The notes beneath the pieces are model-generated. The model worked only from the letters and a program-made list of their open reading frames with translations, had not been told where the DNA came from and did no database searches. From NCBI GenBank assembly GCA_964425075.1, contig CAYRKM010000001.1, forward strand, positions 18,756 to 82,755: 64,000 bases of DNA, in the 5' to 3' direction. A program made the translations under genes and the position numbers. The stretch is from an uncultured Gammaproteobacteria bacterium. Its GTDB lineage: Bacteria; Patescibacteriota; Microgenomatia; Levybacterales; GWA1-39-11. Position 1 is the first letter of the stretch, and every line of letters begins with the position of its first letter. This document shows, piece by piece, positions 1-64,000 of this stretch.

Positions 1-1
1 A

Positions 2-487
2 GAGCAAATTGCCTGCACTATGGAAGCAAAAGCTTGTCCTGATGGATCAAGCGTTGGAAGAACTGGCCCAAACTGTGAATTTGCACCCTGCCCAAAAATA
101 ACACCTACCCCAACAGATATTGGAGAGAAATTAGGAAAGTTTTACTGGAATATTAAAAATAGCAAATTAAGTAATGTATCTGAAAATGAAATAAAAAACG
201 TTTTACGTAATTATTCACCTGAAAATATTTATAGTGGAAGTTCTGCGCAGCTCACATTGATACAAATATCTACTCTGTCAGCGAATTTCGTTATATTAAC
301 AGGTGTAGGTTTAGATAAAAATTTACAGACAATACCAAGCGAACCTTTTGAATACATACTAGAAAAAAGTAACACATGGAAAATTGTAAATGCTTCAGAT
401 AAAGAATTCTGTTCTATTCTTAAAAAACTTCCAGATGATCTATTGGGAAGTAGACGTGAATATTATTTTAACTGTTTCTCAAATTAA
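2..487 (+). CDS. hypothetical protein, probably 5'-truncated by window edge (reading frame open from position 2)
   Basis: ORF 20..487 with no in-frame stop upstream to window start; Cys/Pro-rich N-terminal segment; no recognisable domain. Confidence 0.35.
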   Translation, partial: EQIACTMEAKACPDGSSVGRTGPNCEFAPCPKITPTPTDIGEKLGKFYWNIKNSKLSNVSENEIKNVLRNYSPENIYSGSSAQLTLIQISTLSANFVILTGVGLDKNLQTIPSEPFEYILEKSNTWKIVNASDKEFCSILKKLPDDLLGSRREYYFNCFSN

Positions 488-557
488 TTCTTCCTCTCAA
501 AATATTTTGTCAGAATTTCTTTTGCAATAGAGGTACTTACCTCAATATAGTGGATTA

Positions 558-2015
558 TTAAGGACTCAACTCATCTCTGTCCAACTCAGGATCTACGGTG
601 TCTATATCACCTACTCTTACAAATTCCTCGGCAAGACTTCTTGCTCTTCTAAGAACTCTTCTTGCTTTTCTACTCTCTGCAGGTGTTAATTGATCCCTCA
701 TATAGGGTATTCCTTCTTCCAAAATTCCAATTAAATTTCTTATTCTTGTTCCTGCTCCTGCAAAAGATACGGCATCCTCATCAGTCGGAAAACCCTCCTT
801 CTTTGCGCGAAAAACTCTTGCGAAATAACTCGCTGCAGCATCGGCTGGAGAAGCAAATCTTCCTGCCGCTTCCCTAATTCTATTAAATTCAGCAAGCTTT
901 TCAAAATTCGTCTCGAATAAATCTCTCATTCCAACTTGTCCTTGTCGAAACGCATTCAAATATGTATTTACCCGTATTCTAGCTGCTTTTTCGCTAACTA
1001 CATTGTCATCCCAAAATCTTCTAGCAAGAAAAAGAATATCATGCTCTGCTGCACCAGCCTCCACCAATCTACCCAACTGGCACGCGACCCTAAAAGCCAT
1101 AAGTGGCTGGTCTGGAACTTTTGTATTTCCCTTACCAGTATCTTGTTGGTTCCTGGGAACGACATAATTTTTTATAGAATCAGGAAGACCATAATAGAGA
1201 AGATCTCTTCTTACAACCTCAGGTTTGTGCCCAACACTCTTTGCAAACTCTTCAATTGTCAAATTTGGATTCATAGCTTTTTCTACCATCCATAAATCAC
1301 CATTTTGTTCTGCCCTTTCAAAATCTTTAGGTAGCCTTGAAGTGTTTTCAGAAACCTGAACCTTAAGTGCTTTTAGAGGGTGCATATTGTCAATTACCTG
1401 AACAACAGAATCCTCCTCTCCTAACATTTCAAGTGCTCTCAATCTTCGATGTCCCGCTATAACAATAAGCCAGGCAGGCTGATCATTATGTGTAGTTTGA
1501 ACTAAATCTATCAGGCGTTTTCTTTGCTCCTGTGGGATTTTTTTACCTACTGTAGAATAAGCCGCGATAAGATACATACGTGCAGCCTCAGGAGTTGTAT
1601 ATCTAGCAACCAATATCGGGTGAATAAGTAATCCTTCTGCCTGAATATTTCCTGCTAAAGTTTCTATGTCTTCATATATTTTTCTTTGCTGAACTACCGT
1701 GTTAAAACTTGCAATTGAATGTTTCTCAAATACTCCCTGTCTTATTTCACCACTGACTTCTTCCTCCTCCATAATTAAGTCAAGCTCTCCATTTACTGCT
1801 TCCGGTCTCCTATGAGAAAGGGGAAGAAATTCCTGCCCTAATAATCCCATTTGTTCCGCAGGTGGTACATAGGGTAATTCTTCTTGTTCTAGAAAAGGTT
1901 CATGTCCATTTACACCATCCGCCACTACCCATTCCTGATCTCCAAATCCAGCGAATCCTCCCTGAACTAAGGAGGTGCCTTCCAAAACTTCATGCTCAAT
2001 TTCTGGTGAAACCAT
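558..2015 (-). CDS. ParB/Srx-domain (ParB-like nuclease domain) protein
   Basis: 485-aa ORF containing ParB N-terminal signature ...LIVIAGHRRLRALEMLG... (GxRRxRA arginine patch). Confidence 0.5.
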   Translation of the reverse strand: MVSPEIEHEVLEGTSLVQGGFAGFGDQEWVVADGVNGHEPFLEQEELPYVPPAEQMGLLGQEFLPLSHRRPEAVNGELDLIMEEEEVSGEIRQGVFEKHSIASFNTVVQQRKIYEDIETLAGNIQAEGLLIHPILVARYTTPEAARMYLIAAYSTVGKKIPQEQRKRLIDLVQTTHNDQPAWLIVIAGHRRLRALEMLGEEDSVVQVIDNMHPLKALKVQVSENTSRLPKDFERAEQNGDLWMVEKAMNPNLTIEEFAKSVGHKPEVVRRDLLYYGLPDSIKNYVVPRNQQDTGKGNTKVPDQPLMAFRVACQLGRLVEAGAAEHDILFLARRFWDDNVVSEKAARIRVNTYLNAFRQGQVGMRDLFETNFEKLAEFNRIREAAGRFASPADAAASYFARVFRAKKEGFPTDEDAVSFAGAGTRIRNLIGILEEGIPYMRDQLTPAESRKARRVLRRARSLAEEFVRVGDIDTVDPELDRDELSP

Positions 2016-2094
2016 GAATACGATAATACAACTGAAGCCTTAAATTATCAATAACTTAAGAGCAGAAAAAGATTGTGGTATAAGTAAGCTTAAT

Positions 2095-3867
2095 CTAATT
2101 TTTTTTCTCAAAATAATTTGTCAGAATTTCTTTTGCAATTGGTGCAGCAATTCTTGAACCTTCTCCTCCATTTTCTACCAAAACCGTCACGGCAATTTCA
2201 GGATTATAAAAAGGTGCAAAAACTGTAAAAGAAGCGTGCGGCTCTTGGTTGTAACCATGTGACTCGGCAGTTCCGGTTTTACAACCTACAATAACACGAG
2301 TCATTCTCGCACTTCCCGAAGCGTCTTCAATATAATCCAGTCCATCAATGGGAAGTTTGTCATTTTTGACCTTAAAATCAAAGAACGGATAAGCAGTCCC
2401 ACCGGTTTCACATGCCTGTCTCATACCCTCCCTAACAATTGCTAAGTCTTCCTTTGAAGCGATATCTTTTTTAACAAGCTTTCCACTTCCCTTTAAAATA
2501 TGTGGTCTATACATCTCTCCACCGTTTGCAACAATTTGAGTATACAAATTTACTTGAAGAGGCGTAGCCTCAAGATATCCCTGACCGATACTCATATTAT
2601 ATGTATCTCCCAAATACCAATTTTCATTTAAAACCTTTTTCTTCCAGGATATTCCAGGTACGGTACCATTCACTTCACCCGGAAGGTCAATACCTGTTAT
2701 CTTTCCTAATCCAAAATTGCCTGCCCATTTATCAAGTTCTTCCTCTCCAATTTTTTCTCCTACTTTATAAAAAAAGATGTCATTCGACCTTCGGATCGCG
2801 CCTCTTAAATCCAAAAAGCCCTCTTTTCTGCCATTCTGCAAATAATTCCATGTTCCAAAATTTATTCCTCCAATGCTTACAACTCCAGTATCTTCAATTT
2901 CTGTATCTTCTGAAATTGCATTTGTGCCAAGACCCGCAACGGACGTTATCAACTTAAAAGTCGATCCAGGCGGATATACTCCTGCAATCGCCCTATCAAC
3001 TAATGGAAAGTTTTTATCATCAAGCAATACATCTACCTTTTTTTTATAAATTCCTGTTGGAACATATGATTCTTCTCGAGTAAATAAATTGGGATCAAAA
3101 GTTGGCTTTGAGTAAAGTGCGAGAACCTCCCCGTTTCTAGGATCGGAAGCAACAACTGCACCTTTCTCAACATTTCTCATTGCTTCATGGACCGCAAGCT
3201 GCAGTTTACCATCAAGCGTTGTATTAATAATTCCTCCTTCTCGTGGCTCATCCTCACCAAGTAACCTTATTCTTTCTCCTTTTGCATTTACCTCATACAA
3301 TTGCCTTCCGTTTTGACCATGCAAAAGCTTTTCGTATTGCTCTTCAAGTCCCATTCTCCCCGTAAAATCAGCAATTCCATAATCCTTAAATTCCGGCAAT
3401 AATGCTTCATTCCCCGAAATTTGTCCAATATATCCCAATGCATGAGCAGCCGCATCCTTTAAGAGATATTCTCTTTTAACTGTTGAAATAACAGGCTCCT
3501 TATCGGCAATTCTTTTCAAGGCTTCATCTTTTGAAAGCCATATTAATTCCTTTCCTTGAAGAATAGTAAATGCTGGAGTATTCCTAACAAGTGCTTCGTT
3601 ATTTCTATCAAATATAATTCCTCTTGGTGCTGGTATTAATTCTGTACGAATTCTATTTTCATCAGAAAGTCTTGAATAATAAGAAGCCCTAACAATTTGC
3701 AAAGTAAAAAGTCGAGTGAGCAATATTCCAAAAATTACTACTAAAATAATAAGGGGTGCAACTCGCAAAACAGGTTTGGATGTGGAACCACCAAAACCCC
3801 TTCTTCTTTTAAAGTGTTCTTCAAATACATGATCTGAAAATGCATGCCCAACTGACTTTTTTATCAT
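2095..3867 (-). CDS. mrdA: penicillin-binding protein 2 (peptidoglycan D,D-transpeptidase)
   Basis: 590 aa; N-terminal TM; SxxK (GSTFKLITS), SxD/SND and KTG (CKTGTAE) transpeptidase motifs; follows mreC-mreD. Confidence 0.85.
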   Translation of the reverse strand: MIKKSVGHAFSDHVFEEHFKRRRGFGGSTSKPVLRVAPLIILVVIFGILLTRLFTLQIVRASYYSRLSDENRIRTELIPAPRGIIFDRNNEALVRNTPAFTILQGKELIWLSKDEALKRIADKEPVISTVKREYLLKDAAAHALGYIGQISGNEALLPEFKDYGIADFTGRMGLEEQYEKLLHGQNGRQLYEVNAKGERIRLLGEDEPREGGIINTTLDGKLQLAVHEAMRNVEKGAVVASDPRNGEVLALYSKPTFDPNLFTREESYVPTGIYKKKVDVLLDDKNFPLVDRAIAGVYPPGSTFKLITSVAGLGTNAISEDTEIEDTGVVSIGGINFGTWNYLQNGRKEGFLDLRGAIRRSNDIFFYKVGEKIGEEELDKWAGNFGLGKITGIDLPGEVNGTVPGISWKKKVLNENWYLGDTYNMSIGQGYLEATPLQVNLYTQIVANGGEMYRPHILKGSGKLVKKDIASKEDLAIVREGMRQACETGGTAYPFFDFKVKNDKLPIDGLDYIEDASGSARMTRVIVGCKTGTAESHGYNQEPHASFTVFAPFYNPEIAVTVLVENGGEGSRIAAPIAKEILTNYFEKKN

Positions 3868-4280
3868 AATATTCCTTTCTTAACTAAATATTGAAAGATA
3901 TAAAATAATGCCCCGGCAATAAGTAAAAGCAGAACAACACTAGAAAGCGAATAAGATAAAATGTATGAATAGACAAAAGTCGCAATGATAGTAATTAGAG
4001 TTATAACCATAACATCTGATGATCCAAAATATTTTTCGTATAAATAAATTATCAAGAAAGTTGCAAAAATAAAAAATGGTGTAATTCCAAAATTTTCAAT
4101 TCTTAATGAATCAACCATAAGCCCTGCCAAAAGTACAAAAAGAAAAGAAATTTCATTTCTATAAAAAGATAAAACTAGAATCGAAAAGATAAAAATAAAA
4201 GGTATTGAAAAAAAAGAAAACTCCAATAAAAGAAAAAGTATAAGGATTAAAAGAAAAAGTACCAAATAGGAATTCTTCAC
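3864..4280 (-). CDS. mreD: rod shape-determining protein MreD (probable)
   Basis: 138-aa polytopic membrane protein located between mreC and mrdA; overlaps both by 4 nt (operon coupling). Confidence 0.55.
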   Translation of the reverse strand: MKNSYLVLFLLILILFLLLEFSFFSIPFIFIFSILVLSFYRNEISFLFVLLAGLMVDSLRIENFGITPFFIFATFLIIYLYEKYFGSSDVMVITLITIIATFVYSYILSYSLSSVVLLLLIAGALFYIFQYLVKKGIL

Positions 4281-5077
4281 AGTGATTGAATTACAAAAAC
4301 ATTTGTCAATCTTGAAAAATCAAGAATTGGCATAATCTCAGCGCTTTGAAATGGCTGAGACTCATTTTTTGAAACTGATTTTATTTTTCCAATTATTATA
4401 TCGGGCAATATTCCTATCCCATTTTGGCCTACTTCTCCTTTTGTTACAACAATTCCGTCCTTTATTAAGGTATCTGTTATTACCACTCTGTCAAAAATCA
4501 TAAAATCTTGATGTCCTACGACAATTCCATTTGCATTTGTTTCGGGTAACTTTGCTAACGTCTGAAATTTATCATTTACAATCGTATACACTACTGAATA
4601 ATTTTTCGAAACTTCTTCAACTTTTCCAACAAGATACTTACTAGATATAACATTCATTCCTTTTTGAATATTCTGCGCCTCTCCCACATTTATTACAAAT
4701 GCTGTTGGCAAATTTCGCTGTCCTAAAAAACCAACAATCTTTGCATTCATAAGACTTTGAGAATAGTTTTGTGAGATTTGAAATTGACTCCGCAACGCTT
4801 CATTCTCGCGCTTTATTAATTCGTAATCAACCACTCTTGAAGAAAGTTCCTGATTTTTTTTCTGAAGTTCCAAGATTTCCTTTTGCCGCAAGTCACCTTT
4901 CAATGAATATAAAATTGCCCTTGGGGAAGAGAAAATATTTTGAATGCCTCCTTGAAACCATTTGGCAGCCGCTGAGTCTCTATACAAAAAAATTCCAATG
5001 GAGACTAGAAGAAAAATTATTGTAATAATAAGAAGCTTTTTATTCTTTGAAGTACCTGTAGTTTGTGCTCCTCTCAT
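4277..5077 (-). CDS. mreC: rod shape-determining protein MreC
   Basis: 266 aa; N-terminal TM, coiled-coil (LELQKKNQELS...), beta-domains with YLVGKV motif; gene order mreC-mreD-mrdA. Confidence 0.8.
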   Translation of the reverse strand: MRGAQTTGTSKNKKLLIITIIFLLVSIGIFLYRDSAAAKWFQGGIQNIFSSPRAILYSLKGDLRQKEILELQKKNQELSSRVVDYELIKRENEALRSQFQISQNYSQSLMNAKIVGFLGQRNLPTAFVINVGEAQNIQKGMNVISSKYLVGKVEEVSKNYSVVYTIVNDKFQTLAKLPETNANGIVVGHQDFMIFDRVVITDTLIKDGIVVTKGEVGQNGIGILPDIIIGKIKSVSKNESQPFQSAEIMPILDFSRLTNVFVIQSL

Positions 5078-5120
5078 AACCTCATATGTTAACAGAGATG
5101 AGGTCGTCTTGGCAAGAAAA

Positions 5121-5145
5121 GGTGTGCCCCCGATGGCTTCGGGGG
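5121..5145 (-). terminator. perfect 9-bp stem hairpin GTGCCCCCG-ATGGCTT-CGGGGGCAC downstream of island A gene
   Basis: inverted repeat read directly; lies 20 nt after stop of 5165..5566 on the minus strand, followed by CTTTTCTTG. Confidence 0.45.
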
Positions 5146-5164
5146 CACGGATGTGTTGACTGTG

Positions 5165-5566
5165 TCAAACCGAGATCGCGGGGAACTCCTCCTCAACGGG
5201 GTCGTTCACCTCCATCCAGTTGTGGACGCGGAACCCGCATCGCACACAGTACTGGTCTCGCTCCTTGTCGGGGAGCGTTTCCTCTCGAATTTGCCCTTCG
5301 CATCGGGGACATGGTGGACAGCTCTCGGCGAAGAACCTGAGAAATGCCCAGATAGTCGTACGACGCAGGCCGGAGTACGGACCGATGTTTTGGACCCTCT
5401 GGTGGTAGATGGTCCAGTTGACCCGAACTGGGAAGAGGCCATCTCCAACCCGCATGTACGTCCAGTACACGATTGTTGGATTAGCCTTGAACTCCCCGAT
5501 GCTGGGAAGAACATCCATGGGTACGGAATTCTCCTCCAACACTGAAGTTACGGAACTGCTTGTCAC
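5165..5566 (-). CDS. zinc-ribbon protein, hypothetical (GC-rich island A)
   Basis: 133 aa, GTG start 6 nt after AGGAGGAGATAG RBS; CPPCPRC...(18 aa)...CVRCG C4 motif; ~60% GC versus ~35% flanks. Confidence 0.5.
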   Translation of the reverse strand: MTSSSVTSVLEENSVPMDVLPSIGEFKANPTIVYWTYMRVGDGLFPVRVNWTIYHQRVQNIGPYSGLRRTTIWAFLRFFAESCPPCPRCEGQIREETLPDKERDQYCVRCGFRVHNWMEVNDPVEEEFPAISV

Positions 5567-5881
5567 CTATCTCCTCCTAACGAAGCGCTTGCCTATCGGC
5601 AGTCTATCTACACGTGTGTTATAACATCTTCCCCAAGCTAATGCTTGGGGTAAACCTCTAAAGGAAGATGCTTTCTTACTTCAATTCATCCCCTCACTTC
5701 GTATCGGGGTTTTCTTGAAGAGCGAATAAACAGGCTGCCGTAGGCAAAATTCTATAGTCAACTTTAAAAGAACTTTATTAGCTACTTGGAAAGCAATTAT
5801 CCAATTTGCAAACAAGGAGATATTTTACTACTGTTTTTTGTAAAATACTATAGGGATTTTCTATCTTAGACTAAAGACCTT

Positions 5882-6547
5882 TTAGGAGAGTTTGCGGTAA
5901 ACGTACGCTGTTGCAATCATTATAACTGGCCAAACAATAAATATCCCAATTCCAAAAGCGATAATCCCCAACAAACAAAGTCCTGCGAATATCAATCCCA
6001 AGAGGAAAAGATTCCATTTGTGACCCTGTGTTAGCTTGCCGCTTGCAGAAATTGCCTCAAGTGGGCCCATTTTTTTATCAACTACAAAATATGAATAAAA
6101 TTGGAATTTAACTGCCCAAATAATTCCAGGAACAACTAAAAGAAGGACCCCCGCAAAAACTATCAACCCATATAAAAGACTTGAAAGAAAATAATTCCAT
6201 GCAAGATTGTAATGTTTAAAAAGATCTTCAATTATAGGTTTTTTCCCATCTATAAATTTAAGAGATATAGCAATAAGCCCAATACTAACCACAATCTGCA
6301 AGATCTTAGCTGCAAGACCTAAAACAAAGCTGAAAGCTGGAAAATTATTTTTTAGCTGATTCTGGAAAATTGAAGGAATAAAATTAACAGCCGCAACAAC
6401 TATGATAACGACCAAAAGAAATTGCCAATTCTTTTTGAATGTCTCCCAAGCGTATACTAACGCCTCTTTTTTTGAAAATGAATTCTTTGCCATATTGATA
6501 AGTTCTAAATGTATTGTCCTCAAAGACAGTATAAATGTCAAGAGCAA
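5882..6547 (-). CDS. polytopic membrane protein, hypothetical
   Basis: 221 aa, about six hydrophobic helices, no catalytic motif recognised. Confidence 0.55.
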   Translation of the reverse strand: MLLTFILSLRTIHLELINMAKNSFSKKEALVYAWETFKKNWQFLLVVIIVVAAVNFIPSIFQNQLKNNFPAFSFVLGLAAKILQIVVSIGLIAISLKFIDGKKPIIEDLFKHYNLAWNYFLSSLLYGLIVFAGVLLLVVPGIIWAVKFQFYSYFVVDKKMGPLEAISASGKLTQGHKWNLFLLGLIFAGLCLLGIIAFGIGIFIVWPVIMIATAYVYRKLS

Positions 6548-7693
6548 TCAAGAACGCAGATCTTCGGTTGCTTCTAATACTTCTGGACTTACAAATGAAC
6601 CTATATATTGGACGCTACCATCAACCATCTTATCCAAACTCTCCAACGACTCATCGGGATCTCTTGCCACCAAAAGATCTCCTGTTGCAAGCATATCCAG
6701 CATAATTTTTTGAGTTCTTTCAAAAGAAAATTTGGGAAATCTATCAGACACGTCTCTTAGATATTCTGTCAATAAGTTAGCATAATCATGAATTGCTTTT
6801 TTTCTTTCTTTAGCGCTTTCCAAAAAATCCTGAGCTTTAAAACCATGGCTATTTCCCATCAAAACTGAAGCTTTTGCGTCAGGTGGTGTAAGCCCTTGCT
6901 CAATTGCAGCTCTACTTTTTGATATGAGAAGTGCTGTTCTTCCGTCTAACTGAGTTTCGTCCGAAAATCTATTTTTGGCTATATCCATTATTTGCTCAAG
7001 AAAATTTTCTGTTTTTGTGTTGGGTGCGTAAGCTGCAAGTTGGGGGGATAATTTAGCAAGCATTCCTCCAGCCAACAATGCTACACCCATTCCTTTTATA
7101 AATGAACGGCGCGAAATAAGAGGTGACTGCGAATTTGCTCTATTACCCTCATACCATAAAGCAATATTTGCCAAAGAAAGCAAAGCAGCTGTTGCAACAA
7201 CCTCCCTAGTTGCCTCGTTCTTCTCGAAAATTTGCCGCCTCTCACCCTCGTTTGAGGTAAATCTACTAATATCCAACCTCTCCTCTATAGACGCGCTGTC
7301 TTCTATTTCATACTTGATATTGGTGTAAGACACATCGCCCGCAACAACTATCAACTCGCCCTTATTATTAATTTCTGACGGTCTTGCTGGAAGTCCCATC
7401 CAAACCCAGCGTTTTGCTGAAATTGGATAATCCCCCAAAGAATCCAAATCTAAATGCAAAGAATTTGGGTAAGATCCATCAACAGCAACAATACTTGGCT
7501 GATATTCCGACATTCTTCTTGCAACCTCAGAATTCCAAGCAAATGTATCAATGTCTCCTACTCCTTTTGAGTAAAACTGTCTCAACTCAGTGCCATCAGA
7601 ATGAACTCCTGGTTCAAAAAATATCTGACCATCTAATTGTCTTTCTTTTGGAACTAAGGATTCTTGATGATGTGTTTGACTTTGTATTTCCAT
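6548..7693 (-). CDS. hypothetical protein with internal twin-arginine-like segment
   Basis: ORF directly after sortase stop; start placed at the MEIQSQ Met to avoid overlap; mid-protein SRRSFIKGMGVALLAGG...AAYA resembles a Tat signal/TM. Confidence 0.5.
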   Translation of the reverse strand: MEIQSQTHHQESLVPKERQLDGQIFFEPGVHSDGTELRQFYSKGVGDIDTFAWNSEVARRMSEYQPSIVAVDGSYPNSLHLDLDSLGDYPISAKRWVWMGLPARPSEINNKGELIVVAGDVSYTNIKYEIEDSASIEERLDISRFTSNEGERRQIFEKNEATREVVATAALLSLANIALWYEGNRANSQSPLISRRSFIKGMGVALLAGGMLAKLSPQLAAYAPNTKTENFLEQIMDIAKNRFSDETQLDGRTALLISKSRAAIEQGLTPPDAKASVLMGNSHGFKAQDFLESAKERKKAIHDYANLLTEYLRDVSDRFPKFSFERTQKIMLDMLATGDLLVARDPDESLESLDKMVDGSVQYIGSFVSPEVLEATEDLRS

Positions 7694-7695
7694 AA

Positions 7696-8463
7696 CTATT
7701 TCAACGGTTCTGCAAATATGAGAAGTCTTTTCCAAGCAGTTCCCGGCGGCCAACAGGTTTGAAGAATCAATTTCTCGCCCTGCCCTATGTTTGAGGCGAT
7801 ATAATGAGTATCATCAGCATTAACTATCTCAGAATTTGTCATTTTGTAGTTATACCTCTGACCATTATAAAAAATTACTATATTATCTCCTATCTCCAAT
7901 TTATTCAGCAAATAAAATACAGCGTTATATCGCCCTACATTCCAAAAACTATCCGCGCTATGTGCGAAAAGATATGTTGTGCCATTAAGACCTGGAAAGG
8001 CAGTTCCCTTTGCATGCGCCACACCTTTCATGAGAGCTCTTAGATATTCATCTTCATTATTTGGATCTACATTTGAAATTATATGCTCATTTGCACCAAT
8101 TTTGGGAATTGTGACAGAAAATTCTGCTGAATCTGGAATGAGAATTTTTTCTTTCTCTCCAGCAATAATTGAGCCAAAAACACTTCTTCCTGCATTCGGA
8201 TTTTCATTTTCTATTCGCTCTAGAACTCTTGCGAATTCCGATGTGGTTTGTCCTTCTTGTGGGTCTCCAGCAATTAAGTATCGAATTTGAAAAACCTTTG
8301 CCAATTGGTATTGTGCTTCAAAATACGCAGCTGGTCCAAATGTTGCAAACAAACCAAACACAGTTAAGAGAATCAAAAAATTACTAATCGTGCGGATTAT
8401 TAGAAATCTAATAATTTTTTTTCTTTGAGAGACCGTAATGTGTTTTTGGGGAGGAACAGCCAT
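7696..8463 (-). CDS. sortase-family transpeptidase
   Basis: 255 aa; N-terminal TM; conserved His (LFAHS), catalytic LxTC (LILQTCWPPG) and downstream Arg (WKRLLIF). Confidence 0.75.
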   Translation of the reverse strand: MAVPPQKHITVSQRKKIIRFLIIRTISNFLILLTVFGLFATFGPAAYFEAQYQLAKVFQIRYLIAGDPQEGQTTSEFARVLERIENENPNAGRSVFGSIIAGEKEKILIPDSAEFSVTIPKIGANEHIISNVDPNNEDEYLRALMKGVAHAKGTAFPGLNGTTYLFAHSADSFWNVGRYNAVFYLLNKLEIGDNIVIFYNGQRYNYKMTNSEIVNADDTHYIASNIGQGEKLILQTCWPPGTAWKRLLIFAEPLK

Positions 8464-8588
8464 ATGGTTAGTTGTTAGTTTGTCAGTGGTTAGTTAATAG
8501 TTAAATTTTAAGTTTTAATTTTTTAATTTTAAATTGATACTAAATTCAGTAATCAGAAATCCATATTCAAAATTCTATATTACAACTT

Positions 8589-9026
8589 CTATTCCCTATC
8601 TCTTCCTTCTTCGATGAAAAAAGGTTTTTTATCAGTTACCCATTTAATAACAGCATCTTGAAGAGCAGGTGGAACTATTTTTTGACTGATAAATTCCTCG
8701 TAACCAAACCAATAAAAAGACACATGTTCTTCTCGTGACTTTACTTCTTCAACATCAATATCTACATGAAACAAAAAACTTATCTCATGTTTTAGCGTTT
8801 CATCCTGAGTAAATAAATTCTCAATTCCTCCTATGAATTGTACCGCAGTTACTCTTGCCCCCATTTCCTCGCGAAGTTCGCGGGCTAGTGCTTCACGCAT
8901 ATTTTCTGAGAATTCAATATGCCCTCCAGGAAGAAAAAAATAATCCCTCCCTTTTGTTTGACACACCAAAATTTTTTTGTCTCTTATAACGAGCGCTCTA
9001 ACTATTAATTCAAAATTATTAGCCAT
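8589..9026 (-). CDS. NUDIX hydrolase
   Basis: 145 aa; canonical Nudix box GGHIEFSENMREALARELREEMGARV (GX5EX7REUXEEXGU). Confidence 0.8.
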   Translation of the reverse strand: MANNFELIVRALVIRDKKILVCQTKGRDYFFLPGGHIEFSENMREALARELREEMGARVTAVQFIGGIENLFTQDETLKHEISFLFHVDIDVEEVKSREEHVSFYWFGYEEFISQKIVPPALQDAVIKWVTDKKPFFIEEGRDRE

Positions 9027-9071
9027 AACTCAATTGTATGTGAGATTTACTTGGGGTTCAAGGCGAAAAAA

Positions 9072-9620
9072 TTAACTTTTTTTAGAGGTTATAATTGATG
9101 CCACATTAAATAAAATAATCATTAAGAAAGCAGTTGCTGCCATCAATGGAATTGTTATATATCCAAAGCTTGCAAATTGTATCGTGCTGCATTTTGCAGT
9201 TTCCTCAGAACATTCTAAAAGATTTGGGAAAAGCTGCATAAGATAATGATAGGTTGCAATTAAAAATCCAATTATAGAAAGCGGTAGAACATATTTCTCA
9301 ACCTTTTCATTGGTAAAAAGCCCTACCCCAGCAACAATTACAATAGGGTACATAAAAATCCTTTGATACCAACATAATTTACAAGGATTGAAATGCGCAA
9401 TTTCTGAGAGAAAAAGACTTCCCACCGTAGCAATGGACGCAACTATCAAAGAAAAAGACAATGAGTTTTGCCCAAAAAATTTGGTTATGGTATGAAAAAT
9501 GGTTTTTTTCTTGGGGGAAAAATAATAGACAAGCAAGCTAATTAATAATCCTACACTTAAAACTTGCCCAACAACTGTCAATGCTGCAAGGGAGAGAATA
9601 ATACTTTGTATAAATTCCAT
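9072..9620 (-). CDS. disulfide bond formation protein B-like (DsbB/BdbC family)
   Basis: 182 aa, 4-TM; paired cysteines including CKLCWYQRIFMYP motif typical of DsbB/BdbC. Confidence 0.7.
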   Translation of the reverse strand: MEFIQSIILSLAALTVVGQVLSVGLLISLLVYYFSPKKKTIFHTITKFFGQNSLSFSLIVASIATVGSLFLSEIAHFNPCKLCWYQRIFMYPIVIVAGVGLFTNEKVEKYVLPLSIIGFLIATYHYLMQLFPNLLECSEETAKCSTIQFASFGYITIPLMAATAFLMIILFNVASIITSKKS

Positions 9621-9623
9621 ATT

Positions 9624-10571
9624 TTATTCACTCAACGGAAGACTTGTGCTTTTCGTTGGCTGTGGAGCCTTTTCAGAAGAAACTCCTTTTTTTGCTTCAA
9701 GTTCTGCATCAATTATTTTCTGAAACCCAGCAATGTCTCCAGGATTTGCGATCTTCTTGCCCTCGATGAAGAAACTTGGTGTTGAATTTACACCATTCTT
9801 AATTCCTTCATTTTGCTGTGCTTCAATAGTCTGTGCAATTGCAGGATCCTTCATATCAGTCGTAAATTTATTTACGTCAAGTCCTAGCTCTTTTGCATAT
9901 TCCACAAATTTCTGAATTGGATCTGCAAGAGATGACCATTCTCCTTGTCTCTCATACATCAGATCAGCCATTTCAAAGAATTTATTCTGTCTTCCTGCTG
10001 CCTCAGCTGCTTTTGCAGCAGGGAGTGCGTTAGGATGAATTGAGGTAAGAGGAAAATGCTTAAAAATAAGCTTTAACTGTCCTGGATAAAGTTCCAAAAG
10101 ACTTTTTACAATTGGGTGATATTGCTTGCATGCAGGACACTGAAAATCGGCGTACTCAACCATTGTAACCATTTTTTCTGCTTGCTCGCCTCCTGCTGTT
10201 GCTTGTTTGTCGGTATTGTTAGCAACCATTCTTTCATGTCCAGGTTCTGCAAATGAAGCGGTTATTCCATTTGTTTGGGGGTTGTTACGATTCTTACCAA
10301 TTATTACAAGTCCAACAAACAAAACCAAAAAAAGTGCTGCTGCTAAAGAAAGCGCTACCCATTTGGTTGTGTTTTGTTTCTGAGAAAGAGTTTGCTGTTG
10401 AAGCTTTTCAAGTTTTCGAAGTTCTTTTAATTCTTTTTTTGACATCTGAGCCATGAGATATATGATAATTGAAGTAAAAGGCTTAGTCAACCCCGTTTGA
10501 ATTAGGGTCAATCCAGTCTTTCCCAGAAGCTCATTTGCCTTATGCGCCAGCGAGAGGAGTCGAACCTCCAA
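9624..10571 (-). CDS. DsbA-like thiol:disulfide oxidoreductase (thioredoxin fold), membrane anchored
   Basis: 315 aa; N-terminal TM; CPACKQYHP CxxC active site; adjacent to DsbB-like gene. Confidence 0.7.
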   Translation of the reverse strand: MEVRLLSLAHKANELLGKTGLTLIQTGLTKPFTSIIIYLMAQMSKKELKELRKLEKLQQQTLSQKQNTTKWVALSLAAALFLVLFVGLVIIGKNRNNPQTNGITASFAEPGHERMVANNTDKQATAGGEQAEKMVTMVEYADFQCPACKQYHPIVKSLLELYPGQLKLIFKHFPLTSIHPNALPAAKAAEAAGRQNKFFEMADLMYERQGEWSSLADPIQKFVEYAKELGLDVNKFTTDMKDPAIAQTIEAQQNEGIKNGVNSTPSFFIEGKKIANPGDIAGFQKIIDAELEAKKGVSSEKAPQPTKSTSLPLSE

Positions 10572-10617
10572 CCTTTCCCTTAGGACGGGACTGCTCTATC
10601 CATTGAGCTACGCCGGC
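10545..10617 (-). tRNA. tRNA-Arg (anticodon CCT)
   Basis: manual cloverleaf: acceptor GCCGGCG/CGCTGGC, D-arm GCTC..GAGC, anticodon loop GTCCTAA, T-arm GGAGG-TTCGACT-CCTCT; CCA not encoded. Confidence 0.8.
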
Positions 10618-10619
10618 AA

Positions 10620-10690
10620 ATGTAGGACGGGCCTGTTCTACCTTTGCGAAGCAAAGTCGACCTGCGTTGAGCTACAGGGGCATTAATGTA
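10620..10690 (-). other. tRNA-like fragment (5' half resembling tRNA-Arg with aberrant D-loop insertion), abutting tRNA-Arg
   Basis: GCCCCTG-TA-GCTC-...-GGCCCGTCCTACA parallels the GCCGGCG-TA-GCTC-...-GTCCCGTCCTAAG of the neighbouring tRNA but cannot be folded into a full cloverleaf; contains CTTTGC-GAA-GCAAAG hairpin. Confidence 0.25.
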
Positions 10691-10747
10691 TTTTACCATG
10701 GATATGTTAAGTTTGATTTTTTTCATTTCACCACTATAATTCTTTCC

Positions 10748-11302
10748 ATGACTGGCGAAAGAGATTCAAACCCTCAAATTGATGATCCTCAAGGATTCCT
10801 AGCAAGACCTTTTACTGAAATTGAAATTGGAACACTTTTGGAAAACCCAACTTTAGATTTTCTAAAGTGGCTTCCTACAATTCCTGAAGAAACAGGTCTT
10901 GTATATATTGCACCTAAATGGGCGGTTATTAAAGCAAGCAAAAGAGGTGTGCCCTCCTGGACAATGCCAAAATATTCAGATGTACTTATTCATTCACATC
11001 CTGGTGGAACAGAATTTTTTCTTCCGAGTCCCCAGGACATTATGAATTGCTCCCCAACTGCAAAGAATTTGATAATATCCTCAGGCGGAGTTACTCAATA
11101 TTGCGCTCAAGATAGTATGAGCCCTGAGGAATTACAATTACTGCAAAGGAGAATGGCAGAGGATAATCCCGACAAAGATGATGTTTATCTGGCTTATAAA
11201 TTTCTTGAGAGAGTTGGAATACAATACAGCTTTACATCTTGGGAAGAAATGGATCAGGAAACATTGGACGTATTATTGTATGAAAACCTTCATCAGTATT
11301 AA
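10748..11302 (+). CDS. hypothetical protein with JAB/MPN-like metal motif (tentative)
   Basis: ORF 10667..11302, start placed at Met28; HSHPGGTEFFLPSPQD resembles the JAMM HxHx(7-9)SxxD signature. Confidence 0.4.
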   Translation: MTGERDSNPQIDDPQGFLARPFTEIEIGTLLENPTLDFLKWLPTIPEETGLVYIAPKWAVIKASKRGVPSWTMPKYSDVLIHSHPGGTEFFLPSPQDIMNCSPTAKNLIISSGGVTQYCAQDSMSPEELQLLQRRMAEDNPDKDDVYLAYKFLERVGIQYSFTSWEEMDQETLDVLLYENLHQY

Positions 11303-11320
11303 ATTTTATCCTTTGACGAA

Positions 11321-12472
11321 GTGCTGAGCTTTGCCTATAATACGCCCATGACGCAAGAAGCAAACAGTGGTGACCAATTCCATTATGATGGATTACCGTT
11401 ACCAATATTTCGTCCTGCAAATGAAATTCTCCGCCCGGATTATTCGGACCCTCAAAAACCAGTTTTTCCCTCAATTAGCGAACTTGTAGCAAATCTCACG
11501 CCAGAGGATGTACAAGAGCTCATTGCCCTGTATGATATTTCGAATGCTCTACAAACCTACTTCCAAGTGGAAACCTCCTCAGAAGGTGTTAGTTATTTTG
11601 TTTTAGCAAGAGATAGAATTCAGCAAGATGGAGATCTGGGGGGAGGTGTTTTTGCTTCAGATTTTGGCATATATTCTGATATGTATCCAAGAGAAATTAA
11701 AACAGGAACAGTTACAGAACTGCGAGTACTACTAAGTGATAATTCTATTTCAGTTGGGGAATTTGTAAGGACTCTACCTGTTGAAACAATTTTTAAAGAA
11801 GATACCCCAAATGGATCGTCCCCTGAGGCAGAAAGAGATCTCAGAGAGCACATCCAAAAAGCAATGTCTGACACGATAACCGAAGAAGATATCGACGCAA
11901 TAGGATATGAGATACTAAAAGACTACAAAAATGCTGCGTTTAATTTAGTAGATATGCTAGCATTTTCAAAAAATAGTCGCATTGCCTTTGAGATGTTAAG
12001 AAAAGCTGAGGCTTTGGCAAAGGCTGGCGGGTTTGAGTTGAATTACGCTACGGTAGCAAAATCTTTTGCCGATTTTCATGAATTGTCGTACGGAAAAAAT
12101 TTGGCCGCATTAGATGAATATTTTGAGTCTCGCCGACCCTTTGATTTTCCAACCTTTAGACAAGATGGTACTACTTTAATGCTTGCTTATCTAACTGATG
12201 CTCTTGAATCAGCAGAATTGCTAGGAAAGGATACAAGCTTTGTGGGTAAATATTTTGATGCGCTTTTCCCACAAATACTTGAGATTCTCAAACAAGACTT
12301 TAAGGAATTAAGACTACAAGAAGCATCCGGAAAAGATATATTACAAAGTGCTGGAAGATATACTCACAATAGATTGCAACTGATAAAATTGGCAAAAGCG
12401 GCTGGGAAACATGAAGAGGTAAATAGATTTTTAGACAAAATGGAAACAACTGTTCCCCTTTCTTTTAACTAA
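11321..12472 (+). CDS. hypothetical protein
   Basis: 383-aa ORF immediately downstream of the JAB-like gene, same strand; no motif recognised. Confidence 0.5.
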   Translation: MLSFAYNTPMTQEANSGDQFHYDGLPLPIFRPANEILRPDYSDPQKPVFPSISELVANLTPEDVQELIALYDISNALQTYFQVETSSEGVSYFVLARDRIQQDGDLGGGVFASDFGIYSDMYPREIKTGTVTELRVLLSDNSISVGEFVRTLPVETIFKEDTPNGSSPEAERDLREHIQKAMSDTITEEDIDAIGYEILKDYKNAAFNLVDMLAFSKNSRIAFEMLRKAEALAKAGGFELNYATVAKSFADFHELSYGKNLAALDEYFESRRPFDFPTFRQDGTTLMLAYLTDALESAELLGKDTSFVGKYFDALFPQILEILKQDFKELRLQEASGKDILQSAGRYTHNRLQLIKLAKAAGKHEEVNRFLDKMETTVPLSFN

Positions 12473-13068
12473 TTATCCTCTTCTATATCAACTACATGGC
12501 GCCTAAGCATCTTTTCTTCGACGTCGGCATTTGGCAAAAGTTCCTTTAGGATTTTGTAATATTTTAGCGGGTTATGAATAAGGTAAAGATATATATCTTG
12601 TTCATTTGCCCAGTCATACAACTTTAGGGTTCCATAATTAAATATTCTTCCAAATATTCCTTGCTCCATTTTTAGAGAACCTATATGCTCAAGAGTAAAT
12701 CGTTCTTCTCTTTTTATAATGAATCCTTTCCTATGATAGACTTCATTTGTTGTGATTTCATAATATTCCTCTAACCACAAGACAATTACATAAATCATCA
12801 CAATGCTTTTAATCAAAACTGCAAGAAGAAAAATTGGCAAATTAAAAACAGCAATTTCTGTAGGTATCCTTTGAATTAAACCTGAAGAGATTACAAAAAT
12901 ATAATAAGTAACAAGACATGCTGCTGCAAAAAATTCCAAAACAAAAAGCTTTAGAACAAGGAAAAAAATACTTTGGCGAATTGTAATGTGGGTTACAACA
13001 ATTTTTCTACCTTTTTCCTTTTTCTCTGTTTTTTCCCCAAATTCAATAACTTTTTCTGTAAGATTCAT
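12469..13068 (-). CDS. bacterial PH-domain (YdbS/YdbT-like) membrane protein
   Basis: 199 aa; two N-terminal TM helices followed by YHRKGFIIKREERFTLEHIGSLKMEQGIFGRIFNYGTLKL, typical of the bPH_2 family. Confidence 0.55.
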   Translation of the reverse strand: MNLTEKVIEFGEKTEKKEKGRKIVVTHITIRQSIFFLVLKLFVLEFFAAACLVTYYIFVISSGLIQRIPTEIAVFNLPIFLLAVLIKSIVMIYVIVLWLEEYYEITTNEVYHRKGFIIKREERFTLEHIGSLKMEQGIFGRIFNYGTLKLYDWANEQDIYLYLIHNPLKYYKILKELLPNADVEEKMLRRHVVDIEEDN

Positions 13069-13071
13069 AAT

Positions 13072-13878
13072 TTATGATAACAACACACCCCCATCCACAA
13101 CAATTTGAGTACCAGTTATATAACTGGCCATATCAGACGCAAGGAAGAGAACAACTTTTCCTATGTCATCTGGCTCACCCATCCTTCCCATCGGAATTTT
13201 CTGTAGAAATTTTTTCATGATTTCCTCCTGATTGGTGTTTGTTGTTGCTGGATGATCTGATTGCAATTTCTTTACACCCTCTGTCAAAATTCCACCAGGA
13301 GCTACCGCATTTACCCAAATTTTATGTGGTGCCAACTCTAATGCTACATTTTTTGTAAATCCCCAAACCCCATGCTTTGAAGCATCATAATGCGCAAGAC
13401 CTACTGAAGAAGGATGAAGAGCATCAATTGAAGTTATGTTAATAATTCTTCCACCTCTCCCTTGCTCTTTCATTTTTTCAGAAACATATTTGGTACATAG
13501 AAAAACACCCTTTAAATTAACCGACAAAACGTTTTCAAAATCCGAAAGAGTCATTTGACTAACTGGAATTGAAGGGTAAATGCCTGCGTTATTTATCAAA
13601 ATATCTACGCCTCCAAATAAAGATATGGTTTTCTCTACCATTTCCCTAACGCTTTCCTCTTTTGAAACATCGGTCAAGAAACCTGTTGCCTTATACCCCA
13701 ACGCCTCAATTTTCTCGACTGAATCTGTTACCTCCTCTTCGTCTCTACTTGCAATTACAACCTTAGCACCTGCTTCTGCGAGTCTATAAGCTATTCCATA
13801 ACCAATTCCAACTGCACCGGTAACAATTGCTACTTTTCCTGTAAGATCAAGTAATTTTTCTTTTGGAGTTATATTCAC
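13072..13878 (-). CDS. short-chain dehydrogenase/reductase (SDR) family oxidoreductase
   Basis: 268 aa; TGAxxGIG cofactor motif (IVTGAVGIGYGIA); catalytic YxxxK (YDASKHG). Confidence 0.8.
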   Translation of the reverse strand: MNITPKEKLLDLTGKVAIVTGAVGIGYGIAYRLAEAGAKVVIASRDEEEVTDSVEKIEALGYKATGFLTDVSKEESVREMVEKTISLFGGVDILINNAGIYPSIPVSQMTLSDFENVLSVNLKGVFLCTKYVSEKMKEQGRGGRIINITSIDALHPSSVGLAHYDASKHGVWGFTKNVALELAPHKIWVNAVAPGGILTEGVKKLQSDHPATTNTNQEEIMKKFLQKIPMGRMGEPDDIGKVVLFLASDMASYITGTQIVVDGGVLLS

Positions 13879-13908
13879 TACAATTTCATTCTTGCAGATA
13901 ACTTTGCC

Positions 13909-14781
13909 TCATGCAATACCGGCAAATTTTTTAAGACTGCTAGAAACTTCTTTTGGCTTTTCCAATGACACAACATGCCCTGCATCCTCTACCCACATAA
14001 GACGAATGTTTTCCTTTTCAGTTTTTATTCTGACAGCCTCAGAAAGGTCAATTAACTTATCAAATCTGCCCAAAATAATAAGCGTTCGCACTGTTAATTT
14101 TCGCATCTCGCGCTCCATATGAAAGTTATACATAGCCTTTCCCATTTCAAAAAGCGCATTTTTTTTGATTTTCTGCCTTCCACGAAGGCCATACTTGTTT
14201 ATTAGGTCCTTATTATATCTATACATATTCATATATTTTGCAGTTAAATGCCCATACCAATAATTACTCATCATTTTTTTCCCAATGCTTTTATTAATTC
14301 CATTTGAATTGAAAAAGAGGATCATATTCCTATACATTTTTGAAGGCAGCCAGTCGTATTTGATAATAGGAGGCCCAATTAAAACTAGTTTTTTAAGTAA
14401 TTCGGGATATTTATTTGCAAAACTTACACCAATTACTGTTCCCATCGAAAGACAACAAACAATATCTGCCTTTCTATCCAATTTCTTAAGCAATAAAGCC
14501 ACTGCATCAGCAACTCTTTCAACCGAATACTCCCCCTTTAGCTCTTCAGAGTCTCCATATCCTGGAAGATCAAGGGCTAATATATGAAATCCCGAAAGCT
14601 CCTTCATGAAAGGGACAAAACCTGACCAATCATTATTCCAACCATGAATTAATACAAGAAGAGGTCCACTACCATACTCTATATAATGCAGTTCTCTTTC
14701 ATCAATATCGACCTTATGATGAATAACTTCTTTTTCTAATTCGTCAATATAATAATTTCTTTTCTTACTAAAACCAAACAT
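13909..14781 (-). CDS. alpha/beta-fold hydrolase
   Basis: 290 aa; HGW oxyanion region (VLIHGWNND); nucleophile elbow GxSxG (CLSMGTVIG). Confidence 0.75.
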   Translation of the reverse strand: MFGFSKKRNYYIDELEKEVIHHKVDIDERELHYIEYGSGPLLVLIHGWNNDWSGFVPFMKELSGFHILALDLPGYGDSEELKGEYSVERVADAVALLLKKLDRKADIVCCLSMGTVIGVSFANKYPELLKKLVLIGPPIIKYDWLPSKMYRNMILFFNSNGINKSIGKKMMSNYWYGHLTAKYMNMYRYNKDLINKYGLRGRQKIKKNALFEMGKAMYNFHMEREMRKLTVRTLIILGRFDKLIDLSEAVRIKTEKENIRLMWVEDAGHVVSLEKPKEVSSSLKKFAGIA

Positions 14782-15068
14782 ACAATTAGTATTGAGTATT
14801 TAGAATTAAGTATCAAGAGCTTATGATTTTTATATTTAAAACAAGGAGGATCTTCCCATTCCTCATTTTGGAAATCAAGTATGTATTATCTTTTGCAACT
14901 GAAACAAAGAGCGTAAAGATTTTCCGACTGCAGCAAAGGCGGGGGATTCCTCACAAACTTGTTGAGGAGGGGGTGAAATCACACCCTTTGCAAAGGAGGA
15001 AAATTAGCTCGACTTTCATTGCAAAGAACTTTTGCTTCTTTTGTCGGCACAAAAGAAGAAGAGAATAA

Positions 15069-15830
15069 TCATATCTCCAATTCCGCAACTAGTGGCATGT
15101 GATCACTTACATCAACCTGTGGCTGATTTTTTCCTATAACCTTTATATTGGGCGTTACAAAAATCATATCAACTACTGCCGTTGCAAAACCAGGGTCTTC
15201 TTTGTACTTCATATTAAAAGTTGATGTAAGGGTAGTACCAAAAATATTTTTTACATTTAACTGCTCTTCTAAATTTTCTACAAATTCAGTATCAGGATTT
15301 AGATTGGTATCCCCTGCCAAAATTATTCTTTCTTTCCCTTTTGCAGCTTTTACAATAACATCAAGCATTCTAAAACGCTCAGGAGTATCTCTTCCAAGCT
15401 CTGCCCAGATCCCGTGCCAATTGTATAACCAAACTTTTTTACCCTCAATTTCGACATATGACTCAAGCATTCCTTCGGGAATTTCCTTTGCATATGGATC
15501 TTGAATCATCAAGTTGTGCTCCTTTAGTTGACTGTCAAAAAAATAAACTTTCTCACCAATCAGCGGAAATTTTGAAAAAATAGCATCCCCTTGAGGTGAT
15601 TTTGTTGTGGTATCGATTACCTTGGGACCAAATGTGTGATAGGCAAGATTGGGAAATTCTTTTGCAAAAAGGCTTACGGTTCTATATCTTTTTTCAAGAT
15701 TCTGATCAGGACTGTTATAAATTTCCTGAAAAAAAGCAATGTCAGGGTTTTCTTTGTGGATGAACTCAACGAGGTTGTCCCAAACAAGACCTCCATGCCA
15801 AACATTAAGAGTTAGAAATTTTATTTGCAT
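15069..15830 (-). CDS. endonuclease/exonuclease/phosphatase (EEP) family protein
   Basis: 253 aa; N-terminal LTLNVWHGG and C-terminal SDHMPLVAELEI are EEP hallmarks. Confidence 0.75.
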   Translation of the reverse strand: MQIKFLTLNVWHGGLVWDNLVEFIHKENPDIAFFQEIYNSPDQNLEKRYRTVSLFAKEFPNLAYHTFGPKVIDTTTKSPQGDAIFSKFPLIGEKVYFFDSQLKEHNLMIQDPYAKEIPEGMLESYVEIEGKKVWLYNWHGIWAELGRDTPERFRMLDVIVKAAKGKERIILAGDTNLNPDTEFVENLEEQLNVKNIFGTTLTSTFNMKYKEDPGFATAVVDMIFVTPNIKVIGKNQPQVDVSDHMPLVAELEI

Positions 15831-15855
15831 GAATTCATTATATAATACAGGTCAC

Positions 15856-16539
15856 ATGGAAGGAATATTTGGAGTTTACAAGACCCGCGGCATGACGTCA
15901 CACGATGTTGTTGCAATCATAAGACGCAAAACTAATGTTAAGCGTGTCGGTCATGGCGGTACTTTGGACCCCTTAGCAGAAGGTGTTCTTGTAATTGCAG
16001 TTGGACGCGAGAACACAAAACTACTCGATACATACGTTAAAGGAGAAAAGGAATATATTGCAGAAATCTTTCTTGGAGCCAATTCCACCACAGATGACGC
16101 GGAAGGAGAGATAAAAAAGGTAAACTCTAAAGTCATGCCTAAAATGGACAAAGTTAAAGAAGTGAGTAAATTATTTACTGGAGAGGTGATGCAAACCCCT
16201 CCCATCTACTCATCCGTGAAAATAGCGGGAAAACCTGCGCACCGTCGCGTAAGACGTGGAGAAAAAGTAAAACTCGAACCACGAAAAGTCAAAATTCACT
16301 CAATTGAAATTCTTGACTATCAATTTCCTGTTTTAAAACTGAAAGTTACAACAGGACCAGGAGTTTATATCCGCTCCCTTGCACGAGACATCGGAGAGCA
16401 GCTTGGAACGGGCGGTTATCTAACGAGCTTAATTAGAACAAGGGTTAATAATTTCACAATTGATGAGGCTATAAAACTTAATAATTCCGACTTTAGGCAA
16501 GAAAAAAAGCCCTCAGGCCAAGACACAAAAAGCGCGTGA
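15856..16539 (+). CDS. truB: tRNA pseudouridine(55) synthase TruB
   Basis: start at MEGIFGVYK Met; GMTSHDVV...GHGGTLDPLAEGVLVIAVG catalytic Asp motif. Confidence 0.85.
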   Translation: MEGIFGVYKTRGMTSHDVVAIIRRKTNVKRVGHGGTLDPLAEGVLVIAVGRENTKLLDTYVKGEKEYIAEIFLGANSTTDDAEGEIKKVNSKVMPKMDKVKEVSKLFTGEVMQTPPIYSSVKIAGKPAHRRVRRGEKVKLEPRKVKIHSIEILDYQFPVLKLKVTTGPGVYIRSLARDIGEQLGTGGYLTSLIRTRVNNFTIDEAIKLNNSDFRQEKKPSGQDTKSA

Positions 16540-16679
16540 TGCAATGCATATCTGCATCAGTACTGGTTGGTCCAACGACCCTCGGGCTTTGCCCGTTGAA
16601 TTCTTGTTTGTATCTTGCAAGAGGTAGACGCACTCAGCGTCGTTCGGGCTCCGCGCCCGCTTGCCACCACTAAGTCGCT

Positions 16680-17006
16680 TCAAACCGAGTGACTCTCGAT
16701 GTACGTAATCACGACCTCAGATGGGTCGTCTAGAACTGTCGCAAACATCCCATAGATCTCCTTCTTCAGACCAAGAAGTGCCTCTCTGTCACCCATGTAT
16801 TCCGCGGAAACATAGATCCTTAAGGGCACTCTGGCAAGGTCATCTTGTCCTGTTGGCCAGAACAAGATTTCCACCATCCTTGGTGACACGAAGAAAGCCC
16901 TGCGTGCACCGAGCTGAGTTGCCACCGTATGCGTCAACCACTCCCGCACCTGAACTCTGTCCAGGTTGATGCGGTCTGGGTTGTATCTAACCACTACTGT
17001 TATCAT
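16680..17006 (-). CDS. small hypothetical protein, paralog A (GC-rich island B)
   Basis: 108 aa (MITVVVRYNPD...); AAAGGAGTG RBS; preceded and followed by ~90-bp repeat; ~60% GC. Confidence 0.5.
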   Translation of the reverse strand: MITVVVRYNPDRINLDRVQVREWLTHTVATQLGARRAFFVSPRMVEILFWPTGQDDLARVPLRIYVSAEYMGDREALLGLKKEIYGMFATVLDDPSEVVITYIESHSV

Positions 17007-17009
17007 CAC

Positions 17010-17105
17010 GCACTCCTTTCAGGGCTTTACGAACACATGTTGCAAGTGGTAGGGTTTTTGACCCACTCAGGCCTTAACGGCCCGCTTGCCACCACTAGAT
17101 CCCAC
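17010..17105. repeat. ~90-bp intergenic repeat, copy 1 (second copy at 17439..17540; truncated third copy at 16648..16679)
   Basis: near-identical strings GCAAGTGGTAGGGTTTTTGACCCACTCAGGCCTTAACGGC(CC/TG)GCTTGCCACCACTAGA at both sites; each carries the RBS of the downstream small gene. Confidence 0.65.
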
Positions 17106-17438
17106 TTAGAACATCTCCGACTTGATCAGCACAATCCTGACGTGTTGTTCGGAGAAGCCCGGAAGGACTGCAACCACATCCTCCTTGAGTCGCCTCGCCA
17201 GATCCTCAGAACGACGGACGCCGTGGTCAACCAGAAGGCTGACGACGAAATGGATGTTTGGGTGTAACCTGTCGGATTCCCAATCGATCCTGCTGAAGAA
17301 AACTGCCACGTCCTCCGGACGAACCGGTTTTCCTCCTGCGAAAAAGTGGCCTGCCACGACGCGGCGAATTGCCTCAGCCCTCTCGCCGAAAGGAGCAAAC
17401 GACTGTGGCTTGTAATGAACCTCTACCTGAATTTTCAT
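17106..17438 (-). CDS. small hypothetical protein, paralog B (GC-rich island B)
   Basis: 110 aa from MKIQVEVHYKPQSF (internal Met of ORF 17106..17573) with GAAGGGAGTAAG RBS; same size and beta-alpha pattern as paralog A. Confidence 0.5.
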   Translation of the reverse strand: MKIQVEVHYKPQSFAPFGERAEAIRRVVAGHFFAGGKPVRPEDVAVFFSRIDWESDRLHPNIHFVVSLLVDHGVRRSEDLARRLKEDVVAVLPGFSEQHVRIVLIKSEMF

Positions 17439-17540
17439 GGATCTTACTCCCTTCAGAGTTTCACGGACACGTGTTTTGCAAGTGGTAGGGTTTTTGACCC
17501 ACTCAGGCCTTAACGGCTGGCTTGCCACCACTAGACCTGG
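17439..17540. repeat. ~90-bp intergenic repeat, copy 2
   Basis: see copy 1. Confidence 0.65.
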
Positions 17541-17706
17541 GTTTACCTTTTGCGATATCGGCAGATGTCGCAAAAGATCTTGTGGTCAAAGATGGGATGA
17601 GGAGCAGTGCCCTCACCTCCACAATTTCCACATCCAGGATCTGGTTTTGAGGTCGGGGCTCCGCGCCCCGCCTCAAGCAGTTTCACTTCGTCATCCATAA
17701 CTTCTC

Positions 17707-17964
17707 CTATTCTCTTGTGGTTAGCTCTGACCATTTCATGACCAGAACAGTCCAACCGACCATTAAGGCCAGTAAGACCCTCTCCATCATTGGATCCGTG
17801 TAGTTGATTATCGTAGCCCAGGGAAGGACTAAGAGAATCAACATGTAGAAGGCGTAGGCCATCCAGCCCCGCCAACCATACTTCCACTCTGAGGCAAGTA
17901 TGATCGTTGAAACCAGAAGGTATGCTGCCACACCTCCGGACCAATACCAGAAGGACTCCGGCAT
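17707..17964 (-). CDS. small two/three-TM membrane protein (island B)
   Basis: 85 aa from MPESFWYWSGG... with AAAGGTGA RBS; followed by GGGGCGCGGAGCCCC hairpin. Confidence 0.45.
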   Translation of the reverse strand: MPESFWYWSGGVAAYLLVSTIILASEWKYGWRGWMAYAFYMLILLVLPWATIINYTDPMMERVLLALMVGWTVLVMKWSELTTRE

Positions 17965-18170
17965 GGTTATCACCTTTCTAGAGTAAACGCGTGTGGTTTT
18001 GATCCGGCCGCAGCCGAACCTTATAGCACTTTGTAGGCGCCTTTCTGACCACACAAAAGATGATCACAAAAGCGCCCACAAAAATACACAAACAAGAATT
18101 TTCAATGAACGGGTGAAATTATACCAAAAAAAGAGTGGAATTAATGATTTGGAGTCAAACTTTCAAATAT

Positions 18171-18632
18171 TTAACGCTCATCATCAGCGTAAACATAAAA
18201 TAGATCTTTTTTCTCCCAATTATAAATTTCTTCTTTTCCAAACAATAATCCTAATTCCTTATCTGCGGCTTCTTTATGCTCTGAAGCATGAATAAGATTG
18301 AGTTGTTGACTCATAGCGAAGTCGCCTCGAATTGTACCCACTTCAGCCTCTCGAGCTTTTGTAATACCTATCATTTTTCTTACGGTTGAAATTGCATCAG
18401 TTCCCTGCCAAACCATCGCAACAACTGGATAACTTTGCATATAGTTTTTAAGTCCTGGAAAAAAGGGTTTGTCTTTGTGATGTGCATACCATTCATCAAG
18501 CAATTCATCTGAAAGGTTAACCATCTTTAACCCTACCAAATGAAGACCTTTTCGCTCAAATCGGTGAATAATCTCACCAATAAGCCCTCTTTGTACGCCA
18601 TCGGGTTTTACAAGTACAATAGTCCTTTCCAT
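18171..18632 (-). CDS. ndk: nucleoside diphosphate kinase
   Basis: 153 aa; MERTIVLVKPDGVQRGLIGEII... and NLIHASE (active-site His) signature. Confidence 0.9.
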   Translation of the reverse strand: MERTIVLVKPDGVQRGLIGEIIHRFERKGLHLVGLKMVNLSDELLDEWYAHHKDKPFFPGLKNYMQSYPVVAMVWQGTDAISTVRKMIGITKAREAEVGTIRGDFAMSQQLNLIHASEHKEAADKELGLLFGKEEIYNWEKKDLFYVYADDER

Positions 18633-18794
18633 AAATTAAATATAAACTTGCAATTTGTACTTGCAAGCTTTGCTTACTAATACTACTGTTCTTTCCATAT
18701 GTGTATCATACAAACCTTCAAGTCAAAAATCAATCAATAAATTCTATCAAGACTTTTTGGTTTGAGTGAGTATAAATATCACCGTAAGAAGTCT

Positions 18795-19469
18795 TTAGTT
18801 CTTAGCAAATTCAGCAATTTTCCTGTAAGTTGCCCGAATTCGAAGGTGAAGGTTGTTGTGTCCCAGTGTTAGCAACGTTACCGAATGTGTTTTTGGTAGA
18901 ACTGACCCACCTGGCACCATTTCATCATATTTTGCTTGAATGCAAAAAATTCTTTCAGGGTGAAGAATATTCATATTTTTTATTTTTTGAATAAGCTTGC
19001 TGTTTGGGAATAATTCCCGCCCAGAATGAGTAAACGAAACAAAAAATGAGGCCCATGTACCCTGAAAAGGCGCACCAATTGCGATAAATTTGTCCACTCG
19101 CCTCCATCCCTCATGTTCCTGAAGGTACAAAAGCGAAGTAAGAGCACCACCACTAATTCCTACAAGCACTATATCCTTACAGCTATGCTTCTCCAAATAT
19201 TCTTTTAATTGTGCTGCACTTTTCTCAAAATTGCCGTTTTGTAAGGGGAAATTTTTTATAAGAACCCGAAAACCTTTTCTTTCTAGATAATATTTCCAAT
19301 ACAAATGCTTTATGTTAAATGTCAGCCAACGCTCGACGATAACAATGGTTTTTCCTTCTTTCTTTCCTTCAAACCGGCTTTTCGGGATGAAATTTACCAA
19401 AATTCCAGAAATGGGATAAATACAAATAAGAAAAACTTCACTTACAAGGTCTGACAATAACTTCAGCAT
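18795..19469 (-). CDS. alpha/beta hydrolase (esterase/lipase-like)
   Basis: 224 aa; GxSxG nucleophile elbow (VLVGISGGALTS). Confidence 0.6.
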   Translation of the reverse strand: MLKLLSDLVSEVFLICIYPISGILVNFIPKSRFEGKKEGKTIVIVERWLTFNIKHLYWKYYLERKGFRVLIKNFPLQNGNFEKSAAQLKEYLEKHSCKDIVLVGISGGALTSLLYLQEHEGWRRVDKFIAIGAPFQGTWASFFVSFTHSGRELFPNSKLIQKIKNMNILHPERIFCIQAKYDEMVPGGSVLPKTHSVTLLTLGHNNLHLRIRATYRKIAEFAKN

Positions 19470-19516
19470 TAATTCATTGTATCAGAGCGTCCTTCTTTTT
19501 TTGGTATACTCTAAAC

Positions 19517-20596
19517 ATGCCTGAAGGTGAAATAATTCCTCGAGTAACAACATTTGAGCCAACCGGAACTCCGCACGAACTTGCAAATCCAAAATTTTTG
19601 GAGGGTTTATCAATGAAGATAGAACCCAGGCGTAAATTGGTTCCACTTTTTGAATATCTTAAAGGAGCACAAAACAAACCAAGAGGACAAGAGGGAGGCC
19701 AAACAGACCTTAATTCTCATTTTGAACAATTTATAGTACGGGAAGGTGGAGAAATTAAGCTAAAAGACCTAAGTGAATTTTCAGAAATGTTACGCCTAGC
19801 AGGATTTAATGCTGACCTTTTGGGTGTTCAGTCCGTTGGTAACAAAAACCAACAAGTAACAGCTGTTGTTCAGGATGTAGATCCTAATAATCCGCAGTCT
19901 GGATACGAACGACCGGTCACTGCTGAAGGACCACACATGATAATTGCTCCCTACGCAACTGACGAAAACGGACAACTCCACGTATTCCGCACAGTTCAAT
20001 TCAGAACAGGAAGTGCGGGCATTGACACCGCAAGGGGTTTTTTGGATGCTCAAACACTTTCCTCAGGACAACATATCTATAAGGTTGAAGGGTCTGAGGG
20101 AAAAGTTCAAGAAAATCTGCGTCGAATAATCAAAGAAGAAGGCGGAGAAAAATTACTTAACATTAAAAAAGTTCAATTTTTAGGCGCACATACTGTTAAT
20201 AAGAGCTTTGTCACTTCCCCTTCTGCACTTTTCGCGGTTGAAGTTGATTATGAAACTTTTACACAATTGAAAAATGTAGTTTCTGCTGAGGAAGCTGCAC
20301 GTCGTAAATTTGAGTTCGAGCAACAAGGCCTAACAGATATGATTCTTGATATGACTCCGGAACAATATGTACACTACAAAACCAATCCCTCTCTTGCCAA
20401 GGACATGGCATCAGACAGTGCGACAGATATTGTGATGATGGATTTCCTCATGCGCGAACTTCAAAAAACTAAAATGAAAGAAAGAACAGCTGAGATAAAA
20501 CAAGAAGCCAAACCAGAATCAGATAGTAGTGGTGCCCATCTTCTTACTAAGGCTAGAAAACTATTGCACACTCTTCGTCACAAAAAATCTGCCTGA
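19517..20596 (+). CDS. hypothetical protein
   Basis: 359-aa ORF; no motif recognised. Confidence 0.5.
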   Translation: MPEGEIIPRVTTFEPTGTPHELANPKFLEGLSMKIEPRRKLVPLFEYLKGAQNKPRGQEGGQTDLNSHFEQFIVREGGEIKLKDLSEFSEMLRLAGFNADLLGVQSVGNKNQQVTAVVQDVDPNNPQSGYERPVTAEGPHMIIAPYATDENGQLHVFRTVQFRTGSAGIDTARGFLDAQTLSSGQHIYKVEGSEGKVQENLRRIIKEEGGEKLLNIKKVQFLGAHTVNKSFVTSPSALFAVEVDYETFTQLKNVVSAEEAARRKFEFEQQGLTDMILDMTPEQYVHYKTNPSLAKDMASDSATDIVMMDFLMRELQKTKMKERTAEIKQEAKPESDSSGAHLLTKARKLLHTLRHKKSA

Positions 20597-20656
20597 TTTG
20601 ATGTGTGAAGGGGCGCCCCGCGGTTAGACCGCGGGAGCACCCCATGAACCAAGGAC

Positions 20657-21376
20657 CTAGGCCAACATTGCCTCCGGATGTCTGGCAAGCCAGACCATGA
20701 GGGTGTCGTTGGCTGTGGCCGAACGGTAGTTGATGCCGTTCAGCTCACCCGCGGCGATGCGTGAAAGAATCTCCCTCACGGGCAACCATGCAGTTCCTGT
20801 GATCCGCTCCTCCGTGTCGGTAGGAAGTCTGACTTGCGTCAGGTCCACTTCAACTTCAAAGAGCGAACTCCATGAGGCACAGAAGGTGGGATTGGGGTTG
20901 TGATGCCCCATCTCGACTATCTCGCCGATGAGTGCCTCAGGTGGAACTCCACCCTCTTCAAGCAGCTCACGAAGAGCAGCTGCGATCACGGTCTCCGCAC
21001 CGCTCTCGTTGAATGCCATAACCGCGGGCTGCCCGAATACGATCGGCGGGTCAGCAGGCTCTCCGGAAGGAAGGTCTGAAAATGGCCTCTCCTGGAAAAC
21101 CACTAACACTCGCCAGCCATCGGCAGCTTTGCCGGCGGCAACACCATTGATGTTTGCCGCCTCTCTGTACGCTCCCCGCTCGAAAGCGGGGGAACCGTCC
21201 GGGTTGGTCTGGACGCGAACGCGCATGGAACCAAACCGGGGGGATGTAATTCCCCAACCATCTGGATCTGGAACCCAAGCATTCTCACCACGAGTGGCAA
21301 GAAAGTCTGGGCAATCCACTGGGTCAATCCAACCGCGCATCGATGATCTATCCTCTCCTTGCGGCCTTACGGCCAC
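20657..21376 (-). CDS. Nudix-like hydrolase (GC-rich island C)
   Basis: 239 aa (GTG start, or internal MRGWIDP Met with GGAGAGG RBS); degenerate Nudix box ETVIAAALRELLEEGGV (Ex7REUxEExGU). Confidence 0.5.
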   Translation of the reverse strand: MAVRPQGEDRSSMRGWIDPVDCPDFLATRGENAWVPDPDGWGITSPRFGSMRVRVQTNPDGSPAFERGAYREAANINGVAAGKAADGWRVLVVFQERPFSDLPSGEPADPPIVFGQPAVMAFNESGAETVIAAALRELLEEGGVPPEALIGEIVEMGHHNPNPTFCASWSSLFEVEVDLTQVRLPTDTEERITGTAWLPVREILSRIAAGELNGINYRSATANDTLMVWLARHPEAMLA

Positions 21377-21530
21377 GCTATGTCCTTGGTTGTAAACGAA
21401 CTATCCAGTTGGTCGAGCTTATTTGTGTGTTTTTAAACACACAAAGGCCTCTCCAAAAAGACAGTAAATTTTATCACTTTTGAACTTAAATGTCAAATGC
21501 TATGGGATATAATATGGGGTTACTTTGATG

Positions 21531-22316
21531 CTATTCTATAATCTTTAGCAAATCTTCAAATTTTTCAATAGTTGCATCGGGTTTATCCGGATGATTTGTA
21601 TAATCTCTCCAACTTTTTGAAGTTCTATATCTTTCTGGAGGAATATATAAAACAGCTTGAGCGCCTGCTTGATGAGAGCATTGCACATCCCTAATAGGAT
21701 CATCACCGACATAAATTATGTCTCCGACTGGTCTGCCAAACCTTTGAGCCGCAACATCAAAAACCCGAGGATCTGGTTTTTCAATCCCAATTTCTTCCGA
21801 TGTCAAAAAATGATCAAAAAGATCAGCCACTCCAAGCCAGGTAAGAGTTGATCTCGGGGTAAAACTTCTGTCGTTTGATATTACAGCCAAATGCTTTCCT
21901 CTCGACTTTAGTTCTTCAAGTGTTTTTCTTAACTCCTCTTTGCGTGGACTGCTCTCCAGGAGCTTCTTAAACTCAGCTCTATATGCTGCAAGGACTTGAG
22001 GTCCGAGCAACGGCCTAATATGGTCAGGCACCCCAGCTCCTTTCAATCCATCTTGAATCCATGGTTCTTCTTGAGAAAAATGCGATGCAAACTGAAAATT
22101 CTTTTCAGCATTTGATCTACTCCATTCCTCAATGAATTGATTCACATCAAACGTAAAACCAAAATTTTGCTCTGAAAAATTTGCTCCATATTCACCAACG
22201 CTTCCCTTTATATCATCAAAGGGATCAAAAACTAAGGTGTTTCCCCAATCAAAAACAATGCTTGAACCAGATAGTTGGCCCTCACGTCTTTCGGAATCTC
22301 TTTCGACTACTACCAT
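21531..22316 (-). CDS. HAD-superfamily hydrolase
   Basis: 261 aa; motif I IVFDWGNTLV and motif IV YVGDDPIRDV. Confidence 0.75.
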   Translation of the reverse strand: MVVVERDSERREGQLSGSSIVFDWGNTLVFDPFDDIKGSVGEYGANFSEQNFGFTFDVNQFIEEWSRSNAEKNFQFASHFSQEEPWIQDGLKGAGVPDHIRPLLGPQVLAAYRAEFKKLLESSPRKEELRKTLEELKSRGKHLAVISNDRSFTPRSTLTWLGVADLFDHFLTSEEIGIEKPDPRVFDVAAQRFGRPVGDIIYVGDDPIRDVQCSHQAGAQAVLYIPPERYRTSKSWRDYTNHPDKPDATIEKFEDLLKIIE

Positions 22317-22391
22317 AAATTAATGTAAAAAAATTTATTCTTTTTCCTCTATTTTAATAGCTTTTCGAAGTGCCTGCACTGAGAAAAAATG

Positions 22392-23663
22392 CTATTTTAG
22401 TAATTTTTCGAAGTGTTTTGGGTCCTCAAAATTGCCAATCACTGCAAGACTTAATAATTTAGTATCAACGTATTCTTTAGCAACTCTTAATACGTCATTT
22501 AAGGTTACTTTTTCAATTTTCTCAATTATTTCGTGAGGGTTATGGAGCTCTCCCTGCAATATTTCTTGTGAGGCATACAAAATCGCGGCGCTCCTAGTAT
22601 CTTCCAAATCCAATACAAAATGCCCCTTTGTATATTCCTTCGCCTTTTCAAGTTCTTCCTCTGTTATTTCATCTTTTTCACTTACTTTTAAGTATTCGTC
22701 CACAACAACTTTTATTGCCTCATCCAATCTTTTGGGATCTGCTCCAACCCACGTAGCTAAATATCCAGCATCCAAATAGTGCTCAGATGTAGTCCTGACA
22801 TAATAAGAAATTCCCCGCCTTTCCCTCACCTCGTAAAAAAGTCTAGACGACATACCACCACCCAAGATTGAGGCCAAAATTGAGAGTGGGTATCTATCTT
22901 TTTTGTCTTTAAGCCCTACTGTTCTTACTCCAAGTGCAAAATGCGCCTGTTCTGTTTTTTTGTGTTTTACCTTAACTTCATATTTGTGCTGTTTTTCGTG
23001 TATTGGTAAATACTTGATGGTGTCAAACCTTGCAACATCTCCAAAATATTTAGCAATCCTTTTGTGCATATCCTCCACATGCACATTTCCAGCTACAACT
23101 ACAGTCATGTTGTGCGCACTATAAAGACTTCCCATATATTCAACAAAGTTATCACGGGTTATACTTCTTATAATATCCGGGGTTCCTGCTGTATCCCATC
23201 CAAGAGGTGTGTCTCCATACAAAAGCCCTTCGTAAATATCTCCAATATTTCTCATTGGAGTATCTTCATACATGTTAATTTCCTCAATTATTACTCCTTT
23301 TTCCCTATCAATTTCTGCAGGATCTAGTAAAAGATTCTTTAACATGTCAGACAGCACATCAAGACAAAGATCTATGTGGTTCGTGGCGGATTTTATGTAA
23401 TATCCTGTGTATTCTTTACCTGTAAAAGCATTAAACTCTGCTCCAATACCATCAATCAATGCTGAAATTTCACGTGCTGAAGGTCTATTGGTAGTGCCTT
23501 TAAAGGCCATGTGTTCTAAAAAGTGGGAAATTCCATTGAGTCTTTTCTCTTCATATCTACTTCCAGCCCCATACATAACAAGGGTGGTCGCCGACTCTAC
23601 TCCCAAAACGGGAACAACAATGACACGCACTCCATTATCGAGCACTGTTCTGTGATAACGCAT
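22392..23663 (-). CDS. M16-family zinc peptidase (insulinase-like)
   Basis: 423 aa; inverted zincin motif HFLEHMAFKGT (HxxEH). Confidence 0.8.
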   Translation of the reverse strand: MRYHRTVLDNGVRVIVVPVLGVESATTLVMYGAGSRYEEKRLNGISHFLEHMAFKGTTNRPSAREISALIDGIGAEFNAFTGKEYTGYYIKSATNHIDLCLDVLSDMLKNLLLDPAEIDREKGVIIEEINMYEDTPMRNIGDIYEGLLYGDTPLGWDTAGTPDIIRSITRDNFVEYMGSLYSAHNMTVVVAGNVHVEDMHKRIAKYFGDVARFDTIKYLPIHEKQHKYEVKVKHKKTEQAHFALGVRTVGLKDKKDRYPLSILASILGGGMSSRLFYEVRERRGISYYVRTTSEHYLDAGYLATWVGADPKRLDEAIKVVVDEYLKVSEKDEITEEELEKAKEYTKGHFVLDLEDTRSAAILYASQEILQGELHNPHEIIEKIEKVTLNDVLRVAKEYVDTKLLSLAVIGNFEDPKHFEKLLK

Positions 23664-23768
23664 AAGAACAATTTAAACATAGAGGTATTAATATTGCAAT
23701 CAAAATCACACTTGAGTTTTATGGTTATTCTTGAAAAAATAATTTCAAAATTGTAGAATTCTCGGATT

Positions 23769-24197
23769 ATGAAAGGCTGTGAATATTTTCTTCCTTTTGA
23801 ACCACCGCCGCAAGAAGGCTCGCAACAGCACGATAGAATTGGCCTAATTGTTGGGGAGGTAGTAACCAATTATCCATCAACAGCAGGGTGGAATCTTGAA
23901 GCACAACAGGTCTTAACAGAATCAACTGCTGATTATCTTAGATTTATTGATCTTGCAACAGGTGGAAGATTCAAAGACATAAGGGTTGTAAGCGATAGGG
24001 GTTTATTGGTAAGAAATAGAGAAGGTGTAATTTGTAAAGTTACGCCCCCTGATGGTCTTGTTGAGCTTTCAGGAGTTCAAAAAACAAATATCGGCAGGGT
24101 TACATCAGCAGTATTTGGACATTCGCTTGGAATGCTTCAAGTAGGAATTACAAGCTTTCATGATTATCAAAAAGCACAAAGGCAAAGAAGAAGATAA
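23769..24197 (+). CDS. hypothetical protein
   Basis: 142-aa ORF. Confidence 0.4.
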   Translation: MKGCEYFLPFEPPPQEGSQQHDRIGLIVGEVVTNYPSTAGWNLEAQQVLTESTADYLRFIDLATGGRFKDIRVVSDRGLLVRNREGVICKVTPPDGLVELSGVQKTNIGRVTSAVFGHSLGMLQVGITSFHDYQKAQRQRRR

Positions 24198-24201
24198 ACT
24201 G

Positions 24202-25926
24202 CTACATTTTTTCCACTGTCTCTATTCCGAGGATATGAAGGCCATTTTCAAGAACTTGACCCACAGCTTTTGTTAATTGCAGACGAAATGCTTCGTTCTC
24301 ACTACCTATAATTTTGTGCTTTTGATAGAAATTATTGAACTTTTGAGATAATTCAAACAAATAATTACAAAGTAAATTCGGTGCAAATTCATTAGCCGCT
24401 TGCTCTAAAATATATGGAAATTGCGTCAAGAACCGCAAAAGCACCTCCTCTTCTTTTTCCGTTTTTGAATTATCTAAATTGAAATTTGTTTCGGATTTAG
24501 AATTTAGTGCTTCGAATTTACGAAGTACGCTCTGCGTACGAGTGTATGTATATTGCAAATATGGCCCAGAATTTCCCTCAAGATTTATCGAGTCCTCAAA
24601 TGAAAATTGGATATCAGATGTTCTTCCAAATTTAAGCATCGAATATTTAACAGCGCCAATAGCAACAGTCTCGGCTGTTGAGTCATCTAATTCAGGAAAG
24701 CTCTTTGAAATGCGTTTTTTTGCCTCATCCAAAAGCCACTCACCACGGACAATATTGCCCATTCGGGATGACATTTTTCCATCTTTTAATTGCACAAAAC
24801 CATATACCAAATGCTTTTCGCGACCCTTTAAGTTTGGGTCTATTTGTTCTAAGGCTTTAAAAACTACTTCAAAATACCCGGCCTGCTCGGGACCGACCAC
24901 GTGAATAGCATTATCAAATTTAAATTCTTTATATTCAAGGGGGGCTAAGCCCATTTCCTTTGCTTCATAGGTTGGGTTGCCTTCAGATGTTACAAAAACC
25001 CTGTTGTGAAGCCCAAATTTCTCGCCTGGAAAAATAACTGCACCCGCATCTTTTACAAAGATGCCGTCCGCAACATGAGACAATACAATATCACGCCCGC
25101 TTTCATAAACTTCACTTTCAAAAAACAAGCGCTTAAAGGCAGTACCCATTTTTTTATAAATACTGTCAAAATATTCAAGACTCCAGCGCCTTGTGGTTTC
25201 CCAAATTGGCATAATTTCTGGATCGCGAGCATAAATTTGTTTGTTAATATTTGTAATTTCTTTTTTTGCCTCTTCGTCTTCTTCGTAAGATTTAGAACCC
25301 GTTGAATAAGCTAATCCCAAAAACAAAGCTTTTGCGGAAGGGGGTTTTACATCCTCAGCCTTTAAATCTTCATGTTTTTCTGCAAGAAGTTTCCTAACAC
25401 CATGCAAAGCTTTTGCAACATGCATTCCAACATCTCCTTGATAATTAACACGAGAAACATCCATTCCCTGCGACTCTAATAACCTACTAATTGATTCTCC
25501 TAAAGTTATGTTTCTTAAATGACCAATGTGAAATTCTTTGTGGGTATTCGGGTGGGCAAATTCAACAATTATTTTCTGGGGGTTTTTGGAGTTCTTGCCA
25601 AATGCTTCTTTCTTGTTATTTATTTTCTGAATTTGATGTTTGAGATACTCCTCGCTTAAGTAAAAATTGATAAATCCAGGTCCGGCAACTTCAATTTTTT
25701 CAAAGGTTTCTTTAATATCAACACTTTCTGAGATAAACTTTATGATCTCTTCTGCAATTTCTCGAGGTGATTTTCCAACTTGTTTTGAAACAACAAGAGC
25801 TATATTGGTTGCAAAATCTCCATGATCTGAATTTGTAACTAAAGAAACTTCAAAAGTAGCGTCAATATTTTTTCTCTCAAGAAAATTTTTCAGATTATCA
25901 AAAATTAATTGTTTTGGATTTGTCAT
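24202..25926 (-). CDS. argS: arginine--tRNA ligase
   Basis: 574 aa; HIGH motif (FHIGHLRN); KMSKS-like GKMSSRMGN; class I aaRS architecture. Confidence 0.9.
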   Translation of the reverse strand: MTNPKQLIFDNLKNFLERKNIDATFEVSLVTNSDHGDFATNIALVVSKQVGKSPREIAEEIIKFISESVDIKETFEKIEVAGPGFINFYLSEEYLKHQIQKINNKKEAFGKNSKNPQKIIVEFAHPNTHKEFHIGHLRNITLGESISRLLESQGMDVSRVNYQGDVGMHVAKALHGVRKLLAEKHEDLKAEDVKPPSAKALFLGLAYSTGSKSYEEDEEAKKEITNINKQIYARDPEIMPIWETTRRWSLEYFDSIYKKMGTAFKRLFFESEVYESGRDIVLSHVADGIFVKDAGAVIFPGEKFGLHNRVFVTSEGNPTYEAKEMGLAPLEYKEFKFDNAIHVVGPEQAGYFEVVFKALEQIDPNLKGREKHLVYGFVQLKDGKMSSRMGNIVRGEWLLDEAKKRISKSFPELDDSTAETVAIGAVKYSMLKFGRTSDIQFSFEDSINLEGNSGPYLQYTYTRTQSVLRKFEALNSKSETNFNLDNSKTEKEEEVLLRFLTQFPYILEQAANEFAPNLLCNYLFELSQKFNNFYQKHKIIGSENEAFRLQLTKAVGQVLENGLHILGIETVEKM

Positions 25927-25969
25927 ACTGTAAGTTTAAACGAATGAGGTATTGAACTCAAGAAGGGGA

Positions 25970-26854
25970 TTATTCGCTTAAATCGAGTTCTCGAAGAAAT
26001 TTCTTGAATTCGCCATTAATTCCAGGGTGATGAAGCGCAAATTCTACAACTGTTTTCATGTATTCTATTTTTGAACCAGTGTCATAATATTTTCCATTTT
26101 GAATTTCTACTCCATATATCGGAATACCTTGATCCCGCAGTGCATTTATACCGTCAATTAAATAAATCTCTCCACCTCGTCCAGGCTTAACATTTTTTAA
26201 AGCACCAAAAATTTCGGGAGGTAAAATATATGCTCCATGAGTCGCCATATTTGAAGGCGCTTGATCTGGTTCTGGCTTTTCTACAATATTATTTATCTTA
26301 AAAACATTTCCTTCAACGGGTTCAATGTCTGCAATTCCGTAACGTTTCAGATCTTCTTTTTTCTCGATCTTTACTCCAGAAATCACAACTCCACCATATT
26401 TCTCGTGCACATCAATCATTTGCTTAAGTCTGGGTGGATCTGAATAAATAAACTCATCTCCCCAAATCACGGCAAATGGCTCATCTTCAATAATTGGTTC
26501 AGCAGCCAAAACCGGTGTTCCATTTCCATATTGGCCTTTTTGTCTTACGTAAATAAAGTTAGCCATCTCTGAGATCTTTTGCACCTCAGCAAGCATCTCA
26601 TCTTTTCCGCCTTCTTTAAGGTTTTTTACCAAATCTTGGTTGAGAACATCAAAATGATCCTCAATCGCACGCTTCAAGGCTCCCGTTACAATAACAACGT
26701 CTTCAATACCTGAGGCCACAACTTCCTCTACCACATACTGAATAACCGGTTTGTCTACCACAGGAAGCATTTCCTTGGGCATTGCTTTTGTTTGAGGGAG
26801 GAACCGGGTTCCGAAACCGGCGGCTGGAATCACTGCTTTTCGAATTCTTGTCAT
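25970..26854 (-). CDS. galU: UTP--glucose-1-phosphate uridylyltransferase
   Basis: start at MTRIRKAVIPAAGFGTRFLP; AAGxGTRxLPxTK and VDKP motifs. Confidence 0.85.
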   Translation of the reverse strand: MTRIRKAVIPAAGFGTRFLPQTKAMPKEMLPVVDKPVIQYVVEEVVASGIEDVVIVTGALKRAIEDHFDVLNQDLVKNLKEGGKDEMLAEVQKISEMANFIYVRQKGQYGNGTPVLAAEPIIEDEPFAVIWGDEFIYSDPPRLKQMIDVHEKYGGVVISGVKIEKKEDLKRYGIADIEPVEGNVFKINNIVEKPEPDQAPSNMATHGAYILPPEIFGALKNVKPGRGGEIYLIDGINALRDQGIPIYGVEIQNGKYYDTGSKIEYMKTVVEFALHHPGINGEFKKFLRELDLSE

Positions 26855-26984
26855 AAATATGTAGTATGTAGAATGTAGCAAGTAGTAAGGCAAAAATGCA
26901 AGGGGAAAGTTGAACCTACTACCGTTTACTAACTACTGTTTGATTTTAAATCGAAATGAATAAATAATCAACTTTTTTATTCTT

Positions 26985-27013
26985 TACAAATACCCGAGAC
27001 TCTAGTATAATTT
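26985..27013 (+). promoter_or_regulatory. sigma70-like promoter for secE-nusG (TTTACA-17 bp-TATAAT)
   Basis: consensus -35 and -10 hexamers with 17-bp spacer read 9 nt upstream of the secE ATG. Confidence 0.45.
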
Positions 27014-27019
27014 GAAGTC

Positions 27020-27193
27020 ATGTTCACCTTCGTTAAAGAAGTTAGGTCCGAATTGGCAAAAGTGACTTGGCCTGAAAGGTCTGACACTATACGACTTACG
27101 GCAATTGTAATTGCCATAAGCATCATAGTTGGACTTTATCTCGGTGGATTGGATTTGATTTTTACAGAAATGCTCAAGTTCTTAGTATCTTAA
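27020..27193 (+). CDS. secE: preprotein translocase subunit SecE
   Basis: 57 aa (below the ORF track's length cutoff): MFTFVKEVRSELAKVTWPERSDTIRLTAIVIAISIIVGLYLGG...; single TM; immediately upstream of nusG. Confidence 0.7.
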   Translation: MFTFVKEVRSELAKVTWPERSDTIRLTAIVIAISIIVGLYLGGLDLIFTEMLKFLVS

Positions 27194-27197
27194 AAAT

Positions 27198-28052
27198 ATG
27201 GCAGACGATAATAAAAATATAACAACTGAAGAAAACGTTACTCTTGATGATATGCTTGCAGAAGCTGTGAGCGAAACTCAACCAGAGACAGCTGACAAAA
27301 CTAATGAGACTGAAACGTCAACTGATGATGTGCAATCTGAGGAAACTGTTGAAACTCCAAAGGAAATAACAGAAGAAACCACTGAATCAGTTGAAGCTCC
27401 TGAGGAAGAAGCAGCAATAGATGATGTAGTTGAGGAACCCCAAGAAAAACCAAAAGAATCTACTGAAGACAAAGAGGAAGAAGCAAAAACTCCAGTGAAT
27501 GAAGCCCCAGCAAGAAGTGCTGCAACCGCAAAAGGTCGTTGGTATATTGTTCACACCTACTCTGGACACGAAAATAAAGTGGCCAAAACTTTAATGCAAA
27601 GAGTGCAAAGTATGGGATTTGAAGAACAAATCTTTGATGCACTTGTTCCAACTCGAGAAACAATTAGAGTAAGAGGAGGAAAAAAAGAAACTGTACAGGA
27701 GAAAATTTTCCCAGGATACATTTTGGTAAATATGGAATTATCTGATGAAGCATGGGTTTTGGTAAGAACTACTCCCGGTGTTACATCATTTGTAGGTGCT
27801 CAAAACAAACCAACCCCTATAAGAGACGATGAGGTTAATGCAATTGTTGCTTTCGTTGGACAAAAAGAACCAACTTACAAAGCTCAATTCTCAACCAATG
27901 AAGCTGTAAAGATTACTGATGGACCATTCTCTGATTTCTTAGGTACTGTTGAGTCAATTGATGAAGCAAAAGGTAAAGTTAAGGTATTAGTCTCAATTTT
28001 TGGACGGGAAACACCCGTTGAGCTTGACTTCCTTCAGGTATCAAAGATATAA
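27198..28052 (+). CDS. nusG: transcription termination/antitermination factor NusG with ~115-aa acidic N-terminal extension
   Basis: NGN domain starts at WYIVHTYSGHENKV; C-terminal KOW (ITDGPFSDFLGTVESIDEAKGKVKVLVSIFGRETPVEL). Confidence 0.85.
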   Translation: MADDNKNITTEENVTLDDMLAEAVSETQPETADKTNETETSTDDVQSEETVETPKEITEETTESVEAPEEEAAIDDVVEEPQEKPKESTEDKEEEAKTPVNEAPARSAATAKGRWYIVHTYSGHENKVAKTLMQRVQSMGFEEQIFDALVPTRETIRVRGGKKETVQEKIFPGYILVNMELSDEAWVLVRTTPGVTSFVGAQNKPTPIRDDEVNAIVAFVGQKEPTYKAQFSTNEAVKITDGPFSDFLGTVESIDEAKGKVKVLVSIFGRETPVELDFLQVSKI

Positions 28053-28196
28053 TCGCTGAACTTGAAAGGAAATCATCATACCGACAACTCTTGTTCAAAT
28101 GTCCAACTGGCCATTTGAACTGAGACTCTCGGTATATTTCTCGCAAAAAGACTTTTATCGATATGCAAGCGAACACTTGCGACAGGAGCTCGAAAT

Positions 28197-28622
28197 ATGG
28201 CAAAAAAGATAAAAACATATATTAAAATCGCTATTAAAGGTGGCGAGGCCAATCCTGCACCACCAGTGGGAACAGCACTTGGACCCCACGGACTTCCTAT
28301 CATGGAATTCGTGAAGGCATTTAATGAAAAAACAGCAGAACAAAAAGGAATTCTTCTCCCAGTTGTTATCTCAGTATACGAGGACAGAACATTCTCTTTC
28401 ATCGTTAAAAAACCACCAGTTTCAGAACTTATCAAAATGGCACTAAAAATCGAAAAGGGCTCACAAAAACCAGGACGAGAAACTGCAGCAACTCTTACCA
28501 AGTCCCAAGCCGTAGAAATCGGAAAAACAAAAATGGACGACCTTAACACCAAAGACGAAGAAATGGCATCCCGAGTTGTGATGGGCACTGCCCGTTCAAT
28601 GGGAATTAAAGTGACTGACTAA
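28197..28622 (+). CDS. rplK: 50S ribosomal protein L11
   Basis: MAKKIKTYIKIAIKGGEANPAPPVGTALGPHG... near-consensus L11. Confidence 0.9.
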   Translation: MAKKIKTYIKIAIKGGEANPAPPVGTALGPHGLPIMEFVKAFNEKTAEQKGILLPVVISVYEDRTFSFIVKKPPVSELIKMALKIEKGSQKPGRETAATLTKSQAVEIGKTKMDDLNTKDEEMASRVVMGTARSMGIKVTD

Positions 28623-28768
28623 AAGGAAGTCATCCCGAACTTAATTCGGGATCTTGAAAATACGAAGCACTAAGCTCGAAGCACGAAACAAATTAAAAAT
28701 TACAAATTTCAAACTGTTTCGAATTTCGGATTTAGAATTTCGGATTTCTTTTTCAGAGAAAAAGTATT

Positions 28769-29701
28769 ATGGGAAAAATAAGAATCAAATCATTCGACGA
28801 AGCAACTCCAGAAGAGTTGGCAAAACAAAAAGCTAAAAGAGAAGCAAAAAAGGCGGAAAAAATTGCTGCCAAAAATGAGCAAAAGGCTTCAGCTGGAAAG
28901 AAAACCAATCCCCAAACAGATGGGACAATAACAACTGTTGAAGAACCAATTGCAAAAGACGCTATTGAGGCACAACTTGAGGCAAGCGAAGATCTTTCAA
29001 CTGTTGAAACACAAACCGAAACCCCTACTCCTGCAGTTGAAGTAAAAACTGCTAGCGAAACTGTAGAGACTCCAAAAAAAGAGAGAAAACAAAAGAAAGA
29101 AAAATTTGTACAAGTTAAAACCGACTCGAAAAGACACACTGAAAACAAAACATACGTTTCAAAAACCCAACCTTACAAACTTGATCAAGCTCTAGAGGCC
29201 CTCAGAAAGTTTAAAAAAGCAAAGTTTGATGAAACCGTTGAACTTCACGTAAATGTGAAAGAGAAAGCGACTTCTGGTCAGGTAACACTTCCTCACGGAA
29301 CTGGAAAAACTTTAAATATAAAAGTTGCAGATGAAGCAATAATCGCTGAGGTTAAAAAAGGAAAAATTAATTTTGATATTTTAGTTGCAACACCTTCAAT
29401 GATGCCTCAATTGGCTCAAGTTGCTAAGGTTCTAGGACCACGCGGCCTTATGCCAAATCCAAAGAACGGAACTATCGCAGAGAACACCGCTGAGGCAGTA
29501 AAAAAACTATCTGCAGGCCAAATTAGCTACAAAACAGAACCGGTTAGCCCTATTATTCACATAGCAGTTGGGAAAGTTAGCTTTGATGACAAACAATTAA
29601 AGGATAACATCTCAACTCTTCTAACAAGTGTTGGAAGTGCAAATATCAAGTCAGTGGTCCTCAAATCCACCATGAGCCCTGGTATAAAACTCCAGGTCTA
29701 G
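28769..29701 (+). CDS. rplA: 50S ribosomal protein L1 with ~110-aa K/E/A-rich N-terminal extension
   Basis: L1 core from KLDQALEALRKF...KFDETVELHVNV...LPHGTGK; synteny secE-nusG-rplK-rplA. Confidence 0.85.
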   Translation: MGKIRIKSFDEATPEELAKQKAKREAKKAEKIAAKNEQKASAGKKTNPQTDGTITTVEEPIAKDAIEAQLEASEDLSTVETQTETPTPAVEVKTASETVETPKKERKQKKEKFVQVKTDSKRHTENKTYVSKTQPYKLDQALEALRKFKKAKFDETVELHVNVKEKATSGQVTLPHGTGKTLNIKVADEAIIAEVKKGKINFDILVATPSMMPQLAQVAKVLGPRGLMPNPKNGTIAENTAEAVKKLSAGQISYKTEPVSPIIHIAVGKVSFDDKQLKDNISTLLTSVGSANIKSVVLKSTMSPGIKLQV

Positions 29702-29754
29702 AACTTCCTCAACTTGACTACAAACATTTCTCCAAGTAAGATACTCTCAACTGC

Positions 29755-30420
29755 TTGCTTCGTATGAAAAAAACAGTTCTTGCCATTTTTGCCCACCCCG
29801 ATGATGAAGCCTTCGGCCCAGGAGGAACACTCGCGAAATTTTCACAAACCCATGATGTTTATTTAATTTGCGCAACTCAAGGCGAAAAAGGTAAAAACAG
29901 CTTAAAAACTTCAAAGAAACTTCATGAAATTAGAAAGCTAGAACTTGAAAATTCTGCAAAAATTTTAGGAATTAAAAAAGTTTTTTGTCTTGGTTTTGTA
30001 GATGGGACTTTATCTAACAATTTATATCATAAATTAGCCTCAAAAATTGAGGAAAAAATAAAAAAAATAAATCCTGAAATAATTATTACTTTCGAACCAC
30101 GGGGAGTTTCAGGACATATCGATCACATTACCATAAGTCTGGCTACTACTTATGTGGTTTGCAAACATAAAAATATTCAACTTTTTTATTACTGCATGCC
30201 AGAAAAAGAACGAGCAAAAGCGCGGGATGATTATTTCATTTATTTCCCAAAGGGTTATAAAGAAAAAGAGGTTGACTGGGTAAATGACATAAAAGACACA
30301 TGGGATACAAAAGTAAAAGCAATGAAAGCGCACAAATCGCAAAAACATGATGCTGATGTAATAATAGAATTAGCCTCAAAACTACCCAAAAGGGAACTTT
30401 TTTTGAAATTTAAAAGATAA
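29755..30420 (+). CDS. PIG-L/LmbE-family N-acetylglucosaminyl deacetylase
   Basis: 221 aa; AIFAHPDDEAFGPGG metal-binding motif. Confidence 0.75.
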   Translation: MLRMKKTVLAIFAHPDDEAFGPGGTLAKFSQTHDVYLICATQGEKGKNSLKTSKKLHEIRKLELENSAKILGIKKVFCLGFVDGTLSNNLYHKLASKIEEKIKKINPEIIITFEPRGVSGHIDHITISLATTYVVCKHKNIQLFYYCMPEKERAKARDDYFIYFPKGYKEKEVDWVNDIKDTWDTKVKAMKAHKSQKHDADVIIELASKLPKRELFLKFKR

Positions 30421-30421
30421 A

Positions 30422-31609
30422 TTATTTCTTTAGAGCCTCAATACCGGGGAGTGTTCCATTTTCAATAAATTCAAGCATTGCACCTCCACCTGTTGAAATG
30501 TGGGTAATTTTCTCCAAATGGGACTTATGAGAAATTGCTGCCAATGTATCTCCCCCACCAACAATTGAAAAAACGTCAGAATTATGAGTTAGAGTATAGA
30601 ACAAAAAATCAGTACCACGAGCGTATTGAGGATTTTCTATGTACCCGACTGGCCCATTCCACACTAAAGTTTTGGCTTTCAAAATAACTCGAGCATAATC
30701 AGCTTGTGCCTCAGGTCCAATATCCAAAATCACATCATCTCTATCCACCTCAGAAATTTTCTTAACAATTCCACCCTCATCTATATCATTTTTACTTCCC
30801 ACTACTACATCTTGAGGTAAGATTATTTTTGTTTTATTTTTTTTAGCGTGCCGGACTATTTTTTTAACCTCATCCAATACCCCTTCTTCAGCCAAACTTT
30901 TTCCAATTGGATAACCCAACGCCTCAAGCATAGTATTTGCCAAGGCCCCACCAAGCACTAAAAAGTCCGCGATTTCTGTCAACTTATAAAGCAAATTAAG
31001 TTTTGTAGAAATTTTTGCTCCACCAACTATTGCCACAAATGGTTTTTTGGGGTGGTTGGTAACGTGACTTATCATCGCAATCTCGCGCTCCAATAAAAGC
31101 CCTCCGAAATGCGGCAAAAACTTGGGTAATTCTGTAATCGTCACACACTCCCTATGGCTTACTCCAAAAGCATCATTTACATAAACATCAGCCAAAACCG
31201 CAAGTTTTTCAGCCAATTCTTGCCCTGAAGCACTCTTTGGCTCATCTTCTCCTTTAAAAAAGCGGATATTTTCAAGAAATAAAATTTCTCCATTTTTTTG
31301 GTTTTCAAAATAATGCTTTGATGTATCCTGGGTAAAATTATCAACAAAACTTATTTTTACATTCGGAAGTAATTTCTGTAGTCTTTCAAAAATCGGGCGA
31401 AGAGATAATTCATTGTCATGCCCTTTTGGCCGACCGAGATGGGAAATTATAATAACTTTATTTTCTTTATAAAGTTTTTTTATGGTCGGAAGAGTCTGAC
31501 GAATTCGTTTGTCATCCGTAATTTTGTGCTTAGTTAAGGGCACATTAAAATCTACTCTAAGCAAAATTTTCTTATTTTGAATATGGGCTTTATCAATGAA
31601 AACTAACAT
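30422..31609 (-). CDS. pgk: phosphoglycerate kinase
   Basis: 395 aa; RVDFNVP N-terminal signature; GGGAMLEF C-terminal motif. Confidence 0.9.
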   Translation of the reverse strand: MLVFIDKAHIQNKKILLRVDFNVPLTKHKITDDKRIRQTLPTIKKLYKENKVIIISHLGRPKGHDNELSLRPIFERLQKLLPNVKISFVDNFTQDTSKHYFENQKNGEILFLENIRFFKGEDEPKSASGQELAEKLAVLADVYVNDAFGVSHRECVTITELPKFLPHFGGLLLEREIAMISHVTNHPKKPFVAIVGGAKISTKLNLLYKLTEIADFLVLGGALANTMLEALGYPIGKSLAEEGVLDEVKKIVRHAKKNKTKIILPQDVVVGSKNDIDEGGIVKKISEVDRDDVILDIGPEAQADYARVILKAKTLVWNGPVGYIENPQYARGTDFLFYTLTHNSDVFSIVGGGDTLAAISHKSHLEKITHISTGGGAMLEFIENGTLPGIEALKK

Positions 31610-31688
31610 ATATAAAAATTTCTAATTGACCTAAAAAAATACAAATCTGAAACTTTAATTTATTTAGAAATTAGAGCAAATAGAATAA

Positions 31689-33044
31689 TTAGGTCAATTT
31701 ATTTTCGCCTATATATTTCCGAATAGTGTGTGCTGTTCCTAAAAGATTTAAACTTATAAATAGCATTTCCAACTCTTCTGCTAGTTTTGCGCGAATTGGC
31801 TCTTTTTCACTTTCAGACAAAAGCCACATTTCTTTCTTGTGAGGGCCAATTGATTTTTTTCTAAGTTTGTAGACAAACTGCTCATCATTCCATCCTTCTT
31901 TTCTTTCATTTTGAAAATTTTGTTTTGTGTATTCATGAAGTTTTTCTCGCATTGCGTCAGGTATTGTGTCAAAAACAATATTTTGAAATCCTGTTGCCAA
32001 ATGGATTTCACAGGTATTATTTTGAGGAAAATCATCAAATTTATTGTCGGGTAAAGTGGAGGCGCCATGCTGAACTGCACCTGCAAGTCCATACTTTTCC
32101 CGAGCAAGTGAACCAATGTCTCTTAAAACATTAAAATCTACATTCATTTCTTGAAGCGAACCATCGGGATTTACTACTCCACCATGGGAAGTTCCTGTCT
32201 GGACACTCACTTTACTAATTCCAAGAAGGGCTTGGGGTTCAATTTTTGCCAAATATCCATCCATAAATACGGTAAAGTCCTCAACAGTTGAATTTACACC
32301 ACCAACATGTCCTATTTCTCCACCAATTGTTACCGTAATACCTCCCGGTTGCATACGGCGAATAAACTGAGTCATGAGTGCAGTCATTTCAATATTTTCT
32401 TTTTGCTGCTCCTCAACAGTTGGCTTATTAAGATCAACTAATGTCGACGCATCTATGTCAATATTATAAAAGCCTGCAGCAAGAGCATTTTTTATCTCCA
32501 ACTGTATTTCATCAATTTGTCCTTGAGGATATTCCTGATATTTTTTTACATCAAATTGGTAATGATCACCCTGGAGAAAAACAGGTCCTACAAATCCCGT
32601 TTTTATAGCTGCAGCAAGCACAACAACGGCAATCTCATCTTGAGTTTCTTTATCATATATCATCTCTGTTCTTGAAACCTCAAAAATAAAAGCACCTGCC
32701 TCCTTCTCAATCGCCTTTTTAAAAATCTCACAACAAACATCATAAGTAATTGCGCGCAAGTTAATTGCAGGAACTGTAAAACCGGACACCTCGCCTTTTC
32801 CAAAAGCCTCATAAAGCGAATAAATTGAGGCTGGTTCTATCCCAAATTCTTTAGCTAATTTGCGGATAAAAACCCTGGCTAAATGACGAGTAGTAGCGTC
32901 TTCAGAAAGTACGGCAGTATAAACAAGATGGTCAATTCCTTCATTCCGAAGTTTTGCCTCATCCTTTAACTGAATTTCTTTATCGTGAAGTATTGCGATA
33001 TCATGCAAATTATTCTCGAGTTCTTGAGTTGAGTTAAAAATCAT
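31689..33044 (-). CDS. class II (metal-dependent) fructose/tagatose-bisphosphate aldolase family, long form
   Basis: 451 aa; LQGDH, GGEIGHVGG, TGTSHGG and VQHGAS segments align to class II Fba catalytic elements. Confidence 0.7.
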   Translation of the reverse strand: MIFNSTQELENNLHDIAILHDKEIQLKDEAKLRNEGIDHLVYTAVLSEDATTRHLARVFIRKLAKEFGIEPASIYSLYEAFGKGEVSGFTVPAINLRAITYDVCCEIFKKAIEKEAGAFIFEVSRTEMIYDKETQDEIAVVVLAAAIKTGFVGPVFLQGDHYQFDVKKYQEYPQGQIDEIQLEIKNALAAGFYNIDIDASTLVDLNKPTVEEQQKENIEMTALMTQFIRRMQPGGITVTIGGEIGHVGGVNSTVEDFTVFMDGYLAKIEPQALLGISKVSVQTGTSHGGVVNPDGSLQEMNVDFNVLRDIGSLAREKYGLAGAVQHGASTLPDNKFDDFPQNNTCEIHLATGFQNIVFDTIPDAMREKLHEYTKQNFQNERKEGWNDEQFVYKLRKKSIGPHKKEMWLLSESEKEPIRAKLAEELEMLFISLNLLGTAHTIRKYIGENKLT

Positions 33045-33271
33045 AAGTTGATGATAAATGCTTGATGGTAGATGGAAAATGAAATTGAAGTAAAACTCAT
33101 ATTAACCATTTATCATTTGCCATTCATCATTATATTTAGTGTACGGGAGATAAGAAATCTCAGTCAAGTAGAACAAACGGTATCTGTGCATTGCGAAGAA
33201 TTTAATGGTTGGTGGGAGACGAGCGCGCGTGCGCATCGCCCCCCACCGGTAGTCGCAGAGTTGATAGGTGC

Positions 33272-33436
33272 TCACCTCGGATGACCCCTCCAGTGGTCGG
33301 GAGGCCTCGGCCGTCCAGCTTGCTCTTGTGCCCATTGCTCGTCGGCAATCCGTCGGTCTCGCCGCCAGGCAAAACCTAGCACGACATACACAATCAGACC
33401 GCCAAGGACGAATCCGAGAACAAACGCTCCAAGCAT
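33272..33436 (-). CDS. small single-TM peptide (54 aa), island D
   Basis: MLGAFVLGFVLGGLIVYVVLGFAWRRDRR...; preceded by CCGGCGCAAGCCGG palindrome plus AGGAAGGGAG RBS; not in ORF track (<60 aa). Confidence 0.4.
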   Translation of the reverse strand: MLGAFVLGFVLGGLIVYVVLGFAWRRDRRIADEQWAQEQAGRPRPPDHWRGHPR

Positions 33437-33469
33437 GTCTGTCTCCCTTCCTCCGGCTTGCGCCGGAAG

Positions 33470-33613
33470 CTAGTCTCTTCGATTGTTGGGTGGACGGCCG
33501 TAACCGTGCGTTGGTTGTTCTCCGGCAAGGATGATCCTGCCGAGTTTGGCCGTCAGCAGGAGACCTCCTGCCAAAACGACCACGATAACCACAACCCACA
33601 CGGGTAGCGACAC
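33470..33613 (-). CDS. small single-TM peptide (47 aa, GTG start), island D
   Basis: VSLPVWVVVIVVVLAGGLLLTAKLGRIILAGEQPTHGYGRPPNNRRD; preceded by CCGGCGCGAGCCGG palindrome plus GGAAGGAGG RBS. Confidence 0.4.
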   Translation of the reverse strand: MSLPVWVVVIVVVLAGGLLLTAKLGRIILAGEQPTHGYGRPPNNRRD

Positions 33614-33647
33614 AATCTGCCTCCTTCCACCGGCTCGCGCCGGGGCG

Positions 33648-33959
33648 CTAACGATGGCCTAGATTGTAGACCACCTCCCTATGGAAATTCCTGAACTCCC
33701 ACGACCTTGCTGATGCATTGTGGACGTCCTCATCTTGACTTGGAATCGTCGATAAGATCGTCCTCAGTTGACTAGCATACTCACGGATTTCACCGATTTG
33801 TGCGGGTTTTACCCCACGAAAACCATGCCGCAGCATGATTTCATAGCTCACGATTCTGGTGATTTTTCCCCTGAGTACTCCCATCAGGACAAGCCTCTCG
33901 TCAAGGCTCATTCTCTGAACCCGTTGTCTGAAGTTCGAGTTACCTCGTCGAGTAGTCAT
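33648..33959 (-). CDS. hypothetical small protein, possible DNA-binding (island D)
   Basis: 103 aa from MTTRRGNSNFRQRV (internal Met where GC-rich sequence begins); GGAAGGGG RBS; upstream perfect palindrome GTGCC-GCGAG-GGCAC. Confidence 0.4.
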   Translation of the reverse strand: MTTRRGNSNFRQRVQRMSLDERLVLMGVLRGKITRIVSYEIMLRHGFRGVKPAQIGEIREYASQLRTILSTIPSQDEDVHNASARSWEFRNFHREVVYNLGHR

Positions 33960-34357
33960 GACTGCCCCTTCCGTTAGATGCTTGAGTTTCACTCTGCGTT
34001 GTAAATGTGCAATGTGCCCTCGCGGCACAAGCAAATTACACCGCAGAACACAATTGGGGAAATTATATACTTTTGAAGTCATATTTACCACAAAGTGATA
34101 ATTATCAATTAAGAATGAAGAATTAATTTTTTTTGCATTTGAAACGAAGAGTGTGTTATGTATTTTCGTCATTTTGTACCGAACATATGAACCGGTAAAC
34201 GAATATGAGTGGTCCGAAGGAAAAAGCTGTAAAGGCTGAGCTTGCGAACTGCCGGAGCTTTTAATGAATGAGTGAAACCGGCGAATACGTGAGGGGCAAT
34301 TGACGAGAGGCTTTGCTACTTTCGCCGGAGCGAAAGTAGAAGAAAGAGGGAATAACT

Positions 34358-35032
34358 TTAGTAACTAACGTAGTGTAAAATTTTTGCGTTTTTCTTAAGG
34401 GTTGCTACCCACTCTTGATATTTTTGTTTTAATTTTTCTTGCTCAAGATACTGTCGGTACTGCATCTTTGCATCATCAGGGTTTTTTTCGTTTGCTAACA
34501 AATCTTTATTCTGTTCTAGGAATTTATTAAATTCGTCCTCGCCTACTTTTGCCTGTTCTCCAAGAATTTTATCTACAATCAATTGAATTTTTATTTGTTC
34601 ATTAAACAGTTCTTTTGAAATACTTCTTGACTCAAGTATTTGATTCAAATCTTGACCTTGGCCATCAAGTTGCTTTTTGATCTTTGCAATTTCCTTATCT
34701 ATATCTGCCTGACTTATATTTATTTTTCGTTTAGCAGCTTCTTGCAAAACAAGTCTTTCCTCAATTATTTCTTCAAGCGCTGTCTTTCCACTTTGCAATT
34801 CCAATTTATTAATTAATGAAAGTCTAGAAATTGGTTCTCCATTAACAGTTGCTGCAACGAAAAGAGAACGGCCGATATAAAGAAGAGCAGCAAGAACAAT
34901 AACTCCAAGGATAATTAGTGTAGCTTTTCTATTTTTTGGGGCCCAAACTTTATTTTTAAGATCTGCAAGGGTCGTTTTCTTTTTTGGTGATGAACTTTTT
35001 GTTGCCTTTTTTGCTGTTTTTGCTGTTGCCAT
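34358..35032 (-). CDS. membrane-anchored SurA-N-like / PpiC-type chaperone-like protein (tentative)
   Basis: 224 aa; K-rich N-terminus, one TM, then a helical domain resembling the SurA N-terminal region; no PPIase motif seen. Confidence 0.4.
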   Translation of the reverse strand: MATAKTAKKATKSSSPKKKTTLADLKNKVWAPKNRKATLIILGVIVLAALLYIGRSLFVAATVNGEPISRLSLINKLELQSGKTALEEIIEERLVLQEAAKRKINISQADIDKEIAKIKKQLDGQGQDLNQILESRSISKELFNEQIKIQLIVDKILGEQAKVGEDEFNKFLEQNKDLLANEKNPDDAKMQYRQYLEQEKLKQKYQEWVATLKKNAKILHYVSY

Positions 35033-35144
35033 GGGACAAGTATAGCATATATTTTAAAAAGTCAATACCGTTGCTCTTTATACCCAAAAGTACTACACTT
35101 ATATAGTAATCGGATCAATTTTCATAGGAAGGAGGTGTAACGAT

Positions 35145-35297
35145 ATGGGTATACTTGAGCTAATAATTGGGATACTGGTTTTTCTCTTCTTGGTAAATCT
35201 TTTTATGGCATTTATTCCTGTGCCACGAACTCTGGGCGGTGCTATTGTTTTGATCTTAGTAATATTTCTAGTATTACGTTTGCTGGGAATGGTCTAG
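35145..35297 (+). CDS. small membrane protein (50 aa)
   Basis: GGAAGGAGGTG RBS 7 nt before ATG; MGILELIIGILVFLFLVNLFMAFIPVPRTLGGAIVLILVIFLVLRLLGMV. Confidence 0.4.
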   Translation: MGILELIIGILVFLFLVNLFMAFIPVPRTLGGAIVLILVIFLVLRLLGMV

Positions 35298-35377
35298 AAA
35301 GATACGGCCACTTTTTATCGAAAGAGATTACATTTATAACAACTTAGTTGGTGGCTTTTTGCTTTGTGCAGCAAAAA

Positions 35378-36235
35378 TTAATCGCTCTCAACTTTAAGCT
35401 CTAAATATATTTTTCTATTCGTAGCAAGTTCTAATTCTCGACGAGCCATACTTCCAATTTCTTTTATTTTTGCCCCCCCAGCCCCAATTATCATTTTTTT
35501 ATATTTTTCAGGGGCAATAATTCTTGCTTTTATAACTGTCATGTCTTTTTTCTTTCGTTCTATAATTTCATCGACTTTTATATCAATCACATATGGCAGC
35601 TCGCGTCTAAGTCTTAAAAAGGCTTTCTCTCGAATTAGTTCTTGAAGATATAATTTTGAATCCAAATTTAGAGCAGGTGTTGCCATGTCCCTTGTTTCAA
35701 CGAGCTTTTCACCAACGGGTAAAAATTCAAAAATATTATCAATTATTCTATTCAAATTTTCCCCAGTTCTTGCGCTAACTTCCAAAACAACCTCAAATTC
35801 GTCCTCAAGGAAAATATATTGCTCCATAAAATTCGGCTCTCTTTTGTCAATTTTATTAATTACTAATATCTTAGGAACTTTTGATTTTCTGATGATTCCA
35901 AGCACCCTATTTTCCTCAATTCCACGCTCACGGCTTCTATCAACTACATATACAACTACATCAATGCCATCTTTTAAGGATTGCTCTGCAGTAAAATTGA
36001 TTCCAGAAGCCTTCGCATTATCAGCTTTTGCAAAAATTCCTGGGGTATCAACAAATAATATCTGGCCACGCTCATCCTCATATACTGCCTGAATTGAGAA
36101 CTGTGTAGTCTGTGGTTTTGGAGAAGTAATTGATACTTTCTGCTTCAAAAGAGCATTTAAAAGTGTAGATTTACCAGCATTGGGCCGTCCCAAAAGGGCA
36201 ACAGTACCTACTTTTAATTTTGGTTCATTAACCAT
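35378..36235 (-). CDS. era: GTPase Era
   Basis: 285 aa; G1 GRPNAGKST; G3 DTPG; C-terminal KH domain. Confidence 0.9.
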   Translation of the reverse strand: MVNEPKLKVGTVALLGRPNAGKSTLLNALLKQKVSITSPKPQTTQFSIQAVYEDERGQILFVDTPGIFAKADNAKASGINFTAEQSLKDGIDVVVYVVDRSRERGIEENRVLGIIRKSKVPKILVINKIDKREPNFMEQYIFLEDEFEVVLEVSARTGENLNRIIDNIFEFLPVGEKLVETRDMATPALNLDSKLYLQELIREKAFLRLRRELPYVIDIKVDEIIERKKKDMTVIKARIIAPEKYKKMIIGAGGAKIKEIGSMARRELELATNRKIYLELKVESD

Positions 36236-36364
36236 ATGGGTATTATATCAGAATTAGCCTCAAATTAGTTGGTAGTATGTAGAAAGTGGTAAGTAGCATG
36301 GTAGAGGAAGGATTAAGATATTTTTTTTGCTTACTACATTCTCCCCGCTACGTGCTACCGGCGG

Positions 36365-37141
36365 CTACTTCGCCACCGCAGGCCTTCCACCAAAACGTCT
36401 TTCGCGCTTGGCATAGTCAACAAGTGCTTTAATAATATCTTTTGAACCGGTATTTGGAAGTAATTTTTCTATGAAATAAAGCTCTGAGTTGGTTGAAAGC
36501 CATCCCAAATCAGAAGTTCTTTTCTCGCCCGACGTACGAATTATAAGATCTGCAGGGGGGACAAATCCGCCTCCATCTCTATATGAAGCAACAATTTCAT
36601 GTGTGATTTCTTTTAAATTATCCTTTACCATTTTTTTATACATCCTTAACTCCTGATCTTGTCCTGCATAGTCTACGGCAAGACACAAAACGCTTCCGGT
36701 GTTGTTTTTTGTCGCCTCCTCAGCCTCTTCGAAAGTTTTTCTAACATACTCTGGAATTCTATCTTTTCGCCCAAGATGAACAATTCTGGAGTTTTTTTCC
36801 ATGGCCTCAGGTAGCATTACTCTTAAAGTTTCGTCAATCACGTGCATAATTCCATCAGCTTCCTCGCGTGTTCTTGACCAATTGTCTGCAGAAAAACCCC
36901 AAATTGTAATAAATTTTATAGGTAATTGCCAAAGATCATAATAAATTTGCTTCACTACCTCTGCCCCTGCCTTATGCCCTTGAGTAATATTTTTTCCATA
37001 AAGCTTTGCCCACCTACCATTTCCGTCAGGAATTAAAAGCACATGCCGTGGAAATTTTTCTGTTGGAATATCTTTAAGCTCGGGGAATTTTTCCCAAACA
37101 GTTTTTGCGGTTTTTGATTTGTTGAACATACAAAAAAGCAA
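36365..37141 (-). CDS. uppS: undecaprenyl diphosphate synthase
   Basis: 258 aa; HVLLIPDGNGRWA and C-terminal RFGG motifs of cis-prenyltransferases. Confidence 0.85.
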   Translation of the reverse strand: MLFCMFNKSKTAKTVWEKFPELKDIPTEKFPRHVLLIPDGNGRWAKLYGKNITQGHKAGAEVVKQIYYDLWQLPIKFITIWGFSADNWSRTREEADGIMHVIDETLRVMLPEAMEKNSRIVHLGRKDRIPEYVRKTFEEAEEATKNNTGSVLCLAVDYAGQDQELRMYKKMVKDNLKEITHEIVASYRDGGGFVPPADLIIRTSGEKRTSDLGWLSTNSELYFIEKLLPNTGSKDIIKALVDYAKRERRFGGRPAVAK

Positions 37142-37169
37142 CTAATAGCGCTGCTTGGTGTATATTTTA

Positions 37170-37832
37170 CTAAAACGGGTTTGAAACTACAAATGTTGTA
37201 TTTTTGCAAAATTCCACCCTATGATGTTGACTTAAACCATGCATTGAAAGCGCCTCCCGATGAAATTTAGTTCCATACCCCTTATGTTTTTCAAATCCAT
37301 AAATTGGAAATTGTTTGGCAAGTTCTAACATATATCTATCTCTTACAACTTTTGCCAAAATTGATGAAGCCGCAATTGAAATACTAAGCCTATCTCCATG
37401 GATAATACCGGTTTGTGGACTGTTTAAGTCCGGAATTGTAAATCCATCCACCAAAATATGCAACTGTTCAAGACTTTGAATTTTTAACTTTAAATTCTGA
37501 ACTAGATTTCTCATTCCCAAAAAAGTTGATTTTCCAATTCCTATTTTATTAATAATTGAAACCGGTACAAATTCTACGTGCCAGGCTAGAGATCTTTTTA
37601 TAATTTCTTCAAATAATATTTCTCTTTTTTTCGGACTTAAAAGCTTTGAGTCATTTATCCCAAGTCCTCCTAATTCAGTTTCTAACTTGGGATTTAAAAC
37701 CACACCACCAACTGACAATGGTCCAGCAAAAGCACCTCGTCCAGCCTCATCAATTCCAACTACGGTAAAACCATTTTCCCAAACATCTTTCTCATACGAA
37801 AAATCAGGAAATGTCATAAAAATAGTATACAT
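37170..37832 (-). CDS. rnhB: ribonuclease HII
   Basis: 220 aa; GIDEAGRGAFAGPLSVGGVVL catalytic DEAGRG motif. Confidence 0.85.
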   Translation of the reverse strand: MYTIFMTFPDFSYEKDVWENGFTVVGIDEAGRGAFAGPLSVGGVVLNPKLETELGGLGINDSKLLSPKKREILFEEIIKRSLAWHVEFVPVSIINKIGIGKSTFLGMRNLVQNLKLKIQSLEQLHILVDGFTIPDLNSPQTGIIHGDRLSISIAASSILAKVVRDRYMLELAKQFPIYGFEKHKGYGTKFHREALSMHGLSQHHRVEFCKNTTFVVSNPF

Positions 37833-37870
37833 GATGCAAAAAAGGCAACTTTGATATATAATTTCCCGTT

Positions 37871-38437
37871 ATGACTATAGAAAATCAAAAATATAGGCTG
37901 CAAGCGGAAGACTTTGTCACTAGGGTTGCTGAGGCAAACAAAGGCCCGCATGGCATGGCCGTTGCTTTTTCAAGAGCGCTAATTGCGTATGGACGAGAAC
38001 ATATTATTGAAGCTTTAAAACAAAAGGACCCGTCAATTACCATTCTTATTACTCCTGAAGACTTAGATAGAATTTTTGAACAAACGCCGAATGAGCTTGG
38101 ACTTATGATCGTGGGAGCAGCAAACCTAGTAATTCATCATGCTCTTGCAGACGGCCAATATCAAACAACAGATTTTGCAGAAGAAATGAATAGGGGCCTT
38201 GTTGGAACACCGATAAGGTGGGATGCAGCAAGAAAACCTGGCTTGGAAAACATTCCACAATCAGATTTGGTCGATATGTATCCATTTGCAAGCAAGGAGC
38301 CGATTTTTACAGCATTCTATGGAGAAGAAGGAATGCGTCATATTCCTCCAGCTCTTCGCGAGGAGTTAATCCCATACGTATCTTTAATACGTCCTGTTTT
38401 GCCAACTATTGCTGAGGCATGGAATTTAATTCAATAA
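37871..38437 (+). CDS. hypothetical protein
   Basis: 188-aa ORF. Confidence 0.45.
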   Translation: MTIENQKYRLQAEDFVTRVAEANKGPHGMAVAFSRALIAYGREHIIEALKQKDPSITILITPEDLDRIFEQTPNELGLMIVGAANLVIHHALADGQYQTTDFAEEMNRGLVGTPIRWDAARKPGLENIPQSDLVDMYPFASKEPIFTAFYGEEGMRHIPPALREELIPYVSLIRPVLPTIAEAWNLIQ

Positions 38438-38438
38438 A

Positions 38439-39710
38439 CTAAAGGCGAATTATTTCCTCTCGTGAAGGACCAGTGGAAACTGAAGAAACTTTGCATCCGA
38501 TTTGCTTTTCTAATTCTTCAATGTAAGCTTTTGCATTTTTTGGCAGCTTTTCAAATTTCTTTATTCCCTTGGTTGAAGTTTTCCATCCAGGCATTGTTTT
38601 ATAAATGGGGGTAATTTTTGACAAAAATAAGTCATCTCCATCATAATAACTAACTTTTTTCCCGTTTAATTTGTATCCTACGCAAAGCTTAATTTCGGAA
38701 AAATCATCCAAAATATCCAATTTCGTAAGTGCAATGCTTGTTACCCCATTTAGTTTTACCGCAAAACGTACAAGTTCTGCATCAAACCAACCACATCTTC
38801 GGGCTCTTCCCGTTGTGGCGCCATACTCGGCCCCAATTTTTCGAATATTCTCCCCCACCTTACCTGTTAACTCTGTAGGAAATGGTCCTGAACCAACGCG
38901 AGTGATATAAGCTTTTGCAACTCCTATGACCTCGGTTAATTTTTGAGGCGGAATACCTGCGTATGCTGTAACACCGCCAGAAACTATAGTTGATGCAGTG
39001 ACAAATGGGTAGGTTCCCCAATCATTGTCCAAAAGCACAGCCTGTGCTCCTTCAAGAAGAATATTTTTCTTCTTTTCAATTGCGTCAGACAGTATCGGAT
39101 ACGGTTCCTTTATGAAAGGTGCAATTTTCTTTTTAAAACCCTCAAATTCTTTTACTATTGTGTCGGTATCCAATGCTTTTTCCCCCAATGCTTTAAGAAT
39201 TTTATTTTTGACTGTCAGCTGGATAGAAAGTTTGCGCCTAAACTCAGAGGAATTAAGCAAATCGGAAAGACGAATACCATTATAACTAACCTTATCAGCA
39301 TGCACGGGCCCAATTCCTCTACCGGTAGTACCGGTTTTGCCTTTGCCTTTTGCTTCCTCCAAAAGTCTATCAAGAAGCTTGTGATAAGGCATAATTAAGT
39401 GACATCGAGGAGAGATAAAAAATCTATTTTTAAGTGAAATACCTGACTTTTCAAGCATTTCAATTTCTTCTATTAAAGTAGGAAGGTCCAAAACTACACC
39501 ATTGGTTATAAAAGCTGTAACACGTGGCGCGAATATTCCTGAAGGAAGAAGATGCATCTTGAAAGTTCCGAATTCGTTGATAACTGTGTGCCCAGCGTTA
39601 TTTCCTCCTTGAAAACGGACAACAAAATCCGAGGTGGTAGATAGTGTGTCAATAATTTTGCCTTTTCCCTCGTCTCCCCATTGGGTTCCAAGGATGAGTG
39701 TAACTGGCAT
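38439..39710 (-). CDS. purA: adenylosuccinate synthetase
   Basis: 423 aa; GTQWGDEGKGKIID P-loop; GNNAGHTV motif. Confidence 0.9.
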   Translation of the reverse strand: MPVTLILGTQWGDEGKGKIIDTLSTTSDFVVRFQGGNNAGHTVINEFGTFKMHLLPSGIFAPRVTAFITNGVVLDLPTLIEEIEMLEKSGISLKNRFFISPRCHLIMPYHKLLDRLLEEAKGKGKTGTTGRGIGPVHADKVSYNGIRLSDLLNSSEFRRKLSIQLTVKNKILKALGEKALDTDTIVKEFEGFKKKIAPFIKEPYPILSDAIEKKKNILLEGAQAVLLDNDWGTYPFVTASTIVSGGVTAYAGIPPQKLTEVIGVAKAYITRVGSGPFPTELTGKVGENIRKIGAEYGATTGRARRCGWFDAELVRFAVKLNGVTSIALTKLDILDDFSEIKLCVGYKLNGKKVSYYDGDDLFLSKITPIYKTMPGWKTSTKGIKKFEKLPKNAKAYIEELEKQIGCKVSSVSTGPSREEIIRL

Positions 39711-39781
39711 ATTTGAATTTAAATGAAGCCTCAGTGATTGTATAAAGCAAGTTTTAAAAAAACAAGTGGAAAAAGCATTAT

Positions 39782-39817
39782 GCGCCGGGAATCCGCCAAA
39801 TGGCGGAAACCCGGCGC
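39782..39817 (-). terminator. compound hairpin GCGCCGGG-AATCCGCCAAATGGCGGAAA-CCCGGCGC followed (minus strand) by T-rich tract
   Basis: nested perfect inverted repeats 30 nt after stop of island E operon. Confidence 0.5.
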
Positions 39818-39846
39818 TATCGCACCTCCTCGTCGGAAAGGACCAC

Positions 39847-40215
39847 TTACAGGCTTCGCCGTGTGCTCAGCACCCGACCACCAGCAACTACGCCAACGGC
39901 GAGCACAACTAGCACCGCGGCAACCGCCAGGCTGCCAGACTGGTCGATGAGACCAGACGAGCCACCATTGGCTGGTGTCTGAGGCGTCGCGGCTGAAACC
40001 ATCTCCCGACTGCCTTTCAGCAGCCCGGCATTACCCACTTTGGGTGGAGTAATCTTTACCGTCTCTTGCGGTCGTCTCTCGAAAGAGATACTAACCGCCT
40101 GGGGCAACTTATCAGCCTGCTCCTGTTCGTTTTGGGCTCGGACGAAAACACCGAGAACCAACACGAGGGACACCACCATTACAGCGGCTACCATTTCCTT
40201 CTTTCTTGAACGCAT
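39847..40215 (-). CDS. secreted protein with N-terminal signal/TM and C-terminal hydrophobic anchor plus basic tail (island E)
   Basis: 122 aa; GAGGAG RBS; ...SGSLAVAAVLVVLAVGVVAGGRVLSTRRSL C-terminus. Confidence 0.5.
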   Translation of the reverse strand: MRSRKKEMVAAVMVVSLVLVLGVFVRAQNEQEQADKLPQAVSISFERRPQETVKITPPKVGNAGLLKGSREMVSAATPQTPANGGSSGLIDQSGSLAVAAVLVVLAVGVVAGGRVLSTRRSL

Positions 40216-40227
40216 CCCAGACTCCTC

Positions 40228-40401
40228 TCAGAAAATCTTCCTGATGGCAAGACTTATGCTTACCAAAAGGAAGATGGCAAACCCGAGCGGCGGGATAGCC
40301 GGGGAGATAGCGCTCTCGCCAATCCCACTAGAACTGTTTGATAGTGACCACACAAGAGTGGCCACCATGGCCGTCACCGAGACGGCCAACAGTCGAGCCA
40401 T
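40228..40401 (-). CDS. small two-TM membrane protein (57 aa), island E
   Basis: AAAGGAGGTGAA RBS then ATG; MARLLAVSVTAMVATLVWSL...FAIFLLVSISLAIRKIF. Confidence 0.4.
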   Translation of the reverse strand: MARLLAVSVTAMVATLVWSLSNSSSGIGESAISPAIPPLGFAIFLLVSISLAIRKIF

Positions 40402-40457
40402 TTCACCTCCTTTCGGAAAGTAGTGTTACGGCAAGACCGATCGAGCATCCAGTTCTG

Positions 40458-40838
40458 TCACAGCAGTGGTGGTGGTTTCCGTCGAGACTTTCGTCTCGAA
40501 AGAAATGTGGCTACCAGAGCAACCACAACGCCCACTTCGAACAGTATCAGGATGAGCAAAGCCGATACTGGTGGATCTGGTGCATATGTTGAGGCGCGAT
40601 CGTTGAACCACTCGAAGATGAGGATGGCTCCTAACACAAGTAGCACTATCATGGGGGTGGTATAGCGCCCACGATGTGATGCATCTTGTTTCTTGGCTTG
40701 CTGGACATCGTCTGGTTTCCTGACTTGCTGGTAATCCCACCAACTTCTCAGTCCTTCGTCGGGATTGCTCCCGTATCCAGACGTGTGAGCGGCCTCCAGA
40801 ACCTCTGGTGGCCACGTTTCCTTTTCTACGCGAGACAC
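40458..40838 (-). CDS. membrane protein (126 aa, GTG start), island E
   Basis: AGGAGGAAAA-GTG start (VSRVEKETWPP...); two C-terminal TM helices and RRKSRRK tail; longer ORF-track call 40458..40937 lacks an RBS. Confidence 0.45.
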   Translation of the reverse strand: MSRVEKETWPPEVLEAAHTSGYGSNPDEGLRSWWDYQQVRKPDDVQQAKKQDASHRGRYTTPMIVLLVLGAILIFEWFNDRASTYAPDPPVSALLILILFEVGVVVALVATFLSRRKSRRKPPPLL

Positions 40839-40863
40839 TTTTCCTCCTAGGAATTTCGTCCGT

Positions 40864-41079
40864 TTAGTGCGGCCAGCCTGGCCTTGATCCTCTCTGCTCT
40901 CGCAGGAAGGCTTCCACTTCATCCCCCAACCCAACATCGAAGTCGGGCGGAAGGGGCTCGAGCGGTGGGAGTTTTGGCTGAAACAAGATCCGGTGAACCA
41001 TCACCGGACCTATCAACATTACTCCCACAACGATTGCATCGAACACAGTTTGCCGAATCCTTCGTACTAGTCGAGACAC
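40864..41079 (-). CDS. small membrane protein (71 aa, GTG start), island E
   Basis: AGGAGGAACGACA-GTG (VSRLVRRIRQTVFDAIVVGVMLIGPVMV...); upstream perfect palindrome CTGCGGAC-AA-GTCCGCAG. Confidence 0.4.
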   Translation of the reverse strand: MSRLVRRIRQTVFDAIVVGVMLIGPVMVHRILFQPKLPPLEPLPPDFDVGLGDEVEAFLREQRGSRPGWPH

Positions 41080-41297
41080 TGTCGTTCCTCCTGTCCTTTC
41101 CTTCAATTGTTCGTGTGCGATAACTGCGGACAAGTCCGCAGAGAATTTTCAGATCCCCCAACAAGGCAGCTTTTGCCAAGTTCGGTTATCCAATGATGGA
41201 ATAATACCAAAAAATAGCAACAGAAACAAACTATGGGTTAAAAATTTGTGCTTTTTTACTCTTTGTTTTTTTTATTTGAAACAATATGGTATAGTAG

Positions 41298-41729
41298 TTG
41301 GGTATGAAAATGGCAGTATTTCTACTCTTGTCATCACCTCTTCTTATTCCTTTATCCGCTTACGCAACGTCTAACACTAATGTAGAAGTCTCAAATAATG
41401 GTGGTACTTCGTATACAAATGTAGAAATTGAAAATAACACAAGCTCAACAAATGTTGTAACCAATGACTCCAAAACTAAAGTCAGAATTGAGTCAAATGG
41501 GAAAGTCACAGAATATGAATCAGAAAAACCAGAAAATATAGAACTTAAATCAGAAGATGGAAAAACAAGTGTAAAAATAAATAATGAGTCGAAAGTAACC
41601 ACTACACCTTCAAGTACAACATCCGCAAAGGATAACGAAAATGATAAAAAATCAGAAGAAGCAAATAAAGAGGGAAAAAATATTTTAGAAATTATAAAAG
41701 ACTTCCTTGAAAACCTTTTTAATTTCTAA
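41298..41729 (+). CDS. secreted low-complexity repeat protein
   Basis: 143 aa; signal peptide MGMKMAVFLLLSSPLLIPLSAYA; reiterated T/N/S/K/E-rich segments. Confidence 0.5.
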   Translation: MGMKMAVFLLLSSPLLIPLSAYATSNTNVEVSNNGGTSYTNVEIENNTSSTNVVTNDSKTKVRIESNGKVTEYESEKPENIELKSEDGKTSVKINNESKVTTTPSSTTSAKDNENDKKSEEANKEGKNILEIIKDFLENLFNF

Positions 41730-42712
41730 ACTTCCTTTTTTAGTAATTCGGAAAGTCGCGTCATACTTACATCATCATAAATTGAAACCGGCAATATTTC
41801 CTTTTTAGTCTTTGAAAGAGTTTTTATTTGTTTTTTTAGTTCTTCATCAGTCAGTAAATCACACTTTGTAAGCAGAATTATTTCTTTTTTTAAAAGCAAA
41901 CTTTTATCATAGCCTTCGAATTCTTCGCGCACAGTTTTATATGCCTCATATACGTCAGGGGTTGTTGCGTCAATACAATGCAAAAGCATTTTGGTTTTTT
42001 GTATGTGTTTTAGAAATTGAATTCCAAGCCCTTTACCAACTGACGCGCCCTCAACAAGGCCTGGAATATCAGCTAGAACTATTTTATTTTTGCCATTTTT
42101 TGTCTTTGTAGATATTGTGCCCAAATTGGGTTCTAAAGTAGTGAAGGGGTAATTTCCAATTTTTGGGACGGCATTAGTAAGGGTTTTTAGCAAAGAACTT
42201 TTCCCTGCATTTGGAAATCCGATAAGACCAATATCTGCAATAAGACTTAACACAAGATGCAATTCTTTTTCTTCACCTTTTTGGTGAAATAAATTATATT
42301 TTCGCATTGCAAATGTCTCTTCGCTTCTATCGTGATTACCGATCTGTCCCTTTCCACCTCTCGCAATTCTAACTGGTACTTTTTCTTCAAGTAACTCAAC
42401 TGCTTTCTCGTTTGCCGTATCTATAATAGTAGTCCCCAAGGGTACGAGAACAGTTATATCCTCGCCACCTCGCCCATCTAAATTTTTATTCATACCGCGC
42501 TCACCATCTGGCGCTTTTATTAGTTTTTTGAATCTAAATTCATTTAAATCATGGACGTTTGCCGAACCTTCAAAATAAATATCTCCCCCACGGCCACCAT
42601 TTCCACCATCTGTATGTGGATTTTTACTACCGTAATTTGTATGAAATGATTTTCCGCCATCTCCACCGTTTCCGGCTTTTACTTTTATTGTTACATCATC
42701 AACTAAAGACAT
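41726..42712 (-). CDS. obg: GTPase Obg/CgtA
   Basis: 328 aa; glycine-rich Obg fold (AGNGGDGGKSFH...GGNGGRGGDIYF); G domain GFPNAGKSS. Confidence 0.9.
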   Translation of the reverse strand: MSLVDDVTIKVKAGNGGDGGKSFHTNYGSKNPHTDGGNGGRGGDIYFEGSANVHDLNEFRFKKLIKAPDGERGMNKNLDGRGGEDITVLVPLGTTIIDTANEKAVELLEEKVPVRIARGGKGQIGNHDRSEETFAMRKYNLFHQKGEEKELHLVLSLIADIGLIGFPNAGKSSLLKTLTNAVPKIGNYPFTTLEPNLGTISTKTKNGKNKIVLADIPGLVEGASVGKGLGIQFLKHIQKTKMLLHCIDATTPDVYEAYKTVREEFEGYDKSLLLKKEIILLTKCDLLTDEELKKQIKTLSKTKKEILPVSIYDDVSMTRLSELLKKEV

Positions 42713-42742
42713 ATCCTATATTATACCAGAGCCCAATGGGTT

Positions 42743-43387
42743 GTGGTGTTTTTGAGTAAAAATATCTCAAATCAAAATCTTGAATACTTAATTTGGTGTG
42801 GTATATTCATACTTATGAGTGGGCTTAGTAAAGAAACCCTAGACTTTCTAACAAGTGTTGCAAGTCGCCTTGATGAAGGTAGAGAAATATTGCAAGAAGA
42901 ACAATTATCACAAAGGTCTTACGAATTATTAATGCTTTTTTACAAATCCATTAGAACCAGTGAGGCAGTTAGAAACGCTTTTTTTGATGCATTTTTTGTA
43001 AATGCAGATATGTATTTACCATTATCTTTTTCTGTTGATATATCGGGTAATAGATATAATATTTCCTACCAAACACAGTCATCTAATGGTAGCGGACGAC
43101 TTTTCGATACCGCATTGGGGCAACATGGAGCCTCATCTGACAATATATTGGGAAGCGTTACTGCGAGTGTCACAAGAACTAACTTAGTAAATTCTGCTGA
43201 TATCGAAACTGGAGAAATAAGATTTAATGACGGATATATGGGAATAGTGAAAGATCCAACTCCAGTAATTCAGTACACAAAGGGTTATGAACACCCAGAG
43301 ATAAATACCTTAACAGCTGCAAACAATGTCCAAAGACTTTTTGGTGAATTGGGTGCCCCCCCACCCAAATTGCTTGGAATGGGATAG
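42743..43387 (+). CDS. hypothetical protein
   Basis: 214-aa ORF. Confidence 0.45.
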   Translation: MVFLSKNISNQNLEYLIWCGIFILMSGLSKETLDFLTSVASRLDEGREILQEEQLSQRSYELLMLFYKSIRTSEAVRNAFFDAFFVNADMYLPLSFSVDISGNRYNISYQTQSSNGSGRLFDTALGQHGASSDNILGSVTASVTRTNLVNSADIETGEIRFNDGYMGIVKDPTPVIQYTKGYEHPEINTLTAANNVQRLFGELGAPPPKLLGMG

Positions 43388-43447
43388 AGAAATGAGTCCT
43401 GTTGTCAACTATGGAATATAAATAGGGTCAAAAAGTTAAATAATTTT

Positions 43448-44263
43448 CTATGACTTGGGAGATCTCAAATATTTACTATATGCTGCTAACCATTCCTCTT
43501 CAGTTGGTTCCATGTCAGACAATATAATTCTTCCAACAATATTCTCCTCATCATTATCACCAAGTTTATTTGCAATATCGGAGAAAGCAAAAATAATACT
43601 CGATCTATATTCCTCAGGAATAAATTCTAACATTCTGCCATGAAGCGTACCCCTCGGTATAAAAATATTCACAGGCGTATTAACTGGGTCCTCAATTAAT
43701 CTAACAATTTGCTCTATTAATTTCTTGTCACGCAAATCACATAACTCTTGATATTCAAGGTGTTTTCTTTTATATTCAGGCAAACTCATGCGTAGCCTTC
43801 TACCCAGAAACTCTTTAAATTCCCTATCTACTTCAATACCTTCCTCATATATGAGACCAATATTATAACCCTCCGAATTTAACTCATCTATCGCCTGAAA
43901 CTGAGAAACCCTGTATAAGCGTTGGAATCCTTGCCCTTTTTCTACTTTTGTCCGCAAAACTTGCTCCCATTTTTCGACCGAATCTACACCACCATTCACT
44001 CCATACAAACCAACCCAATAATCATGTGTTTGTTGGGCTTCGCTGTAAAAATAATAATCAACAGCGTTTGCAGGATAAAAAGGCTCTTTTGCTTTCGTAG
44101 GTGATGCTTCCGGATCCTCTACTACAACAATATTGGTTTGCCCAGGGACAAAAACGTCTCGCATTAAATCCTTTGTTTCCTGAGTCAATGAAGACGCATT
44201 CTGTAGTTCAATTCCATGCTTTTCAAAGGCAAATGAAAGCCTCGCGTTTTGTTCTAAACTCAT
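43448..44263 (-). CDS. hypothetical protein
   Basis: 271-aa ORF. Confidence 0.5.
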   Translation of the reverse strand: MSLEQNARLSFAFEKHGIELQNASSLTQETKDLMRDVFVPGQTNIVVVEDPEASPTKAKEPFYPANAVDYYFYSEAQQTHDYWVGLYGVNGGVDSVEKWEQVLRTKVEKGQGFQRLYRVSQFQAIDELNSEGYNIGLIYEEGIEVDREFKEFLGRRLRMSLPEYKRKHLEYQELCDLRDKKLIEQIVRLIEDPVNTPVNIFIPRGTLHGRMLEFIPEEYRSSIIFAFSDIANKLGDNDEENIVGRIILSDMEPTEEEWLAAYSKYLRSPKS

Positions 44264-44397
44264 TCCGAAATTATACTAAAAATGAGTTTTTTTATCAACT
44301 ATGGGATGATTGTAGCGTTTATTAAATAAAAAAGAAGCGCAAAACTTCTGGTTCCTTGCTACCTACTACTTTCTACAATCCACCAATTTATTTGAGG

Positions 44398-44751
44398 CTA
44401 ATTTTGAGGCAAACCAAGGTGTTTTTCTACTTTCTTAAGTCTTCTGTGCAATACTGCATCCCCTTCGTCATAATTCTTGGCAATTATGCTCGTCGTTTTC
44501 TCAATTTTATTTACTTTATTTCTAACATCTTTAACGTCCTTACCTGTTTTTTTTACATTTTCTACAACATTATCCATCCGAATCTCAACATTTTTCATTC
44601 TATCGTCAAGCTCGCTTAAATCATTGCTTAATGAGATTTTTGTAAGGCGGATTTGGTCCTCTAAATTTCTAGCAGAATCTCTTACTTCTACTTTAACTTC
44701 TTCCTGAACCACCTTTCTTATCGCTTTTAAATCATCTAATGTAAGTGCCAT
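44398..44751 (-). CDS. coiled-coil hypothetical protein
   Basis: 117 aa from MALTLDDLKAIRK (internal Met of ORF 44398..44925); heptad-like charged repeats. Confidence 0.4.
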   Translation of the reverse strand: MALTLDDLKAIRKVVQEEVKVEVRDSARNLEDQIRLTKISLSNDLSELDDRMKNVEIRMDNVVENVKKTGKDVKDVRNKVNKIEKTTSIIAKNYDEGDAVLHRRLKKVEKHLGLPQN

Positions 44752-44866
44752 AGGATTTATTATTATTGAAAACTTCAGGGGAAATTTCAAGAGAGCAAAC
44801 AATATCAGCGAAGCATGGTATCGAATGGTACCTGACAGGCACTGAGCAACTATGTTTTGGGACTCA

Positions 44867-45472
44867 CTATTTCGGTAATTTGTCCCAAGGGCCAGGATAG
44901 TCTGGAGGATAAGTTCCCATAACAATATCTGTTGGTATGTCCTCTTTATTTATTAATATTTTATTAAAATCATATATCTTAAAATCCCTTTTGCTATCAA
45001 ATATTGCAATCGCAAACCTACTAGGACGTACAAAAAATGTATAATTTTTTGTTTTTGTATCAAATATGTAATTTACTTTTGCGTACTGAGTCATCTCTCT
45101 ATAGTTGGCAGGATCCATTTCTTCTAAGTCTTTGAGTTGTTGTGGGATATTCTTGTTTTCTTTTATCCTTTGTTTAATTTGTGCATGAATAGCGTGAGCA
45201 GGAATGATACCTCGATAAAAAGTACTCATGCTGCAACTAGTTGTTCCAACGATAAAGAAAAAGATTATATAAAAAAGATAGATTACTGCAAATACGGCAG
45301 GTGAGGCAATAAGCATAGTTATAAGCAGGCGCTTCTCTTTTATTCTCTTAATTTGAAAAATGATTATGAGAATAAAGATTAGTATCGGGAAGAATATAAA
45401 TACTCCCAAAACATTTAAATCATTAAGGCAAATATCTAGCACCGACTGTCTTGAAAATGGCATATCATACAT
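44867..45472 (-). CDS. membrane protein, hypothetical
   Basis: 201 aa, two N-terminal TM helices. Confidence 0.45.
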   Translation of the reverse strand: MYDMPFSRQSVLDICLNDLNVLGVFIFFPILIFILIIIFQIKRIKEKRLLITMLIASPAVFAVIYLFYIIFFFIVGTTSCSMSTFYRGIIPAHAIHAQIKQRIKENKNIPQQLKDLEEMDPANYREMTQYAKVNYIFDTKTKNYTFFVRPSRFAIAIFDSKRDFKIYDFNKILINKEDIPTDIVMGTYPPDYPGPWDKLPK

Positions 45473-45563
45473 AGCGAATTATTATAACAAATGATTTAAT
45501 TTCATTTGGGGTGGCTTAGTAAGCTTTGTTTTGGCCTAAATTTACTAAAGGATTAAGATTTTT

Positions 45564-46187
45564 CTATTTTAATATTTCTAGCGTTGAAAGAGTTTTATCT
45601 ACTTCTGTTTGAAACCCAACATTCTGAGGATCATTAACTGATGTCGCGATAACAATCGCATAATTTGATTTCATATCTTTTTGAAGCACATAATAGGTAG
45701 ATTGACCCAAACTACGAATCTTGTAAGTAACACCCGAATAATTATTGAGCATAATATTTTTTGGGGGGGCAATGATTTCTGAAGTTCCATCTGCGGTCAT
45801 CTGCTTAAGATACTCGTCCAACCATTTCTGAAATGTCTTTCCGTTTAAGGAAATTGTTTCAAAAACCATAATTACACCGTCATATATTTCGGTTTGTCCT
45901 TTTTGGGTTGCACCTGTTTTATAAATACGAATATGTTGTTTGTCTTTTGTGTCTAATTTATAATCTGCAGGATAAAGGAAAACATACACTCCTTGAGGAT
46001 CACTATAGCTACTTCCTCCGGCTCTTAAATCACTATTATCAATAGTCGGTTGTGGAGTATTCTCGGCTACCGAGGGAGAAGGAGTATTGTTGGGGTCTAT
46101 AAAGGAATTTTTTATTTTAGGAAAGAAATAAAAAATTCCCAACATAATTATTGCTATCACAATAAACCCTAATTTTGTTATTTTCAT
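45564..46187 (-). CDS. secreted/anchored hypothetical protein
   Basis: 207 aa, N-terminal TM/signal. Confidence 0.5.
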   Translation of the reverse strand: MKITKLGFIVIAIIMLGIFYFFPKIKNSFIDPNNTPSPSVAENTPQPTIDNSDLRAGGSSYSDPQGVYVFLYPADYKLDTKDKQHIRIYKTGATQKGQTEIYDGVIMVFETISLNGKTFQKWLDEYLKQMTADGTSEIIAPPKNIMLNNYSGVTYKIRSLGQSTYYVLQKDMKSNYAIVIATSVNDPQNVGFQTEVDKTLSTLEILK

Positions 46188-46245
46188 AAAGAAAGGATTG
46201 GTATTACCTATAAGTATAAAGGTTTTGTTTTGATGCTGAAAGTTT

Positions 46246-46286
46246 TGGCAGGGCCGGATGGAATCGAACCATCTTCAAAGGTTTTG
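46246..46286 (-). tRNA. 3' exon (positions 35-76, CCA encoded) of a split tRNA-Trp(CCA) gene
   Basis: CAAA-ACCTT-TGAA-GATGG-TTCGATT-CCATC-CGGCCCT-G-CCA; acceptor strand complementary to AGGGCCG in the 5' exon 166 nt upstream. Confidence 0.45.
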
Positions 46287-46302
46287 TCCCAGAAGTATCT
46301 TG

Positions 46303-46373
46303 CAGGGGTATCAGGGCTCGAACCTGAAATGGAGGTTTTGGAGACCTCTGTGATACCATTTCACCATACCCCT
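46303..46373 (-). tRNA. tRNA-Trp (anticodon CCA), intact copy embedded between the two exons of the split copy
   Basis: AGGGGTA-TG-GTGA-AATGGTA-TCAC-A-GAGGT-CTCCAAA-ACCTC-CATT-TCAGG-TTCGAGC-CCTGA-TACCCCT-G. Confidence 0.8.
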
Positions 46374-46452
46374 AAAAATAATGCCTGCTTAGAACTTCGG
46401 GATCCCGTACATCTAAGCAAAACCCTTCAGGTTTTGCAAGATGGTACTGGGA

Positions 46453-46485
46453 GAGACCTCTATTCTACCGGTAAACTACGGCCCT
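46453..46485 (-). tRNA. 5' exon (positions 1-34) of split tRNA-Trp(CCA)
   Basis: AGGGCCG-TA-GTTT-ACCGGTA-GAAT-A-GAGGT-CTC; joined to the 3' exon it reconstitutes anticodon loop CUCCAAA identical to the intact copy. Confidence 0.45.
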
Positions 46486-46546
46486 TTGTGTTATTATCAA
46501 GCTCAATTATATTTCAAAGGGGGATTTAATTCAATTTAAAGGCAAT

Positions 46547-47227
46547 CTAAGTACCCGATGCCGTCATTCTCACATTCATTTCCTTTAATGTATTATCAAA
46601 TGTATCTTTTACTATTTCTTCTGGCAGGTTGGAATTATTGATATTAATCTGTGCGAAAAAATCGTACACTGCCTGAAAATTAAAAGGCCCCATTAATTTT
46701 CTATGTGGAATTACAAGGTCAACCGAAACATACCCGTTTGATTGTGGAGATAAATTAACATAAATACCTTTTCTTGATTGCCTCAATGAAATAGCGCTGG
46801 AGCCAATTTTTTCGATGCTAATTGGCTTTTTCGCCCATTCTTCTTCTGAAAAGAATTCTTTAACCCCAACAATTAATCCATCTACATTTTGATCTGTAAT
46901 AATTTTGGCTGTTATATCTCCATCATTATCGCTGGTCACCCTAAAAACCTCACCACCATTTCTATCCACTACAAAAGTCGTAAAAGTATCACTATCATCA
47001 AAAATTTCCTGTATTTTCAAATCAGAAATTGTCGAACCATCAGGCACAATTCGCTGATCAACACCATTATTTACCAAACTTTCAGAGATTGGAGTTATAT
47101 TATTAGGAGAATTGTTTGGGTCAAAATCGGTATTGATACCTGATATTTTTCTACCTGAATCTGGAAATCTAATAATATTATCTGGTTGAGCTTCATCAGT
47201 CATTTCAAAATCAGTATACCATAGCAT
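46547..47227 (-). CDS. hypothetical protein
   Basis: 226-aa ORF. Confidence 0.5.
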   Translation of the reverse strand: MLWYTDFEMTDEAQPDNIIRFPDSGRKISGINTDFDPNNSPNNITPISESLVNNGVDQRIVPDGSTISDLKIQEIFDDSDTFTTFVVDRNGGEVFRVTSDNDGDITAKIITDQNVDGLIVGVKEFFSEEEWAKKPISIEKIGSSAISLRQSRKGIYVNLSPQSNGYVSVDLVIPHRKLMGPFNFQAVYDFFAQININNSNLPEEIVKDTFDNTLKEMNVRMTASGT

Positions 47228-47254
47228 AAAATTAAGGACATGATATATGAAATC

Positions 47255-47899
47255 CTAATCCTTAATTTCAAACTCTTCGATGATATTTGAGATTGTTCCA
47301 TGCTCACCTAAGTTGGCGACTATAAGTTTGGTAACCTGAAAATCTATAGTTTCAGTTTCGCCTAATGTTTTCATCGCCCCATTCCTATCTTTCTCGTTTT
47401 TAAGCCTTGTTAGAGTAACATGCGGAACGTAAAGCTCACCATGATAAATTGCTCCCGTCTTCAATACGTTTCGTCGTTCTTTTTCACCTAATTCTTCAAG
47501 TTGTTCTAATGCGGGGGGTGCGATAAGTCCTTCGCGAAGTGGATTTGCCAGTTTTAGAATTTGTCGGTGAAACTCCATAATTTCCTTTGATTTTTTTGCG
47601 TTCCACCAAACAAATCTTCCGGGGCTTATCCAAAAATCTGACATAAAAACGGAAAATTTTTTGCTTTCTTTGGAAAATTTTAGAAGAGTCTTTTTTAAAG
47701 AATCAAGATTTTTATATGGAAAATATCCTTGATAAATAGTTATGTGCGGTCTGAAATTTTTAGTATTAAGCGTAAATTCTGATGCAAATTTCTTAGTCAG
47801 ATTTTCACTTTGCTTAATCGCCTCTTTCTTTACATCGACTGAGGGCAAAATCACAATATTTAAAGCAATTGCTCTATTCTTGTCATTACTTGAAATCAT
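47255..47899 (-). CDS. 2H phosphoesterase superfamily protein (LigT-like 2'-5' RNA ligase/cyclic phosphodiesterase)
   Basis: 214 aa; two HxT/Sx motifs (HITIYQG and HVTLTRL). Confidence 0.65.
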   Translation of the reverse strand: MISSNDKNRAIALNIVILPSVDVKKEAIKQSENLTKKFASEFTLNTKNFRPHITIYQGYFPYKNLDSLKKTLLKFSKESKKFSVFMSDFWISPGRFVWWNAKKSKEIMEFHRQILKLANPLREGLIAPPALEQLEELGEKERRNVLKTGAIYHGELYVPHVTLTRLKNEKDRNGAMKTLGETETIDFQVTKLIVANLGEHGTISNIIEEFEIKD

Positions 47900-47946
47900 A
47901 AATACATTTTACCAAACTTACAAATATTGCTCATTGGGCTCTTTTT

Positions 47947-48648
47947 TTGCTAACATGGTATTTCATGATACAAAAAGCAACAGAGCATTTGAAAAGAAAT
48001 GTCACACCAACTTTCTCAAAAAATTTTAGAATTTCATTCCTGCTTCTTTCAATTCTTTTTTTATTTCTTTTTCTTTTATTTACTTTTATAGTAAGAAGTG
48101 ACGCTTTGCGTGTTTTTGATTTTGATACAACAGTAAGACTTCAGGCTCGAATTCCAATAAGAATTGACCCATTTTTCTCCTGGCTTTCGGTTTTTGGGCG
48201 CTTTGAAACGACCTTCGTAATTCTTCTTATTATTTTATTTATCAAAAGAAAGCTTTTGGGAATTGTTGCTTTCTCTTTGTTTGGTTTTGCACACATCATT
48301 GAAATAATTGGCAAGACAATTCTTTCCCAACCCGGACCTCCGCATATGTTTTTAAGAACCCATGAATTGGCTCAAGAATTCCCAGGGCTTTATATTCACA
48401 CAAATGCTTCATATCCATCGGGACACGCCATGCGAACAATTTTTCTATTCATTATTATTGGTTTACTCATATTTAGAAGTAAAAAGATATCCACAGTAAT
48501 AAAACTTTTTGCGTATGGAATTCTTCTTTCTATAGTTCTTCTAATGCTAGTATCCCGTGTTAGTCTTGGCGAGCACTGGACGACTGATGTCATCGGTGGA
48601 GCTCTCCTTGGAGCCTCTTTTGCACTTCTATCCCTTTTGTTTTTGTGA
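47947..48648 (+). CDS. PAP2-family membrane phosphatase
   Basis: 233 aa; KxxxxxxRP-like, PSGH (YPSGHAMR) and SRxxxxxHxxxD (SRVSLGEHWTTDV) motifs. Confidence 0.75.
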   Translation: MLTWYFMIQKATEHLKRNVTPTFSKNFRISFLLLSILFLFLFLLFTFIVRSDALRVFDFDTTVRLQARIPIRIDPFFSWLSVFGRFETTFVILLIILFIKRKLLGIVAFSLFGFAHIIEIIGKTILSQPGPPHMFLRTHELAQEFPGLYIHTNASYPSGHAMRTIFLFIIIGLLIFRSKKISTVIKLFAYGILLSIVLLMLVSRVSLGEHWTTDVIGGALLGASFALLSLLFL

Positions 48649-48684
48649 GCTTGAAAATTACAAAGGGCCCACTATAATTGAACA

Positions 48685-49449
48685 ATGTCAAAAGAAGAGC
48701 TCCCTACAGAACCGGGCATTCACTCAAATCCAATAGATATAGACGGGAATATCGCTCTAAGTGTTTGTCGGACTATGATTGTTGGTGCAAAACCTGCATC
48801 TCAGGAATATGTAGAAGCTGGTTGTTATTTCATGAAAGAAATCCAACCCAATCTCTACGAATTTGCAAAGGAGATGTTTGCCTTAAGAAGCACTATTGGA
48901 AGCGGTTCTGAGCCACAGGAAGATAACCGCTTTGGCTCCACTACAAAACCGCTTGACTCACATGAGGCAAGCTTTATGGATTCATATATGATAGGTGCAC
49001 TTTTGATGTTTCTTATTCTCCAAGATCAATATGAACTTGGAGGAAATCTTTTCCCTAAAATTTCAAAGAATAACACTGCTAATTATTTTGATAACCTTAT
49101 AGATGTTGAGTTAAACCATAGCGAGATTGCAGAAATAAAAGGCTTGAGAATCCCGGAAGACAAAAGCCTTTCGCCCGGAAGGCTTAATTATGCAATAAGG
49201 AATGACACAGTAACTTCAAGCACTCTTCAAAGAGTTACAAAAACATTTGTAGATAATTCGGATTCTACAGTCAGTGAATTTTGGGATACTCAATCATCCT
49301 TTCAGGAGGCCTTAAGACAAAGTGGGTTTTTCAGAAATTTCGGAAGTATTAAGGGAATTGTGTACGGTGCCTGTGATGTATTTAGATGTTTTGAATTAGT
49401 TGAAGAAAACGAAGCTCTTGATAGATGGTATGGGATTGAAACTAAATAG
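48685..49449 (+). CDS. hypothetical protein
   Basis: 254-aa ORF. Confidence 0.5.
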   Translation: MSKEELPTEPGIHSNPIDIDGNIALSVCRTMIVGAKPASQEYVEAGCYFMKEIQPNLYEFAKEMFALRSTIGSGSEPQEDNRFGSTTKPLDSHEASFMDSYMIGALLMFLILQDQYELGGNLFPKISKNNTANYFDNLIDVELNHSEIAEIKGLRIPEDKSLSPGRLNYAIRNDTVTSSTLQRVTKTFVDNSDSTVSEFWDTQSSFQEALRQSGFFRNFGSIKGIVYGACDVFRCFELVEENEALDRWYGIETK

Positions 49450-49450
49450 C

Positions 49451-49485
49451 TTTACTTTAATTTTTCTCGTTCTTTGTGAGGTTGA
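49451..49485. repeat. 35-bp direct repeat copy 1 (duplicate of rpmG 3' end), left boundary of island F segment
   Basis: TTTACTTTAATTTTTCTCGTTCTTTGTGAGGTTGA identical to 51210..51244; both followed by T8-9. Confidence 0.7.
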
Positions 49486-49756
49486 TTTTTTTACACTTCT
49501 ATTACTTCTTTTCCTCTAAGATTCAGCTTCTCTTGCTTTAATTTAACCTAAATTTATAACTTCGTCAGAAATTTGTCATGAAAAATTGACTGTAAGTGGT
49601 AAAATTGTTGAATTGAAAATCCAATTTGGGTTATATCAATAAGCTCTTTAATAATTGGGTGGATTTTTAGTGCTTGAAAGGGTTCTCCCGATCTTAAGAT
49701 ATATTGTCTTCGGATCGGGGGAACTCCCCAAGGGATCACAGAAAGGATCAACAACC

Positions 49757-50896
49757 ATGCCGAGTTTGCGCGGCCAAGAGGTTACCATTTCCGTCATTAA
49801 GGCGGATGTTGGCAGCATCGGAGGCCACACGCGCCCAAGCCCAACCATGATCAGACACGCGGAAAGAGCCATCGAAGGCGCAATCCGCGAAGGACTCATC
49901 GTGGACGGCTTCGCCACCTTCATCGGTGACGACACTGCCCTGAACATGCTTCACACTCGTGGAGAAAACTCGCAGGACGTACATCTCTTCGCATCAACGA
50001 CGTTCTTCGAGATGACCGGGATCGCGGAGAGAGAAGGTCTCTATGGCGCAGGCCAAGACCTCCTTGAGAGTGCTCCCAGCGGCAACGTCCGCGGAGCGGG
50101 ACCTGGTGCTGCCGAGATCGAATTCGTTCTCTTGCCTGACCGACGTTCGGCGGAGAGCATGATGATCTTCTCTGCAGACAAGTGCGGACCGGGAATGTTC
50201 AATCCCTACATCCGCGACGTCCTCACCAGCCCTGACGTCAACGGAGGGCTTCTTATTGCCTCTCCGCAGCGAGCAGGCTTCACGGTGAAGATCATCGACA
50301 TGAGTCCAGGGGCAAAGCAGGCCATCACGCTCACTCTGCCTGAAGACCGAGATGCGATGGCTGCTCTTCTGAGGACGCCAGACGTCTTCGCTGTCAAAAG
50401 CGTCTATTCGGGTCAGCATCCCGAAGAAAAGCTGATGGACTGCACGACCGACAGGCTTCACAGCTTCGGACCGACCGTGTACAAGGGCAAAGATGACCCT
50501 GTGCTCATTGTCCGAAATCAGGGGCTGTCCCTGGCACCGGAGGAGATCCTTCGACCGTGGACAAATCCGCGCAGAACCACAGGCGGCGCCCGTGGGAGCT
50601 CGGTGCAATACCCCTTCCCGAGCGCCATCAACACCCCGGTGACAGGAGCTTACTGCCAGACGCTAGTCGCCTGCATCGGCTTCTCGGTCAGCGAGGAGGG
50701 CAAGTTCTCGGAACGGGTCGACTTCTTTGCTTGGCCCGTCTGGGACTGGACACGTCAGCAGGTCTCCAAGCTTGCTAACCAGCTCTACCGCGAGGGGTTC
50801 AACGAAATGGCAATCGCCTCGAGTGGCGAACTCGCCTACACAGGCCTTCGTGACCTGGACGAGGCACTTTTGGCCCGTTTCGAGCCCATCGACTAG
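49757..50896 (+). CDS. fbp: bifunctional fructose-1,6-bisphosphate aldolase/phosphatase (class V FBPase, archaeal type), island F
   Basis: 380 aa from MPSLRGQEVTISVIKADVGSIGGHTRPS; ISVIKADxGS, GDDTALNMLHTRGE and GLYGAGQDLLESAPSGNVRGAGPGAAEIEF blocks match the FBP aldolase/phosphatase family; ~60% GC. Confidence 0.8.
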   Translation: MPSLRGQEVTISVIKADVGSIGGHTRPSPTMIRHAERAIEGAIREGLIVDGFATFIGDDTALNMLHTRGENSQDVHLFASTTFFEMTGIAEREGLYGAGQDLLESAPSGNVRGAGPGAAEIEFVLLPDRRSAESMMIFSADKCGPGMFNPYIRDVLTSPDVNGGLLIASPQRAGFTVKIIDMSPGAKQAITLTLPEDRDAMAALLRTPDVFAVKSVYSGQHPEEKLMDCTTDRLHSFGPTVYKGKDDPVLIVRNQGLSLAPEEILRPWTNPRRTTGGARGSSVQYPFPSAINTPVTGAYCQTLVACIGFSVSEEGKFSERVDFFAWPVWDWTRQQVSKLANQLYREGFNEMAIASSGELAYTGLRDLDEALLARFEPID

Positions 50897-51209
50897 TCCG
50901 GGGTAACCGGAGATCCACCCATCCCGAGAGAAGAGTCCCTGCCAGTACTACATAGACTGCAGACTGACCTCAGGAGAATGCATTCCTGAACGTCTTTTTG
51001 CAGCAAAATGTAATGCTTACTCTTCTCTCTCACCCTTTGCAAATGAAGCTCCACGAGTTAACACTCATGGTATCTTCTTTTCCTCGCTTGCGCCTTAGAG
51101 GGTATTAAGCTCGGAAAATAAAAAGGTTTGTTTTCAAAGGATGAGAATAATATGAATTTTTTGACGGAATTATCTAAAAAAATGGGGATTGAAGGAGGAT
51201 TAAAGTTAA

Positions 51210-51244
51210 TTTACTTTAATTTTTCTCGTTCTTTGTGAGGTTGA
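51210..51244. repeat. 35-bp direct repeat copy 2 = last 34 nt plus stop of rpmG
   Basis: see copy 1. Confidence 0.7.
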
Positions 51245-51390
51245 ATTTTTTTGCAATTCTTGCAGTACTTTTTAAGATTGAGTTTTTCAGGCGTGTTTAG
51301 CTTGTTGCGCTCACTAATATAGTTAACGCTTTTACAAACGGTGCATTGTAGCCCCAAAATAAATCGTACGTCTCCTTTTTTCTTTGCCAT
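51211..51390 (-). CDS. rpmG: 50S ribosomal protein L33
   Basis: 59 aa (below ORF-track cutoff): MAKKKGDVRFILGLQCTVCKSVNYISERNKLNTPEKLNLKKYCKNCKKIQPHKEREKLK; CxxC...CxxC zinc-ribbon L33. Confidence 0.85.
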   Translation of the reverse strand: MAKKKGDVRFILGLQCTVCKSVNYISERNKLNTPEKLNLKKYCKNCKKIQPHKEREKLK

Positions 51391-51637
51391 ATTTAAAAAA
51401 GTAAATATAAATAAAAGTCCTTGTTTTTTAAATATACCGAGAGTCTCGGTTCAAATGGTCAGTTGAGCATTTGAACAAGAGTTGTCGGTATATGGGTTTA
51501 AATAATCGAATTCAAACCCGTAAGTTCAAATTATACAAGATAGCCTGAAATTAATCAAGGATACTTTTTGAAGACAAAAGCCTTACTACCTCTTTCAATT
51601 GAGTTCATTTATTGATAAAATTTCAGAACTAAATTTT

Positions 51638-51709
51638 GCCTCGGTGGCTCAGTGGCAGAGCACGTTCTTGGTAAGAACGGGGTCGTGGGTTCGATTCCCA
51701 CTCGAGGCT
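51638..51709 (+). tRNA. tRNA-Thr (anticodon GGT)
   Basis: GCCTCGG-TG-GCTC-AGTGGCA-GAGC-A-CGTTC-TTGGTAA-GAACG-GGGTC-GTGGG-TTCGATT-CCCAC-TCGAGGC-T. Confidence 0.85.
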
Positions 51710-51882
51710 CAAGGCAAATTTGCCTCACTGCTTTTCATTTCAGCCTATTTTTTGTACAATATCAGGACGTATTTTGCCGAGATGGAGACATGACTATGCA
51801 GACCGAAGGTCACAGCGGTCATCGAAGCGAAGCTTAAATACGAACAACAAAAAATTGAGGTTAAACTTGAAGTGATATTAAT

Positions 51883-51967
51883 GCCGAGATGGCGGAGCGG
51901 TCAATCGCAACAGACTGTAAATCTGTCGCCCGTACGGGCTACATAGGTTCAAATCCTATTCTCGGCA
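51883..51967 (+). tRNA. tRNA-Tyr (anticodon GTA) with long variable arm
   Basis: acceptor GCCGAGA/TCTCGGC, anticodon arm ACAGA-CTGTAAA-TCTGT, variable stem GCCCG-TA-CGGGC, T-arm ATAGG-TTCAAAT-CCTAT. Confidence 0.85.
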
Positions 51968-51997
51968 CAAAAATTGCGTAGAAATTTTTGTGAAGAG

Positions 51998-52214
51998 AAC
52001 AAGGTTTTCTTATTCTCGGCACAAAATTGTAGATTTTGGGTTGAGAACAAGGTTTTCTTATTCTTGGCACAAACGAAGCGTAGTGTCCGAGAGCAAGGTT
52101 TTCTTATTCTCGGCACAAAATTGTAGATTTTGGGTTGAGAACAAGGTTTTCTTATTCTTGGCACAAACGAAGCGTAGTGTCCGAGAGCAAGGTTTTCTTA
52201 TTCTCGGCACAAAT
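51998..52214 (+). repeat. tandem array (5 copies) of a 28-nt unit AACAAGGTTTTCTTATTCT(C/T)GGCACAAA derived from the tRNA-Tyr 3' end, with alternating 20-nt spacers
   Basis: copies at 51998, 52046, 52094, 52140, 52188; spacers alternate ATTGTAGATTTTGGGTTGAG and CGAAGCGTAGTGTCCGAGAG (a 96-bp unit repeated ~2.3 times); the unit's last ~17 nt equal the tRNA-Tyr 3' end. Confidence 0.7.
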
Positions 52215-52413
52215 CTTTTCTGTGTTAAACCACAAATACTTTTACTTTCAGACATAAATTTCCCCTATTTGCATCCCATAACACATTTTTTACCTCAAAA
52301 CTGAGTTTTACTCCAGGACTGTGGATGGAGTGTGGACAAGATTTACTATATGACTTCTGTTTTTCTTATGAGATATGCTCTACTTTCTGAAGTCAAAATT
52401 TAGAAAAAGTTAT

Positions 52414-52866
52414 CTATTTTTTGGTGGGACTAGGACTTAATGAAGGTGAAGGTAAGGCGCTTGGTGCATCTCCTTTCACAACTGGACCGATATCTACAAC
52501 CTTCTTTATCGAAGGCCTATAAAGGATAGCTTTCTTGCTTTCGGGGTAAATAAGTACCTTGTCCCCATTTTCAGCGTTTTTGAAAAGCGGTTGGCCCTCA
52601 AGTTGTTTTTTGTCAACTACAGTTGCAATTGTTACCGGTCCACCAGGCAAAATTACACTTTTTGCAACCTCATTTACCAAAGAATCCACCTCATTTGCCC
52701 CGAGCACTTTTTCTGAAGAATAATAATCTTTAAAAATAAAATAACCCACCCCAAGACCCAGCATTATTAATAGGAAGAAAACAACAAGAATAATAGGAAC
52801 AGCTTTTGAACGAGGTTCTCTTTTCGTATCGGACATATCGTTATGTATTGTGCCAAATTCTCGCAT
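52414..52866 (-). CDS. membrane-anchored protein, paralog of the N-terminal domain of 55694..56584
   Basis: 150 aa; TM then ...ATVVDKKQLEGQPLFKNAENGDKVLIYPESKKAILYRPSIKKVVDIG, closely matching ...ATISDIAKLENQPFFREAKNGDKLIIYAGIRKAILYRPEIKKIIEIS; P/S-rich tail. Confidence 0.5.
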   Translation of the reverse strand: MREFGTIHNDMSDTKREPRSKAVPIILVVFFLLIMLGLGVGYFIFKDYYSSEKVLGANEVDSLVNEVAKSVILPGGPVTIATVVDKKQLEGQPLFKNAENGDKVLIYPESKKAILYRPSIKKVVDIGPVVKGDAPSALPSPSLSPSPTKK

Positions 52867-52918
52867 TATTTGTCAAACCATATTGTGCATGAGGCTTATT
52901 CTAGGGTAATATGAATAT

Positions 52919-55669
52919 ATGAAGGTATTTAAACGCCTAATAGCTTGTCTTGTGCTTATCCTGCTCCTTTTCGGACTATTTCCGCCTCCGCCAATCTATT
53001 CTGGTGATCTTTCAAATACGACATTAAGACTAACTAGGCAAAAAATTTCCACCTCATCAGGTGGAATGGTTTGTGCGCAAACTCCCTCATCTGACAATGG
53101 AACTGAAGCAAGTGTGCAGGTTATCTTTCCTACAGGATTTACAGTTAATTCTACAGCCTCAAATTGGACAGTTACAACTTCAAATCTTGCAAATGGGGCA
53201 ACAGCCTGGCCGGGAATTGATACGGCTACGGCTGTTTCTGGTCAAATTGTTACATTTCCAAGTACAAATTTATCGGCAAATACACTATATTGTTTTAATT
53301 TTTCTTCCTCAAGCACTCTTACCAACCCATCTTCAGCCGGAAATTATAGTGGAACCATCCGCACTCGTACTTCAGGTGCTGCAACTATAGACAGTAGGGA
53401 TTATGGAGTGGCAATTGTAAGTAACGAGCAAATTACTGTAACAGCAACAGTTGCAGCCTCACCAACTGACTATCAGGTTTCACTTGCCAAAACTTCACCC
53501 GCTAGTAGCACCTTTGCACAAGACACAACTATAGCCTATCAATTAACCTACGGCACAACACTTAATTATGCCACATCAATTACTGTTGAAGCACAGTGGA
53601 GTCTTGGTACAATTGAGGGATCAGGTGCGCCGACAGTTTCGGCTTTGAATTATGTAGTAGGAAGTGCATCCAATGGATATAATAGCACTGCTCCCGTCAT
53701 TGACACAACAAACAGAAAAATTACCTGGACAATTTCTTCATTCCCAGGCAATACATCTAACCAAACTGTAACTTTCAGTCTTAAAACCACTGATAATTAT
53801 ACAGGCTCTCTTGACGTTGACTTCACTACAAGTGGAAGGGTGCTTGGACCTGGAACTCAAACATCAGACTCAGATGTAAATGGCACCTATATATATAACT
53901 ACGGTATTACTCCAACTCCACAATCTGCTGCAGCTCCGGGGGGCGATGGGAGGTCTGATGGAAGGTCTGACGGCAGAGGAGGTTCCACCACCACAAATTC
54001 GCCACTTGCAATTGGTGATGTTGGGGTAAGAACTATTTCTGCAACTAATGCAACAATATTTGTAGAAACAAACAAAGCTTCATCCGTTACACTTTCGTAT
54101 GGAACTTCCCGAAATTCACTTATTAACACCGTAACTTCAGGAAACACACTACAACACCTGCTAAAACTCCAAAATCTTACTCCAAATACCCAATATTATT
54201 TTAGAATAACTGCACGTAGCGAATCAGAAACAGCCACCTCAGACCTCTTTACTTTCACAACTGCACTCGATATTCCCCCGCCGGAAATTGATAATAATTC
54301 ATTGAATATAACAGTTGGGGATGTCATACTCTCAGATCCATCTAAGGCATTGAATAACATCGCTAGAATAGTCTTACCTACAAATACGGCTTATTCCTTT
54401 AAGTTTATGATTTCTAATTTTAAAAACATAAAAGATGTAAGGGTTATAGCTAGAAATAAAAACGTACTCGGTGCAAACACACTAGGCAATAGAGGACTAA
54501 GCACAAATGAAGTTAGCCTTTCCGAAGTAAATCCAGGCCAATATATTGGAAGGCTTCAAAGTGACCAAAACCCCGAAACCTACCAAATATTTGTTAGTGT
54601 CTCAGACTTTAACGGAAATATCGCAGAACAACTCCTTGCAGAACTTCATGTAAAGCGTCCTTTCACGATTGTGTCAGCGAGAGATAATTCGCCTGTTGAA
54701 AATGCCAGGGTTACTATTTACTATCTCCACCCCAGATTCAAAACCTATGAACTCATTTCCAAGAATCTGCTAGAAATCCAGAATCCTGAATATAGCAACA
54801 TTGAAGGAATAGTAGATATTGCATTGCCTCAAGCGAAATATCGAGCTGAAATTGAAGCTTTAGGCTTTGCTACCAAAACCGTGGATTTTGAAATAGGAAT
54901 TGGGCCGGGTCAAGGTTACCCTCAAGTAAAATTGGAACCTACAGGGTTTGGTTTTATTGAAACAATAACATTTATTGTAGTAGTAGCTGGTGATGTTTTC
55001 TCTACATTTAATTCACTTATACAAGAACTAGGTTTCTCAAATAGAATGTTTGGATTTTTAGCTCTTATTACAGCAATTGAATTTACAATACTCCTCTTTT
55101 TTAGTTTTGCTGTTTATTTTGCCGTTACCCCCTGGAGACTTCCTTTTTATATTTTTTACCACCTCACAGCTTTTCTTAGAAAGGACAAGAACGGACAGAT
55201 TATAAAGGGGACTGTTATCAACCGCGAGGATGGATACGGAGTTAAGGGAATTTTGGTTTATATTCACAAGGGTTTAGGTAAGGTAATTGGCCATACTATA
55301 ACCAACTCGTTTGGTGAGTTTTATATACGGGTACCATCCTCAGGGTCTTACAGTATAACTACAATGCATAAATCATTTAAATCCACTCCTTCTTTCCGAG
55401 TCGAAAATGCATCAGGAGTTCAGAAGATTTACATTGAGGAGAAACGATTAAATAAACTCTCACTATTCCTGCACAAAACAGGATGGTATGGGGGGTATTT
55501 ATTATGCGACTTTATAGAGCTTTCTTTATTAATAACTCTTGTAATTGAAATACTTTTTGTTGTAAACCTCGGGTTTCTAAAAACCTTACCATTTCTTATC
55601 CTCGCAATTTCAAACTTTATACTTCTTCTTTACTTTAGAAAACACAAAGACGAGGCTAAAATTAGATAA
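52919..55669 (+). CDS. large S/T-rich surface protein with carboxypeptidase-regulatory-like domains and C-terminal multi-TM region
   Basis: 916 aa; signal peptide; GRSDGRSDGRGG tandem repeat; two CarboxypepD_reg-like segments (ARVTIYY...AEIEALGFATKTVDFEI; KGTVINREDGYGVKGILVYIHK...); four or more C-terminal TM helices. Confidence 0.6.
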   Translation: MKVFKRLIACLVLILLLFGLFPPPPIYSGDLSNTTLRLTRQKISTSSGGMVCAQTPSSDNGTEASVQVIFPTGFTVNSTASNWTVTTSNLANGATAWPGIDTATAVSGQIVTFPSTNLSANTLYCFNFSSSSTLTNPSSAGNYSGTIRTRTSGAATIDSRDYGVAIVSNEQITVTATVAASPTDYQVSLAKTSPASSTFAQDTTIAYQLTYGTTLNYATSITVEAQWSLGTIEGSGAPTVSALNYVVGSASNGYNSTAPVIDTTNRKITWTISSFPGNTSNQTVTFSLKTTDNYTGSLDVDFTTSGRVLGPGTQTSDSDVNGTYIYNYGITPTPQSAAAPGGDGRSDGRSDGRGGSTTTNSPLAIGDVGVRTISATNATIFVETNKASSVTLSYGTSRNSLINTVTSGNTLQHLLKLQNLTPNTQYYFRITARSESETATSDLFTFTTALDIPPPEIDNNSLNITVGDVILSDPSKALNNIARIVLPTNTAYSFKFMISNFKNIKDVRVIARNKNVLGANTLGNRGLSTNEVSLSEVNPGQYIGRLQSDQNPETYQIFVSVSDFNGNIAEQLLAELHVKRPFTIVSARDNSPVENARVTIYYLHPRFKTYELISKNLLEIQNPEYSNIEGIVDIALPQAKYRAEIEALGFATKTVDFEIGIGPGQGYPQVKLEPTGFGFIETITFIVVVAGDVFSTFNSLIQELGFSNRMFGFLALITAIEFTILLFFSFAVYFAVTPWRLPFYIFYHLTAFLRKDKNGQIIKGTVINREDGYGVKGILVYIHKGLGKVIGHTITNSFGEFYIRVPSSGSYSITTMHKSFKSTPSFRVENASGVQKIYIEEKRLNKLSLFLHKTGWYGGYLLCDFIELSLLITLVIEILFVVNLGFLKTLPFLILAISNFILLLYFRKHKDEAKIR

Positions 55670-55693
55670 GTGTTTGCCCATCTACCATCTATT

Positions 55694-56584
55694 CTAATAT
55701 TGTTCTGCAAAATCATCCCCCAAAATAAGGACAGCATCAGCGTTTGATGGTTTTGTTTCTCCTTCAGGAAGGCTTACAACATCAGGAGTTACTTTCGTAA
55801 TGCCTTTTATGGCCTCTTTCAACTTACTTTCAGAGATGGGGTTTGATGTGTCTACAGATGAGATTGATGTAGTTTGATAGTCCTCTTTTGCATTCCCCGT
55901 TGATACAATTTCTATGCTGTCCCCCTCTAAAATATCAGAGGCCTTTTTTGCAAGACCACCCTCTTTTGTACCATTAAGAATTACAATTTTTATAACTTTT
56001 TCTTCTGCTTCTACTATCGGCGTTGGAGTTAGAGTGGGCTCAGAAAGATTTGGGGCGTTATTTGTTTGATCAGATTCTCCTTCACCAATTGTCGAAATTT
56101 CAATGATCTTCTTTATCTCTGGCCTATAAAGTATTGCTTTTCTTATACCTGCATAAATTATCAACTTATCTCCATTCTTTGCTTCTCTAAAAAAAGGCTG
56201 ATTTTCAAGTTTTGCTATATCGGATATTGTTGCAACCGTTGGCTTCTCATCACTCGAAAGCAATACTTTCTCACCAACTTCTTGCAGTAAAGCATCAATT
56301 TCCGCTAGATTTCCCTCTTTTTCACCTGAAAATATATTTAAAAATTTACCGCGGATAGGAGAAGCTAAAATACCCAACAAGATTGTTACAATAAGCACAA
56401 ATCCAAAAAGGAACTTTCTATCTGATAGCACTTTTTTTGGAATAATTCTTAAGAAATTGAGATTAAGTCTTAGTTTTGGTTTTGTAACAGAATCCCCCTT
56501 GGTCTGCTCAAAAAATGATTTTTTACTATCTTGGGCCACTTTCTTCACACTATTTATGATAGGGTAATCAAAAGGCAACGTCAA
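55694..56584 (-). CDS. membrane-anchored protein with C-terminal LytR_C-type domain
   Basis: 296 aa; N-terminal TM; C-terminal IVILNGTKEGGLAKKASDILEG...VSTGNAKEDYQTTSI...DAVLILGDDF matches the LytR C-terminal domain pattern. Confidence 0.55.
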   Translation of the reverse strand: MTLPFDYPIINSVKKVAQDSKKSFFEQTKGDSVTKPKLRLNLNFLRIIPKKVLSDRKFLFGFVLIVTILLGILASPIRGKFLNIFSGEKEGNLAEIDALLQEVGEKVLLSSDEKPTVATISDIAKLENQPFFREAKNGDKLIIYAGIRKAILYRPEIKKIIEISTIGEGESDQTNNAPNLSEPTLTPTPIVEAEEKVIKIVILNGTKEGGLAKKASDILEGDSIEIVSTGNAKEDYQTTSISSVDTSNPISESKLKEAIKGITKVTPDVVSLPEGETKPSNADAVLILGDDFAEQY

Positions 56585-56632
56585 GAATTCTATCTAAATT
56601 CCTCAAAAGAAAATCAAGACTGGTAATTCTAC

Positions 56633-57634
56633 TTAGTTTAACTGCTTTGATGACTTATTCTCCAATGCGTCATAAATCCTTGAGGATATTTGAGCAATTA
56701 CTCTCTCGAGGCTTACAAAACTATTTCCCCTCGTCATGATACATACCAGATATGGGTTTCCCTTCCTATAGACAATCCCACAATCATGCAATTGCTTTAC
56801 GCCATTCTGAAGTTCTCTCTCTCCAAATTTATGACTTACAACAATTGAGTGAGGAATGCCAGCAACAATTCCATTTTTAAATTCAGTTTTTGATAGAATT
56901 TCCAGAGCTTTTTCTGAAAGATCTTTCTTTAGATATGAAGCGTTATAAAGAATTCTAAAGAGGCCGGAATAACCCTTGACGCTCATAAAATCCTCAGGGG
57001 TATTAGCTGTAGCCGTTTCTACTCCCAAATCAAGAGTAATCCTATCAATTAAGGCAGGTTCTATATTTTCCTCCAGCAAAGACAATGCAGCATTATCAGA
57101 ATAAACCATCATGCTCTCAATCAACTCATCTATCGTATACTCTTTTCCTATCTTAATTGATTGAGTGGGCTTTACTGCCTGTTCAAGAAGTATTTCTTTA
57201 GAATCATATTTGACTTTTTTACTTAAAAGATCAGGCGCTGACTCCGATTTTTTATAATAGGCCATCATAACCGGAAGTTTTAAAAGACTTGCTGGGGAAA
57301 AAGGCGCATGTTCATTTACTCCTATCCAGGGACCATTATTTAAATCTCTGAAATAGACAGAAGCATCATTTATATTTCCTGCTTTTTTCTGACTCTCAAC
57401 ATAATCAGCAATGTCTTTTTGCAAAGAGTTAAGACCCGTTAGTCGGATTGAATCCATTGAAGGTTCGCATTCAAGCAATGGACTTATAAATTTGTATCCT
57501 GATTCCCTTACCTCGGAGAATTTATCCTCATCGGAAGAATTCTCTGAAGTATTTTTTGAAGACAGGACGAAACTACCAAAAAATAATCCCAAAGCAAAGG
57601 CAATAAAAACAAAAACTATCGCTTTCCTACTCAT
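56633..57634 (-). CDS. serine hydrolase of the class A beta-lactamase / penicillin-binding fold (tentative)
   Basis: 333 aa; signal/TM; SxxK (SPASLLKLP), SDN (YSDNAA) and KxG-like (HKFGE) motifs in canonical order. Confidence 0.5.
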   Translation of the reverse strand: MSRKAIVFVFIAFALGLFFGSFVLSSKNTSENSSDEDKFSEVRESGYKFISPLLECEPSMDSIRLTGLNSLQKDIADYVESQKKAGNINDASVYFRDLNNGPWIGVNEHAPFSPASLLKLPVMMAYYKKSESAPDLLSKKVKYDSKEILLEQAVKPTQSIKIGKEYTIDELIESMMVYSDNAALSLLEENIEPALIDRITLDLGVETATANTPEDFMSVKGYSGLFRILYNASYLKKDLSEKALEILSKTEFKNGIVAGIPHSIVVSHKFGERELQNGVKQLHDCGIVYRKGNPYLVCIMTRGNSFVSLERVIAQISSRIYDALENKSSKQLN

Positions 57635-58196
57635 CTGATTTAAGTTTAATATAGTTAACTAAAAATAATTTGTCAATATAAATCAGATCAAAACAAAAAT
57701 ATAAGGAGCTCTATTCAACTCCACTCTCTTATATTAATTTTAACATCAAGAAATCGGCAAGCTTCTAAATGAACGAAAAATTTAGTTAAGAAGCTCTGAA
57801 GAACTTACTCCCTTTTTATGAAAAACATAAAAAGTAGTAATGCTCTCGTCTATTCCGATTTTTTCTTGCTTATGGTAGTCAATTATGTCATACCCGACAT
57901 TTACTGCTACCATTTTTGCTAGGTCATTTTCTGGGCAGTCTTTCATAAACCAGTTGTTAGTTATTAGTTACTAGGTATTAGTTGCAAGCATTAAGAAATT
58001 TGTAGATATTTGAGGATTAAGAAGATGTAGATGTAAATTAGCGATTCCTTTATCTTCCTAATTGCTTGCTACTTGCTACTAGCTACTTAATATTAACTAA
58101 TTGGCGTATGATGCTGACAGAAAATACACAAACAGCTTTAACTGTTTTCTCATTTTTTTAAAAGTTTTTTGCGCCATACAAATTCACCTCCTTCCT

Positions 58197-61100
58197 TTAA
58201 TTAACTATCAAATAATTAAATTCAACGTTTTTCTCAGCATTAACCTCAATACCAACAGTGAATGATCCATCAATTTCTTTTTCAGGATCCTCCTGTTTTT
58301 GCTCCAGTAAATATAATTGATGAGAGGATTGAGTTTTGGGGGTTATAAAAATAAGAGATGTATCTTTAACTAGCTTATTTAGAACTTTTATATGATCTGT
58401 ATTCTTCTTAAGAGTTATAAGTCCTGCAGCAGCTGTTGACTCAACTTCGGTATCACTAAGTACTTTTACTTTACCTTGCGCAAGTAGTAATTGACTACTT
58501 TGCACTGATTGGGCGCTAAATATACCTTTGACCGCAACGTTCTTCTCAAAACTTACATTCTCCCTAAAAACTGCCTCACCGTTGGCCATGAAGGTTATTG
58601 CATTACCCAAAAATGAAATATTCCCTTGTTTCAATGGTTGGATTTCCAAGTCTTGAAGCGCGTTAATTGCACCATTTCCAATTGTCAAATTGTTACCAAC
58701 AGTAATGCTATCCATCACTGAAACTTCACTTATAGTGGTCGTTCCGAATACAACTAAATTGTCGGCAATAGAGACAGCCCCTGAACCACTTGCGAACTGA
58801 CTCATTGATAAGAGGTTAAGAGCCTCCATTTTCTCAAGACGTGTAGAAAGAGCCTTCATGCTACTTGTTAGCTCCTCTAAATTGGCTGCTGCTTTACTCA
58901 TCTGCGATGAGAATTGACTTACTGCAGAACCTGAAGCTGATTGTGTCAAAAGGTCAATTTTGTTGGTTAATATTTCAAGCCCTTCAATTGACTCCGCCTT
59001 TATCTTTTTCGCAACTAATAGATCCGTTATTATCTTTGGACTGATTACCTCCTGGGTAGCAGCTATGCTATCAGTAAAAATACCCTGATTATTATTTTTC
59101 TGGGTTTTAAGGAATGCAAGTATTTCCTGCTGACGCCTATCATCTGATCCTAATTCAAAATTAAGCCCTGCAATATTTGGAAGAGAAGCTTCATCAATAG
59201 CAAATCCCTGCTCTGCCATGGCAATATCTACTGACTGGCCGTTGTAATCTACAAGATTTGCAAAAAGCATAACCTCTCCACACTTTGTATCAGGAAGTGA
59301 ACCAAGATTTATTTTTGGACATTCTGTTGCATACTCTTCATTGAAATCCTCCAAAGCCTTACCCAGAACTCTTCCACCAACTGTAGCCTTCATTGCATAC
59401 CCTGGGATGGAAGACGAGGTTAGATAGTCCCCTGCATGAACAGGTCCATTTTCATTGGTTACCTTAACTGGTACACGTCCCACCAATGCAATTGGATGAG
59501 AATCCTCAGTATATGCACCCGCTACAAAACCTGGCTTTGTTGATACAACTCCTAAAGCATCCTTTTGATATTGACCAGTTGTCTTCTTTACATTATGGTC
59601 ACCTTGTGAAGAATCTATCTGAACAACTTCACCTGGAAGCAACGTCTCAACTGAGGAATAATTTTCAGCCAAGTCAGCTCCACTTGTAAAGAATCCACCT
59701 TGCTGACCTGCGTATATATTTCCTGACTCATTAACTCTAAAAACTGTTTGGCCACCGCTTTGAAGCTTTAAAAGATCGGCATCATTGGTAATTTTATATT
59801 CAAATAACGTTGGCTGAGCTATAGTTCTCCAAGCAAGAGCACCATTCGAGCGCCAGACATCCTGATTAACATCACTGTACGTAGGAAAGTCCCTTGAGAA
59901 ATTTATTTGAACCTGGAGCCACTTATCAGTTGCAGCTGCCCCTAAATTCCCATCTGAAGGATAAACAGATTTATAGTCTGCTGTAAGAAGTGAGTCCTTA
60001 TCTGCAGCAGTCCTGACCTCAATATTAAGATGCTTATCAGCATTTTGTTTCCACGTCATAACAGAGCTTGTGCTTAACTGTGGAACATACATTTGACCTG
60101 AAAGATATTGCCCATCTGCAAAATAACCTGTATCAATAAGACTTACGTTATTGTTACCAGCCATTCCTCCATTTATCATTACCCACTTACCGTCTGGTCG
60201 CTGGAAAGCTACTGCTCCCGCTCCCTGAGGACTTACAAGCTGGGGTCCTGCACCAACTGCCAAGCCTCCTGAATATCCCAAAACCTGTGATCCTCCATAA
60301 GGAGACCAGATGCTTGAGGCATTAGCTGTATTTGCAGCCATATCAATAGTCTGGGTTTGACCACGTGTTATTAACCAAGTTCCGTCTGCTCTTGGTATTG
60401 CAACGCTTCCTCTACCGGCAGCATTTGTCATTGCGGTACCCGCTGCGAATGAATTGGTATATGGATTATAAACAGTCAGCGTAGCTGCTGGAGCTCCATT
60501 TGTACCAGCTGCACCTGCTACCACCATCCAAGCACCATCTTGACGTTGAAATACGTAAGAACCACATCCAAAGGCAACACCTGTGTTTGCAGCTGCCTGG
60601 AATAATTTTTTATTAGCATCATAAACCATCGATGTCTGAACACCTGTTGTAAACTGTCCGACTCCAATAAATACCCTATAAAGACCCTGATTTCCCCCAG
60701 CCATAGGTACAGCCCAAGCACCACAAGTAATATTACTTGAAGATGTTGGTCCTGCTGCAAGCGCAGTTGTGCCTTGCTGTAAATCTTTATACGGGTTAAA
60801 GAGTGTCGTAGTGGCAGCAGCCCCACCATGAACCAATGTGTATGTGCCATCCGTATTTTTGATAGGAAATCCTCCACGTCCTGAATTTGCTGAAAGCGCC
60901 GGTCCTGCTGCAAACCTAGAACCTGAAGCTGCTCTTGGATCATAAATATTTGTAGTTGTCCTTCCTGTTCCTCCTGCATCCTCACCAAATACTATTAAAA
61001 ATCTCCCATCAGGCAATTTAAGCGCATATGACCCCCACCCAGGGTATGTTGTAGGTACATCTCCTCCACCTGACTGAAGACTAAAGGTTGAAGACGCAGG

Positions 61101-63947
61101 ATCATAAATTGAAAAATTAACTGAAGCCGAAGCTGTTGCTATAACTCCAACTTGCCCATCAGGAAGCTGCATTACAACTGTTCCTTCCCCAGTATTTACA
61201 AGGGTTGTTGGATGTGGACCAATAAGTCCCTGATAAAATCCAGTTGTACTTACCATTGCATCTCCAGGCACCTGACCTACTGGTAAAGTAAGCCTATCGG
61301 GTAAATTCTGAACTCTAGTCAAAGCTGAGGCAGATGCCTCATAAGGTGCTCCGCTAAGTGCAGAATTTGCAAAATTATCAGCATTTCTCGTAAGGACACT
61401 AGAATTATCCAAAGTGTAATCGAACAATGTTGGGCTTGCAAAATCTTTAATCAGTAAAGGCCCATTTGCAAAATAGGTAAACCTTTCATCAATTGGATTT
61501 TGAGGGATAGGCCGCCTGAATCTTACTGTAACTCGTGCCCATGTATCAGAACTTGAGGCATTTACAAGATCTCCACTCCTTTGAATTGGCTTATCAATTG
61601 CACTTGAAAGACCACCCTGTGAGGTAGCAGTTTTAACAAAAAACTCAACATTTGACTGAGGTGTATCGGTAGTGGCACTAGAACTTCCCACAAATATATT
61701 TTCTGCTCCAATCGTCCACAATAGACTTGATGAAGGATTAAGTGAGGCTGTGTTAAAGTCTTCAGAAACATAAGACCCGCTCATGTTAAGGCCTGCGTCT
61801 ATCTTATTGGTAGTTGTTGCATTTCCTACGAAAACTTGAAAAGTACCATCATAATTCATTACTGTATGTGCGCCAATTCCAATAGCGGTAAGGTTTGTCC
61901 CATGCGTAGTATATGTATTGAGAGTTGGATTATATATATATGAAGCAGTCGAATTTCCTCCTACCATAATGAGTATCTTTCTATCCTGATATCTTATTGC
62001 ATGTGCTCCCTGACCCAATGCTGTTCCGGGACCAACCGCCTGACAAGGACCCATTGTATTGGCTGCAGCATCATAGATAACAGAAACATTAGCTTTTGAA
62101 AGGATCACGTACCTCCAGTTAGGAAGCTGTATCGCAACAGAACCTGCTCCATTTATTTCACAGTTAGTAGGAAGGGCCGGACCCGATGACACCGAACCTA
62201 TTGGAGCACCATTTGTAATGGTCCCATTATTAGGGTTATATAGCTGGGTCGTTGCAGTCGATCCTCCATTTATAATAAGTGCACTTCCATCAGGGCGTGG
62301 CAAAATTTGAGCACCAAGTCCGGTGGTTGTAAGAGTTGGTCCTGCTGAAAAAGTCTCAGTAGTGGGTGAAGGATTATATACAGATGAAGCTGTAGTACCA
62401 CCAATTGCTATAAAATATCTCCCGTTTTGTCTTCTGTATGCAACTGTTGAGTCCACAGTTGGTGCAGTACCTATGGCAACTGATGCTCCTACTGCAACCA
62501 CACCATTCGGATCTACTAATGATGTTGTAGTTACTGCATTTCCGTGGACCACTCTATATCTCCCATCGCTTCTCGGTAGTGCAATCGCACCCTCTTCAGC
62601 TGCTGCATTAAGTACTTGAGGAGATGCATAAATTTGCCCCGACTTTGAATCATAGATATACATGGTAGTAGTATTTCCACCACGAATCAAAAGATATGTT
62701 CCGTTTTGCCTTAAAATTGACATTGCGCCCTGACCAAGAGCAAGCGGAACTGCAGGCTGAGAGCCTGTTGTTATTGTCCCCGTTCCTGAATTTGGAACAG
62801 TCCCAACTGATAATTCAAGCGCATTCTTTGTATTATTAAGATTTGTTAGGGTAGCATTCGTGCTATTTGCGGTCCTTTGAAAATCTGTTGAAGTTAAATT
62901 GTTACCGGAAGTTGACTTATGGATATCAATTGATCCCTGTGTATCTACTGTTATTCCAGCCGAAGCATTTATTCCACCTGCTTTTGTAACTGTAAATTTA
63001 GTAAGTCCGCTTGCTGAAGCAGTAAGAAAGTCCCCTGTTCCATTTTGATCAATCAATAGGCCTGCAAATGTGGAATTTGCAGATATTGATGCAACTGCCG
63101 TAGTTCCTGCAGAAGTTATACCAGCCAACTTAAATACTGCAGAACTACTACTTGTGCTTCCCCACAAAAAGTCAACAGTGTTATTAATTGGAGAAAGTGT
63201 CTTATTGGATGTTGAAAGAACCCAATTAGAAGAACCGCCCGGCCCACCACTATTTGCATCATCACTACATGTAAGCACCCCACCTGAAGTTGTTGTAAGC
63301 TTTCCTCCATTTCCATTTCCCGAACAGTCAAATCCAGGTAAAGTAATCCCATTTGAAGCTCTTCCAAGGGTTAGTGTGGTAGCTGTGGTCGTGCCAATCC
63401 CTAACGTACCATTCGTTAATGTATCAATTGTCTGGCTTGCTGCAAGCTTTACGGAACCATTCAAATCAAGAGTGAATTTAGTGATACCTGCAGAGGAAGC
63501 CGTAAAGATGTCTTGGTTCTCTATTTGGTCAAATATTGCCACTGCTTTTCCCGTTGCTCCAAGGGAGAGTGCCCTTGTTACATGCAATTGAGAGATAGGA
63601 GTCGTAGTACCAATACCGAATTCTCCACTTGCAAGTATCGTTGCTCTTGCTGCATTACTCGTTCTTAGATTTAGTGGACTGCTACTATTTGCTCCAATAT
63701 TTACTGTGTTGTCACCGTCATATGAGAATAGATACCCTTGAGTAGTGGCCGAATCAAATCGTAATGTTGTATAGTTACCGGTTGTTTTATACAAATGAAG
63801 AATCTCTGTGGGAGTAGCTGTTCCCATACCAATATTGCCACTTGTTCCAACATAGAGTGCCGGAGTTGAAATATTTCCGGGCTTGAATTGTATGTCTCCG
63901 GTCGTATTCCCTCCAAGGGTTAATGTGTTATTCCTGACAGACTGCAA
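58197..63947 (-). CDS. giant surface protein (over 1916 aa; N-terminus lies beyond window end), G/T/S/N/A-rich beta-repeat fibre with tail-fibre-like C-terminal module
   Basis: frame stays open from 63947 to position 64000 (listed start is a TTG); hundreds of short G/T/S/A-rich beta-strand repeats; C-terminal ...GADLAENYSSVETLLPGEVVQID...ALGVVSTKPGFVAGA resembles the intramolecular-chaperone domain of phage tail spikes/fibres. Confidence 0.7.
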   Translation of the reverse strand: MQSVRNNTLTLGGNTTGDIQFKPGNISTPALYVGTSGNIGMGTATPTEILHLYKTTGNYTTLRFDSATTQGYLFSYDGDNTVNIGANSSSPLNLRTSNAARATILASGEFGIGTTTPISQLHVTRALSLGATGKAVAIFDQIENQDIFTASSAGITKFTLDLNGSVKLAASQTIDTLTNGTLGIGTTTATTLTLGRASNGITLPGFDCSGNGNGGKLTTTSGGVLTCSDDANSGGPGGSSNWVLSTSNKTLSPINNTVDFLWGSTSSSSAVFKLAGITSAGTTAVASISANSTFAGLLIDQNGTGDFLTASASGLTKFTVTKAGGINASAGITVDTQGSIDIHKSTSGNNLTSTDFQRTANSTNATLTNLNNTKNALELSVGTVPNSGTGTITTGSQPAVPLALGQGAMSILRQNGTYLLIRGGNTTTMYIYDSKSGQIYASPQVLNAAAEEGAIALPRSDGRYRVVHGNAVTTTSLVDPNGVVAVGASVAIGTAPTVDSTVAYRRQNGRYFIAIGGTTASSVYNPSPTTETFSAGPTLTTTGLGAQILPRPDGSALIINGGSTATTQLYNPNNGTITNGAPIGSVSSGPALPTNCEINGAGSVAIQLPNWRYVILSKANVSVIYDAAANTMGPCQAVGPGTALGQGAHAIRYQDRKILIMVGGNSTASYIYNPTLNTYTTHGTNLTAIGIGAHTVMNYDGTFQVFVGNATTTNKIDAGLNMSGSYVSEDFNTASLNPSSSLLWTIGAENIFVGSSSATTDTPQSNVEFFVKTATSQGGLSSAIDKPIQRSGDLVNASSSDTWARVTVRFRRPIPQNPIDERFTYFANGPLLIKDFASPTLFDYTLDNSSVLTRNADNFANSALSGAPYEASASALTRVQNLPDRLTLPVGQVPGDAMVSTTGFYQGLIGPHPTTLVNTGEGTVVMQLPDGQVGVIATASASVNFSIYDPASSTFSLQSGGGDVPTTYPGWGSYALKLPDGRFLIVFGEDAGGTGRTTTNIYDPRAASGSRFAAGPALSANSGRGGFPIKNTDGTYTLVHGGAAATTTLFNPYKDLQQGTTALAAGPTSSSNITCGAWAVPMAGGNQGLYRVFIGVGQFTTGVQTSMVYDANKKLFQAAANTGVAFGCGSYVFQRQDGAWMVVAGAAGTNGAPAATLTVYNPYTNSFAAGTAMTNAAGRGSVAIPRADGTWLITRGQTQTIDMAANTANASSIWSPYGGSQVLGYSGGLAVGAGPQLVSPQGAGAVAFQRPDGKWVMINGGMAGNNNVSLIDTGYFADGQYLSGQMYVPQLSTSSVMTWKQNADKHLNIEVRTAADKDSLLTADYKSVYPSDGNLGAAATDKWLQVQINFSRDFPTYSDVNQDVWRSNGALAWRTIAQPTLFEYKITNDADLLKLQSGGQTVFRVNESGNIYAGQQGGFFTSGADLAENYSSVETLLPGEVVQIDSSQGDHNVKKTTGQYQKDALGVVSTKPGFVAGAYTEDSHPIALVGRVPVKVTNENGPVHAGDYLTSSSIPGYAMKATVGGRVLGKALEDFNEEYATECPKINLGSLPDTKCGEVMLFANLVDYNGQSVDIAMAEQGFAIDEASLPNIAGLNFELGSDDRRQQEILAFLKTQKNNNQGIFTDSIAATQEVISPKIITDLLVAKKIKAESIEGLEILTNKIDLLTQSASGSAVSQFSSQMSKAAANLEELTSSMKALSTRLEKMEALNLLSMSQFASGSGAVSIADNLVVFGTTTISEVSVMDSITVGNNLTIGNGAINALQDLEIQPLKQGNISFLGNAITFMANGEAVFRENVSFEKNVAVKGIFSAQSVQSSQLLLAQGKVKVLSDTEVESTAAAGLITLKKNTDHIKVLNKLVKDTSLIFITPKTQSSHQLYLLEQKQEDPEKEIDGSFTVGIEVNAEKNVEFNYLIVN

Positions 63948-64000
63948 ACTTCCATCCCCTGAAAGATATATTCCTTTAGTTGCATTTCCTCCTTGTTGTG

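Follow-up and report, generated by a model that had tools for sequence, protein, structure and literature searches.

Why does an AT-rich stretch of bacterial DNA, the 64-kb window analyzed here over its full length, contain six short and sharply bounded GC-rich segments?

Six GC-rich islands in an AT-rich window

All six islands announced in the preliminary description (A to F, Table 1) were recovered by segmentation with a two-state HMM and a sliding GC profile, within about 50 bases of the coordinates given there. The composition figures required correction: the island values of 58-62% GC were somewhat high (52-59% measured) and the backbone value of 35% somewhat low (37.0% by the HMM). With each island 9-16 binomial SD above backbone GC, the jump is indeed far outside normal variation. 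The borders are as sharp as had been described, at or near gene ends and hairpins, which were located for A, B, E and F. GC is elevated at all three codon positions (GC1, GC2 and GC3) and in the adjacent UTRs, and a codon-position GC periodicity is present (GC3 > GC1 > GC2 or similar). For comparison, PurA relatives served as anchors for 675 kb of similarly AT-rich loci, in which islands number 0.76 per 64 kb, against six in the 64-kb window. The gene contents and the modular character reported earlier were likewise borne out: F encodes a PF01950 protein, C a NUDIX protein and A, B, D and E small proteins, 7 of 12 of which contain TM-like segments, and the islands are self-contained, with Shine-Dalgarno sites, GC-rich hairpins and terminators of their own. 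A seventh, weaker GC block (60182-60600, 50% GC), internal to a 1916-aa ORF, differs from the six in nature.

Table 1 Features of the window and the Logan contigs covering island junctions
Feature	Positions	Strand	Description
Island A	5100-5604	(-)	56.6% GC, two-state HMM
A ORF	5165-5566	(-)	133 aa, CxxC...CxxC zinc-ribbon motif, AGGAGG Shine-Dalgarno site
A terminator-like hairpin	5124-5148		strong, 10 pairs
Island B	16509-18041	(-)	52.4% GC, four-gene module
B3	17707-17964	(-)	85-aa membrane protein
Bzn	17543-17698	(-)	51-aa CxxC protein
B2	17106-17438	(-)	110 aa
B1	16680-17006	(-)	108 aa
B leader repeat (family D2)	17476-17535, 17040-17099; 16615-16674		two copies; degenerate copy
B inverted repeat	16599-16611 / 18088-18100		perfect, 13 nt, p 0.005
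B terminator-like hairpin	16537-16559
Island C	20610-21378	(-)	59.4% GC
Nudix-like hydrolase gene	20657-21340	(-)	227 aa from homolog-aligned ATG
C 5' GUAA-loop hairpin	21361-21376		abuts Shine-Dalgarno site
C 3' hairpin	20610-20644
C promoter-like site	21468-21496		top site of scanned region; lies upstream in AT-rich DNA
C protein paralog	19517-20596	(+)	359 aa, 40.6% GC, GC3 0.28, tail-to-tail with C
Island D	33207-34032	(-)	56.2% GC, three small genes
D1	33648-33959	(-)	103 aa
D2	33470-33613	(-)	47-aa TM peptide
D3	33272-33436	(-)	54-aa TM peptide
Island E	39782-41185	(-)	54.7% GC, four-gene operon, small membrane proteins
Ea	40864-41079	(-)	71 aa
Eb	40458-40838	(-)	126 aa
Ec	40228-40401	(-)	57 aa
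Ed	39847-40215	(-)	122 aa
E 3' hairpin	39782-39817		large
254-aa gene	48685-49449		neighbor of island F
Direct repeat, left copy	49432-49532	(+)	last 18 nt of 254-aa gene and ~83 nt downstream
Island F	49711-50976	(+)	58.9% GC
FBP aldolase/phosphatase (FBPase) gene	49757-50896	(+)	379 aa; PF01950 full length, E 1.7e-96
F terminator-like hairpin	50970-50989
Direct repeat, right copy	51185-51288	(+)	downstream of FBPase gene
Logan L014	3214-6163		both A junctions
Logan L119			left B junction
Logan L016	39644-42025		both E junctions
Logan L001, L002			both F junctions

A chimeric assembly, in which GC-rich reads of another organism were joined into an AT-rich contig, had been considered from the outset and has the composition jump itself in its favor and nothing further. 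Independent per-run Logan contigs from three runs (SRR14271365, SRR14271370 and SRR14271372) match the window at 100% identity and span seven of the twelve island junctions (A, E and F at both ends, B at the left); therefore no chimera is present, and the possibility is refuted for these four islands, for B at its left junction. The same GC-rich gene also recurs between AT-rich flanks in relatives whose assemblies come from many unrelated samples, which reduces chimera or contamination to a negligible likelihood. The six islands are real genes of an ultra-small CPR/Patescibacteria-type bacterium and not assembly errors.

Age and possible movement of the Nudix-like and FBPase genes

The protein of island C matches Pfam NUDIX above the gathering score (E 4e-6), and the alignment of its family has R136, E137, E140, E141 and G143 invariant. 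The neighboring 359-aa paralog resembles it in the Nudix-box region (BLASTP E 2e-7). In L024, an AT-rich CPR relative with 14 genes collinear with window positions 2095-29701, the Nudix-like gene is the sole GC island, equally rich in GC, and has NDK/HAD on either side, as in the window. The gene surpasses its flanks by 10-21 GC points in 13 of 13 other loci, and in 14 of 14 genomes its GC3 exceeds the mean of the neighboring ORFs. The FBPase gene of island F has GC-rich orthologs (62-67% identity) in the order PAP2-FBPase-X in L003-L012 and L117; tRNA-Trp/PAP2/FBPase is common to these loci and the window, with FBPase at 60-62% GC and the flanks at 37-41%.

In the orthologs of C and F, four-fold sites at conserved residues differ by 0.59-0.72, close to the 0.69-0.76 expected of full randomization, and GC4 is 0.54-0.69 in the island genes and 0.15-0.34 in their neighbors in both lineages. 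Divergence of the flanking genes equals that of the island genes. These comparisons of orthologous sequences indicate that at least two islands, C and F, have kept their high GC content through a very long span of evolution. A recent import from a high-GC source, as had been suggested, is thus contradicted for C and F by their conserved neighborhoods, GC-rich orthologs and near-saturated synonymous sites but is possible for A, B, D and E. No high-GC donor lineage is present among the homologs of C and F, a check that the preliminary description had proposed.

Horizontal transfer in a broader sense would have the islands be foreign cassettes from unsampled higher-GC donors (other CPR, hosts, plasmids or viruses) that circulate among CPR faster than they ameliorate, with Shine-Dalgarno sites, hairpins and GC richness as donor traits. 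This explanation is unlikely, yet it carries appreciable weight. Composition and translation signals differ from the backbone as sharply as in foreign genes, and the Nudix-like family has a patchy distribution (28 proteins over several CPR classes). In L018 and L021 the gene occupies other genomic sites, and the window protein is 62% identical to that of L018 and 53% to that of the syntenic L024, the opposite of the order seen with several backbone proteins; some lateral movement of the Nudix-like gene is therefore likely, judging from these positions and identities. HGT among Patescibacteria is reportedly common (PMC12455944). Arguing against transfer is the failure to find a donor: the nearest FBPase outside the clade is only about 49% identical, and all of the 28 Nudix-family matches with an informative source name or a traced genome record belong to Patescibacteria. 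The Nudix-like gene is GC-richer than each sampled genome carrying it, and since its elevation persists even in genomes of 47-53% GC, no sampled genome could be the richer reservoir. The neighborhoods of C and F are common to relatives, and the genes have diverged as far as their neighbors, with synonymous sites saturated. No integrase, transposase or att site adjoins any island, the flanks consisting of housekeeping genes.

Direct repeats flanking two islands had been taken as evidence of insertion, but only the repeat around F is significant (family D4; 42 nt, 98% identity; extended alignment score 91, null maximum 28). An att site was considered for it and rejected, the repeat being the 3' end of the neighboring gene plus the region downstream. 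L003-L011 have their homolog of the 254-aa gene downstream of FBPase, i.e., on the other side than in the window; L117 has a 239-aa gene in that slot, a putative counterpart by position. Because of this change of side, the repeat fits a duplication/deletion rearrangement, in which the right copy may be the remnant of the 3' end of a second 254-aa gene.

The small-protein modules

The modules of small proteins in islands A, B, D and E may have arisen by ancient horizontal transfer or as innovations of the lineage. No homologs were found in the searches run, which included Pfam and, for A and B1, whole databases: the A protein retrieved only itself from 5.8 billion proteins and B1 only itself from 1.84 billion representative proteins. 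This lack of relatives, together with the absence of a counterpart of island A from the syntenic L024, favors transfer, and a foreign origin of the four islands is possible. Speaking against transfer of the islands in general, the Nudix family, FBPase, the island A protein and Eb had no match in viral contigs, D1 and Eb none in phages and Ed none in plasmids.

GC-rich islands in AT-rich genomes usually mean structured non-coding RNAs, and the four modules might be large RNAs of this kind, their ORFs being chance products of GC-rich sequence. The strong, sense-specific folding excess described below, the missing protein homologs and the failure of AlphaFold to give the island A protein a confident fold (pLDDT 43) are in keeping with this idea. 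It is nonetheless very improbable in view of the consecutive ORFs, each preceded by a correctly spaced AGGAGG-type site (in island E all four genes have a Shine-Dalgarno site), of the codon-position periodicity and of seven products with clean TM helices and positive-inside flanks, which are unexpected of random GC-rich ORFs. Rfam gave no matches to the islands, and C and F, with the same RNA properties, clearly encode proteins.

Translation signals and folding of the island transcripts

The GGAGG-type ribosome-binding sites noted early on are real and set the islands apart: Shine-Dalgarno cores of 5 nt or longer precede 10 of the 14 island genes, against 1 among 32 in the backbone (Fisher p 2.4e-6). 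Backbone genes show a peak of -10-like hexamers exactly 6 nt ahead of the ATG, and about half of them look leaderless.

In 200-nt windows the sense strand of the islands has a mean folding z of -2.5 versus -0.3 in the background (894 values; Mann-Whitney p 3e-21), and the sense excess is greater than the antisense excess (paired p 1.5e-4). Sense z is -2.97 in island B (antisense -1.65) and -3.11 in E, while the local excess in F is modest (z about -1.2). The predicted folds of A and D have sense z values of -4.3 and -7.3 and antisense values of -0.7 and -1.1, respectively; that of C has an energy of -371.5 versus -306.5 +/- 6.5 kcal/mol in shuffled sequences (z -9.95). Under synonymous-codon shuffling, 8 of 10 island genes tested gave z values of -2.2 to -6.7 (F, -3.7 to -4.9; C, -6.7, and in a separate run -8.4 sense and -3.9 antisense), the excess being not significant in B2 and E1. 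Orthologs in L024, L018, L021, L003 and L117 have it as well, and five backbone genes showed none (-1.6 to +0.4). In 7/7 genes the sense z was about twice the antisense z. The folding energy of the whole coding regions is 17-21% better than that of shuffled controls. Hairpins with GNRA/UNCG tetraloops number 9 on the sense RNA; the antisense has 1 and shuffles 1.2. Complementary 5' and 3' ends occur in islands B, C and E; for the UTRs of E the predicted duplex has -71.8 kcal/mol versus -45.8 +/- 5.1. The excess folding of the island transcripts, relative to composition-matched as well as synonymous-codon shuffles, is thus sense-specific in computed structures, from which all of the folding evidence comes. 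It does not stem from GC content alone: loci of 50-53% GC have fold z values of -0.1 to -0.6, and Nudix genes of 60-63% GC from less AT-rich CPR genomes have values of -0.4 to -0.65. Among the Nudix orthologs the pairs are not conserved in position (RNAalifold consensus only -19 kcal/mol), so that any selection would be for overall foldedness and is harder to prove.

Transfer leaves this sense-specific excess unexplained. GC-biased gene conversion or another regional fixation bias, by which recombination hot spots or exchanged alleles would be driven toward GC at all codon positions and in UTRs, agrees with the rise at all of these sites, with a Nudix-like offset from the host that scales with host GC over 14 genomes and with the signs of lateral exchange of this gene. 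Raised GC1 and GC2 would also come from such a bias. However, gene conversion is strand-symmetric and predicts neither the folding excess and its sense asymmetry nor the tetraloop enrichment and the Shine-Dalgarno contrast. Moreover, no bacterial effect of this kind is known to come near an offset of 20 GC points across one gene, and the explanation is improbable.

In a model that we favor tentatively, at somewhat less than an even chance, the islands hold a minority of genes whose mRNAs are leadered and highly structured, and selection at the RNA level keeps them GC-rich. Ordinary genes are AT-rich, have no Shine-Dalgarno sites and in many cases probably no leader; island genes, as a second class, would be transcribed as leadered mRNAs with a 5' hairpin, a strong Shine-Dalgarno site and a strong 3' hairpin, and their GC-rich coding regions are predicted to fold much more tightly than composition or protein sequence demands. 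We infer that selection on the sense RNA counters AT mutational drift, so that the transcription units stay GC-rich, and that this benefits the stability or control of the mRNAs: the likeliest gain would be messages that are long-lived or tightly controlled because they are compact and nuclease-resistant.

Several known systems resemble the islands in part. Horizontally acquired compositional islands and their amelioration were reportedly treated by Lawrence and Ochman in 1997. GC-rich islands are found in the Haloquadratum walsbyi genome (PMC1544339). Like acquired islands, those of the window are short, sharply bordered blocks of deviant GC with expression signals of their own and many products lacking detectable homologs, but here at least two islands are old residents, unameliorated despite saturated synonymous sites, donor, mobility gene and att site are lacking, and the sense-specific folding excess is not predicted by transfer. 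GC-rich structured-RNA islands in AT-rich genomes are said to have been approached by Klein, Misulovin and Eddy in 2002, and the Breaker laboratory reportedly uses GC-versus-intergenic-length searches for structured RNAs. The likeness consists in folded GC-rich transcripts on an AT-rich background, with RNA structure as the probable cause of GC richness; unlike those RNAs, the island transcripts are protein-coding mRNAs without Rfam matches that carry Shine-Dalgarno sites, two of them for conserved enzymes. The genome-scale ordered RNA structure (GORS) said to have been described in some RNA viruses by Simmonds and colleagues is similar in that folding surpasses shuffled controls to the extent given above, is largely encoded at synonymous sites and lacks positional conservation of pairs. 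The genes here are chromosomal and bacterial, and the viral benefit, evasion of host sensing, is not directly transferable.

The type I toxin-antitoxin mRNAs of hok/sok share with the islands tiny membrane peptides (D2, D3 and Ec here) on highly folded mRNAs and the predicted 5'-3' end pairing but differ in that no antisense RNA gene was identified here, the modules are multi-gene and enzyme genes have the same RNA properties. The ompA leader and Bacillus STAB-SD are mRNA stabilizers of the 5' stem-loop or SD type. The islands differ from them by excess structure through the whole coding region, and a stabilizer role here is putative. A stable hairpin beside a strong Shine-Dalgarno site is the common feature: in C, D2 and D3 a GNRA hairpin directly adjoins the site, and in the last two a CCGGC-GNRA-GCCGG hairpin and a Shine-Dalgarno site lie ahead of each gene (e.g., 33630-33643).

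Composition, assembly and gene content of the islands

The backbone of the window, at 37.0% GC, is interrupted by six GC-rich islands, A to F, which were delimited with a sliding GC profile and a two-state HMM and each of which lies 9-16 binomial SD above the backbone GC. Their boundaries agree to about 50 bases with those of the preliminary description, whose GC figures were slightly overstated. With 52-59% GC versus 37% and a GC3 of 0.48-0.69 versus 0.22-0.35, the islands have the composition of horizontally derived islands, their nearest known kind, three of whose four defining features fail for islands C and F. Such islands number six in the 64-kb window, versus 0.76 per 64 kb in a control of comparable AT-rich loci that were chosen around relatives of PurA and total 675 kb. 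The 80 metagenome loci anchored in this way, examined for empty sites of D and E, differ from the window in gene order and were used as a composition control; the relatives retrieved included none whose gene order matched that around B, D or E. The backbone encodes bacterial housekeeping proteins (PBP2, MreC, TruB, NDK, PurA, class II FBA, PGK, Era, Obg, NusG, L11 and L1), and the nearest relatives of the window are Patescibacteria/CPR genomes, including candidate division WWE3. The Rfam 15 covariance models, applied at the gathering score, matched only four tRNAs in the window, none of them within an island.

Positions of the islands (two-state HMM) and of other features, with composition, junction-crossing contigs and synonymous-shuffle folding z. 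Positions are those of the window unless a locus is named
Feature	Position	GC (%)	Junctions crossed (contig, window span)	Folding z
Island A	5100-5604	56.6	both (Logan L014, 3214-6163)	-3.9
Island B	16509-18041	52.4	left (Logan L119, 14998-17069)	-2.2 (B1)
Island C, Nudix-like gene	20610-21378	59.4		-6.7
Island D	33207-34032	56.2		-3.0 (D1)
Island E	39782-41185	54.7	both (Logan L016, 39644-42025)	-3.7 (Eb)
Island F, FBPase	49711-50976	58.9	both (Logan L001 and L002, 49456-51244)	-3.7
Nudix-like genes of L024, L018, L021				-4.5, -2.6, -2.5
FBPase genes of L003, L117				-4.9, -4.0
Five backbone genes				-1.6 to +0.4
Other CPR GC islands	L088 1690-2151; L003 14982-15401; L030 11394-12119			-3.2 to -4.0
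Segment collinear with L024	2095-29701
AT-rich paralogue of the island C gene	19517-20596
60-nt element 5' of B1 and B2	17040-17099; 17476-17535
Degenerate copy of the 60-nt element	16615-16674
Example backbone genes	35378-36235; 41726-42712; 43448-44263; 48685-49449
Direct repeat at island F	49432-49532; 51185-51288
Tandem repeat	51995-52213
Weaker seventh block	60182-60600	50
ORF containing the seventh block	58197-63947
Nudix-like gene region, L018	8313-10705
FBPase region, L115	11210-14857

Chimeric assembly, which had been considered as a source of the islands, is contradicted by Logan contigs, each of which derives from the assembly of a single sequencing run. Contigs of the runs SRR14271365, SRR14271370 and SRR14271372, with 100% identity to the window, cross both junctions of A, E and F and the left junction of B. 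In addition, the arrangement of a GC-rich gene within AT-rich flanks recurs in relatives from many unrelated samples. The weaker seventh block, located inside an ORF of 1916 aa, is probably a consequence of the amino-acid composition of a large surface protein, which would make it unlike islands A-F in kind.

The product of island F is predicted to belong to the FBP aldolase/phosphatase family (PF01950, E 1.7e-96, profile positions 2-361 of 361) and that of island C to the Nudix superfamily (PF00293, 27.2 bits versus a cut-off of 21.1). The Nudix core of the latter (REUXEEXGU) reads RELLEEGGV, with R136, E137, E140, E141 and G143 invariant in a 23-member alignment; the upstream G-x5-E portion of the box is non-canonical. 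An AT-rich paralogue of 359 aa (E 2e-7) is positioned tail-to-tail with the island C gene, two family members of opposite composition thus standing side by side. In the CPR locus L030, two GC-rich Nudix-like genes are adjacent. The other islands encode small proteins: island A a single protein of 133 aa with a zinc-ribbon motif, island B four proteins and a repeated leader of about 60-90 nt, island D three proteins and island E four. In island B, a 60-nt GC-rich element with internal hairpins is located 5' of both B1 and B2. With the leader that follows, the element makes up a repeated unit of about 90 nt, which reaches the start codon. B1 and B2 are of like size and have no detectable sequence similarity.

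The codon-position GC patterns favor the coding status of the island ORFs, and TM-like segments are present in 7 of the 12 products of A, B, D and E. It is unlikely that these four islands are instead non-coding RNA, since their Shine-Dalgarno sites are well spaced and TM helices are encoded. Overlapping antisense genes were rejected as the cause of the GC richness, as open runs in the five alternative frames corresponded to the synonymous-shuffle expectation and were inconsistent between orthologues. Searches of Pfam, NCBIfam and PHROGs with the A, B, D and E proteins gave only sub-threshold matches (Ed, LpqS-like; the Eb reading frame, FtsX), and AlphaFold produced no usable model for the island A protein (pLDDT 43). 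Exact look-ups of PurA, FBA and the 379-aa form of the FBPase were empty, the gene calls of the databases being different.

Age and origin of the islands

Deviant GC is routinely taken to show contamination or a recent horizontal transfer; blocks of this kind are often trimmed from metagenome-assembled genomes. Repeated recent acquisition from a high-GC donor had been proposed for the islands. Arguing against this possibility, for C and F, are orthologues in matching neighborhoods. In L024, a database contig that is plainly from a CPR relative and in which 14 genes are collinear with the window at 39-77% protein identity, the sole GC island is the Nudix-like gene, which lies between NDK and HAD as it does in the window and has 56.7% GC versus 36%. 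The FBPase, accompanied by tRNA-Trp and/or PAP2, is common to the relatives' loci L003-L012 and to L117; there it is 62-67% identical to that of the window and has 60-62% GC within flanks of 37-41% GC. Four-fold sites at conserved residues differ by 0.59-0.72, where complete randomisation would yield 0.69-0.76, and this divergence is alike for island genes and their neighbors. The GC at these sites is, in both lineages, 0.54-0.69 in the island genes and 0.15-0.34 in the neighbors. Sites that are nearly randomised and nevertheless so unequal in GC indicate that the synonymous positions were almost wholly replaced and the composition retained. These sequence comparisons refute a recent import of C and of F, and the GC richness of the two islands must be under active upkeep.

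In all 13 other loci, the GC of the Nudix-like gene is 10-21 points higher than that of the flanks, and the GC3 of the gene exceeds the mean of the neighboring ORFs in 14 of 14 genomes, including those with 47-53% GC. The family has 28 members among 5.8 billion proteins; wherever a member carries an informative source name or is tied to a named genome record, the source is Patescibacteria. A high-GC donor lineage is likewise not visible from the FBPase clade, whose nearest outsiders are about 49% identical, nor from the island A protein and B1, for which the own sequence was the sole match among 5.8 billion proteins and 1.84 billion sequences, respectively. The comparisons of the D and E proteins covered domain libraries and phage, plasmid or viral-contig collections.

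Horizontal transfer is nonetheless the main rival explanation, and there are general reports of it in Patescibacteria (PMC12455944). It probably contributed to the history of islands A, B, D and E; island A has no counterpart in L024, where the interval carries an unrelated gene. Some moves of the Nudix-like gene may also have occurred by transfer, given its other sites in the relatives' loci L018 and L021 and mildly incongruent identities. In L018, a Patescibacteria contig from Hainich groundwater, rplA and rplJ are separated by two small ORFs and the GC-rich Nudix-like gene, which break the otherwise conserved L11-L1/L10-L12 cluster. In the Nealsonbacteria locus L115, the GC of the FBPase gene exceeds that of the flanks by only 8 points, and the gene adjoins a serine recombinase and several small ORFs, a region that is possibly an integrated element. 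L024 (CAZXFJ010000004.1) and L026 (CAYGGA010000006.1), both titled 'uncultured Gammaproteobacteria bacterium', each contain a member of the Nudix-like gene family and are probably mislabelled bins, in view of the 14 collinear genes of L024 and the otherwise exclusive occurrence of the family in Patescibacteria.

Flanking direct repeats, previously taken to favor true insertion, are significant at island F only. The sequence repeated there comprises the final 18 nt of the upstream 254-aa gene (X) plus the region 3' of that gene. The order in L003 is PAP2-FBPase-X, with the X homologue downstream of FBPase, versus PAP2-X-FBPase in the window; in L117 a 239-aa gene has the position of X downstream of FBPase. 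A tandem duplication with later deletions would leave exactly this repeat, which is therefore no sign of site-specific insertion; it is explained by relocation of the neighboring gene. Transposon or att termini were rejected because, apart from this repeat, only modest inverted repeats at B and C were found and no repeat family was common to different islands. The islands are flanked by MreC, DUF975, TruB, NDK, HAD, FBA, a SurA-like protein, PurA and Obg. No mobility gene adjoined an island in the flanking genes examined, and no integrase was among the 20 backbone proteins scanned against Pfam. Integron cassettes were rejected on the same scan, the lack of a repeat family common to the islands, as attC-type palindromes would form, and the dispersal of the islands among housekeeping genes. 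An origin from viruses or plasmids was rejected because searches with the named island proteins were empty: none of the Nudix family, the FBPase, Eb and the island A protein had a relative among viral contigs, and tblastn gave no match for D1 and Eb in the phage collection or for Ed in the plasmid collection. The PHROGs search yielded a weak Nudix match and nothing more.

A tandem repeat just 3' of tRNA-Tyr comprises about 2.3 copies of a 94-nt unit, overlaps a 104-aa ORF and is built of a 31-nt sub-repeat at a spacing of 46-48 nt. It is not CRISPR-like, since its 'spacers' are two alternating sequences only.

Initiation signals and RNA folding

Island and backbone genes differ in their predicted mode of translation initiation. 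Of the island genes, 10 of 14 are preceded by a Shine-Dalgarno core of 5 nt or more, versus 1 of 32 backbone genes (Fisher p 2.4e-6). In the backbone, a -10-like hexamer peaks exactly 6 nt 5' of the ATG (12 of 37 genes; 18 of 37 at 5-8 nt). The hexamer is TATAAT-like, and four example backbone genes are listed in the table. The peak, combined with the scarcity of Shine-Dalgarno sites, is a signature of leaderless transcripts, and the backbone genes would, from their predicted starts, have a leaderless organisation. Backbone genes of the relatives have a like habit, which suggests a largely leaderless transcriptome in the CPR lineage of the window and in its relatives. Within the islands, -10-like hexamers have a density per kb about 50-fold lower than in the backbone and are four-fold rarer than in dinucleotide shuffles (2 observed versus 8.7 +/- 2.8, p 0.005), a deficit that would fit an avoidance of internal promoter-like sites.

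The computed folding of the sense RNA sets the islands apart as well. The sense transcript of island C has a free energy of -371.5 kcal/mol versus -306.5 +/- 6.5 for dinucleotide shuffles (z about -10), compared with a z of -0.95 for a neighboring backbone gene. In a 200-nt scan of 52 kb, the mean z was -2.5 for island sense RNA and -0.3 for the background (p 3e-21), and the folding excess of the island sense strand was larger than that of the antisense strand (paired p 1.5e-4). Synonymous-codon shuffles, in which protein and codon usage are held constant, gave the z values of the table for island genes, their orthologues and backbone genes; the sense z was about twice the antisense z in seven of seven genes. 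The fold z was only -0.1 to -0.6 in loci of 50-53% GC and -0.4 to -0.65 in Nudix genes of 60-63% GC from less AT-rich CPR genomes, so that the excess is no by-product of GC content. Hairpins with GNRA/UNCG tetraloops numbered nine in sense and one in antisense RNA, versus 1.2 in shuffles. Complementarity between the 5' and 3' ends was found in islands B, C and E; closing stems of this kind were not significant in the C and F orthologues. For the Nudix-like gene, a specific structure conserved in the RNA was rejected on the weak RNAalifold consensus of a codon-aware alignment of seven orthologues. Among orthologues, high foldedness is conserved and the positions of the pairs are not.

In this respect the islands resemble GORS, a term defined for RNA viruses, in folding property and not in membership. 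GORS-like folding implies an MFE at least several percent under that of order-shuffled controls across the coding sequence, with no position-conserved pairs. In A, C and D the MFE is 17-21% under that of dinucleotide shuffles, synonymous shuffles are significant and the orthologue consensus is weak. The combination of small membrane peptides and highly folded mRNAs also resembles type I toxin mRNAs (hok/sok-like), again a resemblance and not membership; that kind further comprises 5'-3' pairing of the mRNA and a cis-encoded antisense RNA.

Proposed selection on the RNA and its possible benefit

The description that suits the islands best is that of a minority class of genes with leadered, Shine-Dalgarno-dependent and globally folded mRNAs within a leaderless AT-rich genome. 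The literature searched contains no description of persistent, structured, Shine-Dalgarno-led GC islands. Because the folding excess is specific to the sense strand, it points to RNA selection as the force that maintains the GC. Biased gene conversion would also lift GC, but it leaves the strand asymmetry and the Shine-Dalgarno contrast unexplained. Persistence, the two gene classes and the computed folding excess are solid; as to function, message stability or control would be the most plausible benefit of RNA selection.

A more far-reaching proposal, made tentatively and on balance rather unlikely, is that the CPR lineage of the window keeps, by RNA selection, dedicated 'armoured' messages that are GC-rich, Shine-Dalgarno-dependent and folded in a GORS-like manner, with an initiation route unlike that of the leaderless bulk. 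They could serve as long-lived stored mRNAs during host-free phases or be transcripts that survive the AU-directed ribonucleases of the cell itself or of a partner; most speculatively, they could act outside the producing cell. Compositional islands would then be a record of gene regulation rather than of foreign ancestry.

Contrary to the routine reading of deviant GC, here it marks genes that keep their composition and neighborhood across lineages with saturated synonymous sites, and it coincides with strong folding of the sense RNA and with a switch in initiation mode. If selection on the RNA is what maintains the islands, island-based estimates of horizontal transfer in CPR genomes are inflated, and GC-based bin cleaning discards real genes. 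These uncultivated bacteria would then have a two-tier expression system, leaderless and AT-rich versus leadered, structured and GC-rich, which is testable with existing metatranscriptomes.

Folding excess also occurs at GC islands of three other CPR loci (L088, L003 and L030; see the table), two of which, L088 and L030, have a Shine-Dalgarno site. Other GC-elevated CPR genes, namely those for FabI, a methyltransferase and an MFS transporter, have no excess folding, and there may be two kinds of GC-elevated genes in CPR genomes.

Follow-up and report, generated by a model that had tools for sequence, protein, structure and literature searches.

Sites of the attC type, at which the gene cassettes of integrons are joined, carry an inverse core, R″ (RYYYAAC), and a core, R′ (GTTRRRY), at their two ends. 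Short structured intergenic repeats of the REP/BIME, ERIC, pneumococcal BOX and neisserial Correia kinds are present in operon transcripts, where they plausibly determine RNase action or stability, and they also mediate deletions and rearrangements. Phage morons are autonomous promoter-gene-terminator units of atypical base composition located between conserved genes. The mRNAs of phage T7 contain intercistronic hairpins for RNase III processing, and rRNA precursors are bracketed by stems in which their ends pair. Clusters of attC sites without an integrase (CALIN) are common among integrons (Cury et al., 2016; PMC4889954).

The locus described here, island B, lies in a window of 64,000 nucleotides (the whole stretch of DNA that was analysed) from the small, AT-rich 835-kb genome of a Levybacteria-like CPR bacterium. 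Between the same elements, the genes differ from one related strain to another, and the locus is thus truly variable and cassette-like; it is not an integron. We read the island as an autonomous, GC-rich transcription unit that is encoded on the minus strand and was inserted in one clade of Levybacteria-like CPR bacteria; it is flanked by truB and ndk, whose stop codons converge on the insertion point. The GC-rich block reported in the preliminary description was confirmed; its GC content is 50–56% against about 37% in the surroundings, and GC3 is 0.59–0.64 for gene A, gene B and the TM gene, about twice the 0.27–0.34 of the host genes. Because GC3 is about 0.6 in the modules and about 0.3 in the host, the modules are of foreign or separately evolving origin. 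The features of the island are as follows.

17965–18126, minus strand: conserved 5′ region with a candidate extended −10, the 5′ bracket arm (18083–18100), the 12-mer and the TM-gene ribosome-binding site
17707–17964, minus strand: TM gene, first of the operon, 85 aa, three hydrophobic segments
17543–17698, minus strand: Cys-rich 51-aa ORF between the TM gene and E1, CxxC ... CxxC, zinc-ribbon-like
17472–17535, minus strand: element E1, internal, 74 bits with the covariance model
17439–17471, minus strand: leader of gene A, containing ACACGTGT, and ribosome-binding site GGGAG
17106–17438, minus strand: gene A, 110 aa, predicted tautomerase-superfamily fold without N-terminal proline
17036–17099, minus strand: element E2, internal, 80 bits with the covariance model
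17007–17035, minus strand: leader of gene B and ribosome-binding site AAAGGAG, belonging to the repeated unit of about 95 nt
16680–17006, minus strand: gene B, 108 aa, ATG at 17006 with an alternative GTG at 17009, orphan, predicted β-α-β-β-α-β
16611–16674, minus strand: element Et, terminal, 78.6 bits, ends as in E1 and E2 but different P2 and P3 hairpins
16599–16616, no strand assigned: 3′ arm of the inverted repeat bracketing the island, pairing with 18083–18100 (18 nt, 89% complementary)
16527–16559, minus strand: intrinsic terminator of the island operon from a terminator scan, hairpin at 16537–16559, kept in strains L101, L102, L104 and L105

In the arrangement that we propose, the unit would start with a promoter and leader, followed by the small membrane protein, an optional zinc-ribbon mini-protein and a modular tail. 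Each gene of about 110 aa in this tail would be headed by a unit of about 95 nt, made up of a 64-nt three-way-junction element, the leader and a Shine-Dalgarno sequence, and the array would end with a variant element, the second arm of the bracketing inverted repeat and the terminator, in this order.

The limits of the island had been assigned to two near-copies of a 12-mer, one overlapping the truB stop codon. The left copy is indeed present at 16524–16536, yet it is the complement of the U-tract of the minus-strand terminator, which overlaps the final truB codons. The right copy was misplaced; CACAAAAGCGCC sits at 18065–18076, within a GGCGC/GCGCC stem of the 5′-UTR, and the position given for it, 18077–18088, reads CACAAAAATACA. 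The 12-mer is absent from L106, the sole empty-site sequence read, and as a direct repeat it falls outside one bracket arm and inside the other. It was therefore rejected as a target-site duplication or att core, since its left copy is a U-tract and its right copy lies inside the bracket repeat in a 5′-UTR stem. The 12-bp boundary repeat is largely the tail of the terminator, and the 18-nt inverted repeat, whose arms co-vary in L105 and L102 and which was not found at the window's other islands, marks the boundary better. With regard to a DNA transposon or mobile insertion cassette, which would have terminal inverted repeats at its very ends, a target-site duplication and a transposase in cis or trans, this repeat brackets the island but conserved island sequence continues outside it, and no transposase was detected among the approximately 64 ORFs scanned in the window. 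The candidate extended −10, TGGTATAAT at 18118–18126, was assigned by eye and was not recovered by a consensus promoter scan; the 5′ region including it is conserved in L102 and L105.

As for the genes, the small protein with two to three TM segments noted earlier corresponds to an ORF that is present; it is about 97% identical at the nucleotide level in L104, and in L102 and L105 its place is taken by small TM proteins unrelated to it. The Cys-rich 51-aa ORF, which runs from 17698 to 17546, had been overlooked in the preliminary description; its AGGAG site overlaps the stop codon of the TM gene, and the ORF is kept in L104, shortened to 46 aa in L105 and missing from L102. Genes A and B had been called two similar proteins. 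Their lengths and the predicted β-α-β-β-α-β order agree, but their sequence similarity is undetectable (BLASTP E = 2.9, hhalign E = 0.11); their paralogy is plausible, and global alignment groups genes A to E into a single divergent family. The earlier guess of a tautomerase-like protein is supported at the fold level for gene A, which is predicted to contain the β-α-β unit twice; its structure model (pLDDT 77) matches cis-CaaD, fused 4-OT and Cg10062 as the top PDB entries, with Foldseek E-values of about 1e-5 to 1e-4 and TM scores of 0.6–0.69. The model of gene B has the same order of secondary structures and weak ferredoxin-like matches. The catalytic Pro1 is missing from gene A (MKIQ), gene B (MMIT) and genes C and D (MKIQ), and only the cargo of L105 begins with it (MPRV). 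Neither the island proteins nor their relatives matched Pfam, NCBIfam or PADLOC; among 5.8 billion clusters gene A has two relatives, and a search of 1.84 billion representatives returned gene B alone for gene B. The cargo is a clade-restricted, fast-evolving family with a predicted tautomerase-like fold devoid of the catalytic proline.

The genes of the modular tail are flanked by three copies of a repeat of about 64 nt on the same strand. Repeat finding delimited the family to 16615–16674, 17040–17099 and 17476–17535, and a covariance model run with filters off gave 74–80 bits (E about 1e-17) for the three copies and no more than 9 bits for the rest of the 64 kb; a dispersed repeat was excluded on this ground. 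Copies 1 and 2 are 97% identical and, together with the leader, make up the unit of about 95 nt, in agreement with the near-identical element of about 90 bp previously noticed before each gene. The unit ends in GGAG, 6–9 nt ahead of the start codon, and so supplies the ribosome-binding site of the downstream gene as had been proposed. The third copy, which had been regarded as truncated, is in fact of full length, with the conserved ends UAGUGGUGGCAAGC ... CUACCnCUUGC and altered internal hairpins that still pair. On the sense strand the elements begin with (U)AG(U)GGUGGCAAGC and finish with CUACCnCUUGC, and the end boxes GGUGGCAAGC and CUACCnCUUGC are almost invariant. A conserved coding sequence, which would have spoken against the cassette interpretation, was ruled out, since the copies in the window and in L102 use different reading frames. 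In addition, E1 and E2 have a common lineage-specific P2 state, GGCCUG, in place of the GGUCCG of L102, L104 and L105, and this suggests that E2 arose locally. Between the window and L101, Et differs at one of about 60 nt while gene A is 79% and the stretch from Et to truB 87% identical, which argues that the element is under selection.

The element folds into a three-way junction of a 5-bp stem (P1) and two hairpins (P2 and P3). In ten copies from five strains, 94% of the cells are paired, compared with 18–48% in slid controls, and covariation is 0.208 against 0.101 in shuffles (0/500); in fifteen copies including those of three other contigs, pairing is 94.9% and double changes occur at 8 of the 16 pairs, again with 0/500 shuffles. 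The Et hairpins differ from those of E1 and E2 by compensatory changes. The almost invariant unpaired nucleotides are the 5′ tail AG(U)GGUG, the A-rich J2/3 and UACCn in J3/1. Pairing of the 5′ tail (GUGGUG) with J3/1 (UACCnC) was considered and rejected, because, at the lone position that varies, pairing is possible in just one of the three variants (U-A, as against U-U and G-G). Searches of 3.5 kb against Rfam 15 at E ≤ 1, and of the isolated elements at E ≤ 10, returned no relevant family, and tRNA-like punctuation was excluded by ARAGORN, which detected no tRNA-like gene. A hammerhead-like core was excluded by eye on junction lengths, J1/2 being 0–1 nt and not CUGANGA. The element is a new, well-supported structured motif.

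In four related strains (L101, L102, L104 and L105), the island occupies the same site and has other content between the elements, and in five slightly more distant relatives truB abuts ndk, which represents the empty site. L101 is short of exactly one unit, consisting of the remainder of repeat 2 and gene B, and the junction of this indel falls in a 22-nt stretch common to the repeats. L104 has one unrelated gene in place of genes A and B between flanks 95–100% identical to the window; identity collapses over precisely the segment that E1 (at its 3′ end) and Et (at its 5′ end) delimit, and the cargo is unalignable. L102 and L105 carry further different cargo. The loss of one unit in L101 and the replacement in L104 bear out the reading of the locus as a cassette array whose content is swapped at one site. 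A diversity-generating retroelement or point hypermutation was rejected, since whole genes are unalignable beside 95–100% identical flanks. These strains display the outcome of recombination at the elements, and we infer short-homology or homologous recombination as its mechanism. At only 22 nt, the identity that links the Et and E-type copies is of marginal length for recombination of the RecA type, although the unit indel falls within it.

Outside the clade, three further AT-rich contigs (L047, L040 and L070), two of which are titled Gammaproteobacteria MAGs, contain GC-rich islands that end in the same junction element. In each GC-rich unit it is found as a single copy at the 3′ end, beside a bracketing inverted repeat and after unrelated membrane-protein genes, with no gene beyond. 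L047 holds two copies in two units that are alike only at their ends, and its element lies downstream of a clear TTGACT-17-TATAAT promoter. In L070 the 5′ bracket arm is within the spacer of the best promoter candidate, and this arm may not be transcribed at all. Scans of collections (596 Gb) with a 20-nt pattern yielded 99 hits, about 28 being expected by chance according to our own estimate; most were chance or coding hits, such as those to a conserved gene of Streptomyces and to a sequence of 51 nt from soil/Chloroflexi. With the full model, only L040, L047 (two copies) and L070 scored above the baseline, at 39–46 versus 15.5–29 bits. The preliminary description had made its case depend on finding the repeat with different cargo elsewhere, and such cargo is present both in the related strains and in these contigs. 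A phage or plasmid origin was discarded, since phage and plasmid collections gave no blastn match and viral contigs no pattern match.

The reading that we prefer, to which we give a probability of about 40%, is that the element serves as sense-strand RNA punctuation whose conserved boxes act as recombination breakpoints. Every copy is co-oriented with the genes, 2–9 nt past a stop codon and about 30 nt ahead of the next start, and G-U pairs repeatedly preserve pairing on the gene-sense strand where the other strand would have C-A mismatches. Because the copies are co-oriented, intercistronic and paired through G-U on this strand, action on the sense strand is favoured. The single copies at the 3′ ends of the units in L047, L040 and L070, beside their bracketing repeats, likewise speak for a role in transcription units. 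In the polycistronic RNA the junction element would work as a processing site, a protective end or both, so that endonucleolytic cutting and/or end protection would give every cistron defined ends. The end boxes, since they are almost invariant, would double as DNA homology where strains add, lose or replace modules.

Alternatively, the element could be a recombination site, as folded single-stranded DNA or as a duplex, on which a site-specific recombinase from another locus would act by cutting and rejoining; we regard this as somewhat unlikely. The element would then be a functional analogue of attC, and modules comprising the remainder of the element, the leader, the ORF and the 5′ box would be excised or inserted at the 5′ box. 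The elements outnumber the module genes by one and have a single orientation, their ends are conserved around a variable structured centre as in attC, the junction of the unit indel lies inside the 22-nt 5′ box, and the elements bound the cargo replacement. The same end boxes also close unrelated GC-rich units in other phyla, including the L047 pair, and almost invariant boxes of 10–12 nt conserved across phyla would be the expected look of a recombinase site. The sense DNA strand could even be the active form, G-T wobbles being tolerated in folded single-stranded DNA, and arrays lacking an integrase are common for integrons (PMC4889954). However, no integrase, resolvase, transposase or HUH domain was detected in the approximately 64 ORFs scanned in the window, which covers 64 kb of the 835-kb genome, nor in the short contigs of the relatives, attC core sites are lacking, and the phage, plasmid and viral searches were empty. 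Moreover, E2 has the lineage-specific substitutions of E1, unexpected for an imported module unless it was later homogenised, and a leader with a ribosome-binding site within the conserved unit suits an expression element.

It is improbable that the array arose simply by tandem duplication of one gene along with its regulatory 5′ leader. According to this explanation, the element would be a ligand- or protein-binding RNA for translational control of this family, gene conversion would keep the repeats alike, and strain differences would be plain allelic divergence. This would account for the element, semi-conserved leader and ribosome-binding site before every module gene, for the derived states common to E1 and E2, and for the single divergent family of genes A to E. 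It conflicts with the terminal copy, which no gene follows in any strain, and with the copies in L047, L040 and L070, which trail unrelated membrane-protein genes and have no gene after them. Point divergence cannot give unalignable cargo between flanks of 95–100% identity, and no riboswitch or leader family of Rfam was matched.

A special case of RNA punctuation is a new small self-cleaving ribozyme that would cut the polycistronic RNA at module boundaries, and this is very doubtful. A size of about 60 nt and a three-way junction suit small ribozymes, as do the almost invariant unpaired nucleotides of the 5′ tail, J2/3 and J3/1 and the recurrence of copies between cistrons. Twister, pistol and hatchet ribozymes are known from similar island or mobile-type contexts, and the element is likewise tied to island-like, possibly mobile DNA in unrelated genomes. 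Nevertheless, searching the isolated element at E ≤ 10 brought up no known ribozyme family, and the short J1/2 sets the junction apart from the hammerhead core. Finally, the abrupt GC jump could hint at a mis-join, but there is virtually no chance of a chimeric assembly or of a coincidental repeat, because the truB-island junction recurs in the independent Logan assembly L001, the island is at the same site in four more strains from other samples, and covariance-model E-values are about 1e-17.

It is rather unlikely, but worth stating, that the element defines, as its cis-site, a hitherto undescribed family of small GC-rich modules that run from promoter to terminator and colonise intergenic sites of AT-rich genomes, often reduced ones, in at least two phyla. 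The element would be either a site where an unlinked enzyme moves and swaps the modules, the modules then being integrase-independent cassettes, or a new self-cleaving or processing RNA. The phyla concerned are those of the Levybacteria-like CPR bacteria and of the MAGs titled Gammaproteobacteria. Little is understood of how accessory genes are acquired and exchanged by CPR bacteria with genomes below 1 Mb. At this locus, a defined structured element is the place where gene-sized modules are gained, lost and exchanged, with conserved housekeeping surroundings and no recombinase in sight. Because GC-rich units of unrelated AT-rich genomes carry the same boxes at their ends, the covariance model of the element provides a search handle for a possibly widespread class of accessory modules.

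Compared with integrons and CALIN (Cury et al., 2016; PMC4889954), the island similarly has co-oriented short genes between structured sites with conserved ends and variable centres; at least two co-oriented sites part short ORFs, close strains differ in content with breakpoints at the sites, and there is no adjacent recombinase gene, as in CALIN. The preliminary description had likened the island to integron-like or other cassettes; membership of the integrons is not supported, and its remark that no integrase or canonical attC core is evident was upheld over the approximately 64 ORFs and both strands of the elements. RYYYAAC and GTTRRRY cores are absent from the element ends on either strand, and the fold is a three-way junction on a 5-bp stem and not the one long imperfect hairpin that attC forms from its bottom strand, its wobble pairs (G-U or G-T) being on the gene-sense strand. 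Furthermore, the site lies upstream of the gene and travels with the gene, leader and ribosome-binding site, the cassettes all belong to one protein family, and the host is a CPR bacterium with an 835-kb contig.

Gene A resembles, in its predicted fold, the members of the tautomerase superfamily (4-OT, cis-CaaD, Cg10062 and MIF) in which two β-α-β units are fused, but it differs in having neither a Pfam or NCBIfam match nor the catalytic N-terminal proline. The REP/BIME, ERIC, BOX and Correia repeats share with the element a structured repeat between stop and start codons in the transcript; those are dispersed in tens to hundreds of copies, whereas the element is limited to three copies in the 64 kb, all at one locus, and they offer no counterpart to its conserved single-stranded boxes and three-way junction. 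The elements lack the long duplex of RNase III sites such as the T7 hairpins, and processing is putative here, but as in T7 mRNAs and rRNA precursors a structured element comes after each cistron and a long-range inverted repeat (16599–16616 and 18083–18100) brackets the transcript. Like a moron inserted as an autonomous unit, the island is placed precisely between two genes that are conserved, relatives have the empty site, and it has its own terminator, a by-eye candidate promoter and a GC3 about twice that of its neighbours. Unlike morons, it resides in a cellular CPR genome with no nearby phage genes, its interior is a modular array, and it shares a conserved, RNA-like terminal element with units in other phyla.

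Island B is a real, unusual and clade-specific accessory operon of GC-rich, modular build, in which a new three-way-junction element marks off the modules. The window has a GC content of about 37% and contains six blocks of 50–60% GC, among which block B begins at the truB stop (16539) and reaches to about 18100. Every ORF of the block lies on the minus strand, and the features are as follows in island order.

17964 to 17707, minus strand: 85-aa protein with three hydrophobic segments (TM gene), first in the island
17698 to 17546, minus strand: Cys-rich 51-aa ORF (CxxC...CxxC) with its own AGGAG site, after the TM gene
17535 to 17472, minus strand: element E1
17438 to 17106, minus strand: gene A, 110 aa
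17099 to 17036, minus strand: element E2
17006 to 16680, minus strand: gene B, 108 aa
16674 to 16611, minus strand: terminal element Et
16616 to 16599, minus strand: one arm of an 18-nt inverted repeat
16559 to 16527, minus strand: terminator-like hairpin with a U-tract, the second of two hairpins after the repeat arm

The Cys-rich ORF was overlooked in the preliminary description. The ORFs show coding periodicity, and since GC3 is 0.59–0.64 in genes A and B and the TM gene versus 0.27–0.34 in truB, ndk, purA and pgk, or about twofold higher than in host genes, the compositional history of the block differs from that of the host, a Levybacteria-like CPR bacterium (the sole named match listed for truB is from Candidatus Levybacteria, 66% identity). 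This foreign-like composition has persisted: the island was already present before the divergence of strains with truB proteins up to 22% different, and module GC3 is still about 0.6 versus 0.3 in the genome.

The element is structured, selected and sense-oriented. E1 and E2 are 97% identical over 60 nt, and Et is 60% identical to both without gaps. Et had been taken for a truncated third copy; it is of full length, keeping the 14-nt 5′ box UAGUGGUGGCAAGC and the 3′ box CUACCnCUUGCAA, and the 31 nt in between form two different hairpins. Folding of both strands yields a three-way junction in the order P1 (GCAAG/CUUGC), P2 hairpin, 3-nt A-rich joiner, P3 hairpin and joiner UACCn. Among ten copies from five strains, 94% of cells are paired, double changes occur at three P3 pairs, and covariation is 0.208 versus 0.101 in shuffles (0/500), slid controls being paired at 18–48%. 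With 15 copies, 94.9% are paired and 8 of the 16 pairs show double changes (0/500), in a model-fitted alignment that leans toward the structure by construction. G-U pairs on the gene-sense strand maintain pairing several times, and the 5′ tail is invariant and single-stranded. No Rfam family matches the element, and no tRNA-like gene was found. A semi-conserved leader, AACAYGTGTYCG...GCGCAAAGGAGCGC, follows each E, so the repeated unit consists of element, leader and ribosome-binding site, as had been proposed. Two other identities were rejected: a protein-coding one, as the core CCCTACCACTTGCAA reads NPTTCK in a window ORF extension and KPYHLQ in the strain sequence L102, and a dispersed repeat, as a covariance model recovers only E1, E2 and Et in the whole 64 kb.

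Relatives were gathered through truB, and the junction of gene B, Et and truB is reproduced in an independent Logan assembly (L001). Five relatives (JGI 3300048101, L106, L107, L108 and L109; truB 74–76% identical) have the ancestral site in its empty state, truB and ndk abutting or overlapping; in four other strains the island occupies that site. L101 has E, a gene A homologue and then Et directly; compared with it the window is longer by one unit, 403 nt made up of gene B and the remainder of E2, and the two alignments at this indel overlap by 22 nt, CCTAGTGGTGGCAAGCGGGCGC. L103 and L104 have the TM and Cys genes of the window, E, a single different gene (C) and Et; their identity to the window is 95–100% from 17990 to about 17480, about 40–50% (unalignable) from about 17470 to 16690, and 97.5% from 16675 leftwards. 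In L102 a different TM gene stands without the Cys ORF and is followed by E, gene D and an Et of a third variant, its P2 being longer. In L105 a third TM gene and a Cys ORF of 46 aa precede E, after which come a gene of 121 aa with MPRV at its start and Et in a fourth variant. Modules are thus deleted, inserted and replaced with breakpoints at the element, within an insertion into an otherwise empty site. Two outcomes named beforehand as fatal to a cassette reading, namely a repeat that is conserved coding sequence and a repeat found with no other cargo, were both looked for and neither was seen: frames differ between the window and L102, and the strains hold other cargo. As a separate observation, truB of the window ends in a 14-aa C-terminal tail, RQEKKPSGQDTKSA (16497–16539); the sequence matching its code falls downstream of the truB stop in L103, so that island flank was recruited into the truB frame in the window strain.

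The 12-bp near-repeat once proposed as the island boundary does not hold up: the left copy is the complement of the terminator U-tract, and the right copy, which lies at 18065–18076 and had been misplaced, is the 5′ strand of a GGCGC/GCGCC stem in a conserved 5′ region and is absent from the one empty-site sequence that was read. More telling is the 18-nt inverted repeat (16599–16616/18083–18100), because its arms change together: in L105, TTCTTG becomes TTCCTG on both arms, and in L102 a CCCGATnCAATCGGG hairpin is inserted in both. The repeat may pair the ends of an RNA as a stem, serve as two protein sites or consist of inversion sites. A conserved TGGTATAAT at 18118–18126 on the minus strand, upstream of the right arm, is a candidate extended −10 that was assigned by eye and not listed by the consensus scan; its position would place the right arm in the 5′ UTR.

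The two cargo proteins of about 110 aa had been called similar. Sequence similarity between A and B is not significant (BLASTP E=2.9, profile comparison E=0.11); what they have in common is the predicted order b-a-b-b-a-b. No island protein matches a family in Pfam, NCBIfam or PADLOC, and the tautomerase candidacy suggested earlier survives for the predicted fold of A. The model of A (pLDDT 77, built from a four-sequence alignment) resembles fused tautomerase-superfamily proteins, cis-CaaD, Cg10062, fused 4-OT and MIF (E about 1e-5 to 1e-4, TM 0.6–0.69), and the single-sequence model of B gives weak ferredoxin-like matches only; the catalytic Pro1 is missing from both. The family is extremely narrow: 5.8 billion clusters contain two relatives of gene A, 1.84 billion representatives contain none of gene B, and a profile search brought in one further protein. 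Differences between A and a 65%-identical relative fall 24/19/31 on first, second and third codon positions with neither indel nor stop, so gene A is coding but fast-evolving.

Outside the clade, GTDB genomes and JGI metagenomes were scanned with a 20-nt pattern from the window copies, and the matches were mostly chance or coding (about 28 chance matches are expected in 596 Gb by our own estimate). Under the full model four matches score 39–46 bits versus 15.5–29 for the remainder, two in contig L047 and one each in L040 and L070; L040 and L047 belong to uncultured Gammaproteobacteria by record titles alone. In all three contigs (about 35% GC) the element marks the 3′ edge of a unit of 52–58% GC and comes immediately behind the final ORF, the ORFs in this position coding for small membrane proteins; it adjoins one arm of a 12–13-nt inverted repeat (perfect in L047 and L070, 92% complementary in L040), the other arm of which is at the 5′ side. 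UUGUUUG/CAAACAA is common to the L070 and window arms. The two L047 units have 94 nt of 3′ end (99% identical) and 220 nt of 5′ end (88% identical, including a TTGACT-17-TATAAT promoter) in common around unrelated interiors. The Et-type 3′ box, CUACCUCUUGC, is the box of these contigs, which suggests that the terminal copy came first and that the internal E-type copies are a local elaboration. Other features were seen along the way. At L047 4700–4830 (minus strand), behind the near-consensus promoter, the leader contains a terminator-like hairpin, and a perfect 17-mer, GGCAGAAAGTATCAGCA, at 304–320 and 4831–4847 brackets 4.5 kb with both units and the host genes between. A 51-nt sequence, GTGGTGGCAAGCGCCTCGGTGGTGACGGTCATCTCACTCCCTACCACTTGC, in a Chloroflexi MAG (L019, 349–409) is unrelated to the island element and, with its flanks, nearly identical in about 12 soil metagenome loci (L032, L063, L072, L074, L076, L080–L082, L088, L089, L096).

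The five further GC-rich blocks of the window (5100–5620, 20600–21400, 33200–34000, 39770–41100 and 49750–50900; 50–60% GC, GC3 0.6–0.7) lie between housekeeping genes, and the covariance model finds the element in none of them. Their cargo comprises a 133-aa orphan, a 239-aa Nudix protein, several small membrane ORFs and a class V fructose-1,6-bisphosphate aldolase/phosphatase (Pfam FBPase_3, 1e-96). In block C, the Nudix ORF is enclosed exactly by a 14-nt inverted repeat (20647–20660/21378–21391, 93% complementary), one arm falling just before the start and the other at the stop codon, which echoes the bracketing repeats of island B, L047, L040 and L070. The adjacent 359-aa AT-rich host gene (19517–20596) has a Nudix-box-like RRIIKEEGGEK and no Pfam match, and to judge from this motif it and the GC-rich Nudix gene (20657–21376) may be functionally related neighbours. 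In block D, a unit of TAG, CCGGCGCRAGCCGG hairpin and GGAGG/GGAAGG site was seen by eye before each small membrane ORF (33440–33480 and 33620–33660, minus strand), a second and different gene-repeat-gene layout. The window also encodes a LigT-like 2′-5′ RNA ligase/2H phosphoesterase (47258–47899; Pfam 2_5_RNA_ligase2, 4.5e-9). The substrates of such enzymes are RNA ends that carry cyclic phosphates.

For the element we infer, with a probability of about 0.4, a role in RNA, combined with recombination through its conserved boxes. It would process or protect the transcript so that the ends of each cistron are defined, to which the bracketing stem possibly contributes, and recombination would use the boxes as homology. 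This reading is favoured because the element sits between stop and start codons, has wobble pairs on the sense strand, carries an attached leader and ribosome-binding site, and is single-copy and 3′-terminal in other units; further, no recombinase was found in the window, and the lineage-specific states of E1 recur in E2. A site-specific recombination site served in trans, which we regard as somewhat unlikely, would explain the invariant boxes, the junction inside 22 nt and the units with only their ends in common at least as well. Below both stands a family-specific regulatory leader, an improbable reading weakened by terminal copies that no gene follows and by upstream cargo that is unrelated in other units. 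A new self-cleaving ribozyme, a testable special case of the RNA reading, is more improbable still. That the island belongs to a new system of module mobility or RNA processing, seen here for the first time, is a rather doubtful prospect.

The likeness to integron cassette arrays noted in the preliminary description stands for the array logic, that is, co-oriented sites, short ORFs and content varying at the sites, and fails for the machinery. No integrase was found in about 64 window ORFs scanned, which are otherwise housekeeping genes (for example PBP, MreC, sortase, DsbB/DsbA, ArgRS, NusG, L1, PGK, PurA, Obg and Era-like). Arrays lacking an integrase are a known class, CALIN (PMC4889954), so a missing intI does not by itself settle the matter. 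It is the anatomy of the site that decides against an integron: unlike attC, the island element has no R″/R′ cores and is not a single hairpin. Island B works like a cassette array and is not an integron.

Follow-up and report, generated by a model that had tools for sequence, protein, structure and literature searches.

A putative three-cistron operon for an arginine-rich protein and two small membrane peptides in a GC-rich island of an AT-rich bacterial genome

Genes and RNA elements of island D

The stretch of DNA that was analysed (the window, 64 kb) contains a GC-rich block, island D, whose core is the GC-rich part of a 1.3-kb intergenic gap and whose three genes all lie on the minus strand. 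The contrast in composition was rightly noted in the original prediction, the GC content being 0.54 over positions 33131-34047 as compared to 0.39 for the whole window, and the open reading frames of 103, 47 and 54 aa that it proposed (here orf103, pep47 and pep54) are all in place, each with a Shine-Dalgarno sequence (SD) at 6-8 nt. The comparison comprises three loci, namely the window and two independent metagenome contigs, L004 (SRR22388078) and L005 (ERZ27247820), both of which are truncated (1.7 and 0.76 kb).

The first gene, orf103 (33648..33959, minus strand; ATG at 33959, stop at 33648), is preceded by the SD GGAAGGGG (33972-33965) and encodes a basic (pI 11.2), Arg-rich, all-alpha and soluble product with eight invariant arginines. 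Its homologues are P0002 (103 aa, 36% identity, E = 1e-8), whose gene, like orf103 in the window, follows a SurA_N gene, and P0005 (equal length, 34% identity), the contig of which starts within the matching non-coding stretch and hence does not reach a SurA_N gene. Beyond the three loci no homologue was recovered among ~15 billion predicted proteins; a word-indexed homology search with the 103-aa protein alone returned only the protein itself, a PDB sequence search returned nothing, and exact-sequence look-ups of the 103-aa protein, its 174-aa form, both peptides and the nearby aldolase yielded no match. The AF2 model obtained with the 3-sequence alignment has five helices and good scores (pLDDT 85, pTM 0.77), and neither this model nor the single-sequence model has a structural relative in the PDB or BFVD according to Foldseek. 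On this model, orf103 represents a new family of soluble, Arg-rich proteins with five helices. It had been proposed to bind DNA, but searches against Pfam, NCBIfam, PHROG and PADLOC revealed no helix-turn-helix and no family match, and with no fold match either, nucleic-acid binding is suggested only by the basicity and the invariant arginines. Between L004 and L005 the orf103 frame shows 16 synonymous and 22 non-synonymous codon differences, as compared to 4/37 and 4/38 in the other two frames, a signature that points to purifying selection on the 103-aa frame.

The second and third gene, pep47 (33470..33613, minus strand; GTG start at 33613) and pep54 (33272..33436, minus strand; ATG start at 33436), encode single-pass membrane peptides of 47 and 54 aa. 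Hydropathy analysis bears out the predicted build of one hydrophobic helix plus an Arg/Pro-rich tail: each peptide has one strongly hydrophobic N-terminal segment of 19-23 residues (Kyte-Doolittle 19-mer maxima 2.67 and 2.58) that is followed by a basic Arg/Pro-rich tail. In pep47 the hydrophobic segment spans residues 3-22 and the tail reads GEQPTHGYGRPPNNRRD. On the basis of the positive-inside rule both peptides should insert N-out/C-in, with the Pro-rich basic tail in the cytoplasm. The L005 counterpart of pep47 encodes MPLPVWVVVVVAVLAGGLLLTVKLG... and over 25 codons differs by 5 synonymous and 5 mostly conservative changes, the start being kept (GTG to ATG). The comparison of pep54 rests essentially on pep47 and on a truncated start in L004, where the ORF after the 103-aa gene begins with MPTQDGKMALGAA behind a leader resembling the second leader of the window (see below), after which the contig ends. 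With 39% identity (MAFFT) and GGL, LG, RI, EQ and G-RPP in common, pep54 is likely a paralogue of pep47. A profile search with both peptides in a collection clustered into 5.8 billion sequences yielded no homologue; the resemblance of pep54 to the LapA/YciS-like family PF06305 (16.1 bits, cutoff 28; E = 0.011) involves the single TM helix only and remains below threshold.

The duplicated stem-RBS leaders that had drawn attention to the peptides are indeed present. Hairpin 1 (CCGGC-GCGA-GCCGG; 33630..33643, minus strand) begins 4 nt downstream of the orf103 stop, with the SD GGAAGGAGG (33628-33620) after it, and hairpin 2 (CUUCCGGC-GCAA-GCCGGAGG, 8 bp; 33450..33469, minus strand) begins immediately downstream of the pep47 stop, with AAGGGAG (33449-33443) after it. 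The respective leaders, CCGGCGCGAGCCGGTGGAAGG (33643-33623) and CCGGCGCAAGCCGGAGGAAGG (33466-33446), constitute a 21-nt direct repeat with 90% identity, 177 nt apart, and the degenerate motif (at most 3 mismatches) occurs at exactly these two sites in the 64 kb, where 0 are expected from 100 dinucleotide shuffles. A scan for a GC-rich hairpin followed by an SD, a start and an ORF of at least 25 aa gave five sites in the window, of which only the above two precede short hydrophobic peptides and the other three (starts 5241, 39335 and 40773) are unrelated sequences before other ORFs. The loops of the short hairpins are GNRA tetraloops (GCGA, GCAA). The core 5-bp stem is kept in all four instances, with three wobble-compatible changes, one each at three of the five pairs, no break and no double compensatory change among them (the stem of hairpin 1 is CCGGC/GCUGG in L005 and CUGGC/GUCGG in L004, i.e. 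wobble changes only). Hairpin 2 dominates the centroid structure (-17.5 kcal/mol, z = -2.05). The fact that the hairpin-SD leaders are 90% identical and the peptides 39% suggests that the hairpin module is itself under selection. A terminal hairpin (33211..33247, minus strand) is found 24 nt after the pep54 stop, at the 3' edge of the GC-rich block; it folds with -32.4 kcal/mol (z = -4.0; none of 200 shuffles folds as well) and is presumed to be the terminator, which a terminator scanner does not call because the U-tract is absent.

Upstream of orf103, a host-type -10 box (TATAAT; 34062..34067, minus strand) is conserved in the window, L004 and L005, and its context TATATAATTTCCC also precedes host gene 37871. 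We infer that it is the promoter of an island D operon; a consensus scanner misses it because there is no good -35 box at 16-18 nt. The 5' UTR of orf103 contains a 57-nt imperfect leader hairpin (33992..34048, minus strand; -27.8 kcal/mol, z = -2.8), the apex of which is the earlier noted palindrome GTGCC-GCGAG-GGCAC (34028-34014, 55 nt 5' of the ATG). With 95-100% identity in L004 and L005, versus 34-36% for the adjacent protein, and a loop change from GCGA to GUAA that retains the GNRA type, the predicted hairpin is better conserved than anything else at the locus. When the window and 19 further loci were searched with a covariance model of the leader, the three known copies were the only matches. 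A further structured non-coding element (34166..34306, minus strand), located between the promoter and the SurA_N gene, is 72-88% identical to L004, as compared to 60-65% for the adjacent SurA_N coding sequence. Its fold has a z-score of -4.8 for the minus strand and of -2.9 for the plus strand, and its 41 pairs, with 94% of cells paired and 4 compensatory pairs, are equalled by 11 of 500 shuffles (slid controls 0-1); it may be a separate RNA. Rfam 15 held no match to the leader, the intercistronic hairpins or this 140-nt element (33100-34420, E up to 10) and gave chance-level matches only for L004 and L005. The locus thereby adds at least one unlisted conserved RNA element, a new small-protein family and two unannotated membrane peptides.

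Genomic setting and probable allelic exchange

The source genome is small (at least 835 kb) and AT-rich, and island D differs from it in composition as well as in translation signals. GC3 amounts to 0.52-0.60 in the island D genes and to 0.22-0.26 in the adjoining host genes. Of 33 host genes a single one is preceded by a properly spaced SD of 5 nt or more, whereas all genes of the GC-rich islands have an SD; a -10 box is located 6-8 nt 5' of the start codon in 13 of the 33, and many host genes look leaderless. The host thus appears not to depend on SDs, and those of island D are to be taken as predicted signals there. The compositional islands of this genome are in other words translation-signal islands too, and the contrast between SD-led and SD-less genes provides a simple marker for foreign cassettes and raises the question how such genes get expressed in the host. 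The six GC-rich islands have no sequence in common. An alternative genetic code was considered and rejected, as TGA ends 5 of 34 host genes.

The flanking genes (Era, aldolase, PGK and a SurA_N-like gene) are presumably housekeeping genes, the first three being assigned from reading the sequence; the SurA_N-like gene, which was matched separately, lies upstream of island D and is separated from it by the non-coding stretch. A syntenic relative, L002, lacks island D (a 96-aa ORF in the corresponding gap was evaluated as a counterpart of orf103 and rejected as unrelated), and none of 45 SurA_N relatives from metagenomes (at most 42% identity) has it. An assembly chimera was rejected because the same AT-to-GC junction recurs in two independent assemblies. 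Because of the contrasts in GC, GC3 and SD usage and the absence from L002, island D is best read as compositionally foreign, horizontally derived and confined to a narrow lineage. No match was obtained in phage and plasmid DNA and protein searches, in scans of viral contigs with both protein profiles or in leader-motif DNA scans of viral and metagenome contigs, and PHROG, PADLOC and NCBIfam contained no match for the island D proteins beyond insignificant ones.

Within that lineage the unit is intact at the same locus even where the SurA_N proteins are only 59% identical. The alignment of the window with L005 has 97.2% identity over 323 nt upstream and 85.7% over 105 nt beyond the gene, and between these flanks blastn gives no alignment of orf103 (34% amino-acid identity). 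L004 and L005 carry alleles with 82.5% nucleotide identity to each other. Judging from this one pairwise comparison, orf103 has probably undergone an allelic replacement that is bounded by the leader and the first hairpin, as is typical where diversifying or conflict selection acts. If the swap holds in more strains, the locus would be a tractable example, from an uncultivated lineage, of a rapidly evolving module for conflict or compatibility.

Interpretation and alternative explanations

The explanation we prefer, although as a whole it falls a little short of an even chance, is that island D is a three-cistron operon with hairpin modules and a possible role in conflict. Its parts are not equally secure. 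That there is a real coding operon on the minus strand is very probable. A single transcription unit is indicated because the genes share a strand, each has its closely spaced SD, the -10 box and leader are conserved and the terminal hairpin is exceptionally stable (z = -4). The genes are taken to be real because of the equal-length homologues, the codon counts (16/22), the confident AF2 model, the conservation of pep47 in L005 and the hydrophobicity of the membrane helices. The order would be -10 box, leader with its 57-nt hairpin, orf103, hairpin, pep47, hairpin, pep54 and terminal hairpin, and each peptide cistron would come with a module in which a GNRA-capped hairpin follows the preceding stop by 0-4 nt and abuts a strong SD. 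In the window, the final seven codons of orf103 are predicted to pair with the SD and start codon of pep47 (unpaired probability 0.22 and 0.07). Most likely, a ribosome that terminates upstream would have to melt the hairpin and would be delivered straight to the adjacent SD, which would tie synthesis of the peptides to translation of the upstream cistron; the hairpins could also shield processed mRNA ends. A hairpin-mediated coupling or stabilisation of this kind is plausible, but we hold it tentatively. The leader hairpin is a probable control point, for instance as the putative binding site of the Arg-rich protein. The swap of alleles between near-identical flanks favours a cytoplasmic partner (immunity protein or regulator) with membrane-acting peptides over a housekeeping role; homology, fold and neighbourhood provide no tie of the island D proteins to any conflict system, and we consider a role in conflict or immunity rather unlikely.

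The original prediction had regarded the peptides as type I toxins or holin-like peptides, kept silent by leader structures that mask the RBS, perhaps together with antisense RNA. Short single-pass peptides with charged C-terminal tails and conserved structured leaders fit that idea, the hypervariable neighbouring gene could be an antidote, and the SDs are largely paired when folded in 90 nt of context (unpaired probability ~0.2). This predicted occlusion is, however, not significantly stronger than in shuffled-flank controls, 7-8% of which equal it, and L004 and L005 lack the extended pairing. The functional SDs, which are strong and well spaced, adjoin the 14-nt hairpins without being part of them. 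The peptides are moreover internal cistrons, and no toxin or holin family is recognised: the best holin PHROG (phrog_4237) has E = 0.38 and 11.6 bits, and Pfam, NCBIfam and PADLOC (E up to 1) give insignificant, TM-like hits only. There are no endolysin or phage genes nearby and no phage, plasmid or viral-contig matches, and a consensus scan, which atypical promoters could escape, detects no sigma-70-like promoter on the plus strand within 33200-34060. We thus consider a toxin or holin identity improbable. A low probability is likewise given to island D being a decaying or silent remnant of acquired GC-rich DNA, in which the SDs are left over from the donor and remain unexpressed in an SD-less host. 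The foreign composition, the absence of such SDs from host genes and the lack of homologues (for orf103 outside the three loci, for the peptides altogether) would all be expected of a remnant; the conservation of the intact unit across diverged lineages, the selection signature in the 103-aa frame, the host-type promoter with a near-invariant leader and the hairpin-SD modules that are better kept than the peptide coding sequence would not.

Other readings concern what is encoded. The leader could act through a 20-codon Cys-rich uORF (33989..34051, minus strand; GTG start, MFCGVICLCREGTLHIYNAE) within the leader hairpin, i.e. as an attenuation or stalling switch and not as a hairpin that stabilises or binds protein. 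All three loci keep the frame open, the -10 box lies 10 nt 5' of the GTG, leaderless starts are common in this genome, and two of the three substitutions between the window and L004 are synonymous; with three substitutions this excess is not significant (estimated chance ~0.16), the loop changes are equally explained by the retained GNRA loop, no SD precedes the GTG, and leaderless initiation works poorly from GTG, all of which makes the uORF quite unlikely. GC-rich intergenic regions in AT-rich genomes are often large structured RNAs, and a 1.3-kb gap with a GC-rich core, many stable hairpins and ORFs that are open in several overlapping frames would suit a non-coding RNA with chance ORFs. 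The absence of an Rfam match (E up to 10), the conservation of the 103-aa region as protein and not as nucleotides, the frame-specificity of the synonymous excess and the confident protein model render this highly improbable, and for orf103 it is already largely refuted. Hardly credible, finally, is that the true genes are the longer ORFs, i.e. the 165-aa ORF at 33102-33599 (minus strand) or the annotated 174-aa form of orf103, which are both open in the window and the latter of which is in the public record. The ORF at 33102-33599, which exists as described together with the overlapping one at 33268-33534 (plus strand), has no SD and has its highest GC at codon position 2, and it crosses the terminal hairpin into AT-rich sequence with a promoter-like site that, by eye, is also found upstream of the aldolase gene of L002. 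Its frame shows 2 synonymous and 6 non-synonymous differences from L005, as compared to 5/5 in the pep47 frame, and the frame-specific codon changes in orf103 and pep47 uphold the short frames as the genes. In the 174-aa form, L004 has a TAA stop in the extension and homology begins at residue 72; the public annotation, from which both peptides are missing, is hereby corrected to 103 aa.

A more far-reaching version of the conflict role, to which we assign a very small probability, is that of a swappable, strain-specific compatibility or conflict cassette, in which the invariant leader RNA, perhaps together with the upstream 140-nt element, would control an exchangeable SD-led cargo of a hypervariable Arg-rich, putatively RNA-binding protein and membrane peptides. 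The exchange boundaries coincide exactly with the leader and the GNRA hairpins, and the hairpins would therefore double as cassette junctions. Such a cassette would be analogous to integron cassettes while doing without an integrase, and would also represent a new regulatory pair of RNA and protein. The hairpins at the junctions, GNRA stem-loops of 14-20 nt, are not attC-like (attC is an imperfect palindrome of 57-141 bp with conserved core sites), and the genes within ~3 kb are not recombinases on sequence reading (the SurA_N gene was matched separately), such that no integron integrase is found there.

Comparison with known systems

Like the type I toxins (Hok, TisB, Fst, Ldr, Ibs), the island D peptides are single-pass and hydrophobic, have fewer than 60 aa and are accompanied by structured RNA near the RBS. 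Unlike those toxins, they have no antisense promoter or RNA gene and no family match, the SD lies outside the hairpin, and they are two tandem paralogues inside an operon, behind a protein gene. With holins and pinholins they share the small size, the hydrophobic N-terminus and the charged C-terminal tail, but there is no endolysin, spanin or phage gene near island D and there are no phage or viral-contig relatives. Most holins are longer than 47 or 54 aa with one TM helix. Membrane-anchored arrest peptides of the MifM, SecM and ApdA/ApdP type come to mind because of the N-terminal TM segment, the C-terminal Pro-rich motif (RPPN, RPPD) and the hairpin that touches the SD of the next cistron. 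The differences are that the genes downstream of island D are not membrane-insertion factors, that pep54 has no downstream cistron, and that a ribosome stalled at the PP motifs, which are located 5-8 codons ahead of the stop, would still be too distant to contact the hairpin.

Hypervariable loci with conserved flanks are known from bacteriocin immunity genes, agr/com pherotypes and polymorphic toxin-immunity cassettes. The orf103 alleles, ~34% identical between flanks of 97% and 86% identity, resemble these; island D differs in that the pattern comes from one strain pair and in that no toxin, bacteriocin, kinase or transporter partner is recognisable.

Translational coupling with stem-loops at the junction is known for the MS2 coat-replicase pair and for the ribosomal-protein and atp operons of E. 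coli, and intercistronic hairpins stabilise the malEFG and puf operons. Compared with the coupled operons, island D is known from its sequence alone, its extended pairing is not conserved, its module is duplicated as a unit together with the peptide gene, and SD-led initiation is otherwise not seen in its host genome. The resemblance consists in a hairpin that begins 0-4 nt downstream of the preceding stop and directly adjoins the following SD, in the predicted pairing of the orf103 3' end with the SD and start codon of pep47 in the window, and in the retention of the hairpin across loci.

The island and its host

In an AT-rich background (39% GC for the window as a whole), six blocks of 0.5-1.6 kb stand out as GC-rich; mutual comparison revealed no sequence common to them. 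One of these, island D (about 33131-34047, ORFs on the minus strand, 54% GC), lies in a 1.3-kb gap. On either side is a minus-strand host gene: the SurA_N-like gene at 34358-35032 and, judged from its sequence, a class II aldolase-like gene at 31689-33044. The GC3 of the island genes is 0.52-0.60, versus 0.22-0.26 in these two host genes. The genetic code is standard, as 5 out of 34 host genes end in TGA.

A correctly spaced Shine-Dalgarno (SD) sequence of 5 nt or more precedes only one of 33 host genes, and in 13 of these 33 a TATAAT-like box ends 6-8 nt before the start codon (as against 3.3% of random positions; examples of the pattern are 41726-42712, 43448-44263, 44867-45472, 35378-36235 and 37871-38437), a spacing that implies widespread leaderless mRNAs in the host. 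The six GC-rich islands differ in that their candidate genes all have an SD at 4-10 nt. Given the contrast in SDs, the GC3 of island D and the recognisable proteins encoded by islands C and F, the islands look like horizontally derived, SD-led cassettes. The genes in C and F, specifying a NUDIX-domain protein (island C, 20657-21376, minus) and a class V fructose-1,6-bisphosphatase (island F, 49757-50896, plus; PF01950, E = 1.7e-96), were probably acquired horizontally, being GC-rich and SD-led. Island B (16680-17573, minus) holds two SD-led paralogous ORFs of about 109 aa (17006-16680 and 17438-17106), neither with a Pfam match and each preceded by one copy of an 88-90-nt repeat (17012-17099 and 17446-17535; 89% identical); the layout of a conserved leader and a diverged gene is common to islands B and D. 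Island E (39786-41190, minus), which is GC-rich and arranged like an operon, comprises four small ORFs (71, 126, 57 and 122 aa), each SD-led and by eye resembling membrane proteins. Its leader has the hairpin CTGCGGACTTGTCCGCAG, a strong hairpin and then a T-run close it, and its style is similar to that of island D.

The 103-aa gene, its leader and its apparent replacement

Island D lies behind a putative host-type promoter (a conserved TATAAT at 34067-34062, minus) and has an unusually long structured leader of about 95 nt. The palindrome GTGCC-GCGAG-GGCAC that had been noticed there (34028-34014, minus) is merely the apex of an imperfect hairpin of 57 nt (34048-33992, minus; -27.8 kcal/mol, z = -2.8). 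This leader hairpin is the most conserved feature of the locus, with 95-100% identity in the two related metagenome contigs L004 and L005; for comparison, identity to L004 is 60-65% in the SurA_N coding sequence and 40-58% in the 103-aa gene. Its changes are limited to one stem position and the loop (GCGA to GUAA, which remains GNRA). No further copies were found in the window or in 19 other loci searched, and no Rfam family matched. A Cys-rich ORF of 20 codons with a GTG start (MFCGVICLCREGTLHIYNAE, 33989-34051, minus) lies inside the hairpin and is open in three of three loci; two of its three substitutions are synonymous, which is not significant.

The ORF that follows, orf103 (33959-33648, minus), was confirmed on the minus strand, as were the palindrome, peptide ORFs and leaders originally described, and it is preceded by GGAAGGGG. 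A word-indexed search with the protein returned only itself. When 1.84 billion cluster representatives were searched exhaustively with phmmer, three matches fell at E up to 0.001: P0002 (103 aa, 36% identity, E = 1e-8), the one true homologue, and two low-complexity repeats. A profile search added a second homologue (P0005). On the 1.7-kb contig L004, the gene for P0002 lies immediately 3' of a SurA_N gene, matching the synteny of the window; P0005 is encoded on the 757-bp contig L005. All three proteins have the same length, C-terminus and motifs (M(L/I)RHGFR, ILSTIP and REV(V/I)Y-LGH), and share 32 invariant residues, eight of which are arginines. Codon differences between L004 and L005 comprise 16 synonymous and 22 non-synonymous changes in the 103-aa frame, against 4/37 and 4/38 in the other two. 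An annotated 174-aa form was rejected: in L004 its frame is interrupted by a TAA, and it shows homology only from residue 72 onwards, so the public annotation is over-extended.

The original prediction considered this a putative DNA-binding protein. Neither orf103 nor the two peptides encoded downstream matched Pfam, PHROGs, NCBIfam or PADLOC significantly, and a PDB sequence search found no relative; searches of phages, plasmids and viral contigs gave none either. The confident AlphaFold model of orf103 (from a 3-sequence alignment; five helices, pLDDT 85, pTM 0.77) gave nothing below E = 0.45 (PDB) or 0.63 (BFVD) in Foldseek, with no helix-turn-helix protein among the top matches. DNA binding is thus a guess, and nucleic-acid binding in general is at best plausible because of the conserved arginines. 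The window protein has no predicted transmembrane segment and a pI of 11.2 (9.6 in the homologues).

The window and L005 are 97.2% identical across the 323 nt upstream of the 103-aa gene and 85.7% identical over the hairpin and the start of the next ORF, whereas the gene in between cannot be aligned by blastn (34% amino-acid identity). For this gene, L005 resembles L004, the more distant contig (78% identity in amino acids, 82.5% in nucleotides). These near-identical flanks, the unalignable gene and the resemblance to L004 together indicate that one lineage swapped the orf103 cassette (SD and ORF) for a very divergent allele, with breakpoints at the end of the leader and at the hairpin ahead of the first peptide gene. 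The first peptide position itself is apparently pep54-like in L004, versus pep47 in L005 and the window, which hints that the peptide content of the locus is modular.

Between the SurA_N stop and the island promoter lies a structured non-coding element (34166-34306, minus) with 72-88% identity to L004 (60-65% in the adjoining coding sequence) and a fold with z = -4.8 and 41 pairs, 4 of them compensatory (a pairing equalled by 11 of 500 shuffles). It has no match in Rfam and could be a new small RNA or 3'-UTR element. It is preceded by a hairpin with a UNCG loop (UCCG) and no U-tract (34316-34339, minus). A perfect 14-nt inverted repeat connects AAGCCUCUCGUCAA (34300-34313) to UUGACGAGAGGCUU in codons 19-23 of orf103 (33891-33904); since it is absent from the L004 and L005 genes, it may reflect chance or a window-specific long-range pairing. 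In L004, some 60 nt extra (857-925) separate the SurA_N stop from the onset of similarity to the window, flanked by direct TAAGTT repeats and with an internal repeat, CAAGCAAGCTTCGCTTA.

In L002, a syntenic but more distant relative (65% identity in the aldolase; order of genes presumably Era-SurA_N-gap-aldolase-PGK), the gap content is unrelated to island D, and the island is absent at 45 more distant SurA_N loci. The opposite strand of the L002 gap (5015-6000) carries a 96-aa ORF (5359-5649) that is unrelated, has no Pfam match and adjoins a GC-rich hairpin (5308-5333); given this different occupant, small accessory genes seem to land in this gap repeatedly.

The peptides and their hairpin-SD modules

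Both predicted peptide ORFs, pep47 (47 aa, GTG, 33613-33470, minus) and pep54 (54 aa, ATG, 33436-33272, minus), are present and encode a single strongly hydrophobic N-terminal segment followed by a basic Arg/Pro-rich tail. In L005, the 103-aa gene is followed by a hairpin, an SD and ATG-MPLPVWVVVVVAVLAGGLLLTVKLG, the beginning of a pep47 homologue. Over these 25 codons, 5 changes are synonymous; the other 5 consist of four conservative replacements and a start codon altered from GTG to ATG. Read in the frame of the long ORF 33102-33599, these substitutions amount to 2 synonymous and 6 non-synonymous ones. This pattern favours the pep47 frame. The long ORF was rejected as a gene: it lacks an SD, its GC content peaks at codon position 2, and it crosses the terminal hairpin into AT-rich sequence with a promoter-like site, which, compared by eye, recurs upstream of the L002 aldolase gene. 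Comparative support for pep54 is almost nil and comes solely from L004, where an ORF starting MPTQDGKMALGAA behind a leader like that of pep54 is cut off by the contig end.

The leaders of pep47 and pep54 (leaders 1 and 2) form a direct repeat of 21 nt (90% identity, at a distance of 177 nt), with exactly two sites in the window even at three mismatches and none expected in shuffles. The peptides are 39% identical (GGL, LG, RI, EQ and G-RPP in common); this and the repeated leader suggest that one hairpin-SD-peptide unit was duplicated in tandem long ago. The hairpin-SD module is under a constraint of its own, since identity between the leaders is still about 90% but has fallen to 39% between the peptides. 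A scan of the window for hairpin, SD, start and ORF gave five sites, just two of them (pep47 and pep54) followed by short hydrophobic peptide ORFs and the remaining three being unrelated sequences ahead of other ORFs. The 14-nt hairpins fold as predicted, both with a GNRA tetraloop, and their core stem of 5 bp survives in each of four instances (the two of the window and a single one in both L005 and L004), with three one-sided wobbles over three of the five pairs, no break and no double compensation.

That the hairpins adjoin the ribosome-binding sites was correct, but the functional SDs (AAGGAGG, 6 nt before the GTG of pep47; AAGGGAG, 6 nt before the ATG of pep54; both minus) lie 3' of hairpins 1 and 2 and not inside them; only a GGAGG further upstream, with poor spacing, falls within stem 2. 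When 90 nt of context are folded, the final seven orf103 codons pair with the SD and start codon of pep47 (unpaired probability 0.22 and 0.07), and the pep54 SD pairs with codons 5-8 of pep54 itself. However, 7-8% of shuffled-flank controls show equal occlusion, and the extended pairing is weaker in L005 and L004 (SD unpaired 0.46-0.57). Hairpins 1 and 2 start 4 nt and 0 nt past the preceding stop codons, so that a ribosome terminating there has to unwind them. A strong hairpin without a U-tract closes the unit (33247-33211, minus; -32 kcal/mol, z = -4.0).

In the tails of both peptides (33272-33613), RPP is followed by N or D (RPPN, RPPD), and polyproline stalling is strong in the contexts PPN and PPD. 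The tail of pep54 (GRPRPPDHWRGHPR) has a superficial likeness to proline-rich antimicrobial peptides.

A probably foreign operon and its possible role

The peptides had been likened to type I toxin, holin-like or small membrane-disrupting peptides. The best of the insignificant family matches were LapA_dom, which pep54 hit at E = 0.011 without passing the cutoff, and a PHROG of holins (E = 0.38). At the sequence level we found no antisense promoter, no match to a known family and no lysis partner, and the peptides are internal to an operon; membership of either class is unlikely on these counts, though a toxin- or holin-like function may still apply. The best-supported reading is that island D is a real three-cistron operon of foreign origin, whose products are a soluble helical protein, new and rich in Arg, and two paralogous membrane peptides with predicted N-out/C-in topology.

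While anatomy, coding status and conservation pattern are established, the mechanistic steps are those we infer. Most likely, the GNRA hairpin-SD modules would couple the translation of successive cistrons, stabilise the processed mRNA, or both, and the near-invariant leader would be the regulatory target. The allelic replacement of orf103 suggests a conflict or compatibility function, in which, for instance, an immunity or regulator protein would be combined with membrane-acting peptides.
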